Positions 1-64,000 of a DNA stretch of 64,000 nucleotides are shown one piece after another. Within the stretch, counting starts at the first letter, position 1; the number at the start of each line of letters is the position of its first letter. The translations under genes were made by a program, and so were the position numbers. The stretch is taken from the NCBI GenBank assembly GCA_030390025.1, contig CM059431.1, positions 138,572,001 to 138,636,000 of the forward strand, written 5' to 3'. This stretch comes from Squalus acanthias (lineage: Eukaryota). A model generated the notes under the pieces. The model saw only the letters and a program-made list of their open reading frames with translations, did no database searches and was not told the origin of the DNA.

Positions 1-1275
1 TGTGGTTCCGGGAGGGAGAGGAACGGGTGAGAGTAGAGGTGCGGGAAATAGAATGGACACGGTCAAGAGCCGTGTCAACCACGGTAGAGGGGAATCCTCA
101 GTTAGGAAAAAGGAAGACATGTCAGAAACACTAGTATGGAAGGTGGCATCGTCAGAGCAGATGCGGTGGAGACAGAGAAACTGGGAGAATGGAATAGAGT
201 CGTTACAGGAAGCGGGTTGGCAGGAAGTGCAGTCCAGGTAGCTGTGGGAGTCAGTGGGCTTATAGTGAATGTTTGTCAAGAGCCTATCCCCAGAGATGCA
301 GCAGAGAAGTCGAGGAAGGGAAGGGAAGAGTCGGAGATGGACCATGTGAAGGTGAGGGAAGGGTGGAAATTAGAAGCAAAGTGAATGAAATGATCTAGTT
401 CAGGGCGAGAGCTGGAAACGGCACCGATACAGTCATCAATGTACCGGAAAAAAGAGGTGAGGGAGGGGACCCGAGTAGGACTGGAACAAAGAATGTTCCA
501 CATATCCCACAAAAAGGCAGGCATAGCTAGGACCCATGCGGGTTCCCATAGCAACACCATTAATTTGGAGGAAGTTAGTGGAGTCAAAGGAGAAGTTGTT
601 CAACGTGAGAACAAGTTCAGTCAGGCGGAGGAGGGTGGTGGCGGACGGGGACTGGTTGGGCCTTTGTTCAAGGAAAAAGCAGAGCGCTCTCAGGCCGTCC
701 TGGTGGGGGATGGAGGTGTAGAGGGATTGGACGCCCATAGTGAAAAGGAGGTGTTTGGGGCCAGGAAACTGGCGTTGGAAGTGTCGGGGATGTAGGTGTG
801 AAGAGACTGGACAAGGGGAGAAAAAAGAGTCGAGATAGGAAGAGATAAGTTCCGTGGGGCAAGAACAGGCTGAAACGATGGTTCTACCAGGGCAGTCCTG
901 TTTGTGGATTTGGGGAGGAGGTATAAGCGGGCTGTGCGGGGTTGGGAAACTATGAGGTTGGCGGTCGTGGAGGGAAGATCTCCAGAGGAGATGAGGTCAG
1001 TGACAGTCTTGGAAACGATGGCTTGATGTTCGGTAGTGGGGTCATGGTCCAGGCGGAGGTAGGAGGAGGTGTCGGAGAGTTGGCTTTCAGCCTCCGCTAG
1101 GTAGAGGTTGGTTCACCAAACAACAACAGCACCACACTTGTCAGCAGGTTTAATGAGAATGCTGGGGTTGGATCTGAGAGAATGGAGTGTTGCAAGTTCA
1201 GAGGGAGGATGGTTGGAGTGAGTGAGGGGAGCAGAGAAAATCGAGACGGCCGACGTCACGCCGGCAGTTTGCAAT
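1..1275 (-). mobile_element. Penelope-like element (PLE) reverse transcriptase remnant, frameshifted, runs off the window
   Basis: Minus-strand ORF pieces carry PLE RT motifs: ILIKPADKCGAVVVW, VQSLYTSIPH, NNFSFDSTNFLQINGVAMGTRMGPSYACLF, FFRYIDDCIG, LPFLDF. It lies in an intron of the left NLR-like gene. Confidence 0.88.
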
Positions 1276-1648
1276 GAATATTTAAAGATAATCCCAAACC
1301 TGGTGTTAATGGTAACTTCATCCCACACATTTCAGAATCAGTGACAAGTGAAAATGAAGTTTAATTCTGTTTGCCCAGCTCTTGAACTTTTCACCCCAGA
1401 TTCTAGAAATCTCTTAACCAATGGTCAGAGTTAAAGCCTCTGATAATCAGAACCGTAATAATCTGTTTGAAATCTTCACCCCATCACCTACCTTTCAGCT
1501 GACTGGGAACTTCGGATAAACATTCTGTGGCTTTCATGTCATTAAATCGAAAGAAACCTGTTTAAATAAATTAGTTTTCATCAAAACAAATCCGTGCACT
1601 ACTTTAGTAAAATATGTAATTTTAGATGTGAAATTGATTTTACCGTAC

Positions 1649-1820
1649 CGTGTTCCTGTATTTCTCTCAGTATTTTGTCCAGCTTTGGCACCCCATGGCG
1701 CATATTCACAAAGGATTTCCACATTGTCCTTCGGGCCCGAGAGCCTTTCTCCATCACCAGATTTAGGAGCAGTTTGGAACTGTCCGCCCGGTTTCCCTTC
1801 TCCGTGAGCTCAGTGACTTT
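1649..1820 (-). CDS. NLR-like gene, left paralog, coding exon 3 (N-terminal helical/death-fold-like region)
   Basis: Acceptor ttattctctacAG, then 57 codons KVTELTEKGNRADSSKLLLNLVMEKGSRARRTMWKSFVNMRHGVPKLDKILREIQEH plus 1 nt, then donor GTACGG. The phase-0 start fits the end of exon 2. The family call rests on recalled similarity to elasmobranch NLRP3/NLRC3-like N-termini; no NACHT exon is in the window. Confidence 0.75.
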
Positions 1821-2494
1821 CTGTAGAGAATAATGAATATATTGATGAGCGGAGTGAAGGGCCTGCAGTGAAAATGAACTGGGGCAGATTGTCCTCTTAC
1901 AGCACTTGGGCAAGAGGACTGTCTGGGTGGAGCAGGAGGAGGAAAACAAGTCGGTGTTGGTTTCCCACCGGGAACAGAGCCTGCTTTCGGTCCTGTGCAC
2001 TCTCACAATACTCCCCCTCCCACACCTGTCTCTGGCACAACTGTGCGCTGCTTTATTTCAAATATCTATCACTAAATTCAGAGCAATGTGTCGAATCACC
2101 GACCATCCTCAGCAATTTGAACACAGATACTTTGCTTGTTGCTGCTGAGTTCAGCCTGACACTGACTCTGCAACAGGAGGGAAAATCGGGCGCGATGGAA
2201 AATGGGCGGTGATTCGCTGTGAGCCCATTTCACAATACTGAAGATCAATGTCACCCCATATTGGGCCAGTTTATTGAATTCAAGGCTGCTGATTCTGTTC
2301 AACAGCTGGATCAGGGTATTTAACTTACTTTAAGTGAATATTCGTTGCCAGTTTATCCTTTTGACACAAACTTCGCTAGTTTGTTTGAAATGGCTGAATG
2401 ATGATCTTCCCTCCAGATGAATGATGCTGGTCAGCAGAATATTTGCGGAACCAGATATTAATATTTGCAGACAAAAAATTTACTGCTTCTCAGG

Positions 2495-3210
2495 AACTGC
2501 AGCTAATCTGAGGTGGCTCGAGCCAAATTCTTCCAATACTCCTGGGACTTGTGAATGGTGCCAGCGGAGTGGAGAGTTGCAAATGTTACACCCCTGTTCA
2601 AAAAAGGGGAGAGGGATGAACCCAGCAACAACAGGCCGGTCAGACGAACGTCGATAGTGGAGAAACTTTTAGACAATAATCCAGGACAAAATATTCCCTT
2701 GGAAAAACATGGGTTAATAAATTGCAGCCAGCATGGATTTATTAAAGGCATATCGTGGTTGAATAAATTGATTGAGTTGTTTAATGAATTAACGGTTGAC
2801 AAGGGTAGTGCGGTTGATGTTGTGTATATGGACTTTCAAAAGGCGTTTGACCAAGAACCACGTAATAGACATGTTAGCAAATTAGAAGCCCATGGGATTA
2901 AATGGGCAGTGGCAGCGTTGATAGGACATTGTCTAAGGGAAAGGAAACAGAGCAGTTGTGAACAGCTGTTTTTCAGACTGGAGGAAAGAGTACAGTGTTG
3001 TCCCACAGGGCTCAGTATTAGGGCGACTGCTCCTTTCGATATATATTAATGACCTGCACTTGGGGATACAGAGCATAATTTAAAAAAAATTGCAGATTGC
3101 GCAAAACTCAAAGGTAGTAAATAGTGAGAAGGATAATAGCAGACTTCAGGAGGGCATAGACAGTCTGGTGAAATGGACAGACACATGACAGGGAAGTGTG
3201 AATTGATATA
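2495..3210 (+). mobile_element. Degenerate CR1 LINE RT fragment
   Basis: WRVANVTPLFKKG, SQHGFIKG, VDVVYMDFQKAFD, with frameshifts. Confidence 0.85.
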
Positions 3211-3214
3211 ATAA

Positions 3215-5365
3215 TAATAGTCGGGGATTTCAACTTCCCCAATATTAACTGGGATAGTCAGAGTGTGAAAGGCTTAGAGGGGGCGGAATTCTTAAAGTGC
3301 ATCCAGGAGTGTTTTTTGAGCCAGCATGTAGAAAGTCCTACAAGAGAGGGAATGTAGCCGGGCAAGTGGTAGAAGTGTCAGTAGGAGAGCATTTTAGTGA
3401 CAGTGACCATAATTCGGTGAGATTTAAGGTAGTAATGGAAAAGGACAAAGATGGACCGGAAATAAAGGTTCTAAATTGGGGGAAGGCCGATTTTAATATG
3501 ATAAGGCAGGATCTGGCCAAAGTGGACTGGAATCAGCTACTGGTAGGAAAAACCACATCAGAGCAGTGGGAGTCTTTCAGAAAGGAAATAGAGAGAGTAC
3601 AGCGCCAACATGTTCCCGTAAAGGTCAAGCGTCGGACCAACAAGCCCAGGGAACCCTGGATGTCAAGGGATATACGAGAATGGATTAGGAAAAAAAGGGA
3701 GGCTTTTGGCAGATACAAAGGACTAAAAACAGTGGAAGCCCTAGAGGAGTATAGAAAGTGCAGGGGGGTACTTAAATAAAGAAATTAGGAGAGCAAAGAG
3801 AGGGCATGAAAAAACACTGGCGGGCAAAATAAAGGAAAATCCCAAGGTGTTTTATAGTATATTAAGGGCAAGAGGATAACCAGGGAAAGAGTAGGGCCCA
3901 TTAGGGACCAAAGTGGCAATCTGTGTGTAGAACAGGAAGATGTAGGTGAGGTTTTAAATGAATATTTTGCATCTGTGTTCACTATGGAGAAGGACGATGT
4001 AGGCATAGAAATCAGGCAGGGGGATTGTGATATACTTGAACAAATTAGCAGAGGGGGAGGAGGTATTAGCGGTTTTAGCAGGCTTAAAAGTGGATAAATC
4101 CCCAGGCCCAGACGAGATGTATCCCAGGCTGCTGTGTGAGGCAAGGGAGGAGATTGCAGGGGTTCTGACACAAATTTTCAGAATCTCTCTAGCTACAGGG
4201 GAGATGCCAGAGGACTGGAGGACAGTTAACGTAGTACCATTATTCAAGAAGGATAGTAGGGATAAACCAGGGAATTATAGGCCAGTGAGCCTAACGTCAG
4301 TGGTAGGGAAATTATTGGAAAAAATTCTGAGGGACAGAATTAGTCTCCACTTGGAGAGGCAAGGATTAATCAAGGATAGTCAGCATGGCTTTGTCAGGGG
4401 GAGATCATGTCTAACCAAGTTGATTGAATTTTTCGAGGAGGTGACTAGGTGTGTAGATGAGGGTAGTGCAGTTGATGTAGTCTACATGGACTTCAGAAAG
4501 GCTTTTGACAAAGCCCCGCATGGGAGACTGGTCAAGAAGGTAAGAGTCTATAGGATCCAGGGCAATTTGGCACATTGGATCCAAAATTGGCTTAGTGGCA
4601 GGAGGCAGAGGGTGATGGTCGAAGGTTCTTTTTGTGACTGGAAGCCTGTGTCCAGTGGTGTACCGCAGGGATCGGTGCTGGGTCCCTTGCTGTTTGTAGT
4701 GTACATTAATGATTTAGATATGAATGTAGCAGCTATGATCAGTAAGTTCGCAGATGATACGAAAATTGGTGGGGTGGTAAATAGCGAGGAGGGAAGCCTC
4801 AGGCTACAGGACGATAGACGGGTTGGTCAGATGGGCAGAACAGTGGCAAATGGAATTTAACCCTGAAAAGTGTGAGGTGATGCATTTTGGGAGGACTAAC
4901 AAGGCAAGGGAATACACAATGAATGGTAGGACCCTAGGAAGGACAGAGGAACCTTGGTGTGCATGTACATAGATCCCTGAAGGCAGCAGGACAGGTAGAT
5001 AAGGTGGTTAAGAAGGCATATGCCTTCATTAGCCGAGGCATAGAATATAAGAGCAGGATGGTTATGATGGAGCTGTACAAAACGCTAGTTAGGCCACAGC
5101 TGGAATACTGTGTGCAGTTCTGGTCGCCACGCTATAAGAAGGATGTGATTGCATTAGAGAGGGTGCAGAGGAGATTCACCAGGATGTTACTGGGCTGGAG
5201 CGTTTCAGCTATGAAGAGAGACTGGACAGGCTGGAGTTGTTTTCCTTAGAGCAGAGAAGGCTGAGGAGGGACCTGATTGAGGTGCACAAAATTATGAGGG
5301 GCATAGATAGGGAAGATAGAAAGGAACCTTTCCCCCTTAGCAGAGGGCTCAATAACCAGGGGGCA
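3215..5365 (+). mobile_element. CR1 (HER1-like) LINE ORF2 fragment
   Basis: SDHNSVRF (end of APE), KSPGPDEM, NYRPVSLTS, GVPQGSVLGP, KFADDTK, RPQLEYCVQFWSP. Disrupted. Same subfamily as 13680-15770 and 56280-58350. Confidence 0.92.
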
Positions 5366-5883
5366 AGTTTCAATGTATTTGGGATCATTCTATTCGGTTA
5401 ATCGGACACCCCCCACCGGTTTTTTGGGGTTGTTTGGGTCCAATACTTGTTCACTAGTTTAGCATTTTATAAAAAATCTTTCCTTTAAACTGCAGCTGAT
5501 TTCTTTAAATTATCTCACAGTTCCTCAATTTACTTTATATACTTTGTAGGATACTCAACTCATGACCTTCCCTAAAACTCCGGCTAGTTGTCTCTTGTCT
5601 CTCTTTGAGAGAACCTGCTAAAATTCTTGGTTCCCTTTGACTTCAGCCCACAAAGGATAATATCGTACCCGTTACCCTGTCCTTTTTACATAGACTGATG
5701 GATCCAGTGGGTATTTTCACATTTGTGTTGTTGTTTCTGTTTTAAAATATTAACAGTTTTAACCCTTTCTTTCCTAGTTGGCCTGTTTTGCTTCTGTAAC
5801 ATTCTATGATTCTAAGATCTGATTTCCTGTTGCTTCTGTGATGTTTAAATAATCCAAACTCATTCTGTGTCCCTCCCACTTAC

Positions 5884-6050
5884 CCGATGTTCTTGTCCAC
5901 TGAAATGCCTCTCGTATGTTAACAACGAGCTGACTCCATCCACCCCTCCTTCAATCGCCTGTTCCAGTCTGTCCCGGTAGAATTTCGTCAACTGGAACAG
6001 CTGGTAATCGTTGCACTCTGTCAAGAACTCAGTGATTGTAGAGTTCGGAT
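5884..6050 (-). CDS. NLR-like gene, left paralog, coding exon 2
   Basis: Acceptor tttgtgttcacAG; 167 nt encoding (D)PNSTITEFLTECNDYQLFQLTKFYRDRLEQAIEGGVDGVSSLLTYERHFSGQEHR; donor GTAAGT. Phase 1 in and phase 0 out, consistent with both neighbouring exons. Confidence 0.8.
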
Positions 6051-6914
6051 CTGTGAACACAAATGGAGAAAATTAAACTCATTATCCACTTTATATCCAA
6101 GCTGCTACATTGCCTCTTATACCAAACAGCTGAAACCTCCTGTGAGCCGCATTATCAAACACCTTCTTAAACCACATATACACCGCAGATGCTGCATCCC
6201 ATCGATCAATACAGTCCATTCTTTAAAAAAAGCGTGCAAATTTGTCAAACACATCTTGCCTACAGTTAGTCGGTTCCAGCCTCCCCTGATCATCCCCTGT
6301 ATCTCAACATTGACTAATTCAACCTTAAATTCCGGACTCGAGCATTCTGCCCATAACTGCCGTAGACTGTTCTAGTTACCCGGTTTATCCTCTCTACTCC
6401 ATTGTTGAACAGAGACGTTACTTGGGCTCCTTCAGTGCTCCAGTGTATTGTTTAAATCTAAAACAGATTGAACAATTGTGGAGAGTCTGTCCTCCCTCCT
6501 CTGTGATTTGATTTAACAGCCTGGAGTGTGTTATCTCTGGGTCCAGTCACTTACCCATCTTGGCTATTTTTTCAGCTCCAAATCCTTCCCTACATTTAAC
6601 TCCAACTATGATCCCACATCCTCCTCTAGTCCACCTTCTCGCACTACCACCATCATTTTTAGAAACTATTGGAAATGTTTGATACCTCCTCAAAACGTCA
6701 TCCTCCACAACTAGATTCTCCCTTCATCCCCAGTGATAGAACCTTGAATTATTGCTTTACTTTTCATAAACCCTGACTTTTTATATTATCCCCCGGCCTT
6801 GAACCTAATTCCCTTTTAACCACCCCGCCCCCACCCTACAGCCAGAGACCATCACCTTAATGCTTTGTTTTACATTCCATTGCCTGACTTTAAATTCCCT
6901 CAATATAGGCCTCA

Positions 6915-8325
6915 AACCAGGCCAGCGTCCTGGACTCAACTACTTTCAGCTGCTTCATCAGTGACCTTCGCTCATCATAAGGTTAGAAGTGAGGCTGCTC
7001 GCTGATGGTTGCAGTTTGTTCGGCCCCATTCACAATTCCTCCAATAATGAAGCAGTCCATGCCTGCTTGCAGCAATACGTGGATAACATCCAGTTTTGGC
7101 CTGATATGTGGCAAATTATATTCGAACCAGACAAGTTTTTTTTATTCGTTTTATGGGATCTGGGCGTCGCTGGCAAGGCCAGCATTTATTGCCCATCCCT
7201 AGTTGCCCTTGAGAAGGTGGTGGTGAGCCGCCTTCTTGAACCGCTGCAGTCCGTGTGGTGATGGTATTTTGTTTCGTAGCGGTTAGTTACAACTGAGTGG
7301 CTTGCTAGGCCATTTCAGAGGGCAGTTAAGATCAACCACATTGCTGTGGGTCTGGAGTCACATACAGGCCAGACCAGGTAAGGACGGCAGATTTCCTTCC
7401 CTAAAGGACATTAGTGAACCAGATGGGTTTTTAACGACAATCCGATAGTTTCATGGTTACCATTACTGATTCTAGCTTTTTATTCCAGATTTATTTAAGT
7501 CCCCAGCTGCCGTGGTGGGATTTGAACTCTCGTCTCTGAATCATTAGTCCAGGCCTCTGGATTACTAGCCCAGTGACATTACCACTACGCTACCATTCCC
7601 AGGGTCAGGCAATGACCATCTCCAACCAGAGATACCATAGCCATATGCCATGACAGTCAATGACATTATCAACAAGTCCCCCACATCAAACAAAATAGAA
7701 CTGGACCAGCCACATACATCCCCCGTGTCTACAGGAGCAGGTCAGAAGCTGGGTATTCTGTGGCGAGTGGCTCACCTCGTGACTCCCCAAATTCTCTCCC
7801 CCACCTACAACACACGTCAGGAGAGTGATGGAACACTTTCCATTTGTCTGGAGAAGTGAAGTTGCAACAACACTGAAGATGCTCAACACCATCCAGGACA
7901 AAGCATTATGCTTGATCAGCACCCCATCCATTGGGTTAAACATTGACTCCCTCCACCATTGGCTTACCGTGGTTGCAGATTACTGTCTACTGGATGCCCT
8001 CCAGTAAGTCAGCAAGGCATCTTCAACAGCGCCTCCCATACCCATGACATCCACCACCTAGAAGGACAAGGGCACCAGGTGCGTGGGAACACCTTCGCTT
8101 CCAAGTTCTCCTTAAAGTCACATACAACCCTAACTTGGACATACATCACCTTCATTGTCGCTGGATCAAAATCTTGGAACTCCCTACCTAACAGCACTGA
8201 GGGAGCACCTTCACCACATGGACTGCAGCGATTCAAGAAGGTGGCCCACCATCACCTATGGAATGGCGACATGGTGTGGGCAATAAATGGGGGCCTTGCC
8301 AGCGACACACACGTCCCAAAAATTA
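6915..8325 (+). mobile_element. Degenerate LINE 3' fragment (family uncertain, possibly RTE-X-like), interrupted by a SINE at 7136-7600
   Basis: Decayed RT C-terminus (VRLLADGC.., GQKLGILWRVAH, GSKSWNSLPNS, HGLQRFKKVAHHHL) and 3' end gggcaataaatg. Confidence 0.65.
7136..7600 (-). mobile_element. tRNA-derived SINE with Deu-like central domain (SacSINE1-like)
   Basis: Head gggaatggTAGCGTAGTGGtaat (A box) and GTTCAAATCC (B box); central ggaaggaaatctgccgtccttacctggtctggcc...; LINE-derived tail (ctcaccaccaccttctcaagggcaactagggatgggcaataaatg) ending in an A run. Confidence 0.8.
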
Positions 8326-8772
8326 TTTTTTAAATGTATTTCTAGTTGTGTTTTTGGTTTTGACCGGGACAATTTTCTGCTCTTCTTGCCTTCACAGAAA
8401 AGGTCACAGCCGTTCAAAGATGTTCTTCCCTCTGGAATCAGATATCTCTATCATTCTCCTCTCACCCTCGGCTCACTCGGGGTGACCTACTGCTCCCTGG
8501 AGTCACACTGTTGCTCAGGAAGACCCTCCTCTGAGTCACTGTCTCCATCCACCTTACAGTCCCTAATACCAGGGATCTATTGGACAGTTCCAGTACTCGG
8601 GGGCTCCCTCCACCTGTGACTGTGATGCCTCTCTAGATGGTCACTCACTTCCCTCTTTCTAATCAGCCCCTGTCCTGGTCCCTCGAACTGTGTGAGTTGG
8701 CGGTTCTTGCACGAGATCTGGACCCTCTGTCAGGTCAGAAATGACATTGTAAATAATATTCTGTGTTCTTAC

Positions 8773-8836
8773 CTGTGTCCATTCTCATTCTTGTTGAAGA
8801 TGTTGGATCTTCTCCCCTGGTTGGACCTTCAGCCAT
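8773..8836 (-). CDS. NLR-like gene, left paralog, first coding exon (whole exon 8773-8868)
   Basis: Acceptor ttattacAG, strong Kozak caccgccATGG, MAEGPTRGEDPTSSTRMRMDT plus G, donor GTAAGA. The G joins AT of the next exon to give D-PNST in frame. Confidence 0.75.
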
Positions 8837-10038
8837 GGCGGTGACAGGCGTTCCCAGATTATGATGCTCTGTAATAACTATATTAATAGGAGAGTTAGAT
8901 AGAAATATTAAAATAAGGAGAGCGCTGCCTTGTTAAAGATGATTTCAAGCCCCTCCTCCCTCCCCCACATTAGTACACCAGCTGTTAGCTCCGAGATCGA
9001 GCATTTGCCGAGTGTTACGATCAACTCTCCACATCAGGTGTGACACAGACAGCTGCCCAGTGAAATCCAGTGAGTCCCGCTGATCTCCACAACCGAGTTC
9101 CAGACGGGCTCCCATCGGCCGAGACTCGCACATTGGTGAGATTTACTCACACAGTGCAGGCCAAAGCCAGCCTTATTCCTGAGGTAGAGAATATTCTGCA
9201 GGAAAATATGGAGCGAGTGATCATTGATGAATTCAATGATCCAGCACTCGGTTTTACACAATGTGTCGCTATTGTGTTTTTTATTCGCATATTTGTGTTT
9301 ATTAATTTTGATTCGAGTTTTGATATTAAAATCCAGTACTTTCCGAATATGCTTTCTATCCATACACAATATACAGCTAGGTGTGATTACTCTGGTCTCT
9401 ATGGGCTGTGACATTGTCCGTGTGATCATGGAGATGTGTCCTGGTTGGTGCTTCTATTTGAATATATTGACCATATCTCTCCTGGTGTCAGCACCTGACT
9501 AATGAGCACTGTAGGAGGTGAAGATATTTACCGCTGCTCAACTAATATTAACACCAATGTATAATGTTATGAATCATGTAAATTTAAACAGTGAGGTGAT
9601 GCACAGCATTGATTTGTGAAACATTTTCACTGGTTTTATCAATCTCAGGAATGGCCATGAATATACAAGTGGAAGATTTGCCTGCTGTTTTACAGTGAAT
9701 ATTCTCCACTTGTGCGCGTGTCTCGCTGTGTGCGCGCCCAGGTACGTGCGTCCAATCAAACTATCAGTCAGCGTCCTTTCCTTTCCCCACTGGGGAAATG
9801 TAAAAGTGATTCAGTCTCAGATCAGAAATTTCTACAAACTATAGTTGAAGTTATTCTCCGGCATTAACTTATAACCCAGTTTGAGATCTTGTAAGATTTA
9901 GTTATCTGCTGTGTCACTCACGCTGACACTGGTACAATAAACACACAGCAACAACAACTTGTCCATTGAAACACATCGCAAGGTGCTTCACAGAAGCCAA
10001 GTACGACAAGTGATGGGCTCAGACTAAAGGGGGTAGAA

Positions 10039-12075
10039 CGAGACCAATTAAATACGTTTTTTGGTTCTGTCTTCACAAAGGAGGACACAAATAACCTCCC
10101 AGAGATGTCAGGGAACATAGGATCTAATGAGAGGGAGGAACTGAAAGAAATCAGTATTTGTAGGGAAATGGTGTTAGGGAAATTGGTGGGATTGAAGGCC
10201 GATAAATCCCCAGGGCCTGATAATCTGCATCCTAGAGCACTTAAGGAAGTGGCCCTAGAAATAGTAGATGCATTGCTGATCATCTTCCAACATTCTATAG
10301 ACTCTGGAACAGTTCCCATGGATTGGAGGGTAGCTAATGTTACCCCACTATTCAAAAAAGGTGGTAGAGAGAAAACGGGGAATTACAGACCGGTAAGCCT
10401 GACATCGGTAGTGGGGAAAATGCTAGAGTCCATTATAAAAGATGGAATAGCAGAGCACTTGGAAAACAGTGACAGGATCGGACAAAGTCAACATGGATTT
10501 ACAAAAGGTAAATCGTGCTTGACTAATCTACTGGAATTTTTTGAGGATGTAACTGGTAGAATAGATATGGGAGAACCAGTGGCTGTGGTGTATTTGGACT
10601 TTCAAAAGGCTTTCGATAAGGTCCCGCATAAGAGATTAGCGTGTAAAGTTAAGGCACATGGGATTGGGGGCAAGGTATTGACTTGGCAGACAGGAAGCAA
10701 AGAGTTGGATTAAACGGGTCATTTTCCAAGTGGCAGGCAGTGACTAGTGGGGTACCGCAGGGATCGGTCCTTGGACCCCAGCTATTCACAATATATATTC
10801 ATGATCTAGACAAGGGAACTAGATGTAATATCTCCAAGTTTGCAGACGACACAAAGCTGGGTGGGCGTGTGTGCTGTGAGGAGGATGCAGAGAAACTCCA
10901 GTAAGATTTGGACAGGTAGGGTGATTGGGCAGATGAATGGCAGATGCAGAATAAAGTGGAAAAATGCGAGGTTATCCACTTTGGTGTCAAAAACAGGAAG
11001 GCAGATTATTATCTGAATGGCAATAGACTGGGAGAATGGGAAAGTGCAATGAGACCTGGGTGTCCTTGTGCACCAGTCGCTGAAGGTAAGCATGCAGGTG
11101 CAGCAGGCAGTTAAGAAGGCAAGTGGTATGTTGGCCTTCATAGCGAGAGGGTTTGAGTACAGGAACAAGGATGTCTTGCTGCAGTTGTACAGGGCCTTGG
11201 TGAGACCACATCTTGAGTATTGTGTGCAGTTTTGGTCGCCTTATCTGAGGAAGGAGGTTCTTGCCATGGAAGGATTTCAGCGAAGATTCACCAGGCTGAT
11301 ACCTGGGATGGCAGGAATGACGTATGAGGAGAGATTGGGTCGATTGGGCTTATACTCGCTGGAGTTTAGAAGAATGAGAGGAGATCTCATTGAAACTTGT
11401 AAAATTCTGAAAGGACTGGACAGACTAGATGCAGGAAGGATGTTCCCGATGGTCGGGGAGTCCAGAACCAGGGGTCACAGTCTAAGGATAAGGGGTAAGC
11501 CATTTAGGACAGAAATGAGGAGGAATTTCTTCACCCAGAGAGTGGTAAACCTGTGGAATTCTCTACCACAGAAGGCAGTAGAGGACAATTCATTAAATAT
11601 ATTCAAGGAGGGGCAACACAGTGGCATAGTGGTTAGCACTGTTGCCTCACAGCGCCAGGAACCCAGGGTTCGAATCCGGCCTCGGGTGACTGTCTGTGTG
11701 GAGTTTGCACGTTCTCCCCGTGTCTGCGTGGGTTTCCTCCGGGTGCTCCGGTTTCCTCCCACAGTCAAAAGATGTGCGGGTTAGGTTCATTTGGCTATGA
11801 TAAATTGACCCTTAGTGTTAGGGGGGGATTAAATACGTGGGGTTACGGGGATAGGGTGGGATATGTGTCGGTGCAGGCTCGATGGGCCGAAATGGCCTCT
11901 ATCTGCACTGTGGGGATTCTGTGATATATTTCTTAAGGCTAAAGGGATCAAGGGATATGGGGAGAAAGCAGGTACAGGGTACTGAGTTTGGATGATCAGC
12001 CATGATCGCATTGAATGGCGGAGCAGGCTAGAGGGGCCGAATGGCCTATTCCTGCTCCTATCTTCTATGTTTCTA
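10039..12075 (+). mobile_element. 5'-truncated CR1 LINE present only in the left arm
   Basis: RT motifs through to the 3' tail (cctgctcctatcttctatgtttcta). The empty site is visible in the right arm near 59925-59955. Confidence 0.92.
11611..11925 (+). mobile_element. HE1-type V-SINE nested in the CR1
   Basis: tRNA head (tggcatagtgg A box, ggttcgaatcc B box), V-domain (ctgtgtggagtttgcacgttctccccgtgtctgcgtgggtttcctccgggtgctccggtttcctcccaca) and CR1-type tail (gatgggccgaaatggcct). Confidence 0.9.
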
Positions 12076-12089
12076 TGGTCAGAATGTTG

Positions 12090-13370
12090 GTCACAGCAGT
12101 GAGTTTCAGAGGGTTCTAAAGGAGGAGGGAGCTGGAGAGGTTTAGGTGGGGAATTGATGAGCATTGAGCCGGGACAGCTGAAGGCACAGCCTCCATAGAG
12201 GGGAGGAGAGGGGGAAATGCCACAAGAGGCCAGAGTCTGAGGAAGAGAGTGATCTTGGTGGTGGGGGATTGTAGGGCTGGAGGAGGTTACAGAGACAGGA
12301 AGGGATTTAAACAACGATGGGACTTTTAAATTGGAGACGCTCGGGGAACCGGGAGCCAATGTAGGTTCACAAGCACAGGGATGATGAGTGAGCAGGGCTT
12401 TGAAGCTATTTCTCACCCCGCAGTCGCAGCTACATACACCACTGGCCCTGCCACGCACCAAACTGGCCCAGCCCCGCGACCCCCACTGACCCAGCTCCGA
12501 CACCAACACTGACCCAGCCCCCCGCACCCCACTGTCCCAGGCCCGTGACCCACACTGACTCAGCCGCGCACCCCACCGACGCGGCCCCGCGACCCCCACC
12601 GACGCGGCCCCGCGACCCCCCAATGGCCCAGCCCCGCACCCCACTGGCGCAGGCACGCGACCCCCACTGGCCCAGCCGTGCACCCCACTGACCCAGCCAT
12701 AAGTAGCTTTTATGTGACCAAACATTTGGTCAAAGAAGTAGCTTCTAAGGAGCGTCTTAAAGGAACAGAGAGAGGTAGAGATGTTTAAAGAGGGTATTCC
12801 AGAGCTTAGGGCCTCCGCAGCTAAAGACACGGCCACCAATGGTGGAGAGAAGGAAATCGGAGATGTGCCACAGGTCAGAATTGGAGGAGCGCTGGGATTT
12901 CGGAGGGATGTAGGACTGGAAGAAATTACAGACACAGGGAAGGGCAAGGCCATGGAGGGGTTTGAAAACAAGGATGAGAATTATAAAATCAATGCAACAC
13001 CAGACCCGGAGCCAATATAGGTCAGCGAGCACAGGGATAATGGGTGAACGGGACTTGTTGTGAGTTAGAACACGCGGAGCAGAGTTTTGGATGAGTTCAA
13101 GTTTATGGAGAGTGGAAAAGGGTGGCCGGCCAGGAGAGCCTTGGAACAGTCAAGTCTAGAGCTGAGGCAGGGGCAGAGACCGGCGCTGTTACGGGGCTGG
13201 AAGTAGACGGTGTTGGTCATGGAGTGGATATGTGGTCAGAAGCTCATCCTACGATCAAATACGGCAGCAAGATTACGGATGCACTGATTCAGCCTCAGAC
13301 AGTGGGCAGGGAGAGGGATGGAGTCGATGTCTAGGGAACACAGCTCGTGGCGGGGACCGAAGACAATGGC
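12090..13370 (-). mobile_element. Two decayed L2-type LINE 3' fragments separated by a GC-rich degenerate repeat (about 12440-12700)
   Basis: IDFIILILVFKPLHGLALP..., IGGRVFSCGGPKLWNTL resemble the L2 ORF2 C-terminus. Confidence 0.7.
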
Positions 13371-13679
13371 TAATGTTACCTGTCTACCTGTCCCACAGGT
13401 GCTGCTCACCCAGGAGAATCCCTCCCACTGACACAGCTGGTTGATGCTTTTCATGTATCTCCACACAACAGCAGGGTGCACTGTCTAGGAAACACTTACA
13501 ATGGAAAGACTGGTCACACTCAGAGGCCGAGGGGTTGGACGTCCAGCGGCACAGGCGCGGGTCAGTGTGGCGGGGGTAGAGGCAGAGGAAAGAGAGGGGG
13601 GGGCAGGGGGCAGAGTGGGCACAGGAATTTATTGCAGTCTGGACAGTCTCACTGACATTGTACAAGGGAGGAAACATAG

Positions 13680-15770
13680 TCATAGAGATATACAGCACAG
13701 AAAGAGGCCCTTCGGGCCATCGTGTCCGCGCCGGCCATCAAGCCCTGTCTATTCTAATCCCATTTTCCAGCACTTGGTCCGTAGCCTTGTATGCTATGAT
13801 GTTTCAAGTGCTCATCTAAATAAATCTTGAATGTTGTGAGGGTTCCTGCCTCTACCACCCTTTCAGGCAGTGAGTTACAGATTCCAACCACCCTCTGGGT
13901 GAAAAAGTTTTTCTTCAAATCCCCTCTAAACCTCCTGCCCCTTACCTTGAAACTATGCCCCCTGGTCATTGACCCATCTACTAAGGGGAAAAGTTCATTT
14001 CTATCTACCCTATCTATGCCCCTCATAATTTTGTACACCTCAATCAGGTCCCACCTCAGCCTTCTCTGCTCTAAGGAAAACAACCCCAGCCTGTCCAGTC
14101 TCTCTTCATAGCTGAAGCGCTCCAGCCCAGGTAACATCCTGGTGAATCTTCTCTGCACCCTCTCCAATGCAATCACATCCCGCCTATAGTGTGGCAACCA
14201 GAACTGCACACAGTATTCCAGCTGTGGCCTAACTAGCGTTTTGTACAGCTCCATCATAACCTCCCTGCTCTTATATTCCATGCCTCGGCTAATGAAGGCA
14301 AGTATCCCATATGCCTTCTTAACCACCATATCTGCCTGTCCTGCTGCCTTCAGGGATCTATGTACATGCACACCAAGGTCCCTTTGATCCTCTGTCCTTC
14401 CTAGGGTCCTACTATTCATTGTGTATTCCCTTGCCTTGTTAGTCCTCCCAAAATGCATCACCTCACACTTTTCAGGGTTAAATTCCATTTGTCACTGTTC
14501 TGCCCATCTGACCAACCTGTCTATATCGTCCTGTAGCCTGAGGCTTCCCTCCTCGCTATTTACCACTCCACCAATTTTCGTGTCATCTGCGAACTTACTG
14601 ATCATACCTCCTACATTCATATCTAAATCATTAATGTACACTACAAACAGCAAGGGACCCAGCACCGATCCCTGTGTTACACCACTGGACACAGGCTTCC
14701 AGTCACAAAAACAACCTTCGACCATCTGCCTCCTGCCACTAAGCCAATTCTGGATCCAAAGTGCCACATTGCCCTGGATCCCAAGTGCCACATTGCCCTG
14801 GATCCCATGGCCTCTTACCTTCTTGACCAGTCTCCCATGCGGGACTTTGTCAAAAGCCTTACTGAAGTCCATGTAGACTGCATCAACTGCACTACCCTCA
14901 TCCACATACCTAGTCACCTCCTCGAAAAATGTTATCAAATTCGTTAGACATGATCTCCCCCTGACAAAGCCATGCTGACTATCCTTCAATAATCCTGCCT
15001 CTCCAAGTGGAGACTAATTCTGTCCCTCAGAATTTTTTCCAATAATTTCCCTACCACTGATGTTAGGCTCACTGGCCTGTAATTTCCTGATTTATCCCTA
15101 CTACCCTTCTTGAATAATGGTACTACGTTAGCTGTCCTCCAGTCCTCTGGCAACTCCCCTGTGGCCAGAGAGGATCTGAAAATTTGTGTCGGAGCCCCTG
15201 CAATCTCCTCCCTTGCCTCACACAGCAGCCTGGGACACATCTCGTCTGGGCCTGGGGATTTATCCACTTTTAAGCCCTCTAAAACCGCTAATACCTCCTC
15301 CCTCTCAATGCTAATTTGTTCAAGTATATCACAATCCCACTGCCTGATTTCTATGCCTACATCGTCCTTCTCCATAGTGAACACAGATGCAAAATATTCA
15401 TTTAAAACCTCACCTACATCTTCCAGCTCTACACACAGATTGCCACTTTGGTCCCTAATGGGCCCTACTCTTTCCCTGGTTATCCTCTTGCCCTTAATAT
15501 ACTTATAAAACACCTTGGGATTTTCCTTTATTTTACCGGCCAGTGTTTTTTCATGCCCCCCGTCGCTCTCCTAATTTCTTTTTTTAAGTACCCCCTGCAC
15601 TTTCTTTACTCCACTAGGGCTTCCACTGTTTTTAGTCCTTTGTATCTGCCAAAAGCCTCCCTTTTTTTCCTAATCCATTCTTGCATATCCCTTGACATCT
15701 AGGGTTCCCTGGACTTGTTGGTCCCACCCTTGACCTTTACGGGAACATGTTGGCACTGTACTCTCTCTAT
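13680..15770 (-). mobile_element. CR1 (HER1-like) LINE, 5'-truncated, shared by both arms
   Basis: ORFs 14986-15513, 14492-14989 and 13754-14488 give consecutive RT segments to GYGPSAGKWD*, followed by the 3' tail. Confidence 0.93.
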
Positions 15771-15831
15771 CTTTTGATATTAGAACATACATCTCTTCTA
15801 ATATCAAAACCAACTTCTAATATTATTACTA

Positions 15832-16057
15832 ACAGCAAAATACTGGAGATGCTGGAAATATGACATAAAAGCTGAAAATGCTGGAAACACTCAGCGGGTC
15901 AGGCAGTGTCTGTGGGGAGGGGACGGTGGGGTTAACGGTTCAGGTCAATGACCTTTCCTGAGAACGGGTTCAGGATCTGAAACATTAACCCCACCTTCCT
16001 CTCCCCACAGTCGCTGCCTGACCCGCTCAGTGTTCCCAGCATTTTCAGCTTTTATTT
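15832..16057. mobile_element. Short PLE-derived fold-back element
   Basis: Imperfect inverted arms ataaaagctgaaaatgctggaaacactcagcgggtcaggcag / ctgcctgacccgctcagtgttcccagcattttcagcttttat around a decayed hammerhead-like core, flanked by the direct repeat ttctaatatta. Confidence 0.7.
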
Positions 16058-16775
16058 CTAATATTACTTATCCCCATTTCAGACTATATTCTGTGTTCTA
16101 CTTGGTTTGGGTTCTCACCATTTCAGAATACACTGGGAAGCTGATGCTCGCTGTGTATCTGATGTTGATTTTGGAAGCACATTCCCTGCTTGCTTTAACC
16201 GGTGTTGTTCTACTTCTGTGTTGTGTGTGTCTGTGACCAATGAAACAGGAGGCAAACACTCACCCGGCGTTTGAAGTCTTTCACCGTCCCCGGTACTAAA
16301 CACTGGGGATGTCCAAAGGTAATGAAGCTGTGCTCAGCATTCACTATCTGACAATACTCTGTACCCGCTGGTCACAGGCCGTGCTGATCTTTGAGGTTTG
16401 TCTCTGCATCGTGTTCAATGAATTGAGTATAATTAGTTTCTCTGTTCAATCTTTCCCCTTGATTTTTCACCAGATCTGAGCTATTTTAACACTGAGATCT
16501 GATGGTGTCGGTGTGAGTTCAGCCCCACCTAATAAACAGACACGTGTCCATCTGCTGGGCTCTGCCCCAGACTGGAGTCACCTCTCAGATCAAATTCCTT
16601 TATTCTAAAACACACACAAGATTCAGTGTGACTGTGTGTTTAGAGACAGAACCTGATCTCATTTCACATTTCATTGCACGGCCTCATGCTGGATAATTGT
16701 GCTCGGTGTTCAGACTCTCCCAGTCTCATTCTCAACATTTCCTGCCTTACTGTGCAGCCTTTGTGTACTATCTAC

Positions 16776-16992
16776 AGGACCAGTGTGTATCTGGTCTGAG
16801 TCAATGGGACTCTGACCTTTCTCCCCAGTCCATCTCCAGGACCACTGTGTATCTGAGTCAATGGGACTCTCTCTGACCTTTCTCACCAGTCCACCTCCAG
16901 GACCAGTGTGTATCTGAGTCAATGGGACTCTCTCTGATCTTTCTCCCCAGTCCACCTCCAGGACCAGTGTGTATCTGAGTCAATGGGACTCT
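16776..16992 (-). repeat. ~61-bp tandem repeat (about 4 units)
   Basis: Reverse complement of gagagtcccattgactcagatacacactggtcctggagatggactggggagaaaggtcaga. Confidence 0.9.
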
Positions 16993-17390
16993 GTCTTCCC
17001 TTTCTCCACAGTCGATCTCTGAAAGCTCTTTGAATCGGAAGGGTTCTCTCTGGTTGGTGCTCTCACAATCCTGTGCTGGTTCACCGCCTGTTGTTCCTCA
17101 GTCTGCAATCCATGTTTACTCCAGCTGTGGACCTTCCTCAATCACTCCGTCATTCCCCGGGAGATCTAATTATGGCAGAGCAGAAAATGAGAACAATATT
17201 GATGTTGTGAAGTGGAATGTAGTGTACAATTTTCCTCCAACGTTTCAGAGAAGTAAAAGTTCAGGGCCGAGTATTTCTCTTTGATTTTCTCCATTTCCTC
17301 AGATCCTCGTCCCGCCCGCCTGGGCTTCTGGAAAATCACCAGAATTCTGGATAGAAATGTACAATTTCACCGTGCTTTAGAGAAACCGGC

Positions 17391-18311
17391 GCTATCTGAT
17401 CTCATTGAGCCCATCCTCCCCAGGTTACACACTGTCTGATCTCACTGGGCCCATCCTCCCCGGGTTACACACTGTCTGATCTCACTGGGCCCATCCTCCC
17501 CGGGTTACACACTGTCTGATCTCACTGGGCCCATCCTCTCCGGGTTATACACTGTCGGATCTCACTGGGCCCATCTTCCCCGGGTTACACAATGCCTAAT
17601 CTCACTGGGCCCATCCTCCCCGGGTTACACACTGTCTGATCTCACTGGGCCCATCCTCCCCGGGTTACACACTGCCTAATCTCACTGGGCCCATCCTCCC
17701 CGGGTTACACACTGTCTGATCTCACTGGGCCCATCCTCCTCGGGTTACACACCGTCTGATCTCACTGGGCCCATCCTCCCCGGGTTACACACTGTCTGAT
17801 CTCACTGGGCCCATCCTCCCTGGGTTACACACTGTCTGATCTCACTGGGCCCATCCTCCCCGGGTTACACACTGTCTGATCTCACTGGGCCCATCCTCCC
17901 CGGGTTACACACTGTCTGATCTCACTGGGCCCATCCTCCCGGGGTTACACACTGCCAGATCTCACTGGGCCCATCCTCTCCGGGTTATACACTGTCGGAT
18001 CTCACTGGGCCCATCTTCCCCGGGTTACACAATGCCTAATCTCACTGGGCCCATCCTCCCCGGGTTACACACTGCCTGATCTCACTGGGCCCATCCTCCC
18101 CGGGTTACACACTGTCTGATCTCACTGGGCCCATCCTCCCCGGGTTACTCACTGTCTGATCTCACTGGGCCCATCCTCCCCGGGTTACACACTGTCTGAT
18201 CTCACTGGGCCCATCCTCCCCGGGTTACACACTGTCTGATCTCACTGGGCCCATCCTCCCCGGGTTACACACTGTCTGATCTCACTGGGCCCAGCCTCCC
18301 CGGGTTACACA
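17391..18311. repeat. 40-bp minisatellite, 23 units
   Basis: Unit actgtctgatctcactgggcccatcctccccgggttacac, contiguous with no spacers. Confidence 0.97.
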
Positions 18312-18920
18312 ATCAAAGAATTTTACAGCACAGGAGGAGGCCATTCGGCCCATCTTGTCCGAACCGGCCAACAAAGCTATCCACCCTAATCCCACTTTCC
18401 AGCACTTGCTCCGTAGCCTTGTTGGTTACGGTACTGCAGGTGCATATCCAAGTACTTTTTAACTGTGATGAGGTTCTCGGCCTCTCCCACCCGTTCAGGC
18501 ACTGAGTTCCAGACCCCCAGCACTCTCTGGGTGAAACAAATTCTCCTCAAATCCCCTCTAATCCTTTGACCATCTGCTTTATATCTATGTCCCCTGGTGA
18601 TTGACCCTTCTGCTAAGGGAAATAGGTCTTTCCTATCCACTCAATCTAGGCCCCTCATAATTTTAAACACCTCAATTAGGTCTCTCCTCAGCCTTCTCTG
18701 TTCCAAAGAAAACTATCCCAGCCTATCCAATCTTTCCACAGCTAAAATTCCCCAGCCCAGGCAAAATCCTTGAAAATCTCCTCTGCACCCCCTCTCTAGT
18801 GCAATCACATCCTTCCTGTAATGTGGTGACCAGAACTGCACGCAGTATTCTAGCTGCGGCCTAACCAGTGTTTTATACAGTTCAAGCATAACCTCCCTGC
18901 TCTTATATTCTCTGCCTCGA
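18312..18920 (-). mobile_element. CR1 3' fragment, followed by a short oppositely oriented CR1 3' piece (about 18950-19110)
   Basis: RPQLEYCVQFWSPHYRKD ... GYGASAGKWD*. Confidence 0.85.
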
Positions 18921-19119
18921 CTACTAAAGACCTTTCTCTCCAGTCCATCCACTGGAGGGTGCAGAGGAGATGTAATTTTTTTCACCCAGAGGGTGGTGGG
19001 GGTCTGGAACTCACTGCCTGAAAGGGTGGTAGAGGCAGAGACCCTCAGCACATTTAAAAAGTACTTGGGTGTACACTTGAAGAGCCGTAACCTACAGGGC
19101 TACGGACCAAGAGTCTGCA

Positions 19120-22100
19120 GGACGAGTTCATGGAATGCATTCGGGACAGTTTCCTGGAACAATGAGTCATGGAACCAACCAGCGAACAGGCAATTTTAGA
19201 TCTTGTACTATGTAATGAGACAGGGTTAATTAGCAATCTCATAGTAAAGGATCCTCTGGGCCAGTGTGATCATAATATGATAGAATTTCACGTTAATTTT
19301 GAGAGTGACTTGCCTAAGTCCGAAACTAGAGTCTTAAACTTAAATAAAGACAATTACATCGGTATGAGGGGCGAGTTGGCTAAGGTAGATTGGAAAAATA
19401 GATTAAAAGGTGCGGCGGTAGATAAGCAGTGGCTAACATTTAAAGAAATATTTCATAATTCTCAACAAAAATACATTCCATTGAGAAACAAAAACTCCAC
19501 GGGAAAAGTGATCTAACGTTGGCTAACCAAAGAAGTTATGGATAGCATTAGATTGAAAGATGATTATAATGTTGCAAAGAATAATAGTAAGCCTGAGGAT
19601 TGGGAGAGTTTCAGAAACCAGCAAAGGTTGACCAAAAAATTGATAGAAAGGGAAAAAATGGAATGAGAGAAAACTAGCAAGAAATATAAAAGCAGATTGC
19701 AAGAGCTTCTACAATATGTAAAAAGGAAGAGAGTATCAAAAGTAAACATTGGTCTCTTAGAGGCTGAGACAGGAGAAATAATTATGGGGAATAAGGAAAT
19801 GGCAGAAACGTTAAACAAATATTTTGTACCTGTCTTCACAGTAGAAGACACAAATAACATACCAAAAATGGTGGGGAACCAAGGGTCTAATGAGGGTGAG
19901 CAACTTAACGTAATTAATATAAGGAGAGAAAAAGTACTAGAGAAACTAATGGGACTAAAAGCCGACAAATCCCCTGGACCCGACAGCCTGCATCCTAGGG
20001 TTCTAAAAGAGGTGGCTGAAGAGATAGTGGATGCATTGGTTTTGATCTTCCAAAATTCCCTAGATTCTGGAATGGTCCCAGCGGATTGGAAGGTCGCAAA
20101 TGTAACACCGCTATTCAAGAAAGGAGGGAGAGAAAACAGGAAACTACAGGCCAGTTAGCCTGACATCAGTCGTCGGGAAAATGCTGGAATCCATTGTTAA
20201 GGAAGTGGTATCAAGTCACTTAGAAAAATCATAACATGACTCGGCAGAGTCAATATGGTTTTATGAAATGGAAATCACGTTTGACAAATTTATTAAGAGT
20301 TTTTTGAGAATGTAACTAGCAGCGTAGATAAAGGAGAACCAGTGGATGTAGTATATTTGGATTTCCAAAAGGTACTCGATAAGGTGCCACATAAGAGGTT
20401 ATTATACAAGATTAGGGCTCATGGGGTTGGGGGTAATATAGTAGCATGGATAGAGGAATGGTTAACGGACAGAAAACAGAGAGGAGGGATAAACGGATCT
20501 TTTCAGGTTGGCAGGCTGTAACTAGTGGATCAGTGTTGGGGCCTCAGCTATTTACAATCTATATTAATGACCTAGATGAAGGGACCAAGTGTAATGTATC
20601 CAAGTTTGCTGATGATACAAAGCTAGGTGGGACAGTAAGCTGCAAGGAGAACACAAAAAGTCTGCAAAGGGATATAGATAGACTAAGTGAGTGGGCAGTA
20701 AGGTGGCAGATGGAGTATAATGTAGGGAAATGTGAGGTTATTCACTTTGGTAGGAAAAATAGAAAAACAGAATATTTTTAATAGGAGGAGAAACTTTTAA
20801 ATGTTGGTGTTCAGAGAGATTTGGGTTCCCTCGTGCAAGAAACACAGAAAGCTAGCATGCAGGTACAGCAAGCAATAAGGAAGGCAAATGGTATATTGGC
20901 CTTTATTGCAAGGGGGTTGGAGTACAAGAGTAAGGAAGTCTTGCTACAATTGTACAGGGCCTTGGTGAGACCACACCTGGAGTACTGTGCACAGTTGTGG
21001 TCTCCTTATCTAAGGAAGGATATATTTGCCTTGGAGGCGGTGGATCGAATGTTCGCTGGATTGATTCCTGGGATGAGAGTGCTGTCCTATGATGAGAGAT
21101 TGTGTAGAATGGGCCGATACTCCCTGGAGTTCAATGAGAGGTAATCTCATTGAAACATACAAGATTCTGAAGGGGATTGGCAGGGTAGATGCTGAGAGGT
21201 TGTTTCCCCCTGGCTGGAGTGTCTAGAACTAGGGGGCAGAGTCTCAGGATAAGGGGTCAGCCATTTCAGACTGAGATGAGGAGGAATTTCTTCACTCAGA
21301 GGGCTGTGAATCTGTGGGATTCGCTGCCCCAGAGGGCTGTGAATCTGTGGGATTCGCTGCCCCAGAGGGCTGTGAATCTGTGGGATTCGCTGCCCCAGAG
21401 GGCTGTGAATCTGTGGGATTCGCTGCCCCAGAGGGCTGTGAATCTGTGGGATTCGCTGCCCCAGAGGGCTGTGAATCTGTGGGATTCGCTGCCCCAGAGG
21501 GCTGTGAATCTGTGGGATTCGCTGCCCCAGAGGGCTGTGAATCTGTGGGATTCGCTGCCCCAGAGGGCTGTGAATCTGTGGGATTCGCTGCCCCAGAGGG
21601 CTGTGAATCTGTGGGATTCGCTGCCCCAGAGGGCTGTGAATCTGTGGGATTCGCTGCCCCAGAGGGCTGTGAATCTGTGGGATTCGCTGCCCCAGAGGGC
21701 TGTGAATCTGTGGGATTCGCTGCCCCAGAGGGCTGTGAATCTGTGGGATTCGCTGCCCCAGAGGGCTGTGAATCTGTGGGATTCGCTGCCCCAGAGGGCT
21801 GTGAATCTGTGGGATTCGCTGCCCCAGAGGGCTGTGAATCTGTGGGATTCGCTGCCCCAGAGGGCTGTGAATCTGTGGGATTCGCTGCCCCAGAGGGCTG
21901 TGAATCTGTGGGATTCGCTGCCCCAGAGGGCTGTGAATCTGTGGGATTCGCTGCCCCAGAGGGCTGTGAATCTGTGGGATTCTCTGCCCCAGAGGGCTAT
22001 AAATGCTGAGTCTCTGAGTATATTCAAGGCTGAGAGAGAGATTGCTGGATCTGATTGAATGTTGGAGCAGGCTCCAGGGCCGGGTCACCCACTCCTGCTC

Positions 22101-22290
22101 CTGATGTTCTGAGAGAGATGGACTGCTTGTTCTGATTGAATGGTGGAGCAGGCTCGGGGCCGGGTCACCCACTCCTGCTCCTGTTTCTGATGTTCTGAAG
22201 GAGCTGGAAAGTGGGCCTGGGGAGGATCGCTCTCTGTCGGCCGGCGCAGACAAGACTCCTTCTGTGCTGTAAATTCCTCTGATTCTCTGA
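19120..22290 (+). mobile_element. Disrupted CR1 LINE ORF2 with an internal 33-bp expansion and reiterated 3' tail pieces
   Basis: ILDLVLCNE, CDHNMIEF, KSPGPDSLHP, KFADDTK, RPHLEYC, RRNFFTQRAVNLWDSLP; tail-like units at about 22050-22200. Confidence 0.9.
21297..21998 (+). repeat. 33-bp tandem repeat, 21 full units plus 9 nt
   Basis: Unit cagagggctgtgaatctgtgggattcgctgccc (QRAVNLWDSLP). All units are identical except the last (tct for tcg). Confidence 0.97.
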
Positions 22291-22700
22291 TCCCCAAACT
22301 CACCCGCACCATCGCCGCCCTCTGATCCGCCGCTCCTCAGTCCGGTTTCCAGCGGTTCCTCCGCTATTTTATCTCAGCAACGGTTTCTTCCTCAACCGAA
22401 TTTGACATAATCCGGAGACTGGGGAGGGGTGGGACAGCACCGAGCATGCGCACTACAATCACAGTGTCCAATCACTGAGCTCGTCTCTTCTATTGGCTGC
22501 CACTCCTAGATTGACAGCCGCTTCCACCAATCGGAGCCCTGTCCGCCAGAGAGCCCCGCCCACTGTGGGAAAGGGTTAATGTCGGCACGTGGTCACGTGG
22601 ATCCTGATTCCGCGTGGCAGTGAAACCGCCCCTGCGCGAGCCAGGCAGCGCGCAAGATTCGTCATAGCCCCGCGGGTCCGCTCCCAGTGCGCCTGCGCCG
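22290..22700 (-). promoter_or_regulatory. CpG-island promoter and probable non-coding first exon facing the left NLR-like paralog
   Basis: CpG-rich; three CCAAT/ATTGG boxes, GC box (ccccgccc), two CACGTG E-boxes, NRF1-like gcatgcgc and tgcgcctgcgc; minus-strand donor gatggtgcgg|GTGAGT near 22303. The link to the gene is inferred. Confidence 0.65.
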
Positions 22701-22717
22701 TACTCATCGCTCACTTT

Positions 22718-22910
22718 CAGTGCTGGTACTGGTCCCACTCCTGCAGTATTAACAGTGAGCCTTATCTCACAGCTCTGGTGAATCCCTCACTCTGTCAGTG
22801 CTGGTACTGGACCCACTCCTGCAGTATGAACAGTGAGTCTTATCTCACAGCACTGGTGAATCCCTCACTCTGTCAGTGCTGGTACTGGTCCCACTCCTGC
22901 AGTATTAACA
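22718..22910 (+). repeat. 78-bp minisatellite (about 2.5 units), interrupted; the third unit is completed at 44685-44738
   Basis: Units start at 22718, 22796 and 22874 (cagtgctggtactggtcccactcctgcagtattaacagtgagccttatctcacagc...). Confidence 0.92.
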
Positions 22911-22961
22911 AAAATGAGAGTCGCACAACACCAGGTTATAGTCCAACAGATTTATTTAATT

Positions 22962-23000
22962 TTACAAGCTTTCGGAGCAGTTCGCTCCTTCGTCAGGTAA
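22962..23000 (-). ncRNA. Identical hammerhead motif on the opposite strand (mirror arm of the palindrome)
   Basis: Exact reverse complement of 23008-23046. Confidence 0.78.
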
Positions 23001-23007
23001 GCTAAAC

Positions 23008-23046
23008 TTACCTGACGAAGGAGCGAACTGCTCCGAAAGCTTGTAA
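23008..23046 (+). ncRNA. Minimal type I hammerhead ribozyme motif (PLE type)
   Basis: UUAC-CUGACGA-A-GGAGC-gaacu-GCUCC-GAAA-GC-UU-GUAA: stem I UUAC/GUAA, conserved core, 5-bp stem II, palindromic AAGCUU minimal helix III. Confidence 0.8.
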
Positions 23047-23149
23047 AATTAAATAAATCTGTTGGACTATAACCTGGTGTTCATCTTTTTGGTTGGACAA
23101 ATCAAAATTTACTGTAAATCAATTAAAACTTGAAATGAAACTTAATAAA

Positions 23150-26100
23150 TCAAATTAAAATTTGAAAGTCCGGGGTGACGATGCACTCCAGTCCCCGCGG
23201 CGCCCACCGGTCGCGGAAAAACTCAAGCGTGCCGGCGGACACCGCGTGCTCCATCTCCAGGGCCACCCGGGCGCGAACATGGCCGCGGAAGAGAGGCAGG
23301 CAATCGGGCCGAACGACCCCCTCGACCGCCCGCTGCCTGGACCAATTAATGGCTTTCTTGGCCAGGCCCAGGAGCAGTCCTACGAGGAGGTCCTCCGACC
23401 TACCCGCTCCCCTCCGCACCGGGTGACCGTAGATCAGGAGCGTGGGGCTGAAGTGCAACCAGAAATTGAGGAGCAGCCCCTTCAAATAATGAAAGAGGGG
23501 CTGCAACCTCTCACACTCAACATAAATGTGATACACGGACTCCTCCAGGCCGCAAAAATGGCAAGCAGCCTGGGAGTCCGTAAACCTACTTAAAATCCTA
23601 TTGCACGGGACTGCTCCGTGCAACACCCTCCAGGCCAAGTCCCCAATAGAACAAGGGAAGACTCCCGCGTAGAGAGCCTTCCAATGGGGACCTTCGCCTC
23701 CGCCGGACGGCAGGATGGTACGCCAAGGCGTGTCCGGACGGCAGACGAAGATGGCAAAGTGGAGAGTGTGCAGGAGCAGCCCGTACAGGAAACGCCTCCG
23801 TGCGGATTGAAAGGGCACGGAGGGCATTTCTCCGAGAAGGCTCAAGTGGTGAGGCGGCGGCTCCCGAGGGAGGATTCGGGGCCGGGCGCCGATAAGGAAT
23901 TCCGTCCGAACGGGGGTCAGTTCGGACGGGATCGCCCCACGTGCTTGAGCCTCCTCGACACACCTAGTGGAGACGGGGCCCAGTGCCACTTTTAGCGACT
24001 CGATGGCTTTGACCGCGAGCCGGACGTTGACCCAAGACATGCGCCTCGCCAACTCCTCCGGCGCCATCCAGCCCGCTCCTCCGCCATCGAGCAGGTCCCC
24101 GACTCTGGTCACCTTACCGGGCACAGCCCTGCCCTCCGCCAGCCAGCCGAACCCGCGGTCGTGGAGGTGCGGATTCCTGAACAGCGGCTCCCGAAGGACG
24201 GCCGCCGCTCCTGACGGGGGAGAACTGCGCTCGGAGGCGACGCTGTTCCAAACCCATAGCAGTTCCTGGTAGAAGACAGGCAGCTCCCGCAGGCTGGCAC
24301 GCGTGCCACCCACTCTCACAAACAGGAGCTGCGTGTCGTAATTGAGGCCGTGCAGCTGGCGGAAGAAATACGTCGCCAGCGCACGCCACCTAGGAGGATT
24401 CTCCACGTACAGGTATCTCTGCAGCGTCTGAAGACGGAAAGTCGCCGCCTGGGTGCGAAGGCACACCAGCGCCTGACCGCCCTCCCTAAGCGGGAGACTC
24501 AAAACCGCGGCAGAGACCCAGTGCTTCCTTTTGTCCCAGAAGAAGTCGACGAGCTTCTTCTGCATCTTGGCGACAAACGCAGGGGGAGGGATCAAAGTGA
24601 CCAACCGGTACCACAACATGGCGGCCACCAGCTGGTTTATGACCAGCGCTCGACCCCTGTAGGACAACACTCGGAGCAGTCCTGTCCAGCGCCCTAGGCG
24701 AGCGGTGACTTTGGCCTCCAGCTCTTGCCAGTTCGCCGGCCAGGCGTCCTCGGCCGGGCTGAGGTAGACTCCCAGGTAGAGGAGGTGCGTGGTGCTCCAG
24801 GCGAAAGGCCCGAACTCCTCCGGCAGGGAGTCCACCCGCCATGGGCCCACCAGGAGTCCAGAACATTTCTCCCAGTTGATCTTGGCGGAGGATGCGTCCG
24901 AGTAAATCTGCTGGCATTCTCGCATCCTCCGCAAGTCGACGGGATCCGTGACCGCGAGGAGCACGTCATCGGCGTAAGCCGAGAGGACCACCTCCACGCC
25001 CGGCCCTTGCAGAGCCAGTCCCGTCAACCTCTTCCGCAAGAGGCGCAGGAAAGGCTCCACGCAAACGGCGTATAACTGACCGGACATGGGGCATCCCTGA
25101 CGCACCCCCCTCCCGAAGCGAAGGGGCGCCGTCAAAGACCCGTTAACTTTAATCAGACACTCCGCGGCGGCGTACAGAAGTCGGATCCGGGCGACGAAAT
25201 GCGTCCCGAACCCGAATGCGCGCAGAGTCCCGAAAAGATACTCGTGATCCACCCTGTCGAACGCCTTCTCCTGATCCAGGGAAAGGAAGGCGACCGACAG
25301 ACCAGCCCTCTGGGAATGGTGGACCAGGTCCCGGACCAGATGGATGTTATCGTGGATGCTCCGGCCCGGGACCGTGTAGGACTGGTCGGGGTGGATCATG
25401 CGGGCCAGCACGGTGCCAAGGCGAGCAGACATAGCCCTGGCGAAAATTTTGTAGTCCGTGCTGAGGAGGGAGACCGGGCGCCAGTTCTTAAGTAGGCGGA
25501 GATCGCCCTTCTTGGGCAGCAGGACGATGACCGCCCTGCGCCAAGAGAGGGGCATCTCCCCGGTCGCCAGACTTTCCCCCAGGACCCGCGCGTAGTCGTC
25601 CCCCAAGACGTCCCAGAACGCCCTGTGGAACTCCACGGTCAGCCCGTCCAGCCCCGGGGACTTGCCCCTCGAGAGCTGGCGCAGGGCGCCGGTCAGCTCC
25701 GCCAGGCTTAGCGGAGCTTCTAAATTCTCGGCGCCCTCCGGGCCGACCTTCGGCAGGTCCTCCCACAAAACTCTGCGCGCATCCTCGCTGGACGGATCCG
25801 AAGAGAACAGAGCCCCGTAATAGGCCCGGGCCTCCGCGCTGATGCCCTCCGGATCCGAGACCAGAGATCCGTCGTCGGCCAGCAGCCCCAAGAGCTGCTT
25901 ACGGACCCCCCGTCTTTTTTCCAGCGAGTAGAAGAAGGGGGAGCCGCGGTCCAGGTCCCGCAGGAACTGGATCCGCGACCTCACGTACGCGCCTCGGGAC
26001 CCGACCAGCTGCAGGTCCTTCAGCGCGCCCTTCTTCTCTTCGTACACCTTCCGCAGGGCCGGGTCCTCGACGACCTGACCGAGACGGGACTCCAGGTCGA

Positions 26101-27049
26101 GCACTTCTTTCTCCAATCGCCCGACCCGGGCCTCCCGCCTCTTGGTCGACCCCTTCGCGTACTCCTGACAGAAGACGCGGACGTGAGCCTTGCCCACGTC
26201 CCACCATAGCCTCAAGGAGGGGAAGCCTCCCCGCTTCCTTCTCCAGTCGGCCCAGAACCGGCGAAACGAATCCCGGAACCGCGCGTCCTCCAGCAGCAGG
26301 TTGTTAAAATGCCAGTACGCGGACCCCCCCCGCGCGCGCAGCGGAGCGAGCTCCGCCCACACCAGGTGGTGGTCCGTGCACGGCACCGGCCGCATGGAAG
26401 CCGCCGGAACGCAGGAGACGTACGCCCGGGAAATGTAAAGGCGGTCGATTCTGGACCTTCCTCCTCCAGACCTCACGCTCGTGAAGGCGCTGGAGTCGGG
26501 ATGGAGATTTCGCCAGACGTCCACCAAGTCGAAGGACCCGACCAGGTCCCGCAACTTCTCCATCGCCGCCGGGCTTCGCGGGGGACCCGACCGGTCCCGC
26601 GCCTCGAGGGTACAATTGAAATCCCCCCCGAGGATGACGCACTCGCCCACGTCGATGGAGCCCAGAAGAGCGGACACTTCTCCGAAGAAGCGCACTTGCT
26701 GCGCACCGGTCCGGGGGGCGTACACGTTCACTAAATGGAGCGGCACGCCTCCCAGGCGAACAGTGACCTGGAGCAAGCGGCCCGGCACGTGCTCCTTGAC
26801 CCTCAAGATCTCCGGCTGAAAATGCGGGGCCAGCAAGACAGCCACCCCGCAGGAATTGTTGGAGAGGTGACTCATGCTGACCCCTCCTTGCCACTCCAGG
26901 AGCCACGTGGCCTCGTCTCCCGGAACGGTGTGGGTTTCTTGCAGGAAGCACACCGCATATTTCCCGTCCCGAAGGACCGAGAAGTTATTGAATCTACGGC
27001 GCGCCTCCCTGCTGCCGTTGATGTTGAGGCTGGCTATGGTTATCTTCAT
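23150..27049 (-). CDS. Tx1 ORF2 copy 1: APE endonuclease, reverse transcriptase, C-terminal CCHC; 1299 aa from ATG, intact
   Basis: MKITIASLNING, FLQETH, ILGGDFN, SRIDRLY, TDHHLV; KSPGLDG, NWRPVSLL, LDQEKAFD, GVRQGCPMS, YADD; CHFCGLEESVYHIYVEC. Confidence 0.97.
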   Translation of the reverse strand: MKITIASLNINGSREARRRFNNFSVLRDGKYAVCFLQETHTVPGDEATWLLEWQGGVSMSHLSNNSCGVAVLLAPHFQPEILRVKEHVPGRLLQVTVRLGGVPLHLVNVYAPRTGAQQVRFFGEVSALLGSIDVGECVILGGDFNCTLEARDRSGPPRSPAAMEKLRDLVGSFDLVDVWRNLHPDSSAFTSVRSGGGRSRIDRLYISRAYVSCVPAASMRPVPCTDHHLVWAELAPLRARGGSAYWHFNNLLLEDARFRDSFRRFWADWRRKRGGFPSLRLWWDVGKAHVRVFCQEYAKGSTKRREARVGRLEKEVLDLESRLGQVVEDPALRKVYEEKKGALKDLQLVGSRGAYVRSRIQFLRDLDRGSPFFYSLEKRRGVRKQLLGLLADDGSLVSDPEGISAEARAYYGALFSSDPSSEDARRVLWEDLPKVGPEGAENLEAPLSLAELTGALRQLSRGKSPGLDGLTVEFHRAFWDVLGDDYARVLGESLATGEMPLSWRRAVIVLLPKKGDLRLLKNWRPVSLLSTDYKIFARAMSARLGTVLARMIHPDQSYTVPGRSIHDNIHLVRDLVHHSQRAGLSVAFLSLDQEKAFDRVDHEYLFGTLRAFGFGTHFVARIRLLYAAAECLIKVNGSLTAPLRFGRGVRQGCPMSGQLYAVCVEPFLRLLRKRLTGLALQGPGVEVVLSAYADDVLLAVTDPVDLRRMRECQQIYSDASSAKINWEKCSGLLVGPWRVDSLPEEFGPFAWSTTHLLYLGVYLSPAEDAWPANWQELEAKVTARLGRWTGLLRVLSYRGRALVINQLVAAMLWYRLVTLIPPPAFVAKMQKKLVDFFWDKRKHWVSAAVLSLPLREGGQALVCLRTQAATFRLQTLQRYLYVENPPRWRALATYFFRQLHGLNYDTQLLFVRVGGTRASLRELPVFYQELLWVWNSVASERSSPPSGAAAVLREPLFRNPHLHDRGFGWLAEGRAVPGKVTRVGDLLDGGGAGWMAPEELARRMSWVNVRLAVKAIESLKVALGPVSTRCVEEAQARGAIPSELTPVRTEFLIGARPRILPREPPPHHLSLLGEMPSVPFQSARRRFLYGLLLHTLHFAIFVCRPDTPWRTILPSGGGEGPHWKALYAGVFPCSIGDLAWRVLHGAVPCNRILSRFTDSQAACHFCGLEESVYHIYVECERLQPLFHYLKGLLLNFWLHFSPTLLIYGHPVRRGAGRSEDLLVGLLLGLAKKAINWSRQRAVEGVVRPDCLPLFRGHVRARVALEMEHAVSAGTLEFFRDRWAPRGLECIVTPDFQILI

Positions 27050-27074
27050 CTCAGAAGCATAGTGCAACCTCTAC

Positions 27075-29223
27075 CTAACGGAGGGGAGGGAGCGCGGTCA
27101 CTGACGACCGCCACTCCCTCAGCAGCCCAGTGTGGAAACTCTTGAGCCGACGCAGCTCGAGCCGGCCAACGTCCTTGTCCGCGCCCATGAATTTAACGGC
27201 GGCGCGGACGGACACGACGAGCAGCGCCAGCTCCGACCACTTGTCGAGGGCCAGCCGGATCTTCTTGTGACGACCCTGGCTCACGGCCATAAAATCCCGG
27301 AGTTCCCCTACGGGGATGAGGGGAGAGTCGGTGAAGGGCACGAGGGCGTCCATCGCCTCGCTGCCGATGGACTCCAAATCGTCCTCGTTGCCCAACACCG
27401 AGTCCCCGTCCTCCTCCGGGAGGTCGTCACCGGCGGCCAACCCGTCCGTCACACGGAGTGCAGCGAACGGCTCGGCCGCACCGGCCGGCCCCGCCTCCGT
27501 CACGATCCCACCCCCAGGATCGGTGGCAGAGGAGTCCACCCTGGGCTCCTTCAGGGGCGCCAGGCCAGGAGGCGGCGGCGGTTCGGGGCCCCCCCCCCGC
27601 CTCAGGCGCCGGAGCGACCGGAGAAACCGGGGAGAAAATAATCCCAAATTCCTCCAGCACGTCCGGCGCCAACAACAGAGACGGAGTCAGGGGGCTTTCC
27701 GTCTCCCCGCCACCAACCTCCGACCCAGCGGGCCGGGGACTGCTACACTCCTCCACCAGGTCGAGCAGTCCCTGGGAGATATCTGGATTGTAAAAGGCGG
27801 GCACGGCTTCAGCCTCTTTGGCCTCGCCCGCCCCAGTCCCCAGGACGCCCGACCCGGCGAGGAGCAACGGTTCCGGTTCTACACTTCCCCCCGCGGGTTG
27901 TTCCGCGCCCCCCCCCACGGGCAGGGTCTCTACCCCATCCCCGGGAGGCACAGGTCGGACAGACTCGGCTGTCTCACCCTCCCGAGGGACAGACGACCCC
28001 TGCCGATCGCGCGCGACGATGACGGTGGTGGGGTGGGGCGCAGCACCCGCGGCGGGCGACTGCCCCCCTTTTGCGGAGGGACCTTCCTCCTCGCAGTCCT
28101 CCTGCTGGGGGCGGAGCTTTCTTTTTAACAAGTTGGGGCCCGGAGAGGGGGAGGCCTCCATGTCTGATGGGGCCTCCCTCTCTGCCCCTTTCCGACGACT
28201 GGGTTTCTTGGGCCCCTCGGGCCCGAGCCCGGCCGCAGGTCTTGATTCAGCTGCCTCAGCAGTTGCGGTCACGGTCACGGGCCCGGGCACGAGGACCCCC
28301 CCAGTCTCATGCGTCCCAACCAACTCCGCGATATACTCGGGCGTGAGTTCGGTCAACTCCGATGTTTCCTCCGCGAGGGGATCCGCCCTTAGATGTTTAT
28401 TTTACCTACGCGCCTTCCTTCCCCCCGGACGCTCTCCTTCCTCCCCGCCGGAGGCCGTGGTGGTGTTGGCCTCCGATTTCGACCGCGCATCCGTCGCCGT
28501 CGACGCGCGGACAGTATCAGGGGGAGGGGGGGCGGCGGCGCCAACCCTGGCCGCGCCAGGTGTCGTGGCGGCCTTGGAGGCGGGGCAGTTTTTGCGGACG
28601 TGCCCCACCTCCTTACAGGCGTAGCACCGCACGCCGTCCGAGGTCCAGAAGACGCGGTGGGCGGTCCCCCCGTGGAGCACCGTGAACGCGCCGTCCGCGT
28701 CCTCCTCCCGCGCCAGCCGGACGAAAAGCTGGCGCCGGAAGGAGAAGACGTGCCGAAGGCTGGCTTCCCGGAAGCCGAGCGGGATGGGTGTGATCCCCGA
28801 CCTCACCTCCCCCAGTTGACGTAGGTGGGGGAGGAGGAGCTCACCCGGAACAAAGGGCGGGACGTTGGAAACCACAATCCTTTGCGCGGTGGCCTCAAGG
28901 GGGTCCACCGGCAGGAAGGTCCCGCCCACGGTGAGCCCCTTCTCGATGGCCAGGGACACCGCCCGCTCCGACCCCAGGAAGAACACAGCCTTGCCGTACA
29001 TTTTAGAGGCGGCGACGATGGCTGAAGGGCCGACAACCCCAGCCATGGCTTTAACGCACGCCTCTATAGTCATGTTGGGGTGAGTGTAGCTCTTGACCCC
29101 ATTCTTCCTCGTAAGGAGGGTAAAAGGTGACGGGGTAACAGGAGGACTCGTGGCTGCGGCCGCGGCTGCCACGCTCGCATACGTCCTCGCTGCCCCCGCC
29201 ACCGACCAAGATGTACTCGCCAT
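27075..29223 (-). pseudogene. Tx1 ORF1 copy 1 (RRM-like region, zinc knuckle, long low-complexity tail), frameshifted
   Basis: MAST..., RIVVSNVPPFV, SFRRQLFV, CYACKEVGHVRKNC. Frame breaks near 28400 and near 27570-27600. Confidence 0.88.
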
Positions 29224-30333
29224 AATGGAGGGTTCTTTAAGGGCTACACTCACCCCAAGTCACAGGCCTGAAGGTGTTAATGGCCTCGGTTTTTTTGTTT
29301 TAGTTTTCCCCTGAGCAGAGGGAGCTCTTAAATTGAAGGCACACCTCTCCCTTTATATGAATTAATTGGGAGAGGGGCCTTCTCCCCTCTGCTCAATGGG
29401 TACTTAATAAAAAGATAATGAGGTGCCTCTTAGAGAGAGAGGCAGAGAGAGACAAGAGACAAAGAGAGAGAGAGAGGGGGGTGGGAAGGAGGGAAGCCGC
29501 AAGGGCAGGGTCGCCACTCAGGATGGTGGGTGGGTGGGTGTTGGCAGGGGGGTGCACTCTCCGATGTAATAAAAGTCTTTGGTGGTGGTCTTCTGGTGGG
29601 GGGAGAAGATGTCTTCACCTGGGATAGCTGGAGACGCCCAGGCTCAGTCCTGCACCAGGTCTTAACGATGCCCAATAAGATTAAATTAATTGGGGAACTT
29701 CACCTAGGCAGCTCCAGCTGTCCCAGGTCAGGCAATGGGAAAGGGGTGTTTAATATGGTGTGTGCGGCCTAGCTTTTACAGAAGCCACACACACTCACAC
29801 ACACACCCCTTAGATGTTCCGGCCTTCTTCTTTTCTTCTTTCCTCCTCCCACCTACAAAACAAAGTCTCTGGGAGAGTGCACCAGAATCACACCCACCTG
29901 TAGCTTTGTTCTTTCCTTCCTTCTTCCTTCCAAACAGATGATGTTTGTTGGTGATGTTTTTCTCCCCTCTCTCCCTCTCCTAAAATGGAGGCCAATTGAG
30001 GAGGCAGTGTGGAAAGGCCTCTCCTCTGTTGTTAATGGCCTTGGCCTTCTTTTCTTTTCTTTCTCCTCTCCTGTCCTCTCTCTCCAGGCACCTCAGTAGT
30101 GGTTGTTGGTTGTTGGTGGTGGTCTGCTGTCTGGTCTCCTTCTCCTTCTCCTCTTCCTGGTCACAGAGACCACCACTCTGCTGCTGCTGCTGCTGCTGCT
30201 CCCCACAAGCTTGTGATTTCAAATAAAGCTGTTGGACTATAACCTGGTGTTGATCTTTTTGGTTGGACAAATCAGGTTGAACAAATCAAAATTTACTGTA
30301 AATCAATTAAAACTTGAAATGAAACTTAATAAA

Positions 30334-33300
30334 TCAAATTAAAATTTGAAAGTCCGGGGTGACGATGCAATCCAGTCCCCGCGGCGCCCACCGGTCGCGG
30401 AAAAACTCAAGCGTGCCGGCGGACACCGCGTGCTCCATCTCCAGGGCCACCCGGGCGCGAACATGGCCGCGGAAGAGAGGCAGGCAATCGGGCCGAACGA
30501 CCCCCTCGACCGCCCGCTGCCTGGACCAATTAATGGCTTTCTTGGCCAGGCCCAGGAGCAGTCCTACGAGGAGGTCCTCCGACCTACCCGCTCCCCTCCG
30601 CACCGGGTGACCGTAGATCAGGAGCGTGGGGCTGAAGTGCAACCAGAAATTGAGGAGCAGCCCCTTCAAATAATGAAAGAGGGGCTGCAACCTCTCACAC
30701 TCAATATAAATGTGATAGACGGACTCCTCCAGGCCGCAGAAATGGCAAGCAGCCTGGGAGTCCGTAAACCTACTTAAAATCCTATTGCACGGGACTGCTC
30801 CGTGCAACACCCTCCAGGCCAAGTCCCCAATAGAACAAGGGAAGACTCCCGCGTAGAGAGCCTTCCAATGGGGACCTTCGCCTCCGCCGGACGGCAGGAT
30901 GGTACGCCAAGGCGTGTCCGGACGGCAGACGAAGATGGCAAAGTGGAGAGTGTGCAGGAGCAGCCCGTACAGGAAACGCCTCCGTGCGGATTGAAAGGGC
31001 ACGGAGGGCATTTCTCCGAGAAGGCTCAAGTGGTGAGGCGGCGGCTCCCGAGGGAGGATTCGGGGCCGGGCGCCGATAAGGAATTCCGTCCGAACGGGGG
31101 TCAGTTCGGACGGGATCGCCCCACGTGCTTGAGCCTCCTCGACACACCTAGTGGAGACGGGGCCCAGTGCCACTTTTAGCGACTCGATGGCTTTGACCGC
31201 GAGCCGGACGTTGACCCAGGACATGCGCCTCGCCAACTCCTCCGGCGCCATCCAGCCCGCTCCTCCGCCATCGAGCAGGTCCCCGACTCTGGTCACCTTA
31301 CCGGGCACAGCCCTGCCCTCCGCCAGCCAGCCGAACCCGCGGTCGTGGAGGTGCGGATTCCTGAACAGCGGCTCCCGAAGGACGGCCGCCGCTCCTGACG
31401 GGGGAGAACTGCGCTCGGAGGCGACGCTGTTCCAAACCCATAGCAGTTCCTGGTAGAAGACAGGCAGCTCCCGCAGGCTGGCACGCGTGCCACCCACTCT
31501 CACAAACAGGAGCTGCGTGTCGTAATTGAGGCCGTGCAGCTGGCGGAAGAAATACGTCGCCAGCGCACGCCACCTAGGAGGATTCTCTACGTACAGGTAT
31601 CTCTGCAGCGTCTGAAGACGGAAAGTCGCCGCCTGGGTGCGAAGGCACACCAGCGCCTGACCGCCCTCGCTAAGCGGGAGACTCAAAACTGCGGCAGAGA
31701 CCCAGTGCTTCCTTTTGTCCCGGAAGAAGTCGACGAGCTTCTTCTGCATCTTGGCGACAAACGCAGGGGGAGGGATCAAAGTGATCAACCGGTACCACAA
31801 CATGGCGGCCACCAGCTGGTTTATGACCAGCGCTCGACCCCTGTAGGACAACACTCGGAGCAGTCCTGTCCAGCGTCCTAGGCGAGCGGTGACTTTGGCC
31901 TCCAGCTCTTGCCAGTTCGCCGGCCAGGCGTCCTCGGCCGGGCTGAGGTAGACTCCCAGGTAGAGGAGGTGCGTGGTGCTCCAGGCGAAAGGCCCGAACT
32001 CCTCCGGCAGGGAGTCCACCCGCCATGGGCCCACCAGGAGTCCAGAACATTTCTCCCAGTTGATCTTGGCGGAGGATGCGTCCGAGTAAATCTGCTGGCA
32101 TTCTCGCATCCTCCGCAAGTCGACGGGATCCGTGACCGCGAGGAGCACGTCATCGGCGTAAGCCGAGAGGACCACCTCCACGCCCGGCCCTTGCAGAGCC
32201 AGTCCCGTCAACCTCTTCCGCAAGAGGCGCAGGAAAGGCTCCACGCAAACGGCGTATAACTGACCGGACATGGGGCATCCCTGACGCACCCCCCTCCCGA
32301 AGCGAAGGGGCGCCGTCAAAGACCCGTTAACTTTAATCAGACACTCCGCGGCGGCGTACAGAAGTCGGATCCGGGCGACGAAATGCGTCCCGAACCCGAA
32401 TGCGCGCAGAGTCCCGAAAAGATACTCGTGATCCACCCTGTCGAACGCCTTCTCCTGATCCAGGGAAAGGAAGGCGACCGACAGACCAGCCCTCTGGGAA
32501 TGGTGGACCAGGTCCCGGACCAGATGGATGTTATCGTGGATGCTCCGGCCCGGGACCGTGTAGGACTGGTCGGGGTGGATCATGCGGGCCAGCACGGTGC
32601 CAAGGCGAGCAGACATAGCCCTGGCGAAAATTTTGTAGTCCGTGCTGAGGAGGGAGACCGGGCGCCAGTTCTTAAGTAGGCGGAGATCGCCCTTCTTGGG
32701 CAGCAGGACGATGACCGCCCTGCGCCAAGAGAGGGGCATCTCCCCGGTCGCCAGACTTTCCCCCAGGACCCGCGCGTAGTCGTCCCCCAAGACGTCCCAG
32801 AACGCCCTGTGGAACTCCACGGTCAGCCCGTCCAGCCCCGGGGACTTGCCCCTCGAGAGCTGGCGCAGGGCGCCGGTCAGCTCCGCCAGGCTTAGCGGAG
32901 CTTCTAAATTCTCGGCGCCCTCCGGGCCGACCTTCGGCAGGTCCTCCCACAAAACTCTGCGCGCATCCTCGCTGGACGGATCCGAAGAGAACAGAGCCCC
33001 GTAATAGGCCCGGGCCTCCGCGCTGATGCCCTCCGGATCCGAGACCAGAGATCCGTCGTCGGCCAGCAGCCCCAAGAGCTGCTTACGGACCCCCCGTCTT
33101 TTTTCCAGCGAGTAGAAGAAGGGGGAGCCGCGGTCCAGGTCCCGCAGGAACTGGATCCGCGACCTCACGTACGCGCCTCGGGACCCGACCAGCTGCAGGT
33201 CCTTCAGCGCGCCCTTCTTCTCTTCGTACACCTTCCGCAGGGCCGGGTCCTCGACGACTTGACCGAGACGGGACTCCAGGTCGAGCACTTCTTTCTCCAA

Positions 33301-34233
33301 TCGCCCGACCCGGGCCGCCCGCCTCTTGGTCGACCCCTTCGCGTACTCCTGACAGAAGACGCGGACGTGAGCCTTGCCCACGTCCCACCATAGCCTCAAG
33401 GAGGGGAAGCCTCCCCGCTTCCTTCTCCAGTCGGCCCAGAACCGGCGAAACGAATCCCGGAACCGCGCGTCCTCCAGCAGCAGGTTGTTAAAATGCCAGT
33501 ACGCGGACCCCCCCCGCGCGCGCAGCGGAGCGAGCTCCGCCCACACCAGGTGGTGGTCCGTGCACGGCACCGGCCGCATGGAAGCCGCCGGAACGCAGGA
33601 GACGTACGCCCGGGAAATGTAAAGGCGGTCGATTCTGGACCTTCCTCCTCCAGACCTCACGCTCGTGAAGGCGCTGGAGTCGGGATGGAGATTTCGCCAG
33701 ACGTCCACCAAGTCGAAGGACCCGACCAGGTCCCGCAACTTCTCCATCGCCGCCGGGCTTCGCGGGGGACCCGACCGGTCCCGCGCCTCGAGGGTACAAT
33801 TGAAATCCCCCCCGAGGATGACGCACTCGCCCACGTCGATGGAGCCCAGAAGAGCGGACACTTCTCCGAAGAAGCGCACTTGCTGCGCACCGGTCCGGGG
33901 GGCGTACACGTTCACTAAATGGAGCGGCACGCCTCCCAGGCGAACAGTGACCTGGAGCAAGCGGCCCGGCACGTGCTCCTTGACCCTCAAGATCTCCGGC
34001 TGAAAATGCGGGGCCAGCAAGACAGCCACCCCGCAGGAATTGTTAGAGAGGTGACTCATGCTGACCCCTCCTTGCCACTCCAGGAGCCACGTGGCCTCGT
34101 CTCCCGGAACGGTGTGGGTTTCTTGCAGGAAGCACACCGCATATTTCCCGTCCCGAAGGACCGAGAAGTTATTGAATCTACGGCGCGCCTCCCTGCTGCC
34201 GTTGATGTTGAGGCTGGCTATGGTTATCTTCAT
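30334..34233 (-). CDS. Tx1 ORF2 copy 2, intact, 1299 aa
   Basis: Same motifs, with a few substitutions versus copy 1 (e.g. KRRAAR, FFRDKR, LSEGG, GLDCIV). Confidence 0.97.
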   Translation of the reverse strand: MKITIASLNINGSREARRRFNNFSVLRDGKYAVCFLQETHTVPGDEATWLLEWQGGVSMSHLSNNSCGVAVLLAPHFQPEILRVKEHVPGRLLQVTVRLGGVPLHLVNVYAPRTGAQQVRFFGEVSALLGSIDVGECVILGGDFNCTLEARDRSGPPRSPAAMEKLRDLVGSFDLVDVWRNLHPDSSAFTSVRSGGGRSRIDRLYISRAYVSCVPAASMRPVPCTDHHLVWAELAPLRARGGSAYWHFNNLLLEDARFRDSFRRFWADWRRKRGGFPSLRLWWDVGKAHVRVFCQEYAKGSTKRRAARVGRLEKEVLDLESRLGQVVEDPALRKVYEEKKGALKDLQLVGSRGAYVRSRIQFLRDLDRGSPFFYSLEKRRGVRKQLLGLLADDGSLVSDPEGISAEARAYYGALFSSDPSSEDARRVLWEDLPKVGPEGAENLEAPLSLAELTGALRQLSRGKSPGLDGLTVEFHRAFWDVLGDDYARVLGESLATGEMPLSWRRAVIVLLPKKGDLRLLKNWRPVSLLSTDYKIFARAMSARLGTVLARMIHPDQSYTVPGRSIHDNIHLVRDLVHHSQRAGLSVAFLSLDQEKAFDRVDHEYLFGTLRAFGFGTHFVARIRLLYAAAECLIKVNGSLTAPLRFGRGVRQGCPMSGQLYAVCVEPFLRLLRKRLTGLALQGPGVEVVLSAYADDVLLAVTDPVDLRRMRECQQIYSDASSAKINWEKCSGLLVGPWRVDSLPEEFGPFAWSTTHLLYLGVYLSPAEDAWPANWQELEAKVTARLGRWTGLLRVLSYRGRALVINQLVAAMLWYRLITLIPPPAFVAKMQKKLVDFFRDKRKHWVSAAVLSLPLSEGGQALVCLRTQAATFRLQTLQRYLYVENPPRWRALATYFFRQLHGLNYDTQLLFVRVGGTRASLRELPVFYQELLWVWNSVASERSSPPSGAAAVLREPLFRNPHLHDRGFGWLAEGRAVPGKVTRVGDLLDGGGAGWMAPEELARRMSWVNVRLAVKAIESLKVALGPVSTRCVEEAQARGAIPSELTPVRTEFLIGARPRILPREPPPHHLSLLGEMPSVPFQSARRRFLYGLLLHTLHFAIFVCRPDTPWRTILPSGGGEGPHWKALYAGVFPCSIGDLAWRVLHGAVPCNRILSRFTDSQAACHFCGLEESVYHIYIECERLQPLFHYLKGLLLNFWLHFSPTLLIYGHPVRRGAGRSEDLLVGLLLGLAKKAINWSRQRAVEGVVRPDCLPLFRGHVRARVALEMEHAVSAGTLEFFRDRWAPRGLDCIVTPDFQILI

Positions 34234-34258
34234 CTCAGAAGCATAGTGCAACCTCTAC

Positions 34259-36414
34259 CTAACGGAGGGGAGGGAGCGCGGTCACTGACGACCGCCACTC
34301 CCTCAGCAGCCCAGTGTGGAAACTCTTGAGCCGACGCAGCTCGAGCCGGCCAACGTCCTTGTCCGCGCCCATGATTTTAACGGCGGCGCGGACGGACACG
34401 ACGAGCAGCGCCAGCTCCGACCACTTGTCGAGGGCCAGCCGGATCTTCTTGTGACGACCCTGGCTCACGGCCATAAAATCCCGGAGTTCCCCTACGGGGA
34501 TGAGGGGAGAGTCGGTGAAGGGCACGAGGGCGTCCATCACCTCGCTGCCGATGGACTCCAAATCGTCCTCGTTGCCCAACACCGAGTCCCCGTCCTCCTC
34601 CGGGAGGTCGTCACCGGCGGCCAACCCGTCCGTCACACGGGGTGCAGCGAACGGCTCGGCCGCACCGGCCGGCCCCGCCTCCGTCACGATCCCACCCCCA
34701 GGATCGGTGGCAGAGGAGTCCACCCTGGGCTCCTTCAGGGGCGCCGGGCCGGGAGGCGGCGGCGGCGGTTCGGGGCCCCCCCCCGCCTCAGGCGCCGGGG
34801 CGACCGGAGAAACCGGGGAGAAAATAATCCCAAATTCCTCCAGCACGTCCGGCGCCAACGACAGAGACGGAGTCAGGGGGCTTTCCGTCTCCCCGCCACC
34901 AACCTCCGACCCAGCGGGCTGGGGATTGCTACACTCCTCCACCAGGTCGAGCAGTCCCTGGGAGATGTCTGGGTTATAAAAGGCGGGCTCGGCTTCAGCC
35001 TCTTTGGCCTCGCCCGCCCCAGTCCCCAGGACGCCCGACCCGGCGAGGAGCAACGGTTCCGGTACTACATTTCCCTCCGCGGGTTGTTCCGCGCCCCCCC
35101 CCCACGGGCAGGGTCTCTTCCCCATCCCCGGGAGGCACAGGTCGGACAGACTCGGCTGTCTCACCCTCCCGAGGGACAGACGACCCCTGCCGATCGCGCG
35201 CGACGATGACGGTGGTGGGGTGGGGCGCAGCACCCGCGGCGGGCGACTGCCCCCCTTTTGCGGAGGGACCTTCCTCCTCGCAGTCCTCCTGCTGGGGGCG
35301 GAGCTTTCTTTTTAACAAGTTGGGGCCCGGAGAGGGGGAGGCCTCCATGTCTGCTGGGGCCTCCCTCTCTGCCCCTTCCGACGACTGGGTTTCTTGGGCC
35401 CCTCGGGCCCGAGCCCGGCCGCAGGTCTTGATTTAGCTGCCTCAGCAGTTGCGGTCACGGTCACGGGCCCGGGCACGAGGACCCCCCCAGTCTCATGCGT
35501 CCCGACCAACTCCGCGATATACTCGGGCGTGAGTTCGGTCAATTCCGATGTTTCCTCCGCGAGGGGATCCGCCCTTAGTGTTTATTTTTCCTACGCGCCT
35601 TCCTTCCCCCCGGACGCTCTCCCTCCTCCCCGCCGGAGGCCGTGGTGGTGTTGGCCTCCGATTTCGACCGCGCATCCGTCGCCGTCGACGCGCGGACAGT
35701 ATCAGGGGGAGGGGGGGCGGCGGCGCCAACCCTGGCCGCGCCAGGTGTCGTGGCGGCCTTGGAGGCGGGGCAGTTTTTGCGGACGTGCCCCACCTCCTTA
35801 CAGGCGTAGCACCGCACGCCGTCCGAGGTCCAGAAGACGCGGTGGGCGGTCCCCCCGTGGAGCACCGTGAACGCGCCATCCGCGTCCTCCTCCCGCGCCA
35901 GCCGGACGAAAAGCTGGCGCCGGAAGGAGAAGACGTGCCGAAGGCTGGCTTCCCGGAAGCCGAGCGGGATGGGTGTGATCCCCGACCTCACCTCCCCCAG
36001 TTGACGTAGGTGGGGGAGGAGGAGCTCACCCGGAACAAAGGGCGGGACGTTGGAAACCACAATCCTTTGCGCGGTGGCCTCAAGGGGGTCCACCGGCAGG
36101 AAGGTCCCGCCCACGGTGAGCCCCTTCTCGATGGCCAGGGACACCGCCCGCTCCGACCCCAGGAAGAACACAGCCTTGCCGTACATTTTAGAGGCGGCGA
36201 CGATGGCTGAAGGGCCGACAACCCCAGCCATGGCTTTAACGCACGCCTCTATAGTCATGTTGGGGTGAGTGTAGCTCTTGACCCCATTCTTCCTCGTAAG
36301 GAGGGTAAAAGGTGACGGGGTAACAGGAGGACTCGTGGCTGCGGCCGTGGCCGCGGCTGCCACGCTCGCGTACGTCCTCGCTGCCCCCGCCACCGACGAA
36401 GATGTACTCGCCAT
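34259..36414 (-). pseudogene. Tx1 ORF1 copy 2, frameshifted
   Basis: Split over ORFs 35575-36444, 35312-35542, 34995-35348 and 34259-35233. Confidence 0.88.
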
Positions 36415-37509
36415 AATGGAGGGTTCTTTAAGGGCTACACTCACCCCAAGTCACAGGCCTGAAGGTGTTAATGGCCTCGGTTTTTTTGTTTTAGTTTTCC
36501 CCTGAGCAGAGGGAGCTCTTAAATTGAAGGCACACCTCTCCCTTTATATGAATTAATTGGGAGAGGGGCCTTCTCCCCTCTGCTCAATGGGTACTTAATA
36601 AAAGTAAATTGAGGTGCCTCTTAGAGAGAGAGGCAGAGAGAGACAAGAGACAAAGAGAGAGAGAGAGGGGGTGGGAAGGAGGGAAGCCGCAAGGGCAGGG
36701 TCGCCACTCAGGATGGTGGGTGGGTGGGTGTTGGCAGGGGGGTGCACTCTCCGATGTAATAAAAGTCTTTGGTGGTGGTCTTCTGGTGGGGGGAGAAGAT
36801 GTCTTCACCTGGGATAGCTGGAGATGCCCAGGCTCAGTCCTGCACCAGGTCTTAACGATGCCCAATAAGATTAAATTAATTGGGGAACTTCACCTAGGCA
36901 GCTCCAGCTGTCCCAGGTCAGGCAATGGGAAAGGGGTGTTTAATATGGTGTGTGCGGCCTAGCTTTTACAGAAGCCACACACACTCACACACACACCCCT
37001 TAGATGTTCCGGCCTTCTTCTTTTCTTCTTTCCTCCCCCACCTACAAAACAAAGTCTCTGGGAGAGTGCACCAGAATCACACCCACCTGTAGCTTGTTCT
37101 TTCCTTCCTTCTCCTCCTTCCAAACAGATGATGTTGTTGGTGTTGTTTTCTCCCCTCTCTCCCTCTCCTAAAATGGAGGCCAATTGAGGAGGCAGTGTGG
37201 AAAGGCCTCTCCTCTGTTGTTAATGGCCTTGGCCTTCTTTCTTTCTTTCTCCTCTCCTGTCCTCTCTCTCCAGGCACCTCAGTAGTGGTTGTTGGTTGTT
37301 GGTGGTGGTCTGCTGTCTGGTCTCCTTCTCCTTCTCCTCTTCCTGGTCACAGAGACCACCACTCTGCTGCTGCTGCTCCTCGTCAGCAGCTCCGAAAGCT
37401 TGTGATTTCAAATAAAGCTGTTGGACTATAACCTGGTGTTGATCTTTTTGGTTTGACAGAACGCAAATTTACTGTAAATCAATTAAAACTTGAAATGAAA
37501 CTTAATAAA

Positions 37510-40500
37510 TCAAATTAAAATTTGAAAGTCCGGGGTGACGATGCACTCCAGTCCCCGCGGCGCCCACCGGTCGCGGAAAAACTCAAGCGTGCCGGCGGAC
37601 ACCGCGTGCTCCATCTCCAGGGCCACCCGGGCGCGAACATGGCCGCGGAAGAGAGGCAGGCAATCGGGCCGAACGACCCCCTCGACCGCCCGCTGCCTGG
37701 ACCAATTAATGGCTTTCTTGGCCAGGCCCAGGAGCAGTCCTACGAGGAGGTCCTCCGACCTACCCGCTCCCCTCCGCACCGGGTGACCGTAGATCAGGAG
37801 CGTGGGGCTGAAGTGCAACCAGAAATTGAGGAGCAGCCCCTTCAAATAATGAAAGAGGGGCTGCAACCTCTCACATTCAACATAAATGTGATAAACGGAC
37901 TCCTCCAGGCCGCAAAAATGGCAAGCAGCCTGGGAGTCCGTAAACCTACTTAAAATCCTATTGCACGGGACTGCTCCGTGCAACACCCTCCAGGCCAAGT
38001 CCCCAATAGAACAAGGGAAGACTCCCGCGTAGAGAGCCTTCCAATGGGGACCTTCGCCTCCGCCGGACGGCAGGATGGTACGCCAAGGCGTGTCCGGACG
38101 GCAGACGAAGATGGCAAAGTGGAGAGTGTGCAGGAGCAGCCCGTACAGGAAACGCCTCCGTGCGGATTGAAAGGGCACGGAGGGCATTTCTCCGAGAAGG
38201 CTCAAGTGGTGAGGCGGCGGCTCCCGAGGGAGGATTCGGGGCCGGGCGCCGATAAGGAATTCCGTCCGAACGGGGGTCAGTTCGGACGGGATCGCCCCAC
38301 GTGCTTGAGCCTCCTCGACACACCTAGTGGAGACGGGGCCCAGTGCCACTTTTAGCGACTCGATGGCTTTGACCGCGAGCCGGACGTTGACCCAAGACAT
38401 GCGCCTCGCCAACTCCTCCGGCGCCATCCAGCCCGCTCCTCCGCCATCGAGCAGGTCCCCGACTCTGGTCACCTTACCGGGCACAGCCCTGCCCTCCGCC
38501 AGCCAGCCGAACCCGCGGTCGTGGAGGTGCGGATTCCTGAACAGCGGCTCCCGAAGGACGGCCGCCGCTCCTGACGGGGGAGAACTGCGCTCGGAGGCGA
38601 CGCTGTTCCAAACCCATAGCAGTTCCTGGTAGAAGACAGGCAGCTCCCGCAGGCTGGCACGCGTGCCACCCACTCTCACAAACAGGAGCTGCGTGTCGTA
38701 ATTGAGGCCGTGCAGCTGGCGGAAGAAATACGTCGCCAGCGCACGCCACCTAGGAGGATTCTCCACGTACAGGTATCTCTGCAGCGTCTGAAGACGGAAA
38801 GTCGCCGCCTGGGTGCGAAGGCACACCAGCGCCTGACCGCCCTCCCTAAGCGGGAGACTCAAAACCGCGGCAGAGACCCAGTGCTTCCTTTTGTCCCAGA
38901 AGAAGTCGACGAGCTTCTTCTGCATCTTGGCGACAAACGCAGGGGGAGGGATCAAAGTGACCAACCGGTACCACAACATGGCGGCCACCAGCTGGTTTAT
39001 GACCAGCGCTCGACCCCTGTAGGACAACACTCGGAGCAGTCCTGTCCAGCGTCCTAGGCGAGCGGTGACTTTGGCCTCCAGCTCTTGCCAGTTCGCCGGC
39101 CAGGCGTCCTCGGCCGGGCTGAGGTAGACTCCCAGGTAGAGGAGGTGCGTGGTGCTCCAGGCGAAAGGCCCGAACTCCTCCGGCAGGGAGTCCACCCGCC
39201 ATGGGCCCACCAGGAGTCCAGAACATTTCTCCCAGTTGATCTTGGCGGAGGATGCGTCCGAGTAAATCTGCTGGCATTCTCGCATCCTCCGCAAGTCGAC
39301 GGGATCCGTGACCGCGAGGAGCACGTCATCGGCGTAAGCCGAGAGGACCACCTCCACGCCCGGCCCTTGCAGAGCCAGTCCCGTCAACCTCTTCCGCAAG
39401 AGGCGCAGGAAAGGCTCCACGCAAACGGCGTATAACTGACCGGACATGGGGCATCCCTGACGCACCCCCCTCCCGAAGCGAAGGGGCGCCGTCAAAGACC
39501 CGTTAACTTTAATGAGACACTCCGCGGCGGCGTACAGAAGTCGGATCCGGGCGACGAAATGCGTCCCGAACCCGAATGCGCGCAGAGTCCCGAAAAGATA
39601 CTCGTGATCCACCCTGTCGAACGCCTTCTCCTGATCCAGGGAAAGGAAGGCGACCGACAGACCAGCCCTCTGGGAATGGTGGACCAGGTCCCGGACCAGA
39701 TGGATGTTATCGTGGATACTCCGGCCCGGGACCGTGTAGGACTGGTCGGGGTGGATCATGCGGGCCAGCACGGTGCCAAGGCGAGCAGACATAGCCCTGG
39801 CGAAAATTTTGTAGTCCGTGCTGAGGAGGGAGACCGGGCGCCAGTTCTTAAGTAGGCGGAGATCGCCCTTCTTGGGCAGCAGGACGATGACCGCCCTGCG
39901 CCAAGAGAGGGGCATCTCCCCGGTCGCCAGACTTTCCCCCAGGACCCGCGCGTAGTCGTCCCCCAAGACGTCCCAGAACGCCCTGTGGAACTCCACGGTC
40001 AGCCCGTCCAGCCCCGGGGACTTGCCCCTCGAGAGCTGGCGCAGGGCGCCGGTCAGCTCCGCCAGGCTTAGCGGAGCTTCTAAATTCTCGGCGCCCTCCG
40101 GGCCGACCTTCGGCAGGTCCTCCCACAAAACTCTGCGCGCATCCTCGCTGGACGGATCCGAAGAGAACAGAGCCCCGTAATAGGCCCGGGCCTCCGCGCT
40201 GATGCCCTCCGGATCCGAGACCAGAGATCCGTCGTCGGCCAGCAGCCCCAAGAGCTGCTTACGGACCCCCCGTCTTTTTTCCAGCGAGTAGAAGAAGGGG
40301 GAGCCGCGGTCCAGGTCCCGCAGGAACTGGATCCGCGACCTCACGTACGCGCCTCGGGACCCGACCAGCTGCAGGTCCTTCAGCGCGCCCTTCTTCTCTT
40401 CGTACACCTTCCGCAGGGCCGGGTCCTCGACGACCTGACCGAGACGGGACTCCAGGTCGAGCACTTCTTTCTCCAATCGCCCGACCCGGGCCTCCCGCCT

Positions 40501-41409
40501 CTTGGTCGACCCCTTCGCGTACTCCTGACAGAAGACGCGGACGTGAGCCTTGCCCACGTCCCACCATAGCCTCAAGGAGGGGAAGCCTCCCCGCTTCCTT
40601 CTCCAGTCGGCCCAGAACCGGCGAAACGAATCCCGGAACCGCGCGTCCTCCAGCAGCAGGTTGTTAAAATGCCAGTACGCGGACCCCCCCCGCGCGCGCA
40701 GCGGAGCGAGCTCCGCCCACACCAGGTGGTGGTCCGTGCACGGCACCGGCCGCATGGAAGCCGCCGGAACGCAGGAGACGTACGCCCGGGAAATGTAAAG
40801 GCGGTCGATTCTGGACCTTCCTCCTCCAGACCTCACGCTCGTGAAGGCGCTGGAGTCGGGATGGAGATTTCGCCAGACGTCCACCAAGTCGAAGGACCCG
40901 ACCAGGTCCCGCAACTTCTCCATCGCCGCCGGGCTTCGCGGGGGACCCGACCGGTCCCGCGCCTCGAGGGTACAATTGAAATCCCCCCCGAGGATGACGC
41001 ACTCGCCCACGTCGATGGAGCCCAGAAGAGCGGACACTTCTCCGAAGAAGCGCACTTGCTGCGCACCGGTCCGGGGGGCGTACACGTTCACTAAATGGAG
41101 CGGCACGCCTCCCAGGCGAACAGTGACCTGGAGCAAGCGGCCCGGCACGTGCTCCTTGACCCTCAAGATCTCCGGCTGAAAATGCGGGGCCAGCAAGACA
41201 GCCACCCCGCAGGAATTGTTGGAGAGGTGACTCATGCTGACCCCTCCTTGCCACTCCAGGAGCCACGTGGCCTCGTCTCCCGGAACGGTGTGGGTTTCTT
41301 GCAGGAAGCACACCGCATATTTCCCGTCCCGAAGGACCGAGAAGTTATTGAATCTACGGCGCGCCTCCCTGCTGCCGTTGATGTTGAGGCTGGCTATGGT
41401 TATCTTCAT
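37510..41409 (-). CDS. Tx1 ORF2 copy 3, intact, 1299 aa
   Basis: Same motifs; the protein appears identical or nearly identical to copy 1. Confidence 0.97.
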   Translation of the reverse strand: MKITIASLNINGSREARRRFNNFSVLRDGKYAVCFLQETHTVPGDEATWLLEWQGGVSMSHLSNNSCGVAVLLAPHFQPEILRVKEHVPGRLLQVTVRLGGVPLHLVNVYAPRTGAQQVRFFGEVSALLGSIDVGECVILGGDFNCTLEARDRSGPPRSPAAMEKLRDLVGSFDLVDVWRNLHPDSSAFTSVRSGGGRSRIDRLYISRAYVSCVPAASMRPVPCTDHHLVWAELAPLRARGGSAYWHFNNLLLEDARFRDSFRRFWADWRRKRGGFPSLRLWWDVGKAHVRVFCQEYAKGSTKRREARVGRLEKEVLDLESRLGQVVEDPALRKVYEEKKGALKDLQLVGSRGAYVRSRIQFLRDLDRGSPFFYSLEKRRGVRKQLLGLLADDGSLVSDPEGISAEARAYYGALFSSDPSSEDARRVLWEDLPKVGPEGAENLEAPLSLAELTGALRQLSRGKSPGLDGLTVEFHRAFWDVLGDDYARVLGESLATGEMPLSWRRAVIVLLPKKGDLRLLKNWRPVSLLSTDYKIFARAMSARLGTVLARMIHPDQSYTVPGRSIHDNIHLVRDLVHHSQRAGLSVAFLSLDQEKAFDRVDHEYLFGTLRAFGFGTHFVARIRLLYAAAECLIKVNGSLTAPLRFGRGVRQGCPMSGQLYAVCVEPFLRLLRKRLTGLALQGPGVEVVLSAYADDVLLAVTDPVDLRRMRECQQIYSDASSAKINWEKCSGLLVGPWRVDSLPEEFGPFAWSTTHLLYLGVYLSPAEDAWPANWQELEAKVTARLGRWTGLLRVLSYRGRALVINQLVAAMLWYRLVTLIPPPAFVAKMQKKLVDFFWDKRKHWVSAAVLSLPLREGGQALVCLRTQAATFRLQTLQRYLYVENPPRWRALATYFFRQLHGLNYDTQLLFVRVGGTRASLRELPVFYQELLWVWNSVASERSSPPSGAAAVLREPLFRNPHLHDRGFGWLAEGRAVPGKVTRVGDLLDGGGAGWMAPEELARRMSWVNVRLAVKAIESLKVALGPVSTRCVEEAQARGAIPSELTPVRTEFLIGARPRILPREPPPHHLSLLGEMPSVPFQSARRRFLYGLLLHTLHFAIFVCRPDTPWRTILPSGGGEGPHWKALYAGVFPCSIGDLAWRVLHGAVPCNRILSRFTDSQAACHFCGLEESVYHIYVECERLQPLFHYLKGLLLNFWLHFSPTLLIYGHPVRRGAGRSEDLLVGLLLGLAKKAINWSRQRAVEGVVRPDCLPLFRGHVRARVALEMEHAVSAGTLEFFRDRWAPRGLECIVTPDFQILI

Positions 41410-41434
41410 CTCAGAAGCATAGTGCAACCTCTAC

Positions 41435-43592
41435 CTAACGGAGGGGAGGGAGGGCGGTCACTGACGACCGCCACTCCCTCAGCAGCCCAGTGTGGAACGT
41501 CTTGAGCCGACGCAGCTCGAGCCGGCCAACGTCCTTGTCCGCGCCCATGATTTTAACGGCGGCGCGGACGGACACGACGAGCAGCGCCAGCTCCGACCAC
41601 TTGTCGAGGGCCAGCCGGATCTTCTTGTGACGACCCTGGCTCACGGCCATAAAATCCCGGAGTTCCCCTACGGGGATGAGGGGAGAGTCGGTGAAGGGCA
41701 CGAGGGCGTCCATCACCTCGCTGCCGATGGACTCCAAATCGTCCTCGTTGCCCAACACCGAGTCCCCGTCCTCCTCCGGGAGGTCGTCACCGGCGGCCGA
41801 CCCGTCCGTCACACAGGGTGCAGCGAACGGCTCGGCCGCACCGGCCGGCCCCGCCTCCGTCACGATCCCACCCCCAGGATCGGTGGCAGAGGAGTCCACC
41901 CTGGGCTCCTTCAGGGGCGCCGGGCCGGGAGGCGGCGGCGGCGGTTCGGGGCCCCCCCCCGCCTCAGGCGCCGGGGCGACCGGAGAAACCGGGGAGAAAA
42001 TAATCCCAAATTCCTCCAGCACGTCCGGCGCCAACAACAGAGACGGAGTCAGGGGGCTTTCCGTCTCCCCGCCACCAACCTCCGACCCAGCGGGCTGGGG
42101 ATTGCTACACTCCTCCACCAGGTCGAGCAGTCCCTGGGAGATGTCTGGGTTATAAAAGGCGGGCTCGGCTTCAGCCTCTTTGGCCTCGCCCGCCCCAGTC
42201 CCCAGGACGCCCGACCCGGCGAGGAGCAACGGTTCAGGTTCTACATTTTCCTTCCGCGGGTTGTTCCGCGCCCCCCCCCACGGGCAGGGTCTCTTCCCCA
42301 TCCCCGGGAGGCACAGGTCGGACAGACTCGGCTGTCTCACCCTCCCGAGGGACAGACGACCCCTGCCGATCGCGCGCGACGATGACGGTGGTGGGGTGGG
42401 GCGCAGCACCCGCGGCGGGCGACTGCCCCCCTTTTGCGGAGGGATCTTCCTCCTCGCAGTCCTCCTGCTGGGGGCGGAGCTTTCTTTTTAACAAGTTGGG
42501 GCCCGGAGAGGGGGAGGCCTCCATGTCTGCTGGGGCCTCCCTCTCTGCCCCCTTCCGACGACTGGGTTTCTTGGGCCCCTCGGGCCCGAGCCCGGCCGCA
42601 GGTCTTGATTTAGCTGCCTCAGCAGTTGCGGTCACGGTCACGGGCCCGGGCACGAGGACCCCCCCAGTCTCATGCGTCCCGACCAACTCCGCGATGTACT
42701 CGGGCGTGAGTTCGGTCAATTCAGATGTTTCCTCCGCGAGGGGATCCGCCCTTATGTGTTTAGTTTTCCTACGCACCTTCCTTCCCCCCGGACGCTCTCC
42801 CTCCTCCCCGCCGGAGGCCGTGGTGGTGTTGGCCTCCGATTTCGACCGCGCATCCGTCGCCGTCGACGCGCGGACAGTATCAGGGGGAGGGGGGGCGGCG
42901 GCGCCAACCCTGGCCGCGCCAGGTGTCGTGGCGGCCTTGGAGGCGGGGCAGTTTTTGCGGACGTGCCCCACCTCCTTACAGGCGTAGCACCGCGCGCCGT
43001 CCGAGGTCCAGAAGACGCGGTGGGCGGTCCCCCCGTGGAGCACCGTGAACGCGCCATCCGCGTCCTCCTCCCGCGCCAGCCGGACGAAAAGCTGGCGCCG
43101 GAAGGAGAAGACGTGCCGAAGGCTGGCTTCCCGGAAGCCGAGCGGGATGGGTGTGATCCCCGACCTCACCTCCCCCAGTTGACGTAGGTGGGGGAGGAGG
43201 AGCTCACCCGGAACAAAGGGCGGGACGTTGGAGACCACAATCCTTTGCGCGGTGGCCTCAAGGGGGTCCACCGGCAGGAAGGTCCCGCCCACGGTGAGCC
43301 CCTTCTCGATGGCCAGGGACACCGCCCGCTCCGACCCCAGGAAGAACACAGCCTTGCCGTACATTTTAGAGGCGGCGACGATGGCTGAAGGGCCGACAAC
43401 CCCAGCCATGGCTTTAACGCACGCCTCTATAGTCATGTTGGGGTGAGTGTAGCTCTTGACCCCATTCTTCCTCGTAAGGAGGGTAAAAGGTGACGGGGTA
43501 ACAGGAGGACTCGTGGCTGCGGCCGTGGCCGCGGCTGCCACGCTCGCGTACGTCCTCGCTGCCCCCGCCACCGACGAAGATGTACTCGCCAT
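41435..43592 (-). pseudogene. Tx1 ORF1 copy 3 with a single +1 frameshift (about 718 aa if repaired)
   Basis: ORFs 42234-43622 and 41435-42409 overlap. There is one extra base in the T run at 42246-42249 relative to copy 2. Confidence 0.88.
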
Positions 43593-44628
43593 AATGGAGG
43601 GTTCTTTAAGGGCTACACTCACCCCAAGTCACAGGCCTGAAGGTGTTAATGGCCTCGGTTTTTTTTTTTGTTTCCCCTGAGCAGAGGGAGCTCTTAAATT
43701 GAAGGCACACCTCTCCCTTTAGTTGATTGAATTGGGAGAGGGGCCTTCTCCCCTCTGCTCAATGGGTACTTAATAAAAGTTAATTGAGGTGCCTCTTAGA
43801 GAGAGAGGCAGAGAGAGACAAGAGACAAAGAGAGAGAGAGAGAGGGGGGTGGGAAGGAGGGAAGCCGCAAGGGCAGGGTCGCCACTCAGGATGGTGGGTG
43901 GGTGGGTGGGTGTTGGCAGGGGGGTGCACTCTCCGATGTAATAAAAGTCTTTGGTGGTGGTCTTCTGGTGGGGGGAGAAGATGTCTTCACCTGGGATAGC
44001 TGGAGATGCCCAGGCTCAGTCCTGCACCAGGTCTTAACGATGCCCAATAAGATGAAATTAATTGGGGACTTCACCTAGGCAGCTCCAGCTGTCCCAGGTC
44101 AGGCAATGGGAAAGGGGTGTTTAATATGGTGTGTGCGGCCTAGCTTTTACAGAAGCCACACACACTCACACACACACCCCTTAGATGTTCCGGCCTTCTT
44201 CTTTTCTTCTTTCCTCCCCCCACCTACAAAACAAAGTCTCTGGGAGAGTGCCCCAGAATCACACCCACCTGTAGCTGTTCTTTCTTTCTTTCTCCCTCCT
44301 TCCAAACAGTTGATGATGTTGTGTTGTTTTCTCCCCTCTCTCCCTCTCCTAAAATGGAGGCCAATTGAGGAGGCAGTGATGGAAAAGGCCTCTCCTCTGG
44401 TGTTATTGGCCTTGGCCTTCCTTTCTTTTCTTTCTCCTCTCCTGTCCTCTCTCTCCAGGCACCTCAGTAGTTGTGGTTGTTGGTTGTTGGTGGTGGCCTG
44501 CTGTCTGGTCTGGTCTCCTTCTCCTCTTCCTGGCCACAGAGACCACCACTCTGCTGCTGCTGCTCCTTCGTCAGCAGCTCCGAAAGCTTGTGATTTCAAA
44601 TAAAGCTGTTGGACTATAACCTGGTGTT

Positions 44629-44684
44629 GTGCGACTTCTCATTTTTGTCCACCCCAGTCCAACGCCGGCATCTCCACATCATGA
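44629..44684 (+). mobile_element. Right remainder of the Penelope-type element
   Basis: gtgcgacttctcatttttgt pairs with 22908-22926 (1-nt indel), followed by the tail ccaccccagtccaacgccggcatctccacatcat and then the TSD. Confidence 0.85.
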
Positions 44685-44738
44685 GCAGTATTAACAGTGA
44701 GCCTTATCTCACAGCACTGGTGAATCCCTCACTCTGTC
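44685..44738 (+). repeat. Continuation of the interrupted 78-bp repeat unit
   Basis: gcagtattaacagtgagccttatctcacagcactggtgaatccctcactctgtc. Confidence 0.9.
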
Positions 44739-44739
44739 C

Positions 44740-45843
44740 TGGCATATCCTTCAATCTACCATTACCATCAAGCCAGGGGACCAACCCTGGTTCAATAAGG
44801 AATGTCGAAGAGCATGCCGGGAGCAGCACCATGCGTACATAAAAATGAGGTGCCAGCCTGGGGAAGCTGCAACACAGGACTACATGCATGCTAAAAAACG
44901 AAAGCAGCATGCTAGAGACAGGGCGGAGCAATCTCACAATCAACGGATCAGATCATAGCTCTGCAGTGCTGCCACATCCAGTCGTGAATGGTGGTGGACC
45001 ATTAACCAACTAACAGGAAGAGGAGGCTCCATGAATATCCCCATCCTCACTGATGGTGGAGCCCAGCACGTGATTGCAAAAGACAAGGCTGAAGCGTTTG
45101 CAACCATCTTCAGCCAGAAGTGCTGAGTGGATGATCCATATCTGCCTCCTCCTGAGGTCCCAGCCTTCACAGAAGCCAGTCTTCAGCCAATTCGATTCAA
45201 TCCACGTGATATCAAGAAACGGTTGAGCGCACTGGATACAGCAAAGGCTATGGGCCCCAACGACATCTCGAGGGTTGTTGTGCTGAAGACTTGTGCTCCA
45301 GAACTAGCTGCACCGCTAGGCAAGATGTTCCAGTACAGCTACAGCACTGGCATCTATTAGAAATATATTGCCGATCCTTCATCGTCGCTGGGTCAAATTC
45401 ATGTAACTCACTACATAAAGGCACTGTGGGAGTACCTTCACCACACAGACTGCAGCGGTTCAAGATGGCGGCTCACCACCACCTTCTCCAGGACAACCAT
45501 TAATAGGTCCAGGCAGCGGGCGGTCGAGGGGGTCGTCCGGTCTGATTGCCTGCCTCTCTTCCGTGGCTATGTTCGCGCCCGGGTGGCCCTGGAGATGGAG
45601 CAAGCGGTGTCCGCCGGCAAGCTCGAGGCCTTCCGGGAAAGGTGGGCGCCGCGGGGACTGGAGTGCATCATCACCCCCGGCAATGTAATTGTAATTTAAT
45701 TTGATAAGTTTTATTTAAAGTTTTGTTAATTTTCTGTTAATTTACAGTTAATTTGGTTGAATAAAAAGAGGACCTTCACCGGGACAACTAGGGATGGGCA
45801 ATAAATGCCGGCCACGCCCACATCCCAGGAACCAATAAAAAAA
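44740..45843 (+). mobile_element. Internally deleted LINE (same group as 6915-8325), with its 3' end interrupted by a Tx1 fragment
   Basis: LDTAKAMGPND, LKTCAPELAAPLGKMFQYSY, then a jump to the 3' end (HRLQRFKMAAHHHLL, tagggatgggcaataaatg, A run). Confidence 0.7.
45498..45771 (+). mobile_element. 5'-truncated 3' end of a related Tx1 family
   Basis: Translates INRSRQRAVEGVVRSDCLPLFRGYVRARVALEMEQAVSAGKLEAFRERWAPRGLECIITPGNVIVI*, homologous to the ORF2 C-terminus. Ends aaaaagagg; imperfect 17-bp duplication at 45481-45497/45772-45788. Confidence 0.9.
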
Positions 45844-46660
45844 CAGGCGCTGTGGGCGGGGCTCTGACATCATCCGCAGGCTGCTCGGCTCGCGCTGAGG
45901 CGGTTTAACGACTTATGCTCGATCGAACGAACGAACGCTTGAATGAATGATCGAATGATCGAACGAACAATGCCAGTAGGACTGGCGTAAAACAGGTTTT
46001 CTTGGTTTATTGGAATAAATGTTATCTGTAGCATTTAATTGGATTATGATGGTGCTATGTGTTTGTACACTGTGGTGTTGAAATGGTTTTTGTTTTATGT
46101 GGAGTTAACTTTGAGATTTATTATTTTAAATCTAAAAAGTTGTGTGGTATTGTTTAAGGGTATTTGTACTGTAAACATTATTGATTATTTGTAAAATTAA
46201 TCATTGCATTTATATTAACTATAAGGCTGTTTTTAAGGCTTTATTTTTTACTGTGATGGATGAATGTAATGGATTTACTATGTAATGGATTTACGATGTA
46301 ATTGATGAGTTGTACAGGTATTATTGTTTTTGAATAAAATAGTTGAGGCGGTTTAACGGGTCTGTTCAGAAGACACGTGACCCCGAGCAGCCCCGCGCTC
46401 CGACAGCACAGTGGGCGGGGCTCACGGGCGCCGCGGGCTCCGATAGGTGGGTTGCCATGTCAATCTAGTGTGTGCAGCCAATAGAAGGGGCGGATTCAGA
46501 AAGGGGGTTTAATTTTTGCTGCTATCGCGTTTTTTGTCGGCAGTGCGCATGCTCGGTGTAGGCCCCTCCTGGGATGCTGCGCGGTTTTGGGGAGCGGCGG
46601 CTGGAGCCGGATAAGAATCAGAGGGTCGGCGGGCCGGGTGGTCAGGATGGTGCGGTGAGT
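45843..46660 (+). promoter_or_regulatory. CpG-island promoter/first exon paralogous to 22290-22700, split by an insertion
   Basis: Shared ordered motifs: gctcgcgc..ggcggttt, cacgtgacc, cacagtgggcggggctc, tgtcaatctag..gcagccaatag, gtgcgcatgctcggtg, gatggtgcg|GTGAGT. Confidence 0.7.
45911..46343 (+). mobile_element. 433-bp AT-rich insertion with a perfect 15-bp TSD
   Basis: tgaggcggtttaacg at 45896-45910 and 46344-46358; AATAAA close to the right end; absent from the paralogous promoter. Confidence 0.75.
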
Positions 46661-46799
46661 CTCTAATATTCACATCCAGGTTTACTTGGAGTTGGAAAAC
46701 TTCCTTCCCCGCCCCCCCACATACCCGGAATTTACAGTTTGCAGCGAACGGCAGAGACAGCCCGGCTCCCAGAGTCAGTCAGTCAGTCAGTGAGTGAGT

Positions 46800-47137
46800 G
46801 AGTGAGAGTCCCATTGACTCAGATACACACTGGTCCTGGAGATGGACTGGAGAGAAAGGTCAGAGAGAGTGTCCCATTGACTCAGATACACACTGGTCCT
46901 GGAGATGGACTGGAGAGAAAGGTCAGAGAGAGTGTCCCATTGACTCAGATACACACTGGTCCTGGAGATGGACTGGAGAGAAAGGTCAGAGAGAGTGTCC
47001 CATTGACTCAGATACACACTGGTCCTGGAGATGGACGAGGAGAAAGGTCAGAGAGAGTCCCATTGACTCAGATACACACTGGTCCTGGAGATGGGCCGAG
47101 GAGAAAGGTCAGAGAGAGTCCTATTGACTCAGATACA
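46800..47137 (+). repeat. 61-63-bp tandem repeat (about 5.5 units), resumes at 52390
   Basis: Same unit as 16776-16992; interrupted by nested CR1s. Confidence 0.92.
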
Positions 47138-50100
47138 TAGAAAAATAGGAGCAGGAGTAGCCAATTCGGCCCTCCGAGCCTGCTCCGCCATTCAATATGA
47201 TCATGGCTGATCCTCTATCTCAATACCATATTACTGCCATCCCCATACCCCTTGATGCCTTTTGTGTCTAGAAATCTATCTCCTTCTTAAATATATTCAG
47301 TAACTTGGCCTCCACAGCCTTCCGTGGTAGAGAATTCCACAGGTTCACCACCCTCTAAGTGAAGAAATTTCTCCTCATCTCAGTCTTAAATGTCCTACCC
47401 TCTATCCTGAGACTGTGACCCCTTGTTCCAGAACCCCCAGCCAGGGGAAACATCCTCCCTGCATCCAATCTGTCTAGCCCTGTCAGAATTTTAGACGTTT
47501 CAATGAGATCCCCTCTCATTCATCTAAACTCTTGTGAATACAGGCCTAGTCGACCCAATCTCTCTCCATACGACAGTCCTGCCATCCCAGGAATCAATCT
47601 GGTGAACCTTCGCTGCACTCCCTCTGTGGCAAGTATATCCTTTCTTGGGTAAGGAGACCAAAACGGCACACAGTACTCCAGGTCTCACCAAGGCCCTGTA
47701 TAACTGTAGTAAGAACTAAGAACATAAGAAATAGGAGCAGGAGTAGACCAATCGGCCCCTCGAGCCTGCTCCGCCATTCAATGAGATCATGGCTGATCTG
47801 ATCCAACCTCAACTCTAAAGAACACAAGAAGTAGGAGCAGGACCAGGCCACTCGGCCCCTGGGCCCGCTCCGCCACCCACAGGGCCTTGACCGATCCGCA
47901 CTCAAACTCATGTCCAATTTCCAGCCCGCTCCCCGGAACCCTGATTCCCTTTACTTCTAGGAAACGGTCTATTTCTGTTTTAAATTTATTTAATGAAGTA
48001 GCTTCCACAGCTTCCTGGGGTAGCAAATTCCACAGACCCACTACCCTCTGAGTGAAAAAGTTTCTCCTCATCTCAGTTTTGAAAGAGGAGCCCCTTATTC
48101 TAAGATTATGTCCCCTAGTTCTAGTTTCACCCATCATTGGGAACATCCTCACCGCGTCCACCCGATCAAGCCCCTTCACAATCTTATATGTTTCAATAAG
48201 ATTGCTTCTCATTCTTCTGCACTCCAATGAGTAGAGTCCCAATCTACTCAACCTCTCCTCGTATGTCCACCCCCTCATCCCCGGAATTAACCGAGTGAAC
48301 CTTCTTTGTACTGCCTCGAGAGCAAGTATGTCTTTTCTTAAGTATGGACACCAAAACTGTATGCAGTACTCCAGGTGCGGTCTCACCAATACCCTATACA
48401 ACTGCAGCAATACCTCCCTGTTTTTATATTCTATCCCCCTAGCAATAAAAGCCAACATTCCATTGGCTTTCTTGATCATCTGCTGCACCTGCATACTAAC
48501 TTTTTGATTTTCTTGCACCAAGACCCCCAGATCCCTTTGTACTGCAGTACTTTCCAGTTTCTCGCCATTAAGATAATTACTTGCTCTCTGATTTTTCCTG
48601 CCAAAGTGCATAACCTCACATTTTCCAATATTGTATTGCATCTGCCCACTCACCCAGCCTCTCTATATCCCCTTGTAGGTTTTTTATGTCCTCCTCACTC
48701 TCTACTTTCCCTCCCATCTTTGTATCATCTGCAAACTTTGATATGTTACACTCGGTCCCCTCCTCCAAATCGTTAATATAGATTGTAAAGAGTTGGGGAC
48801 CCAGCACCGACCCCTGCGGAACACCACTGGCTACTGGTTGCCAGTCCGAGAATGAACCATTTATCCCAACTCTCTGCTTCCTGTTAGATAACCAATCCTC
48901 CACCCATGCCAGAATATTACCCCCAATCCAGTGATTTTTTATCTTGAGTAATAATCTTTTATGTGGCACCTTGTCGAATGCCTTCTGGAAGTCTAAATAC
49001 ACTACATCCACTGGTTCCCCTTTATCCACCCTGTACGTTATGTCCTCAAAGAACTCGAGCAAATTTGTCAGACATGACTTCCCCTTCATAAAGCCATGCT
49101 GACTTTGTCCTATTAAATTATGTTTATCTAAATGTTCCGTTACTGTCTCCTTAATAATAGACTCCCAAATTTTACCCACCACAGATGTTAGGCTAACTGG
49201 TCTATAATTTCCAGCCTTCTGCCGACAACCCTTTTTAAATAAGGGTGTTACATTAGCAGTTTTCCAATCTGCCGGGACCTTTGCTGAGTTCAGGGAGTTT
49301 TGGAAAATTATTACCAAAGCATCCACAATTCCTACTGCCACTTCCCTCAAGACCCTAGGATGTAAGCCATCAGGTCCAGGGGATTTATCCGCCTTGAGTC
49401 CCATTATTTTACTGAGTACCAATTCCTTAGTGATTTTAATCGTATTTAGCTCCTCCCCCACTAGAGCCCCCTGTTTGTCCAGTGTTGGGATATTCTTAGT
49501 GTCCTCTACCGTAAAGACTGAAACAAAATATTTGTTCAGCATTTTTGCCATCTCCATGTTTCCCACCATTAATTTCCCGGTCTCATCCTCTAAGGGACCT
49601 ACGTTTGCCTTAACCACCCTTTTTCTTTTTATATAACTATAGAAACTCTTGCTATCTGTTTTTATATTTTTTGCTAATTTATTTTCATAGTCTATTTTCC
49701 CTTTCTTAATCAATCCTTTAGTTACTTTTTGTTGTCTTTTGAAGACTTCCCAATCTTCTATCCTCTCTCTAACTTTGGCTACCTTATATGTCCTTGTTTT
49801 TAGTTGGATACTTTCTTTAATTTCTTTACTTAGCCATGGATGGCTGTCATTTCTTTTACACCCTTTTTTCCTCAGTGGAATATATTTATTTTGAAAGTTG
49901 TAAAATAACTCCTTGAATGAACACCACTGCTCATGTACCGTCTTACCCTTTAATCTATTTTCCCAGTCCACTTTAATCAATTCTGCTCTCATGCCATCAT
50001 AGTCTCCTTTATTCAAGCTCAGTAAGCTTGTTTGAGAACCAACCTTCTCACCCTCTAATTGCATATGGAATTCAACCATGTTATGGTCACTCATTCCAAG

Positions 50101-52389
50101 GGGATCCTTAACTAGGACATTATTAATTAATCCAGACTCATTACACAGTACCAGGTCCAAGGTTGCTTGCCCCCTTGTAGGATCAGTTACATACTGCTCA
50201 AGAAATCCATCCCTAAGACACTCAATAAACTCTTCCTCAAGGCTGCCCTGCCCAATTTGATTTGTCCAGTTAATATGATAGTTAAAATCCCCCATAATTA
50301 TAGCTGTTCCCTTATTACATGCCCCAACTATTTCCTGATTAATACTTCTTCCAACAGAGTTGCAACTATTAAGAGGCCTATATACTACGCCCACCAGTGT
50401 TTTTTTTCCCTTTATTATTCCTTATCTCTACCCAAACTGTTTCATTATCCTGATCTTTTGACCCAATATCATTTCTCTGTATTACAGTGATTCCTTCCTT
50501 TATTAACATAGCCACCCCCCCTCCCCTTCCTTCCTGCCTGTCCTTCCTGGTTGTTAAATACCCTGGCATATTTAATTCCCAGACGTTGTCACCCTGCAGC
50601 CATGTTTCTGTAATGGCCACAAGATCATACCCATACATAGTTATTTGTGCCGTTAACTCGTCAATTTTGTTACGAATGCTACGTGCATTCAGATAAAGAA
50701 CTTTCAAATGTGTTTTGTGACACTTACTTCCTGCTTTTTCCTTATTTAACACTTTACCTTTTACTCCATACCTTCTGTCCCTTCCTGACATGCTTTCCTC
50801 TGTCTCCCTGCTCAGGTTCCCAACCCCCTGCCACATTAGTTTAAATCCTCTCCAACAGCACTAGCAAACATCCTTGCTCCTGTACTCTCATCCTCTTGCA
50901 ATGAAGGCCAACATACCATTTGCCTTCCTAACTGCTTGCTGCACCTGCATGTTTGCTTTCAGTGACTGGTGAACAAGGACACCCAGGTCCCTTTGTACAT
51001 CAACATTTCCCAATCAATCACTATTTAAACAATACTCTGCCTTTCTGTTTTTCCTACCAAAGTGGATAACTTCACATTTATCCACGTTATACTGCATCTG
51101 CCATGAATTTGCCCACTCACTCAACTTGTCTAAATCGCATTGAAGCCTCTTTTCATCCTCCTCACAACCCCACCTAGTTTGCTGTTGTCAGTAAACTTGG
51201 AAATATTACATTTGGTGCGCTCATCCAAATCTTTGAGATATATTGTGAATAGCTGGGGCCCAAGCACTGATCCCTGCGGTACCCACTAGTCATCGCCTGC
51301 CACCCTGAAAAAGACCCATTTATTCCTACTCTCTGTTTCCTGTATGTTAACCAATTTTCAATCCATGGCAGTATATTAACCCCAATCCCATGTGCTTTAA
51401 TTTTGCACACTAAACTCTTATGTGGCACTTTATCAACAGCCTTCTGAAAATCCAAATTAACCACATCCACTGGTTCTCCCTTGTCTATTCTACCATTTAC
51501 ATCCTCAAAAAACTCCAGTAGGTTTGTCAAACACGATTTCCCTTTCATAAATCCATGTTGACTTTGTCTAATCCTGTTGATATTTTCTAAATGTCCTGTT
51601 ATCACATCTTTTATAATAGACTCTAGCATTTTCCCTACTACTGATGTTAGGCTATCCGGTCTGTAGTTCCCTGTTTTTTCTCTCCCTCCTTTTTTAAATA
51701 GTGGGGTTACATTTGCCACCCTCCAATCTGCAGGAACTGTTCCATAATCTATAGAATTTTGGAAGAAGACAACCAATGCATCCACTATTTCCATGGCTAC
51801 CTCTTTTAGTACTCTGGGATGCAGATTATCAGTCCCTGGGGATTCATCGGCTTTCAGTCCCATTAATTTCTCCAGCACTTTTTTTTACTAATTTCCTTTA
51901 ATTCCTCCTTCTCACTAGACCCTTGGTTCCCTAGCATTTCTGGGAAGTTATTTGTGTCCTCTTCCATGAAGACAGAACCAAAGTATTTGTTTCATTGCTC
52001 TGCCATTTCCTTATTCCCCATTATAATTTCTCCTGTCTCAGCCTGTAAGGGACCTACATTTGTCTTCACTAATCTTTTTCTTTTTACATACTTGTAGAAG
52101 CTTTTACCGTCTACTTTTATGTTCCTTGCCAGTTTACTCTCATACTCTCTTTTTTCCACTCTTAATCAATCTCTTGGTCCTTTTTTGCTGAACTCTAAAC
52201 TGCTCCCAATCATCAGCCTTGCTACTTTTTCTGGCAACTTTATATGTCTCCTTTTTGGATCTGATACTATCCTTAATTTATTTTGTTAGCCATGGTTGGG
52301 CCGCTTTTCCTTTTGTGTTTTTGCACCAGAAAGGAAAGTATAACTGTTGCAATTCATGCATTCGTTCCTTAAATGTTAGCCATTGCCTA
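47138..52389 (-). mobile_element. Outer CR1 LINE (47138-47714 plus 50869-52389)
   Basis: 3' tail at 47138; the sequence tataactgtagtaaga|catccttgctcctgtact rejoins across the inner element; RT ORF at 51174-51878. Confidence 0.88.
47715..50868 (-). mobile_element. Inner CR1 with near-complete ORF2 (APE and RT; two frame breaks)
   Basis: ORFs 50378-50836 (YLNARSIRNK, AITETW), 48616-50394 (MGDFN, SDHNMV, FADD) and 47787-48653. Confidence 0.93.
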
Positions 52390-52700
52390 TGGTCCTGGAG
52401 ATGGACTGGGGAGAAAGGTCAGAGAGAGTCCCATTGACTCAGATACACACTGGTCCTGGAGATGGATTGGGGAGAAAGGTCAGAGAGAGTCCCATTGACT
52501 CAGATACACACTGGTCCTGTAGACAGTCCACAAAGGCTACACAGTAAGGCAGGAAATGGTGAGAATGAGACTGGGAGTGTCTGACCACCGAGCACAATTA
52601 TCCAGCATGAGGCTGTGCAATGAAATGTGAAGTGAGATCAGTTTCTGTCTCTAAACATAAACAGACAGTCACAGTGAATCTTGTGTGTGTTTTAGTGTAA
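52390..52700 (+). repeat. Two more 61-bp units plus ~200 bp of flank also present at about 55200-55470 and, inverted, at about 16600-16800
   Basis: ctgtagacagtccaca...gagaatgagactgggag...gagcacaattatccagcatgaggc...tctctaaaca occurs at all three places. Confidence 0.85.
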
Positions 52701-53850
52701 ATGAAGTAACATAGAAGGTTGATGAAGGGAGTGCTGTAGATGTGTATATGGACTTTCAAATCCATTTGATAAAGGGCCACATAACAGATTGTTCAGAAAA
52801 TAGACGTGCATGGTATTAAAGGGACGGTGGTAAATTGGGTTCCTAATTGTCTGAGTGATAGGAGGCGGAGAGCAGTGGTGAACAGATGTTTTTCTGACTG
52901 GAGAGAAGGATGCATTGGGTCATCCAGGGGTCGGAATTGGGACCTTTGGTTTTCTTATATTTTAAATGACCTGGACTTCGGTATAGGGAGTGGACCTTCG
53001 AGGTTTGCTGATGATACAAAGTTTGAATCTTGTAAATGGTGAGCTGGATAGTAGCAGACTTTAGAAAGACAGACAGTCTGGTGAAATGGGCAGACACATG
53101 GCAGATGCTATTTAATGTGGATCAGTGTGAACTGATTGACTAGTATATTGAGGGGGTGCAATAGCAGAGGGATCTGGGGGTGCAGATTCAGAAATCTTTG
53201 AAGGTGGTAGGGTAAGTTGATAAGGCTTTTAAGAGAGTGCGTGGGAGATTTTGCTTTGTAAATGGAGCATTGAACACAAAAACAAGGAGGACAATGATAA
53301 CCCATTACAATTCACTGGTTGGGTTGGAGTATTGTGTACAATTCTGGGCACCACACTTTAGGAAGGATGCCAAGGTCATGTAGAGGGTACAGAGGAGGTT
53401 TACCAGGATGATACCAGGGATGACGGACTTCAATTATGTGGCGAGATTGGAGAAGTTGGGATTGTTGCCTTTTGAGCAGAGAAGATTAAGGGAACAACTA
53501 ATAGAGATATTCCAGATTATGAGGGTTTTTGATAGAGCAAATAGGAAGAAATGTTTTCTCTGGCAAGTGGGCGTTAACGAAAGGTCACAGTTTTAAAATA
53601 ATTGGCAAAGGAGCTGGAGGGGAAATTAGGAGAATTTGTTGTACACAGGTTGAAGGTCTGGAATGCACCACCTGCAAAACTGATGTAAACAAATTCCATG
53701 GGAACTTTCCAAAGGCAATTGGACCTGTACTTGGGGAATGAATTTGCAGGGTTATGGGGAGAAAGCTGGGGTGTGGGACTAGTTTGGACATCTTTTCAAA
53801 GAGCCGGCACAGGCACCGTGGGCCGAATGGCCTCCTGTGTTGTAAGATTG
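52700..53850 (+). mobile_element. Old degenerate CR1 fragment (smaller CR1 pieces continue to about 54360)
   Basis: Decayed VYMDF, RFADDTK, LEYCVQFW and 3' tail gggccgaatggcct. Confidence 0.8.
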
Positions 53851-54369
53851 GAAGGGGTTTGATCCAAGAGCCCAGCAGATATTAACTGTCTTCCTGCCCC
53901 AGCACCAATTTGGAAAGAACTGACCTTTATGTTCCCAACAATATCAATATTCTACTGCGTGTTAAGGTAGTTCCAGACACTCAAATATATTTCAGATCCA
54001 GCTCTCAATAAATAATCTAGGCCGTTAAGGGGTGATAGAATCATTGTTACGGCACAGCAGGAGGCCATTTGAGCACTTCAGCTCAATCCGCTGCCCTTTC
54101 CCCGTAGCCCTGCAAATTATTTTCCTTCAGGTACTTATCTTTGGATGGTGGAAAGCATTTCTTCACACAAAGGGCGGTGGAAATCTGGAACTCTTCCCCC
54201 AACAAGCTGTTGAGGCTGGGGGTCAATTGAAAATGTCAAAACTGAGATTAGATGTTTGTTGGGCATTAAGGGTTACGGAGCTAAGGCAGGTGCATGAGGT
54301 TAAGACACATCAGCCATCGTCTAATTGAATGGTGGAACAGGCTGGAGGGCCTCCTCCTGTTGCTGTGTA

Positions 54370-54530
54370 GTCCTCCCGCTACGGGTGGCGCTGTAGTGAT
54401 TCATTCTTGCTCCACTGCTCTCCCGCGCAGGCGCAGTGCCGCTCCCCTGCTGATCCGGGGACGTGCAGTGGGCGGGGTTTGCTGTGGGCCGGGCGGCGCG
54501 GGCCAGTGTGTGAGTGACGGTAAGAAACAG
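54370..54530 (+). promoter_or_regulatory. Additional CpG-rich candidate promoter/first exon
   Basis: NRF1-like gcgcaggcgca, GC box gtgggcgggg, donor-like gacg|GTAAGA near 54520; CpG-rich to about 54850. Confidence 0.5.
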
Positions 54531-55038
54531 GATGGTTGCCCGGGTTACAGGGGCCGCGCTCTGTGACTGAGGGAACTCGGCTCCATTCAGCACACGGCCT
54601 GACGGCGCGGCTGCTCAGCCCAGAGTTTAGATCACAGCGAGGGAGGGAGGGGCTTCACAGTGTCACAGACCCGCTTTGTAACTTGGCAGAGAAACGGAGG
54701 GGAGATTCCTGTCAGCATCAGCTCCCGGGGAATGTGCTGAACCGGCTCACAATACAGGGGCTGGGCCGGGGGTGGAGGGCGCGGTGGGTTCAGGCACTTT
54801 GGACACAAAATGGCGCATTTCCGCCCAGAGCAGTGAGAATGGGGGAGTCTCAGGTGGCAGGAAATTTACTGTGAGGAAAATCTCCAAACACACAGCCCCG
54901 GAACTGGGGATCTGAGGAAAGGGACAAAATCAAACAAATACTCGGCCTTGAAATTTAATTTTTAGTAAGCAGATAAAATGTCTACATTACATTATTTCAC
55001 GCTTTCAATATTCTCATTTTCTGCCCTACCATAATTAG

Positions 55039-55197
55039 ATCTCCCGGTGAATGATGGAGTGATTGAGGAAGGTCCACAGCTGGAAGTAAACAGGGATTGT
55101 AGACTGAGGAACAACAACAGCAGACCAGGATTGTGAACACCAACCAGAGAGAACCCTTCCGATTCAAAGAGCTTCCAGAGATCAACTGTGGAGAAAG
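55039..55197 (+). other. Candidate 5'UTR exon of the right NLR-like paralog
   Basis: Pyrimidine-rich acceptor ...ataattAG and donor gaaag|GTAAGA. Motif evidence only. Confidence 0.35.
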
Positions 55198-56022
55198 GTA
55201 AGAGAGAATCCCATTGACTCAGATACACACTGGTCCTGGAGATGGACTGGGGAGAAAGGTCAGAGAGAGTCCCATTGACTTAGATACACACTGGTCCTGT
55301 AGACAGTCCACAATGGTTACAGGGTATGGCAGGAAATGATGAGAATGAGACTGGGAGAGTCTGACCACTGAGCACAATTATCCAGCATGAGGCCGTGCAA
55401 TGGGATGTGAAGTGAGATCGGTTTCTGTCTCTAAACATACAGTCACAGCAAATCTTGTCTGTATATTTGAGTGTATGGAATTTGATCTGAGAGGTGACTC
55501 CTGTCTGAGGCAGAGCCCAGCAGATGGACACGTGTCTGTTTATTAGGCGGGGCTGAACTCACACCGACACCATCAGATCTCAGTGGTAAAATAGCTCAGA
55601 TCTGGTGACAAATCAAGGGGAAAGATTGAGCAGAGAAACTAATTATAGTCAATTCATTGAACACTATGCAGAGACAAACCTCAAAGATCAGCACGGCCTG
55701 TGACCAGCGGGTACAGAGTATTGTCAGATAGTGAATGCTGAGCACACCTTCATTACCTTTGGACATCCCCAGTGTTTAGTACCGGGGACGGTGAAAGACT
55801 TCAAACGCCGGGTGAGTGTTTGCCTCCTGTTTCATTGGTCACAGACACACACAACACAGAAGTAGAACAACACCAGTCAAAGCAAGCAGGGAATGTGCTT
55901 TGAAAATCAACATCAGATACACAGCGAGCATCAGATTCCCAGTGTATTCTGAAATGGTGAGAACCCAAACCAAGTAGAACACAGAATATAGTCTGAAATG
56001 GGGATGAGTAATAATATTAGAA

Positions 56023-56218
56023 ATAAAAGCTGAAAGTGCTGGAAACACTGAGCGGGTCAGGCAGCGACTGTGGGGAGAGGAAGGTGGGGTTAATGTTTCA
56101 GATCCTGAACCTGTTCTCAGGAAAGGTCATTGACCTGAACCGTTAACCCCACCGTCCCCTCCCCACAGACACTGCCTGACCCGCTGAGTGTTTCCAGCAT
56201 CTCCAGTATTTTGCTGTT
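56023..56218. mobile_element. PLE-derived fold-back element (paralog of 15832-16057)
   Basis: Perfect 16-bp TSD agtaataatattagaa at 56007-56022 and 56219-56234. Confidence 0.75.
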
Positions 56219-56279
56219 AGTAATAATATTAGAAGTTGGTTTTGATATTAGAAGAGATGTATGTTCTAATATCAAAAGA

Positions 56280-58350
56280 TAGCGAGAGTACAGTGTCAAC
56301 ATGTTCCTGTAAAGGTCAAGGGTGGGACCAACAAGTCCAGGGAACCCTGGATGTCAAGGGATATGCAAGAATGGATTAGGAAAAAAAGGGATGCTTTTGG
56401 CAGATACAAAGGACTAAAAACAGTGGAAGCCCTAGAGGAGTATAGAAAGTGCAGGGGGGTACTTAATTTTTTTTTTTTTTTTAAGGAGAGCGAAGAGGGG
56501 GCATGAAAAAACACCGGCGGGCAAAATAAAGGAAAATCCCAAGGTGTTTTATAGTAGATTAAGGGCAAGAGGATAACCAGGGAAAGAGTAGGGCCCATTA
56601 GGGACCAAAGTGGCAAACTGTGTGTAGAGCCGGAAGATGTAGGTGAGGTTTTAAATGAATATTTTGCATCTGTGTTCACCTATGGAGAAGGACGATGTAA
56701 GCATAGAAATCGGGCCGGGGGATTGTGATATACTTGAACAAATTAGCATTGAGAGGGAGGAGGTATTAGTGCTTTTAGCGGGCTTAAAAGTGGATAAATC
56801 CCCAGGCCCAGACGAGATGTATCCCAGGCTGCTGTGTGAGGCAAGGGAGGAGATTGCAGGGGCTCTGACACAAATTTGCAGATCCTCTCTGGCCACAGGG
56901 GAGGTGCCTGAGGACTGGAGGACAACTAACGTAGTACCATTATTCAAGAAGGATAGTAGGGATAAACCAGGGAATTACAGGCCAGTGAGCCTAACATCAG
57001 TGGTAGGGAAATTATTGGAAAAAATTCTGAGGGACAGAATTAGTCTCCACTTGGAGAGGCAAGGATTAATCAAGGATAGTCAGCATGGCTTTGTCAGGGG
57101 AGATCATGTCTAACCAATTTGATAACATTTTTCGAGGAGGTGACTAGGTATGTGGATGAGGGTAGTGCAGTTAATGTAGTCTACATGGACTTCAGTAAGG
57201 CTTTTGACAAGGTCCCGCATGACAGACTGGTCAAGAAGGTAAGAGCCCATGGGATCCAGGGCAATTTGGCACATTGGATCCAAAATTGGCTTAGTGGCAG
57301 GAGGCAGAGGGTGATGGTCGAAGGTTGTTTTTGTGACTGGAAGCCTGTGTCCAGTGGTGTACCGCAGGGATCGGTGCTGGGTCCCTTGCTGTTTGTAGTG
57401 TACATTAATGATTTAGATATGAATGCAGGAGGTATGATCAGTAAGTTCGCAGATGACACGAAAATTGGTGGGGTGGTAAATAGCGAGGAGGGAAGCCTCA
57501 GGCTACAGGACGATATAGATGGGTTGGTTAGATGGGCAGAACAGTGGCAAATGGAATTTAACCCTGAAAAATGTGAGGTGATGCATTTTGGGAGGACTAA
57601 CAAGGCAAGGGAATACACAATGAATGGTAGGACCCTAGGAAGGACAGAGGATCAGAGGGACCTTGGTGTGCATGTACATAGATCCCTGAAGGCAGCAGCA
57701 CAGGTAGATAAGGTGGTTAAGAAGGCATATGTGATATGCCTCGGCTAATGAAGGCAAGAGCAGGGAGGTTATGATGGAGTTGTACAAAATGCTAGTTAGG
57801 CCACACCTGGAATACTGTGTGCAGTTCTGGTTGCCACACTATAGGAAGGATGTGATTGCTTTGGAGAGGGTGCAGAGGAGATTCACCAGGATGTTACCTG
57901 GGCTGGAGCGCTTCAGCTATGAAGAGAGACTGGACAGGCTGGGATTGTTTTCCTTAGAGCAGAGAAGGCTGAGGTGGGACCTGATTGAGGTGTACAAAAT
58001 TATAAGGGGCATAGTTAGGGTAGATAGAAAGGAAATTTTCCCCTTAGGAGAGGGCGCAATAACCAGGGGGCATAGTTTCAAGGTAAGGGGCAGGAGGTTT
58101 AGAGGGGATTTGAGGAAAAACTTTTTCACCCAGAGGGTGTTTGGAATCTGGAAGTCACTGCCTGAAAGGGTGGTAGAGGCAGGAACCCTCACAACATTCA
58201 AGAAGCATTTAGATGAGCACTTGAAACGTCATAGCATACAAGGCTACGGACCAAGTGTTGGAAAATGGGATTAGAATAGATAGGGCTTGATGGCCGGTGC
58301 AGACACGATGGGCCGAAGGACCTCTTTCTGTGCTGTATAACTCTATGACT
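56280..58350 (+). mobile_element. CR1 (HER1-like), paralog of 13680-15770
   Basis: ORFs 56655-57113, 57119-57748 and 57771-58274. Confidence 0.93.
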
Positions 58351-58659
58351 ATGTTTCCTCCCTTGTACAATGTCCGTGTGACTGTTCAGACTGCAATAAA
58401 TTCCTGTTCCCACTCTGCCCCCTGCCTCTCCCTCTCTTTCCTCTGCCTCTACCCCCGCCACACTGACCGAACCCCTGTGCCCGCTGGACGTCCAACCCCT
58501 CAGCCTGTGAGAGTCACCAGTCTTTCCATTGTAAGTGTTCCCTAGACAGTGCACCCTGCTGTTGTGTGGAGATACATGAAAGGCATCAACCAGCTGTGTC
58601 AGTGGGAGGGATTCTCCTGGGTGAGCAGCACCTGTGGGACAGGTAGACAGGTAACATTA

Positions 58660-59935
58660 GCCATTGTCTTCGGTCCCCGCCACGAGCTGTGTTCCGAGGC
58701 ATCGACTCCATCCCTCTCCCTGCCCACTGTCTGAGGCTGAATCAGTGCATCCGTAATCTTGCTGCCGTATTTGATCGTAGGATGAGCTTCTGACCACATA
58801 TCCACTCCATGACCAACACCGTCTACTTCCAGCCCCGTAACAGCGCCGGTCTCTGCCCCTGCCTCAGCTCATCTGTTGCTGATACCCTCATCCATTCCTT
58901 TGTTACCTCTAGACTTGACTGTTCCAAGGCTCTCCTGGCCAGCCTCCCTTTTCCACTCTCCATAAACTTTAACTCATCCAAAACTCTGCTCCGCGTGTTC
59001 TAACTCGACAACAAGTCCCGTTCACCCATTATCCCTGTGCTCGCTGACCGATATTGGCTCCGGGTCTGGTGTTGCATTGATTTTATAATTCTCATCCTTG
59101 TTTTCAAACCCCTCCATGGTCTTGCCCCTCCCTGTGTCTTTAATTGCTTCCAGTCCGACATCCCTCCGAAATCCCAGCGCTGCTCCAATTCTGACCTGTG
59201 GCACATCTCCGATTTCCTTCTCTCCACCATTGGTGGCTGTGCCTTTAGCTGCGGAGGCCCTAAGCTCTGGAATTCCCTCTTTAAACATCTCTACCCCTCT
59301 CTGCTCCTTTGAGACGCTCCTTAAAACCTACTTCTTTGACCAAACGTTTGGTCACATAAAAGCTACTTATGGCTGGGTCCGTGGGGGGCTGGGCCGGGCC
59401 AGCGGGGGTGCGCGGGGCCGGGCCAGCGGGGGTGCGCGGGGCCGAGCCAGCGGGGGTGCGTGGGGCCGGGCCAGCGGGGGTGCGCGGGGCCGGGCCAGCG
59501 GGGGGGCGGGTCTGGGTCAGTGTTGGTGTCGGAGCTGGGACAGTGGGTTGTGGGGCTGGTCCAGTTTGGTGCATGGCAGTGCCAGTGGTGTATGTAGCTG
59601 CGACTGCGGGGTGAGAAATAGCTTCAAAGCCCTGCTCACTCATCATCCCTGTGCATGTGAACCTACATTGGCTCCCGGTTCCCCGAGCGTCTCCAATTTA
59701 AAAGTCCCATCGTTGTTTAAATCCCTTCCTGTCTCTAAGCTCCTCCAGCCGTACAATCCCCACCACCAAGATCTCTCTAGTCCTGCAACTCAGGCCTCTT
59801 GTGGCATTTCACCCTCTCCTCCCCCCATCTATGGCGGCTGTGCCTTCGGCTGTCCCGGCTAAATGTTCATCAATTCTCCAGCTCCCTCCTCCTTTAGAAC
59901 CCTCCCAAACTCACTGGTGTGACCAACATTCTGAC
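58660..59935 (+). mobile_element. L2-type fragments, paralog of 12090-13370
   Basis: FKPLHGLAPP, IGGCAFSCGGPKLWNSL. Confidence 0.7.
59391..59506 (+). repeat. 24-bp GC-rich tandem repeat, about 5 units
   Basis: gggccgggccagcgggggtgcgcg; the corresponding left-arm tract has different units. Confidence 0.85.
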
Positions 59936-61162
59936 CACGCTTCCTTCTACCCCCTTTAGTCTGAGCCCATCTTTTGTCGTACTTGGCTTCTGTGAAGCAC
60001 CTTGCGATGTGTTTCGATGGAAATGCAAGTTGGTGTTACTGTGTGTTTATTGTACCAGTGTCAGCGTGAGTGGCACAGCAGATAACTAAATCTTACAAGA
60101 TCTCAAACTGGGTTATAAGTTAATGCCGGAGAAAAACTTCAACTATAGTTTGGAGAAATTTCTGATCCGAGACTGAATCACTTTACAATTCCCCAGTGGG
60201 GAAAGGAACGGACGCTGACTGATAGTTTGTTTGGACGCACGTGCGAGGGTTCAAACACAGCGAGACACGCGCACGAGTGGAGAATATTCACTGTAAAACA
60301 GCAGGCAAATCTTCCACTTGTATATTCATGGCCATTCCTGAGATTGAGATAACCTGTGAAAATGTTCCACAAATCAATGCTGAGCATCACCTCACTGTTT
60401 AAAGTGACATGATTCACAACATTATACATTAGTGTTAATATTAGTTGAACAGCAGTCAATGTCCTCACCTCCTGCATGTCCTCTCCTGCTCAATAGTCAG
60501 GTGCTGACACCAGGAGAGATATGGTCAATGTATTCAAATAGAAACACCAACCAGGACACATCTCCATGATCACACGGACAATGTCACTGCCCACAGAGAC
60601 CAGAGGATCACACCCAGCTATATATTGTGTGTGGATAGAAATCATATTCATAAAGTACCGGAATTTAATATCAGAACTCGAATCAAAATTAATAAATACA
60701 AATATGCGAATAAAAAATACAATAGTGCCACATTGTGTAAAACCGAGAAGTGAATCATTGAATTCATCAATGATCACTCGCTCCATATTTTCCTGCAGAA
60801 TATTCTCTACCTCAGGAATAAGGCTGGCTTTGGCCTGCACTGTGTGAGTAAATCTCACCAATGTGCGAGTCTCGGCCGATGGGAGCCCGTCTGGAACTCG
60901 GTTGTGGAGATCAGCGGGACTCACTGGATTTCACTGGGCAGCTGTCTGTGTCACACCTGATGTGGAGAGTTGATCGTAACACTCGGGAAATGCTCGATCT
61001 CCGAGCTAACAGCTGGTGTACTGATTGGGAGGGGCGGGGGGGGGAGGGGCTTGAAATCATCTTTAACAAGGCAGCGCTCTCCTTATTTTAATATTTCTAT
61101 CTAACCCTCCTATTAATATAGTTATTACAGAGCATCATAATCTGGGAACGCCTGTCACCGCC

Positions 61163-61226
61163 ATGGCTGAAGGTCCAACCAGGGGAGAAGATCCAACATC
61201 TTCAACAAGAATGAGAATGGACACAG
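61163..61226 (+). CDS. NLR-like gene, right paralog, first coding exon (whole exon 61131-61226)
   Basis: ttattacAG acceptor, caccgccATGG, MAEGPTRGEDPTSSTRMRMDT plus G, donor GTAAGA. Confidence 0.75.
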
Positions 61227-62418
61227 GTAAGAACAACACAATATTATTTACAATATAATTTCTGACCTGACAGAGGGTCCCGATCTCGTGCAAGAACCTC
61301 CAGCTCACACAGTTCGAGGGAACAGGACAGGGGCTGATTAGAAAGAGGGAAGTGAGTGACCATCTAGAGAGGCACCGCAGTCACAGGTGGAGGGAGCCCC
61401 TGAGGACTGGAACTGTCCAATAGATGGGGACTGTAAGGTGGATGGAGACAGTGACTCAGAGGATTGTCTTCCTGAGCAATAGTTTGAAGCCAGGGAGCAG
61501 TAGGTCACCCCGAGTGAGCCGAGGGTGAGAGGAGAATGATAGAAATATCTGATTCCAGAGGGAAGAACATCTTTGAACGGCTGTGACCTTTTCTGTGAAG
61601 GCAAGAAGAGCAGAAAATTGTCCCGGTCAAAACCAAAAACACAACTAGAAATACATTAAAAAAATAATAATTTTGGGGACATGTGTGTCGCTGGCAAGGC
61701 CCCCATTTATTGCCCACACCAAGTTGCCATTCAATAGGTGATGGTGGGCCACCTTCTTGAATCGCTGCAGTCCATGTGGTGAAGGTGCTCCCACAGTGCT
61801 GTTAGGTAGGGAGTTCCAAGATTTTGATCCAGCGACAATGAAGGAGAGGTGATGTGTGTCCAAGTTAGGGTTGTATGTGACTTTAAGGAGAAATTGGAAG
61901 CGAAGGTGTTCCCACGCACCTGGTGCCCTTGTCCTTCTAGGTGGTGGATGTCGTGGGTATGGGAGGTGCTGTCGAGGTTGCAGATTACTGTCTACTGGAT
62001 GCCCTCCAGTAACTCAGCAAGGCATCCAGTAGACAGTAATCTGCAACCACGGTAAGCCAATGGTGGAGGGAGTCAATGTTTAACCCAATGGATGTGGTGC
62101 TGATCAAGCATAATGCTTTGTCCTGGATGGTGTTGAGCATCTTCAGTGTTGTTGCAACGTCACTTGTCCAGACAAATGGAAAGTGTTCCATCACTCTCCT
62201 GACGTGTGTTGTAGGTGGGGGAGAGAATTTGGGGAGTCACGAGGTGAGCCACTCGCCACAGAATACCCAGCCTCTGACCTGCTCCCGTAGACACGGGGGA
62301 TGTATGTGGCTGGTCCAGTTCTATTTTGTTTGATCTGGGGGACTTGTTGATAATGTCATTGACTGTCATGGCATATGGCTATGGTATCTCTGGTTGGAGA
62401 TGGTCATTGCCTGACCCT

Positions 62419-62890
62419 GGGAACGGTAGCGTAGTGGTAATGTCACTGGGCTAGTAATCCAGAGGCCTGGACTAATGATTCAGAGACGTGAATTCAAATC
62501 CCACCACAGCAGCTGGGGACTTAAATAAATCTGGAATAAAAAGCTAGTATCAGTAATGGTAACCATGAAACTATCGGATTGTCGTTAAAAACCCATCTGG
62601 TTCACTAATGTATTTTAGGGAAGGAAATCTGCCGTCCTTACCTGGTCTGGCCTGTATGTGACTCCAGACCCACAGCAATGTGGTTGATCTTAACTGCCCT
62701 CTGAAATGGCCTAGCAAGTCACTCAGTTGTAACTAACCATTACGAAACAAAATACCATCACCACACGGACTGCAGCGGTTCAAGAAGGCGGCTCACCACC
62801 ACCTTCTCAAGGGCAACTAGCGATGGGCAATAAATGCTGGCCTTGCCAGCGACGCCCAGATCCCATAAAAGGAATTTAAAAAAAAAAAAC
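62419..62890 (+). mobile_element. Deu-type tRNA SINE (paralog of 7136-7600) inside a LINE remnant (about 61675-63110)
   Basis: A box tagcgtagtgg, Deu-like core, LINE-type tail and A run. Confidence 0.8.
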
Positions 62891-63935
62891 TTATTTGGTT
62901 CGAATATTATTTGCCACATATCAGGCCAAAACTGGATGTTATCCACGTATTGCTGCATGCAGGCATGGACTGCTTCATTATTGGGGGAATTGTGAATGGG
63001 GCCGAACAAACTGCAACCATCAGCGAGCAGCCCCACCTCTAACCTTATGATGGAGCGAAGGTCACTGATGAAGCAGCTGGAAGTAGTTGAGTCTAGGACG
63101 CTGGCCTGGTTTGAGGTCCATATTGAGGGAATTTAAAGTCAGGCAATGAAATGTAGGGTGGAGGTGGTGAAAAGGGAATTGGGTTCAAGGCCAGCGGATA
63201 ATATAAAAAGTCAGGGTTTATGAAAAGTAAAGCAATAATTCAAGGTTCTATCACTGGGGATAAAGGGGAATCTAGTTGTGGAGGATGACGTTTTGAGGAG
63301 GTATCAAAGATTTCCAATAGTTTCTAAAAATGATGGTGGGAGTGCGAGAAGGTGGACTAGAGGAGGATGCGGGATCATAGTTGGAGTTAAATGTAGGGAA
63401 GGATTTGGAGCTGAAAAAATAGCCAAGATGGGTAAGTGACTGGACCCAGAGATAACACACTCCAGGCTGTTAAATCAAATCACAGAGGAGGGAGGACAGA
63501 CTCTCCACAATTGTTCAATCTGTTTTAGATTTAAACAATACACTTGTGCACTGAAGGAGCCCAAGTAACGTCTCTGTTCAACAATGGAGGAGAGAGGATA
63601 AACCGGGTAACTAGAACAGTCTACGGCAGTTATGGGCAGAATGCTCGAGTCCGGAATTTAAGGTTGAATTAGTGAATGTTGAGATACAGGGGATGATCAG
63701 GGGAGGCTGGTACTGACTAACTGTAGGCAAGATGTGTTTGACAAATTTGCACGCTTTTTTTAAAGAATGGACTATATAGATCGATGGGATGCAGCATCTG
63801 CGGTGTATATGTGGTTTAAGAAGGTGTTTGATAATGCGGCTCACAGGAGGTTTCAGCTGTTTGGTATAAGAGGCAATGTAGCAGCTTGGATATAAAGTGG
63901 ATAATGAGTTTAATTTTCTCCATTTGTGTTCACAG

Positions 63936-64000
63936 ATCCGAACTCTACAATCACTGAGTTCTTGACAGAGTGTAACGATTACCAGCTGTTCCAGTTGACG
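63936..64000 (+). CDS. NLR-like gene, right paralog, coding exon 2 (cut by the window edge)
   Basis: tttgtgttcacAG then (D)PNSTITEFLTECNDYQLFQLT. Confidence 0.75.

Follow-up and report, generated by a model that had tools for sequence, protein, structure and literature searches.

A tandem array of a young LINE of the Tx1L lineage, probably specific for the 3' tail of a Penelope-like element, in Squalus acanthias

Introduction

The type member of the Tx1 clade, Tx1L of Xenopus laevis, inserts in Tx1D, a non-autonomous DNA transposon of the piggyBac type, according to passages of two reports (PMC4494074, PMC1919474). Crocodilian Tx1 LINEs are described in part of the first of these (Kojima 2015, PMC4494074): Tx1-Mar prefers Mariner-N4_AMi, and Tx1-8_Crp and Tx1-4_AMi prefer specific LTR retrotransposons. 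For the R2 and R1 elements, sections of PMC4494074 and PMC3414825 state that target sequence in the element RNA aids precise joining and that transcription may depend on the target.

Canonical EN+ Penelope-like elements (PLEs) carry minimal hammerheads in their pLTRs, with a CUGANGA...GAAA core and an extra base before helix II (excerpts of PMC8557442 and PMC4209133). Their insertions combine an inverted 5'-truncated copy adjoining a direct one with a 30-40-bp extension at one end, as set out in a portion of PMC8557442, from which the motif names used here (DKG, CCHH, GIY-YIG) are also taken.

Here we describe a region of the window (the whole 64-kb stretch of Squalus acanthias DNA that was analysed) where three copies of a young, site-specific LINE belonging to the Tx1L lineage very probably inserted separately and so formed a tandem array, their target being the 3' tail of a PLE.

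Results

Three LINEs occupy one position in a PLE hairpin

The array comprises three APE-RT LINEs arranged head to tail, with unit lengths measured between 23-mers (Table 1); lying on the minus strand, it reads from 44605 down to 23082 and is antisense to the PLE at the locus. An exact copy of the 23-mer CTGTTGGACTATAACCTGGTGTT marks each of its four junctions, and a fifth lies in the opposite hairpin arm (five matches in the window, zero expected from shuffled sequence). The exact matches thus agree with the initial annotation, which had placed three LINEs at one position with the identical 23-mer at four junctions. Its further claim that removing the array restores the hairpin arm is borne out by in-silico excision of 23082-44628, after which the two arms are reverse complements of each other through the junction, 95 columns containing 94 matches and a single 1-nt gap. 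Its distance of 35 bp past the hammerhead is right only when counted from the end of GCTTGTAA; measured from the end of the GAAA box it is 43 nt, and the insertion site would lie about 39 nt past the hammerhead cleavage site predicted from the motif. The architecture of the left arm agrees with the PLE description in the part of PMC8557442 that deals with it.

Table 1 Features of the array and of the surrounding hairpin (positions in the window)
Feature	Position	Strand	Basis or remark
Left 11-bp duplication CAGTATTAACA, host satellite flanking the whole PLE hairpin	22900-22910	.	same 11-mer after right arm, 44686-44696
PLE hairpin left arm: inverted 5'-truncated PLE tail, short-form 3' end	22911-23002	-	sequence read
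Left-arm 23-mer, LINE-free	22927-22949	-	exact match
PLE hairpin right arm, inner part	23003-23081	+	sequence read
Minimal hammerhead core CTGACGA...GAAA, right arm	23012-23038	+	motif
Right-arm 23-mer; LINE insertion point after 23081	23059-23081	+	exact match
LINE unit 1, 7147 bp, 3'-most in element orientation; short target-like 5' leader, end at AAGCTT	23082-30228	-	
Unit 1 ORF2, 1299 aa	23150-27049	-	
23-mer joining units 1 and 2; target-like leader adjoins	30229-30251	+	
LINE unit 2, 7166 bp; 14-nt duplication variant in 3' tail	30252-37417	-	
Unit 2 ORF2, 1299 aa	30334-34233	-	
23-mer joining units 2 and 3	37418-37440	+	
LINE unit 3, 7165 bp, 5'-most	37441-44605	-	
Unit 3 ORF2, 1299 aa	37510-41409	-	
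Unit 3 target-derived 5' leader	44572-44605		
23-mer, 5' junction of array; PLE-sense reading; LINE-sense = AACACCAGGTTATAGTCCAACAG	44606-44628	+	
PLE hairpin right arm, outer part: GTGCGACTTCTCATTTTT, then 37-nt PLE 'tail' extension ending CATCATGAG	44629-44685	+	
Right 11-bp host-satellite duplication flanking hairpin	44686-44696	.	

The target is the 3' tail of a PLE

Genome-wide the 23-mer occurs about 111,000 times when up to one mismatch is allowed, as expected of the very abundant target first proposed. One locus, L089, retains a PLE ORF of 873 aa within the locus (open frame 939 aa), matched by Pfam RVT_1 at E 7.1e-08 and containing, as read by eye, KPADKGG, C-terminal CCHH-like and VVY...YIGET motifs. 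Approximately 290 nt past its stop codon, on the same strand, CTGACGA...GAAA is followed by the 23-mer. L089 thereby upholds the earlier identification of the target as a hammerhead-bearing PLE 3' tail. We also considered the tail as a PLE 5' end, from a locus (L064) where a PLE N-terminal ORF has the orientation of the LINE, and rejected this, the full copy at L089 having the tail 3' of the ORF; at L064 an inverted tail abuts a 5'-truncated PLE.

Forty of the 84 distinct contexts of the 23-mer contain the hammerhead core, with a constant 20 nt between the end of its GAAA and the 23-mer; LINE leaders, and arms cut off before the core, are among the other 44. Helix II variants retain pairing (GGAGC/GCTCC and GGAGT/ACTCC), and helix I occurs as GUGA/UCAC and GUAA/UUAC. 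These features of the putative self-cleaving motif (CTGANGA-N-helix II-GAAA) agree with descriptions in passages of PMC4209133. Rfam detected no hammerhead, and no ribozyme in the LINE, when the entire window was scanned with the gathering threshold; around the hairpin, with E relaxed to 10, its matches were confined to generic hairpins in miRNA models. A Pfam search of the PLE C-terminus for a GIY-YIG domain was negative even with E relaxed to 5. The hammerhead and GIY-YIG calls come from motifs compared with published descriptions.

Among 30 PLE flanks the position of the hairpin apex varies, and there are two alternative 3' ends 37 nt apart. The hairpin in the window has the architecture of a PLE insertion, with 5' truncation, an adjoining inverted copy and a 37-nt tail.

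ORF2 is intact and close to that of Tx1L

All three units encode an intact ORF2 on the minus strand. Pfam delimits three domains in those of units 1 and 3: Exo_endo_phos (the APE; residues 6-227, E 1.7e-11), RVT_1 (512-761, E 8.5e-38) and zf-RVT (1121-1181, E 4.4e-05, under Pfam's own cut-off). ORF2 shares 50% identity over 100% of its length with the Xenopus 'Transposon TX1 149 kDa protein' (P0004) and 52% over 99% with a turtle protein. A FastTree phylogeny of 37 proteins places it in a five-row clade (support 98) whose other members are P0004, two proteins from turtles and one from sturgeon; built without named L1, R1 or Keno references, this tree shows closeness to Tx1L, not full clade placement. 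Exclusion of ORF2 from other clades is drawn from the high identity to the Tx1 type member. Identity and tree together substantiate the proposed membership of the Tx1 group.

ORF1, in which we found a CCHC knuckle, is interrupted in all three units: by an in-frame stop and a 2-nt deletion in unit 1, and by three 1-nt indels in unit 2. The region in unit 3 consists of two overlapping frames, 42237-43628 (464 aa, with the CCHC knuckle) and 41438-42487 (350 aa), the second yielding no domain in Pfam. Tx1L ORF1 is about 82 kDa. Open frames of 728-738 aa occur in only 8 of 116 scored ORF1 hits genome-wide, most having the split 350-aa frame. The suggestion of recent activity, made from three intact ORF2s, is thus right about the reading frames and about the youth of the family, whose 3' ends are 99-100% identical; intact ORF2s do not, however, give the three window copies autonomy, because every ORF1 is broken.

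The units of the array are separate insertions

The units are 98.75-99.2% identical to one another, their 3' tails and leaders being of different subfamily types. Head-to-tail units with a junction repeat in common would also result if a single insertion had been duplicated locally in tandem, whether by unequal crossing-over or by slippage of replication on the 23-mer, and equal-length truncated arrays elsewhere do resemble local amplification (741-bp and 626-bp units, L025 and L036; 2289-bp spacing, C2). Such an origin is nonetheless very unlikely here. The three 3'-tail variants are distinct and the leaders differ, each being a genome-wide subfamily type; the last 1.5 kb of unit 3 matches a copy on another contig exactly, against 11 differences from unit 2; and the nearest copies to the last 1.5 kb of unit 2 (8 differences) also lie outside the array. 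Judged by these comparisons, each unit inserted separately and none is a local duplicate.

Short duplications and an inherited leader at 5' junctions

Tx1L reportedly makes a 23-bp target duplication. By analogy the 23-mer could be a true 23-bp target-site duplication (TSD), new at every insertion, a reading that accords with its identity at the four junctions and with its presence in full at the 5' junction of most full-length copies elsewhere. The initial annotation had leaned this way; the junctions of individual copies make it very improbable. In copies truncated at the 5' end only 11-15 nt of the 23-mer precede the joint, and the duplications have that length; one copy (L024) duplicates a target variant. 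A contig joint in sequencing run X1 likewise enters a truncated copy 14 nt into the 23-mer. Among the truncated copies, L048 and L058 have no recognisable duplication, and L050 is ambiguous.

Full-length copies fall into two groups. A target-like leader of 44-60 nt, with at least five junction variants, is carried by 594; the other 92 (type B) have a 15-nt leader and depart from the target after it (ATAG/CCTCAGC). Past the 23-mers at 30229, 37418 and 44606 in the window, a further 22-34 nt on the upstream side also resembles PLE tail, of a variant (GAAATCAC) that differs from the local target (AATTTTAC), so this extended similarity arrived with the element. In each of the three informative full-length pairs, the target-like 15 nt at the 5' end has variants that the copy's own 3' junction lacks, a result from three pairs that could also fit heteroduplex repair after a true 15-nt TSD; 3' junctions were found for four of the six copies sought (not for L073 and L083, in the stretches examined). 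On this evidence the target-like 5' leader of full-length copies is inherited through the RNA and not duplicated afresh.

The leader also contains CTGACGA, which we considered as a hammerhead (a captured far hairpin arm or ribozyme half) and set aside as a chance junction product of PLE ...GCTG and LINE ACGAAGGAG...; no GAAA box follows this CTGACGA.

The LINE is site-specific genome-wide

Exact patterns count 897 LINE 3' ends genome-wide and 781 LINE 3' ends followed by the target AACACCAGGTT, figures that are approximate because the patterns are not strictly nested and exact matching misses diverged copies. Thirty distinct 3' ends taken in genome order include 27 at the exact target; the other three comprise one PLE variant, one in which 7-8 nt separate the end from a truncated LINE, and a single non-PLE site. 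Upstream of all 20 sampled 5' junctions lies either antisense PLE tail ending GTCGCAC (14) or the 3' end of another LINE (6). The family often accumulates at the site in head-to-tail arrays. The site specificity claimed from a single array therefore extends across the genome, and unrelated flanks at most copies, named at the outset as the observation that would speak against it, are not what these tabulations reveal. The off-target insertions L033 and L061, both outside PLEs, have AACAC beside the nick in common, which may hint at what the endonuclease recognises.

That a composite of PLE tail, LINE and PLE tail is moved whole, by PLE machinery or segmental duplication and with no site choice by the LINE, is barely credible: the flanks are always PLE tail, and upstream flanks at L081 and L082 (C25) are alike well beyond the PLE, so some copies are segmental duplicates, but the flanking PLEs vary by locus in subfamily, hairpin apex position, arm length and host context, 5'-truncated LINEs with short duplications bear the signature of the LINE's own TPRT, the two non-PLE insertions have only that AACAC in common, and the 23-mer far outnumbers the roughly 900-1,400 LINE ends counted or proposed.

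Discussion

A model for insertion

For a site-specific LINE inserting by itself, we infer that the first nick, made by the APE endonuclease, falls in the PLE-sense strand between GGTGTT and GTGCGAC, a position 43 nt past the hammerhead GAAA box and about 18 nt ahead of the short-form PLE 3' end. The 3' OH at this nick would prime reverse transcription of the LINE RNA (TPRT), and the second strand would be cut some 12-15 nt away, producing the short duplications of 5'-truncated copies. Transcription would start such that full-length RNA has a target copy at its 5' end, 15 nt long in a minority and 44-60 nt in the majority, with several points of joining to the body. Because the RNA starts with a target copy, the 5' junction, presumably formed by homology-assisted joining, would be seamless and the complete target rebuilt; the rebuilt target could then receive later LINE copies, and arrays would grow.

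A tentative extension, which we consider somewhat doubtful, is that the LINE RNA starts with a copy of its own target, acquired repeatedly (at least five leader-body junctions, 15 to about 60 nt), and that this leader is an adaptation. If so, the cDNA end could pair with the cut target, allowing precise joining of full-length copies. Each insertion would then rebuild a perfect target, and from a dispersed PLE tail there would arise a LINE array able to extend itself. This would be an APE-type LINE whose integration is finished by R2-like homology guidance, using sequence from another retroelement.

Significance

Nesting of Tx1 elements in transposons is already known, and of the novelty first suggested only the kind of host is left: families targeting DNA transposons (Tx1D, Mariner-N4_AMi) and LTR retrotransposons are in print (sections of PMC4494074), and no Tx1 family targeting a PLE was found in the literature searched, Repbase/Dfam being outside its scope. 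The insertion site lies in the sole part of the PLE that every truncated copy keeps. To read such a site as a safe harbour is the usual inference for elements of this type.

A very young family of about 900 or more copies, with hundreds of independent junctions, truncated copies, rare off-targets and arrays, forms a data set that bears on target search by an APE-type endonuclease whose site is about 20 bp long. It bears equally on the second half of LINE integration, which to our knowledge is still poorly understood. Site-specific LINEs are under exploration for targeted DNA insertion, and a close Tx1L relative with a well-defined target could serve that use. For annotation there is a warning, in that arrays and hairpins of this kind can pass for long target duplications or composite elements.

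Comparison with known systems

The target resembles the EN+ PLEs described in parts of PMC8557442 and PMC4209133 in its DKG-motif RT ORF, in C-terminal motifs read by eye as CCHH- and GIY-YIG-like and in its very high copy number, as well as in the hammerhead core, the inverted 5'-truncated copy and the 30-40-bp tail. It differs in that Pfam (GIY-YIG) and Rfam (hammerhead) miss both features here.

The LINE itself has the same ORF2 architecture as Tx1L, with half of its residues identical over the whole length, and falls in the same small tree clade. Specificity of the Tx1L endonuclease is said to have been demonstrated in vitro, whereas here it is predicted. The target in our case is a retroelement, the PLE 3' tail, in place of a DNA transposon, and is accompanied by an 11-15 nt duplication and an inherited target-like 5' leader. 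Both LINEs use one exact site within another, more abundant transposon (for Tx1L, passages of PMC4494074 and PMC1919474).

Tx1-Mar, Tx1-8_Crp and Tx1-4_AMi are likewise Tx1-clade LINEs that prefer another transposon family as host, the class of target being different, and they group with Keno (part of PMC4494074), whereas the window LINE groups with Tx1L in a tree without Keno.

The rDNA LINEs R2 and R1 share with this family a site-specific habit and a multicopy target. R2 uses a restriction-like endonuclease, and an HDV-like ribozyme cuts its 5' end from the 28S co-transcript; the LINE described here has an APE-type endonuclease, and the hammerhead of its target is on the strand opposite the LINE. 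In contrast to R2 and R1, its leader matches the sequence downstream of the nick, not upstream.

Insertion into the Penelope-like tail

Insertion of the LINE, the Tx1-lineage APE-RT element that forms the window array, is site-specific genome-wide. In exact-pattern searches of the whole genome, its 3′ end occurs at 897 places and the start of that end followed by AACACCAGGTT at 781, a ratio (~0.87) that is only approximate because the second pattern is not a strict subset of the first. Among 30 distinct 3′ ends, taken from the 30 loci that come first in genome order, 27 run into the exact target and one into a variant of the Penelope-like element (PLE); of the remaining two, one has 7–8 nt of target before a truncated LINE begins and the other lies at a non-PLE site. 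At 20 places with a 5′ junction, found by similarity searching (1,367 candidates, 40 of them scored), the upstream flank is antisense PLE tail ending GTCGCAC in 14 and another LINE's 3′ end in six. Host PLE copies vary in subfamily, arm length, apex position and surrounding DNA and are thus independent sites, with the exception of a pair on one contig (L081 and L082 on C25) that has the appearance of a segmental duplicate. Targeting of the PLE tail, put forward in the initial annotation, is therefore borne out at both ends of the element. LINE 3′ ends are 99–100% identical (best 40 of 1,244 candidates), so the family is very young. The final 15–30 nt before the terminal AAAAAGA(T/G)(C/G) are hypervariable, in the window and in the genome-wide list of 3′ ends; subfamily markers of this tail are TGATTTGTCCAACC, GCGTTCTGTCAAACC, GGGTTCAACC and a 14-nt duplication, and the last two bases also vary.

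Membership of the Tx1 group, likewise proposed from the sequence, is upheld by ORF2. It carries APE-type endonuclease, reverse transcriptase (RT) and zf-RVT domains (Pfam, run on units 1 and 3) and, along its full length, shares 50% identity with the Xenopus laevis 'Transposon TX1 uncharacterized 149 kDa protein'; identity to a sea-turtle protein is 52%. The protein search gave 346 proteins at E ≤ 0.001 among 7,999 scored candidates. In a FastTree tree of 37 proteins (36 chosen from 120 listed matches, mostly full-length, and the window ORF2), the window ORF2, the Xenopus protein, two proteins from turtles and one from a sturgeon form a five-member clade (support 98). Built without named L1, R1 or Keno references, this tree shows that ORF2 is close to the Tx1 type member but does not give a full clade placement.

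The PLE target

At ≤1 mismatch, the target 23-mer has ~111,000 copies in the 3.7-Gb assembly (55,668 + 55,528), often as inverted pairs lying close together. Beside one LINE copy (locus L064), the flanking DNA holds an ORF piece with the motif KPADKGG; used as a query, this piece found >10,350 candidate genomic places, of which the 150 scored are 95–98% identical (100% for the query's own), and their open frames reach 939 aa. A PLE copy at another locus (L089) has an RT ORF (Pfam RVT_1) with a cysteine/histidine motif and then VVYLIRC...WYIGET near its C terminus. Some 240 nt past the stop codon lies CTGACGA-A-GGGGCAGCAGCTCC-GAAA, and the 23-mer follows 20 nt further, all on the ORF strand. 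This hammerhead core occurs in 40 of 84 distinct 23-mer contexts from fetched loci, always with the 20-nt spacing (40/40), and base pairing is preserved across the variants of its helices I and II.

The L089 features, an inverted 5′-truncated partner and a 37-nt extension at one end all fit endonuclease-bearing PLEs as described in sections of PMC8557442, and the core matches the minimal PLE hammerheads described in sections of PMC4209133, having one extra base ahead of helix II and a GC step that follows GAAA. Rfam reported no hammerhead and Pfam no GIY-YIG domain in the PLE C terminus; both are candidate features, identified by motifs rather than model scores. The LINE lies antisense to the PLE, 43 nt beyond the GAAA box and ~18 nt ahead of the short-form PLE 3′ end. 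PLE tails in the flanks of loci L021 to L067 have two endings, …TCTCA(C/T)TTTT or the same with a further 37 nt finishing in CATCATG; the window hairpin (an inverted tail copy beside a direct one) has the short form in its left arm and the long form in its right.

Organization and origin of the array

The 23-mer occurs four times on the plus strand of the window and once on the minus strand, where none is expected by chance. Unit lengths between plus-strand copies are 7147, 7166 and 7165 bp, each unit has a minus-strand ORF of 1299 aa, and G+C is 60–67% in the array versus 41–50% in its flanks. Once 23082–44628 is excised, the two arms read through the junction as reverse complements of each other (95 aligned columns, with 94 matches and one gap). 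The 23-mer junctions, three units and restored hairpin of the initial annotation thus hold, but its strand does not, the elements being on the minus strand. The hairpin is bounded by an 11-bp duplication in host satellite, so both arms arrived in one insertion. Fragments of an unrelated LINE adjoin the array and occur in many locus flanks (L040, L057, L064); their RT pieces, with motifs such as FADDTKLGG, are CR1/L2-like by eye.

Coordinates of features in the window and at other genomic loci
Feature	Position	Strand	Detail
LINE unit 1	23082-30228	-	
LINE unit 2	30252-37417	-	
LINE unit 3	37441-44605	-	
Target 23-mer	23059, 30229, 37418, 44606	+	CTGTTGGACTATAACCTGGTGTT
Target 23-mer	22927	-	CTGTTGGACTATAACCTGGTGTT
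11-bp duplication bounding PLE hairpin	22900-22910 and 44686-44696		CAGTATTAACA
Host satellite around hairpin	22700-22910, 44686-44740		~60-bp units (…CCTGCAGTATTAACAGTGAGCCTTATCTCACAGC…)
Hypervariable LINE 3′ tails	23082-23125, 30252-30310, 37441-37480		
Fragments of unrelated LINE	44740-45400		
ORF1 region of unit 3	41438-43628		
Facing LINE 3′ ends	C2:164562516/164562698	+/-	140-180 bp apart
Facing LINE 3′ ends	C2:164776911/164777093	opposite	140-180 bp apart
Facing LINE 3′ ends	C4:152277690/152277832	opposite	140-180 bp apart
LINE in hairpin with apex inside 23-mer (L095)	C218:91250-91750		
Tandem array of truncated units	C2:150177074-150183941		

Pairwise, the units are 98.75–99.2% identical. 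They bear three distinct 3′-tail variants and differing 5′ leaders, every type recurring elsewhere in the genome. The last 1.5 kb of unit 3 has 0 differences from a copy on another contig and 11 from unit 2, whose own closest relatives (8 differences) are also located elsewhere. Recurrent tail and leader types, with nearest relatives outside the array, show that the units are separate insertions. Arrays spaced at ~7.17 kb recur often in the first 100 listed places for LINE 3′ ends. A few places have a LINE in each arm of one hairpin, in opposite directions; the closeness of these facing 3′ ends indicates that both arms of a single hairpin can be occupied. Tandem arrays of identically 5′-truncated units occur at L025, L036 and a locus on contig C2 (741-bp units, 626-bp units and 2289-bp spacing); their appearance suggests local amplification of one truncated copy, not insertion many times over.

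Target duplications and the 5′ leader

Truncated (5′) copies are joined to the target after 11–15 nt, for example directly after GTCGCAC-AACACCAGGTTATA. At one locus (L024) a target variant is present on both sides, marking a true 15-nt duplication. Two off-target insertions have 10–14-nt duplications and share only AACAC beside the nick; among the truncated copies examined, two have no duplication and one is unclear. A contig from one public sequencing run (X1) has a truncated copy joined 14 nt into the 23-mer.

Full-length copies are of two types. Type B (92 copies) departs from the target after 15 nt (ATAG, then CCTCAGCAGCC), whereas type A (594 copies, including all three window units) stays in register with the PLE tail for 44–60 nt before LINE sequence begins, switching at no fewer than five different points. 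The window leaders match the PLE variant that is common (GAAATCAC) rather than the local AATTTTAC, and so were imported with the element. The 23-mer had been taken, by analogy, for a 23-bp duplication; the truncated joints, the type B departure point and this non-local leader all contradict that reading.

In all three informative type B copies, a variant within the 15 nt of the 5′ junction (GGTGATAG twice, GGTCATAG once) is absent from the copy's own 3′ junction; for two further copies no 3′ junction was recovered, and one pair was uninformative for lack of a variant. This small sample of three pairs argues that the target-like 5′ sequence is passed on through RNA, at any rate from about position 11 onward. 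Heteroduplex repair following a true 15-nt duplication could yield the same pattern.

With an RNA-inherited leader, the junctions suggest a route of integration. The endonuclease would nick the PLE-sense strand at GGTGTT^GTGCGAC, priming reverse transcription, and the other strand would be cut 12–15 nt away. Full-length cDNA, ending in the leader complement, could then anneal to the 3′ overhang left on the cut target, giving a seamless joint. As read directly from the sequence, the joint restores GTCGCAC/AACACC... with its downstream context, and hence a fresh target. Speculatively, long leaders might originate from an occasional far second-strand cut, with transcription later beginning either at the duplicated piece or ahead of it. 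At L095, the hairpin apex leaves ~14 nt of target after the nick; little downstream sequence is therefore required, this figure being an upper bound.

ORF1 and activity

Three intact ORF2s had been read as a sign of recent activity; they are confirmed as intact, but each unit has a broken ORF1. The lesions are an in-frame stop plus a 2-nt deletion in unit 1 and three 1-nt indels in unit 2; in unit 3 two overlapping frames, of 464 and 350 aa, take its place. The 350-aa frame is common to most of the 116 scored genomic ORF1 matches; frames of 728–738 aa occur in only eight of these and are more divergent (83–92% identity). It is possible that the abundant young subfamily subsists on a split ORF1, that it is mobilised in trans, or that the split is a homopolymer error recurring in the assembly. 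At least half of the element's sampled words occur in 14 of the 17 public runs listed, and contigs from four of those 17 (four organism codes; library type guessed) have >99% LINE identity over up to 2.8 kb. Run depth rises steeply toward the LINE 3′ end and is far higher again on the PLE tail.

Comparison with known Tx1 families

Text searches of the literature found no report of a Tx1 family in a Penelope-like element. What the present analysis adds to the initial annotation is a target-derived, apparently RNA-borne 5′ leader and the array-building that would follow from it. Tx1-clade families that target other transposons are already published, as sections of PMC4494074, PMC1919474 and PMC1635306 describe: Tx1L targets the piggyBac-type Tx1D, the crocodilian Tx1-Mar targets Mariner-N4_AMi (PMC4494074), and Tx1-8_Crp and Tx1-4_AMi target LTR retrotransposons (PMC4494074).

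What the first reader, a model, noticed from the sequence alone, without database searches (positions are those of the whole stretch)
44555..44628. The element's 5' end carries a copy of the downstream target, rebuilding the insertion site
Seen: reading the element strand, each copy begins, right after the 23-mer, with ctttatttgaaatcacaagctt(tcggagc). This is a diverged version of the true downstream target atttatttaattttacaagctttcggagc. Copy 3 continues with tgctgacgaaggagc and copy 2 with tgctgacgaggagc, which resemble a collapsed piece of the hairpin's hammerhead core. The variant (gtgatttc/aaag) is shared by all three copies and differs from this locus's target, so it belongs to the element. 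Inference: after insertion, upstream flank plus TSD plus the 5' end re-forms a ~50-bp target. The next copy can then insert in front of the previous one, producing head-to-tail stacks without destroying the site.
Basis: partly seen in the sequence, partly recalled or inferred. Interest (0 to 1): 0.85.

Follow-up and report, generated by a model that had tools for sequence, protein, structure and literature searches.

The report
Target-mimicking head of a site-specific LINE
A young jumping gene of the Tx1 family, which inserts at one spot in a very common repeat, carries at its own front end a copy of the target sequence that lies just past its insertion point; this copy is real and present genome-wide, but it more likely helps complete full-length insertion than serves mainly to build stacks.

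Summary
All three 7.2-kb minus-strand copies start, after the 23-mer, with CTTTATTTGAAATCACAAGCTT. So do 23 independent loci elsewhere and 15 of 15 heads sampled without bias.

The element is a Tx1-clade LINE: its intact ORF2 is 50% identical to Xenopus Tx1 over its full length. It nicks at CAACAC in the conserved end of a retroposon I call R, whose target core has 90,712 exact copies.

The head belongs to the element. It differs from the local downstream target in 5 of 5 loci and matches the genome-wide target consensus.

The true duplication is about 16 bp (CAACACCAGGTTATAG), not 23. TCCAACAG also comes with the element, so the head continues the target in register from the second-strand cut.

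The hammerhead reading finds no support: Rfam gave no hit.

The stacking mechanism is unproven and not required, because the original target survives downstream. Arrays are nevertheless more than tenfold commoner than random re-hits would give.

The strongest functional clue is that at least 69 of 100 on-target copies are full-length, against 4 of 27 off-target copies. I therefore favour homology-guided 5' completion, with site regeneration as a by-product.

The parts
37442..44613 (-). Copy 3 (most upstream) of the Tx1-clade LINE, counted from the element-borne TCCAACAG to the 3' end ...AACCAAAAAGAT. ORF2 is intact at 37510-41409 (1299 aa).
   Evidence: boundaries from the duplication analysis.
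30253..37425 (-). Copy 2. ORF2 is intact at 30334-34233. Its 3' end carries a 14-nt duplication (TGATTTGTTCAACC TGATTTGTCCAACC) that marks a subfamily.
23083..30236 (-). Copy 1 (most downstream). ORF2 is at 23150-27049 (APE + RT + zf-RVT) and ORF1 at 28402-29223 (CCHC knuckle). Its head is the shortened subfamily form, CTTTATTTGAAATCACAAGCTT+GTGGGGAGCAGC.
44572..44613 (-). Element-borne target copy of copy 3: TCCAACAG + CTTTATTTGAAATCACAAGCTTTCGGAGC + TGCTG. It runs in register with the target from the second-strand cut onward. Equivalent heads begin at 37425 (copy 2) and 30236 (copy 1).
44556..44571 (-). ACGAAGGAGCAGC(AGC), the reverse complement of the target's next bases GCTGCTCCTTCGT. It looks like the trace of a palindromic (hairpin-form) target copy, and it is followed by an (AGC)n run.
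   Evidence: Origin is inferred.
44614..44629 (-). Upstream copy of the true target-site duplication CAACACCAGGTTATAG. Further copies lie between array members at 37426-37441 and 30237-30252, and downstream at 23067-23082 (there GAACAC...).
   Evidence: off-target duplications of 13-16 bp starting CAACAC; L044, L047; L106/L107.
44630..44685 (-). Upstream part of the target repeat R (called X here), running to R's terminus (...CATCATG on the + strand).
   Evidence: R boundary at 44682-44684 from loose ends.
22910..23066 (.). Remainder of the hairpin-form copy of R that received the array. The short left arm starts at 22910, the palindrome centre is near 22995-23005, and the right arm runs up to the insertion point.
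22900..22909 (+). cagtattaac, the 10-bp duplication flanking the whole hairpin-form R. The second copy is at 44686-44695. R itself was inserted into a 63-bp minisatellite.
   Evidence: read directly.

Best explanation
The 7.2-kb unit is a young Tx1-clade, APE-type LINE, probably still active.

Shown: its endonuclease nicks at CAACAC, and the second cut falls about 16 nt downstream. About 95% of its 3' ends lie at one site in the conserved terminal module of the very abundant retroposon R.

Shown: every full-length copy carries as its first bases a copy of the target, running in register from the second-strand cut for about 42 nt.

Inferred origin: a fossil of a founder insertion in a hairpin-form R copy, arising from a long duplication or 5' transduction. 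It has since been inherited because the RNA starts at or upstream of it.

Inferred function: when reverse transcription reaches the RNA 5' end, the 3' end of the cDNA is complementary to the target's top strand around the second cut. It can pair or strand-invade there, so that second-strand cleavage and priming occur at a fixed place. The result is a seamless, full-length 5' junction.

On this view the re-created target upstream of each copy is a by-product. It may add to array growth, but it is not the reason arrays form.
For: Identity of the element:
- ORF2 is 1299 aa with Exo_endo_phos, RVT_1 and zf-RVT domains.
- It is 50% identical over 100% of its length to Xenopus 'Transposon TX1 149 kDa protein' (P0004).

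Site and cuts:
- There are 908 on-target 3' ends against 42 off-target-type matches.
- In 17 of 21 analysed rows, off-target copies have 13-16-bp duplications starting (C)AACAC.

The head is element-borne and in register:
- 15 of 15 heads found through the upstream copy's 3' end carry it.
- It differs from the local target in 5 of 5 loci.
- TCCAACAG upstream faces TCCAGCAG or TCTAACAG downstream in 2 of 2 informative loci.
- Truncated on-target copies keep only 13-16 nt of the 23-mer.

Function:
- Of 100 on-target 3' ends taken in genome order, at least 69 have the 5'-UTR marker 6.9-7.3 kb upstream.
- The marker count (906) is close to the 3'-end count (908).
- Only 4 of 27 independent off-target loci are full-length or nearly so. 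Fisher p = 4.5e-7.
- All 4 of those have R-type sequence at their 5' side.
- One off-target copy (L013/L048) carries the 55-nt X, the 23-mer and the head inside its own 17-bp duplication, so the template reached upstream of the head.

Precedent:
- R2 RNAs that keep upstream 28S sequence give uniform 5' junctions (PMC3774820, abstract).
- Upstream rRNA on R2Bm RNA is needed for full-length insertion, and a branched intermediate has been proposed (PMC6895275, sections 12 and 14).
Against: - No RNA 5' end was mapped. The only runs found are contigs of uncertain kind.
- Homology to the upstream target (X plus duplication) would suffice for annealing, so the downstream-type part of the head may be a passenger.
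- The subfamily with a shortened head (22 nt plus TCCAACAG) is also full-length and occurs in arrays. At most about 30 nt can therefore matter.
- The on-target versus off-target contrast could have other causes, such as different RNP states or selection.
- Three of the four full-length 'off-target' copies show no duplication and are unexplained.
- The more-than-tenfold excess of arrays is not explained by this model.
Confidence: 0.45

Rival explanations
1. First reader's model. The head is kept because it regenerates a cleavable target upstream of each copy, so new copies insert in front of old ones and build head-to-tail stacks without using up sites.
For: - The upstream junction is sequence-identical to a consensus target over more than 100 nt.
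- Arrays are very common: 246 tandem junctions, and 31 of 100 on-target 3' ends are followed by a full-length head.
- With 90,712 exact target cores, random re-hits should give at most about 2%.
- The three window copies carry different subfamily markers and differ by 0.8-1.2%, so they are separate insertions.
- All 26 adjacent same-strand spacings in a genome-order sample are 7,155-7,208 bp, meaning array members there are full-length.
Against: - The original target persists downstream of every copy. Re-use of it gives the same structure, so the head is not needed.
- In L044 a 5'-truncated copy lies behind another copy and shares a locus-specific duplication with it. L047 holds tandem truncated copies.
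- Downstream targets used by the element are diverse, including the diverged ATTTATTTAATTTTAC type in 3 of 16, so that sequence is not strictly recognised.
- A regenerated site only doubles the number of local sites. That cannot give a more-than-tenfold excess.
- Tandem insertions with a duplication between them occur for R1 and SINEU-3 without such a head (10.1101/158386; PMC4494074).
- Private-mutation counts show no age gradient along the window array: 5, 6 and 7.
Confidence: 0.2
2. Neutral relic. The head is only a fossil, either a founder's long duplication or 5' transduction, or a head picked up by template switching as other Tx1 families pick up U1/U2 heads. It is inherited because transcription starts upstream of it, and it has no role.
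For: - Tx1-Mar families and their SINEs repeatedly acquired foreign 5' heads. One SINE subfamily carries upstream target sequence from its master copy (PMC4494074, sections 16, 17, 20).
- The inverted 13-nt piece after the head looks like debris from a palindromic target copy.
- Part of the head is deleted in a successful subfamily.
- All copies are young, so conservation says little.
Against: - The head is exactly in register with the second-strand cut. A random template switch would rarely give that, though a founder duplication would.
- The strong link between target homology at the 5' side and full-length insertion suggests the homology is used.
Confidence: 0.25
3. Promoter or start-site module. 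The head, with the adjoining target sequence, acts as the element's promoter or initiator, borrowed from the antisense strand of R.
For: - Two copies whose 3' flank is not R start at or near R's terminus. L013 starts CATGATG, inside its own duplication, and the C2804 copy starts (CAC)GATG, with no duplication seen. A defined RNA 5' end there is therefore possible.
- Dependence on flanking target sequence for transcription has been proposed for Tx1-mobilised SINEs (PMC4494074, section 20).
Against: - There is no transcript evidence.
- The 155-nt 5' region has no unusual fold, with z = -0.48.
- Only two cases are informative, and a template switch onto R-derived nucleic acid would explain them as well.
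Confidence: 0.1

Closest known systems
Tx1L of Xenopus laevis (Tx1 clade), site-specific for the transposon Tx1D
   Same: - ORF2 is 50% identical over its full length.
- The architecture matches: APE + RT, with an ORF1 carrying a CCHC knuckle.
- It inserts at one sequence inside another interspersed repeat (PMC4494074 and PMC1950540, passages).
   Different: - The target here is the terminal module of a retroposon, which often occurs in hairpin form.
- The duplication is about 16 bp here. I recall 23 bp for Tx1L, but the original papers were not held.
- I found no description of an in-register target copy at Tx1L's 5' end, and I could not read the primary papers.
Tx1-Mar families and SINEU of crocodilians (Kojima 2015, PMC4494074)
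   Same: - These are Tx1-clade elements aimed at an interspersed transposon.
- 'Tandem insertions sandwiching a TSD' are attributed to sequential insertion.
- They carry acquired 5' heads, and one has a 5' extension made of flanking target sequence.
   Different: Those heads derive from U1/U2 or from upstream target. Here the head is the target sequence immediately downstream of the second cut, in register, and is present in all full-length copies.
R2 elements whose RNA keeps upstream 28S sequence (PMC3774820, abstract; PMC6895275, sections 12 and 14)
   Same: Target-homologous sequence at the RNA 5' end is linked with uniform, full-length 5' junctions, through cDNA-target annealing or a branched intermediate.
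   Different: - R2 has a restriction-like endonuclease, a small stagger and ribozyme processing, and its homology lies upstream of the insertion site.
- Here the element has an APE endonuclease and a 16-nt stagger, the demonstrable homology lies downstream of the second cut, and no ribozyme was detected.
R1 tandem arrays in Drosophila (McGurk and Barbash, bioRxiv 10.1101/158386, passages)
   Same: A site-specific LINE forms head-to-tail arrays with target sequence between units. This is explained by double insertion followed by unequal exchange.
   Different: Here there are hundreds of separate arrays, with members from different subfamilies, and the sequence between units is partly element-borne.

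Membership tests
Tx1 clade of APE-type non-LTR retrotransposons | ORF2 with an N-terminal apurinic-like endonuclease and a reverse transcriptase, closest to Tx1L | tested here: met
   Pfam hits Exo_endo_phos (6-227), RVT_1 (512-761) and zf-RVT. 50% identity over 100% of the query to YTX2_XENLA. No RT phylogeny was built.
Tx1 clade of APE-type non-LTR retrotransposons | Preference for one target sequence, with a target-site duplication | tested here: met
   908 on-target against 42 off-target-type 3' ends. Duplications of 13-16 bp. Locus-specific variants are shared by both flanking copies.
Tx1 clade of APE-type non-LTR retrotransposons | ORF1 upstream of ORF2 | tested here: met
   A 273-aa ORF with a zf-CCHC knuckle. 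Its length varies among the three copies: 273, 279 and 452 aa.
Hammerhead ribozyme (the target's 'hammerhead core') | Match to the covariance models of the hammerhead families (conserved core plus three helices) | tested here: not met
   No hammerhead family at E<=10 in window 22700-23200, nor at E<=1 in L016, L022 and L041; only hairpin-like miRNA models matched. By eye, CUGACGA...GAAA is present, but the base at the expected cleavage position would be G (my reading, not a test).
Hammerhead ribozyme (the target's 'hammerhead core') | Self-cleavage | not testable with these tools
   Needs an in vitro transcription and cleavage assay.
LINEs that use RNA-borne target homology for 5' junction formation (R2 type) | Target-derived sequence at the 5' end of the transposed template | tested here: met
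   The head is element-borne in all full-length copies. One copy carries X, the 23-mer and the head inside its own duplication.
LINEs that use RNA-borne target homology for 5' junction formation (R2 type) | Homology is required for full-length, uniform 5' junctions | tested here: inconclusive
   Correlation only: at least 69 of 100 on-target copies are full-length against 4 of 27 off-target. No experiment was done.
Arrays formed by double insertion at one site (R1 type) | Head-to-tail units separated by the target-site duplication, with members from separate insertion events | tested here: met
   Junctions. The window copies differ in 5' and 3' subfamily markers and by 55-88 substitutions. Some other arrays share local variants, so unequal exchange probably also acts.

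The most novel reading that the evidence does not exclude
The head is a built-in landing pad. An APE-type LINE completes integration by homology-guided pairing of its cDNA end with the target's top strand exactly at the second-strand cut. Because the pad is a copy of the target, every full-length copy also carries a ready-made target site with it. The family can therefore stack on itself and could seed new target sites at off-target loci.
Probability: 0.3. Interest if true: 0.75.

Novelty: new variant of a known kind. Interest (0 to 1): 0.5.

Why it matters
How APE-type LINEs, the group that includes human L1, carry out second-strand cleavage and form the 5' junction is still poorly understood.

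This family offers a natural comparison within one genome. The same element and the same nick motif give mostly full-length, seamless copies where its 5' end matches the target, and mostly short 5'-truncated copies where it does not.

If the head is what makes the difference, the result would extend the R2 idea of target homology on the RNA 5' end to an APE element with a 16-nt stagger. It would also suggest a design rule for RNA-templated insertion of long cargo.

The family shows too that a site-specific element can keep its site supply undiminished. Finally, it gives a countable case of array excess, more than tenfold, that still lacks an explanation.

Tried and rejected
- **Longer duplication (23+29 bp):** rejected. 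The head differs from the local target in 5 of 5 loci.
- **Array made by tandem duplication of one unit:** rejected for the window, because the copies carry different subfamily markers. It is likely for L047, L073/74 and L076/77, where the truncation points are identical, and for C1156, which is a segmental duplication.
- **Penelope-like element or retrozyme:** I considered this at first because of the hammerhead hint. It is rejected by the APE+RT ORF2 and by Rfam.
- **R as a DNA transposon with inverted terminal repeats:** unlikely. The arms are unequal, the centres vary and one boundary is variable.
- **Head as a better target than average R:** rejected as the cause of arrays, because the downstream targets actually used are diverse.
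- **Age gradient along the window array:** not resolvable. Private substitutions number 5, 6 and 7.
- **Test of 'no arrays in front of truncated copies':** underpowered. Truncated on-target copies are rare, there were none in arrays among 100 sampled 3' ends, and there are two counter-examples (L044, L047).
- **Transcript start:** no RNA holder was listed. The four runs laid are contigs and gave no starts.
- **Fold of the 5' region:** not unusual.
- **Pattern at <=2 mismatches:** it also hits empty targets ending ...GCTGCC, so its total of 2,712 is not a count of 5' junctions.
- **5' ends of further long off-target copies:** L087, L089, C3443 and C1934/C3339 have no head at the expected distance. 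C9, C3542 and C2804 have R-like 5' flanks but no duplication.
- **Papers:** the primary Tx1L papers were not held.
- **Earlier findings of this scan:** nothing for this genome or this sequence.

Full report
**What is at the site**

The window comes from a 3.7-Gb eukaryotic assembly. Best protein hits include cartilaginous fishes.

On the minus strand, from about 44613 down to 23083, lie three head-to-tail units of about 7.18 kb. Each has an intact 1299-aa ORF2. That ORF2 carries an apurinic-like endonuclease, a reverse transcriptase and a zf-RVT domain. It is 50% identical over its whole length to the Xenopus 'Transposon TX1 149 kDa protein' (P0004). An ORF1 with a CCHC knuckle precedes it. 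This is a Tx1-clade LINE.

The three copies differ by 0.8-1.2%. They also carry different 5' and 3' subfamily markers, and those same markers recur at other loci. They are therefore separate insertions and not a local duplication.

**The observation**

Chance expects none. The local target version is at 23030-23058 and differs at 5 of 29 positions. The continuations are as described, and copy 1 has a shortened variant.

**Genome-wide check**

A search with the 5' junction returned 30 loci. After removing the window itself, two array-internal junctions and four duplicated loci, 23 independent junctions remain, and all of them carry the segment. That query contained the segment, so I also used heads found only through the 3' end of the copy upstream of them. 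All 15 of 15 carry at least TCCAACAG plus (C/T)TTTATTTGAAATCA..AGCTT.

Where the head and the local downstream target are both known, they differ in 5 of 5 loci: the window, L014/L032, L098/L036, L099/L037 and L107/L106. Empty target copies show that the head equals the family consensus of the target, so the window's own target is the diverged one. The first base of the head is mostly C. In the repeat population, and in the downstream targets actually used, it is mostly T. The segment therefore travels with the element.

**The true duplication and the nick**

Of 42 3' ends not followed by the target, I judged 27 to be independent off-target insertions. In 17 of the 21 rows analysed, the copy is flanked by a 13-16-bp duplication that starts with (C)AACAC and was present once in the empty site. 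The endonuclease therefore nicks before CAACAC, and the second cut lies about 16 nt downstream.

Several observations agree with this:
- On-target 5'-truncated copies keep only 13-16 nt of the '23-mer' (L044, L047, L079, L081).
- Variants inside the first 16 nt are shared by both flanking copies (L044, L106/L107).
- Variants in the last 8 nt of the downstream target are not found upstream (L036/L098, L037/L099).

So the duplication is CAACACCAGGTTATAG. The element-borne head starts with TCCAACAG and continues the target in register for about 42 nt, through ...GGAGCTGCTG, a target variant seen. The next 13 bases are the reverse complement of the target's following bases. That is what a palindromic target copy with its centre at that point would give.

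**The target**

The 30-nt core of the site has 90,712 exact copies. It lies in a conserved module of about 130 nt that ends at a fixed boundary, 44682-44684 in the window.

Many copies are hairpins with unequal arms and variable centres. Among the first 100 cores listed, 38 sit in +/- pairs less than 300 bp apart. The window's hairpin is flanked by its own 10-bp duplication.

I read the repeat, which I call R, as a retroposon tail that often integrates in snap-back form. That reading is inference.

No hammerhead model matches R.

**Arrays**

Tandem junctions number 246. In a genome-order sample, 31 of 100 on-target 3' ends are followed by a full-length head, and all 26 adjacent same-strand spacings are 7,155-7,208 bp.

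With 908 on-target 3' ends among 90,712 perfect cores, random re-hits next to an existing copy should be at most about 2%. The excess is more than tenfold. Unequal exchange probably inflates it, since some arrays share local variants.

Several points weigh against the head being necessary:
- In L044 a truncated copy sits behind another copy.
- Diverged downstream sequences are used.
- A regenerated site only doubles the number of local sites.
- The window array shows no age gradient.
- Sequential insertion with a duplication between units is already described for Tx1-mobilised SINEs (PMC4494074, passages) and for R1 (10.1101/158386, passages).

**What the head may do**

On-target copies are overwhelmingly full-length. 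At least 69 of 100 have the 5'-UTR marker at the right distance, and the marker count (906) is close to the 3'-end count (908). Off-target copies are mostly short: 4 of 27 are full-length or nearly so (Fisher p = 4.5e-7). Each of those four has R-type sequence at its 5' side.

One of them, L013/L048, carries the 55-nt upstream part of R, the 23-mer and the head inside its own 17-bp duplication. The template can therefore extend upstream of the head.

This parallels R2. There, target sequence kept on the RNA 5' end goes with uniform junctions (PMC3774820, abstract) and with full-length insertion through a branched intermediate (PMC6895275, sections 12 and 14).

I therefore favour homology-guided completion of the 5' junction, at a confidence of 0.45. 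In this reading, target regeneration is a consequence rather than the purpose.

**Limits**

- No transcript data could be obtained.
- The primary Tx1L papers were not held. The 23-bp duplication of Tx1L is recalled, not checked.
- My searches found no description of an in-register downstream-target head. Repbase reports and subscription papers were not searched.

Noticed in passing
Genome-wide (one search list); window 22910-23084 plus 44606-44685: The target repeat very often occurs as a hairpin with unequal arms and a variable centre. 38 of the first 100 exact cores are in +/- pairs less than 300 bp apart. This looks like snap-back integration of a 5'-truncated retroposon. The window copy has its own 10-bp duplication.
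   Followed up: partly
G000 C2:164562548/164562682, C2:164776943/164777077, C4:152277722/152277816: Pairs of element 3' ends face each other 94-134 bp apart. The element has apparently inserted into both arms of the same hairpin target.
   Followed up: no
L073/L074, L076/L077, L047: Tandem 5'-truncated copies share the same truncation point and have the duplication between them, even at off-target sites. This suggests re-priming or slippage in one event, or exchange between the short duplications.
   Followed up: partly
L068/L091 (C9), L102/L103 (C3542), L110/L111 (C2804): These are full-length or nearly full-length copies whose 5' flank is R-type but whose 3' flank is unrelated DNA, with no duplication visible. 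Two of them start at the same point, TGAGAAGTCGCAC. Unexplained.
   Followed up: partly
window 30170-30236; L098, L099, L043, L111: There are subfamilies with different heads. One lacks TCGGAGCTGCTGACGAAGGAGC. Others have GAAGGAGAGTGAGGAGCAGC, or a longer CCTCAGCAGCC... stretch, in front of the (AGC)n run.
   Followed up: no
window 21132-22157: A near-perfect tandem array of a 33-bp unit, with more than 20 copies.
   Followed up: no
window 22700-22909, 44686-44745, 46800-47160: A 63-bp minisatellite (cagtattaacagtgagcc...) into which the hairpin repeat was inserted. Further copies of the unit lie 2 kb away.
   Followed up: no
window 44740-45400 (+): A fragment of another LINE's reverse-transcriptase region, with stop codons. 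It looked CR1/L2-like by eye and was not tested.
   Followed up: no
window copies 1-3, ORF1 region: ORF1 length differs among the three copies (273, 279 and 452 aa), and most divergence lies in the 5' 3 kb. The ORF2 region is almost identical.
   Followed up: no
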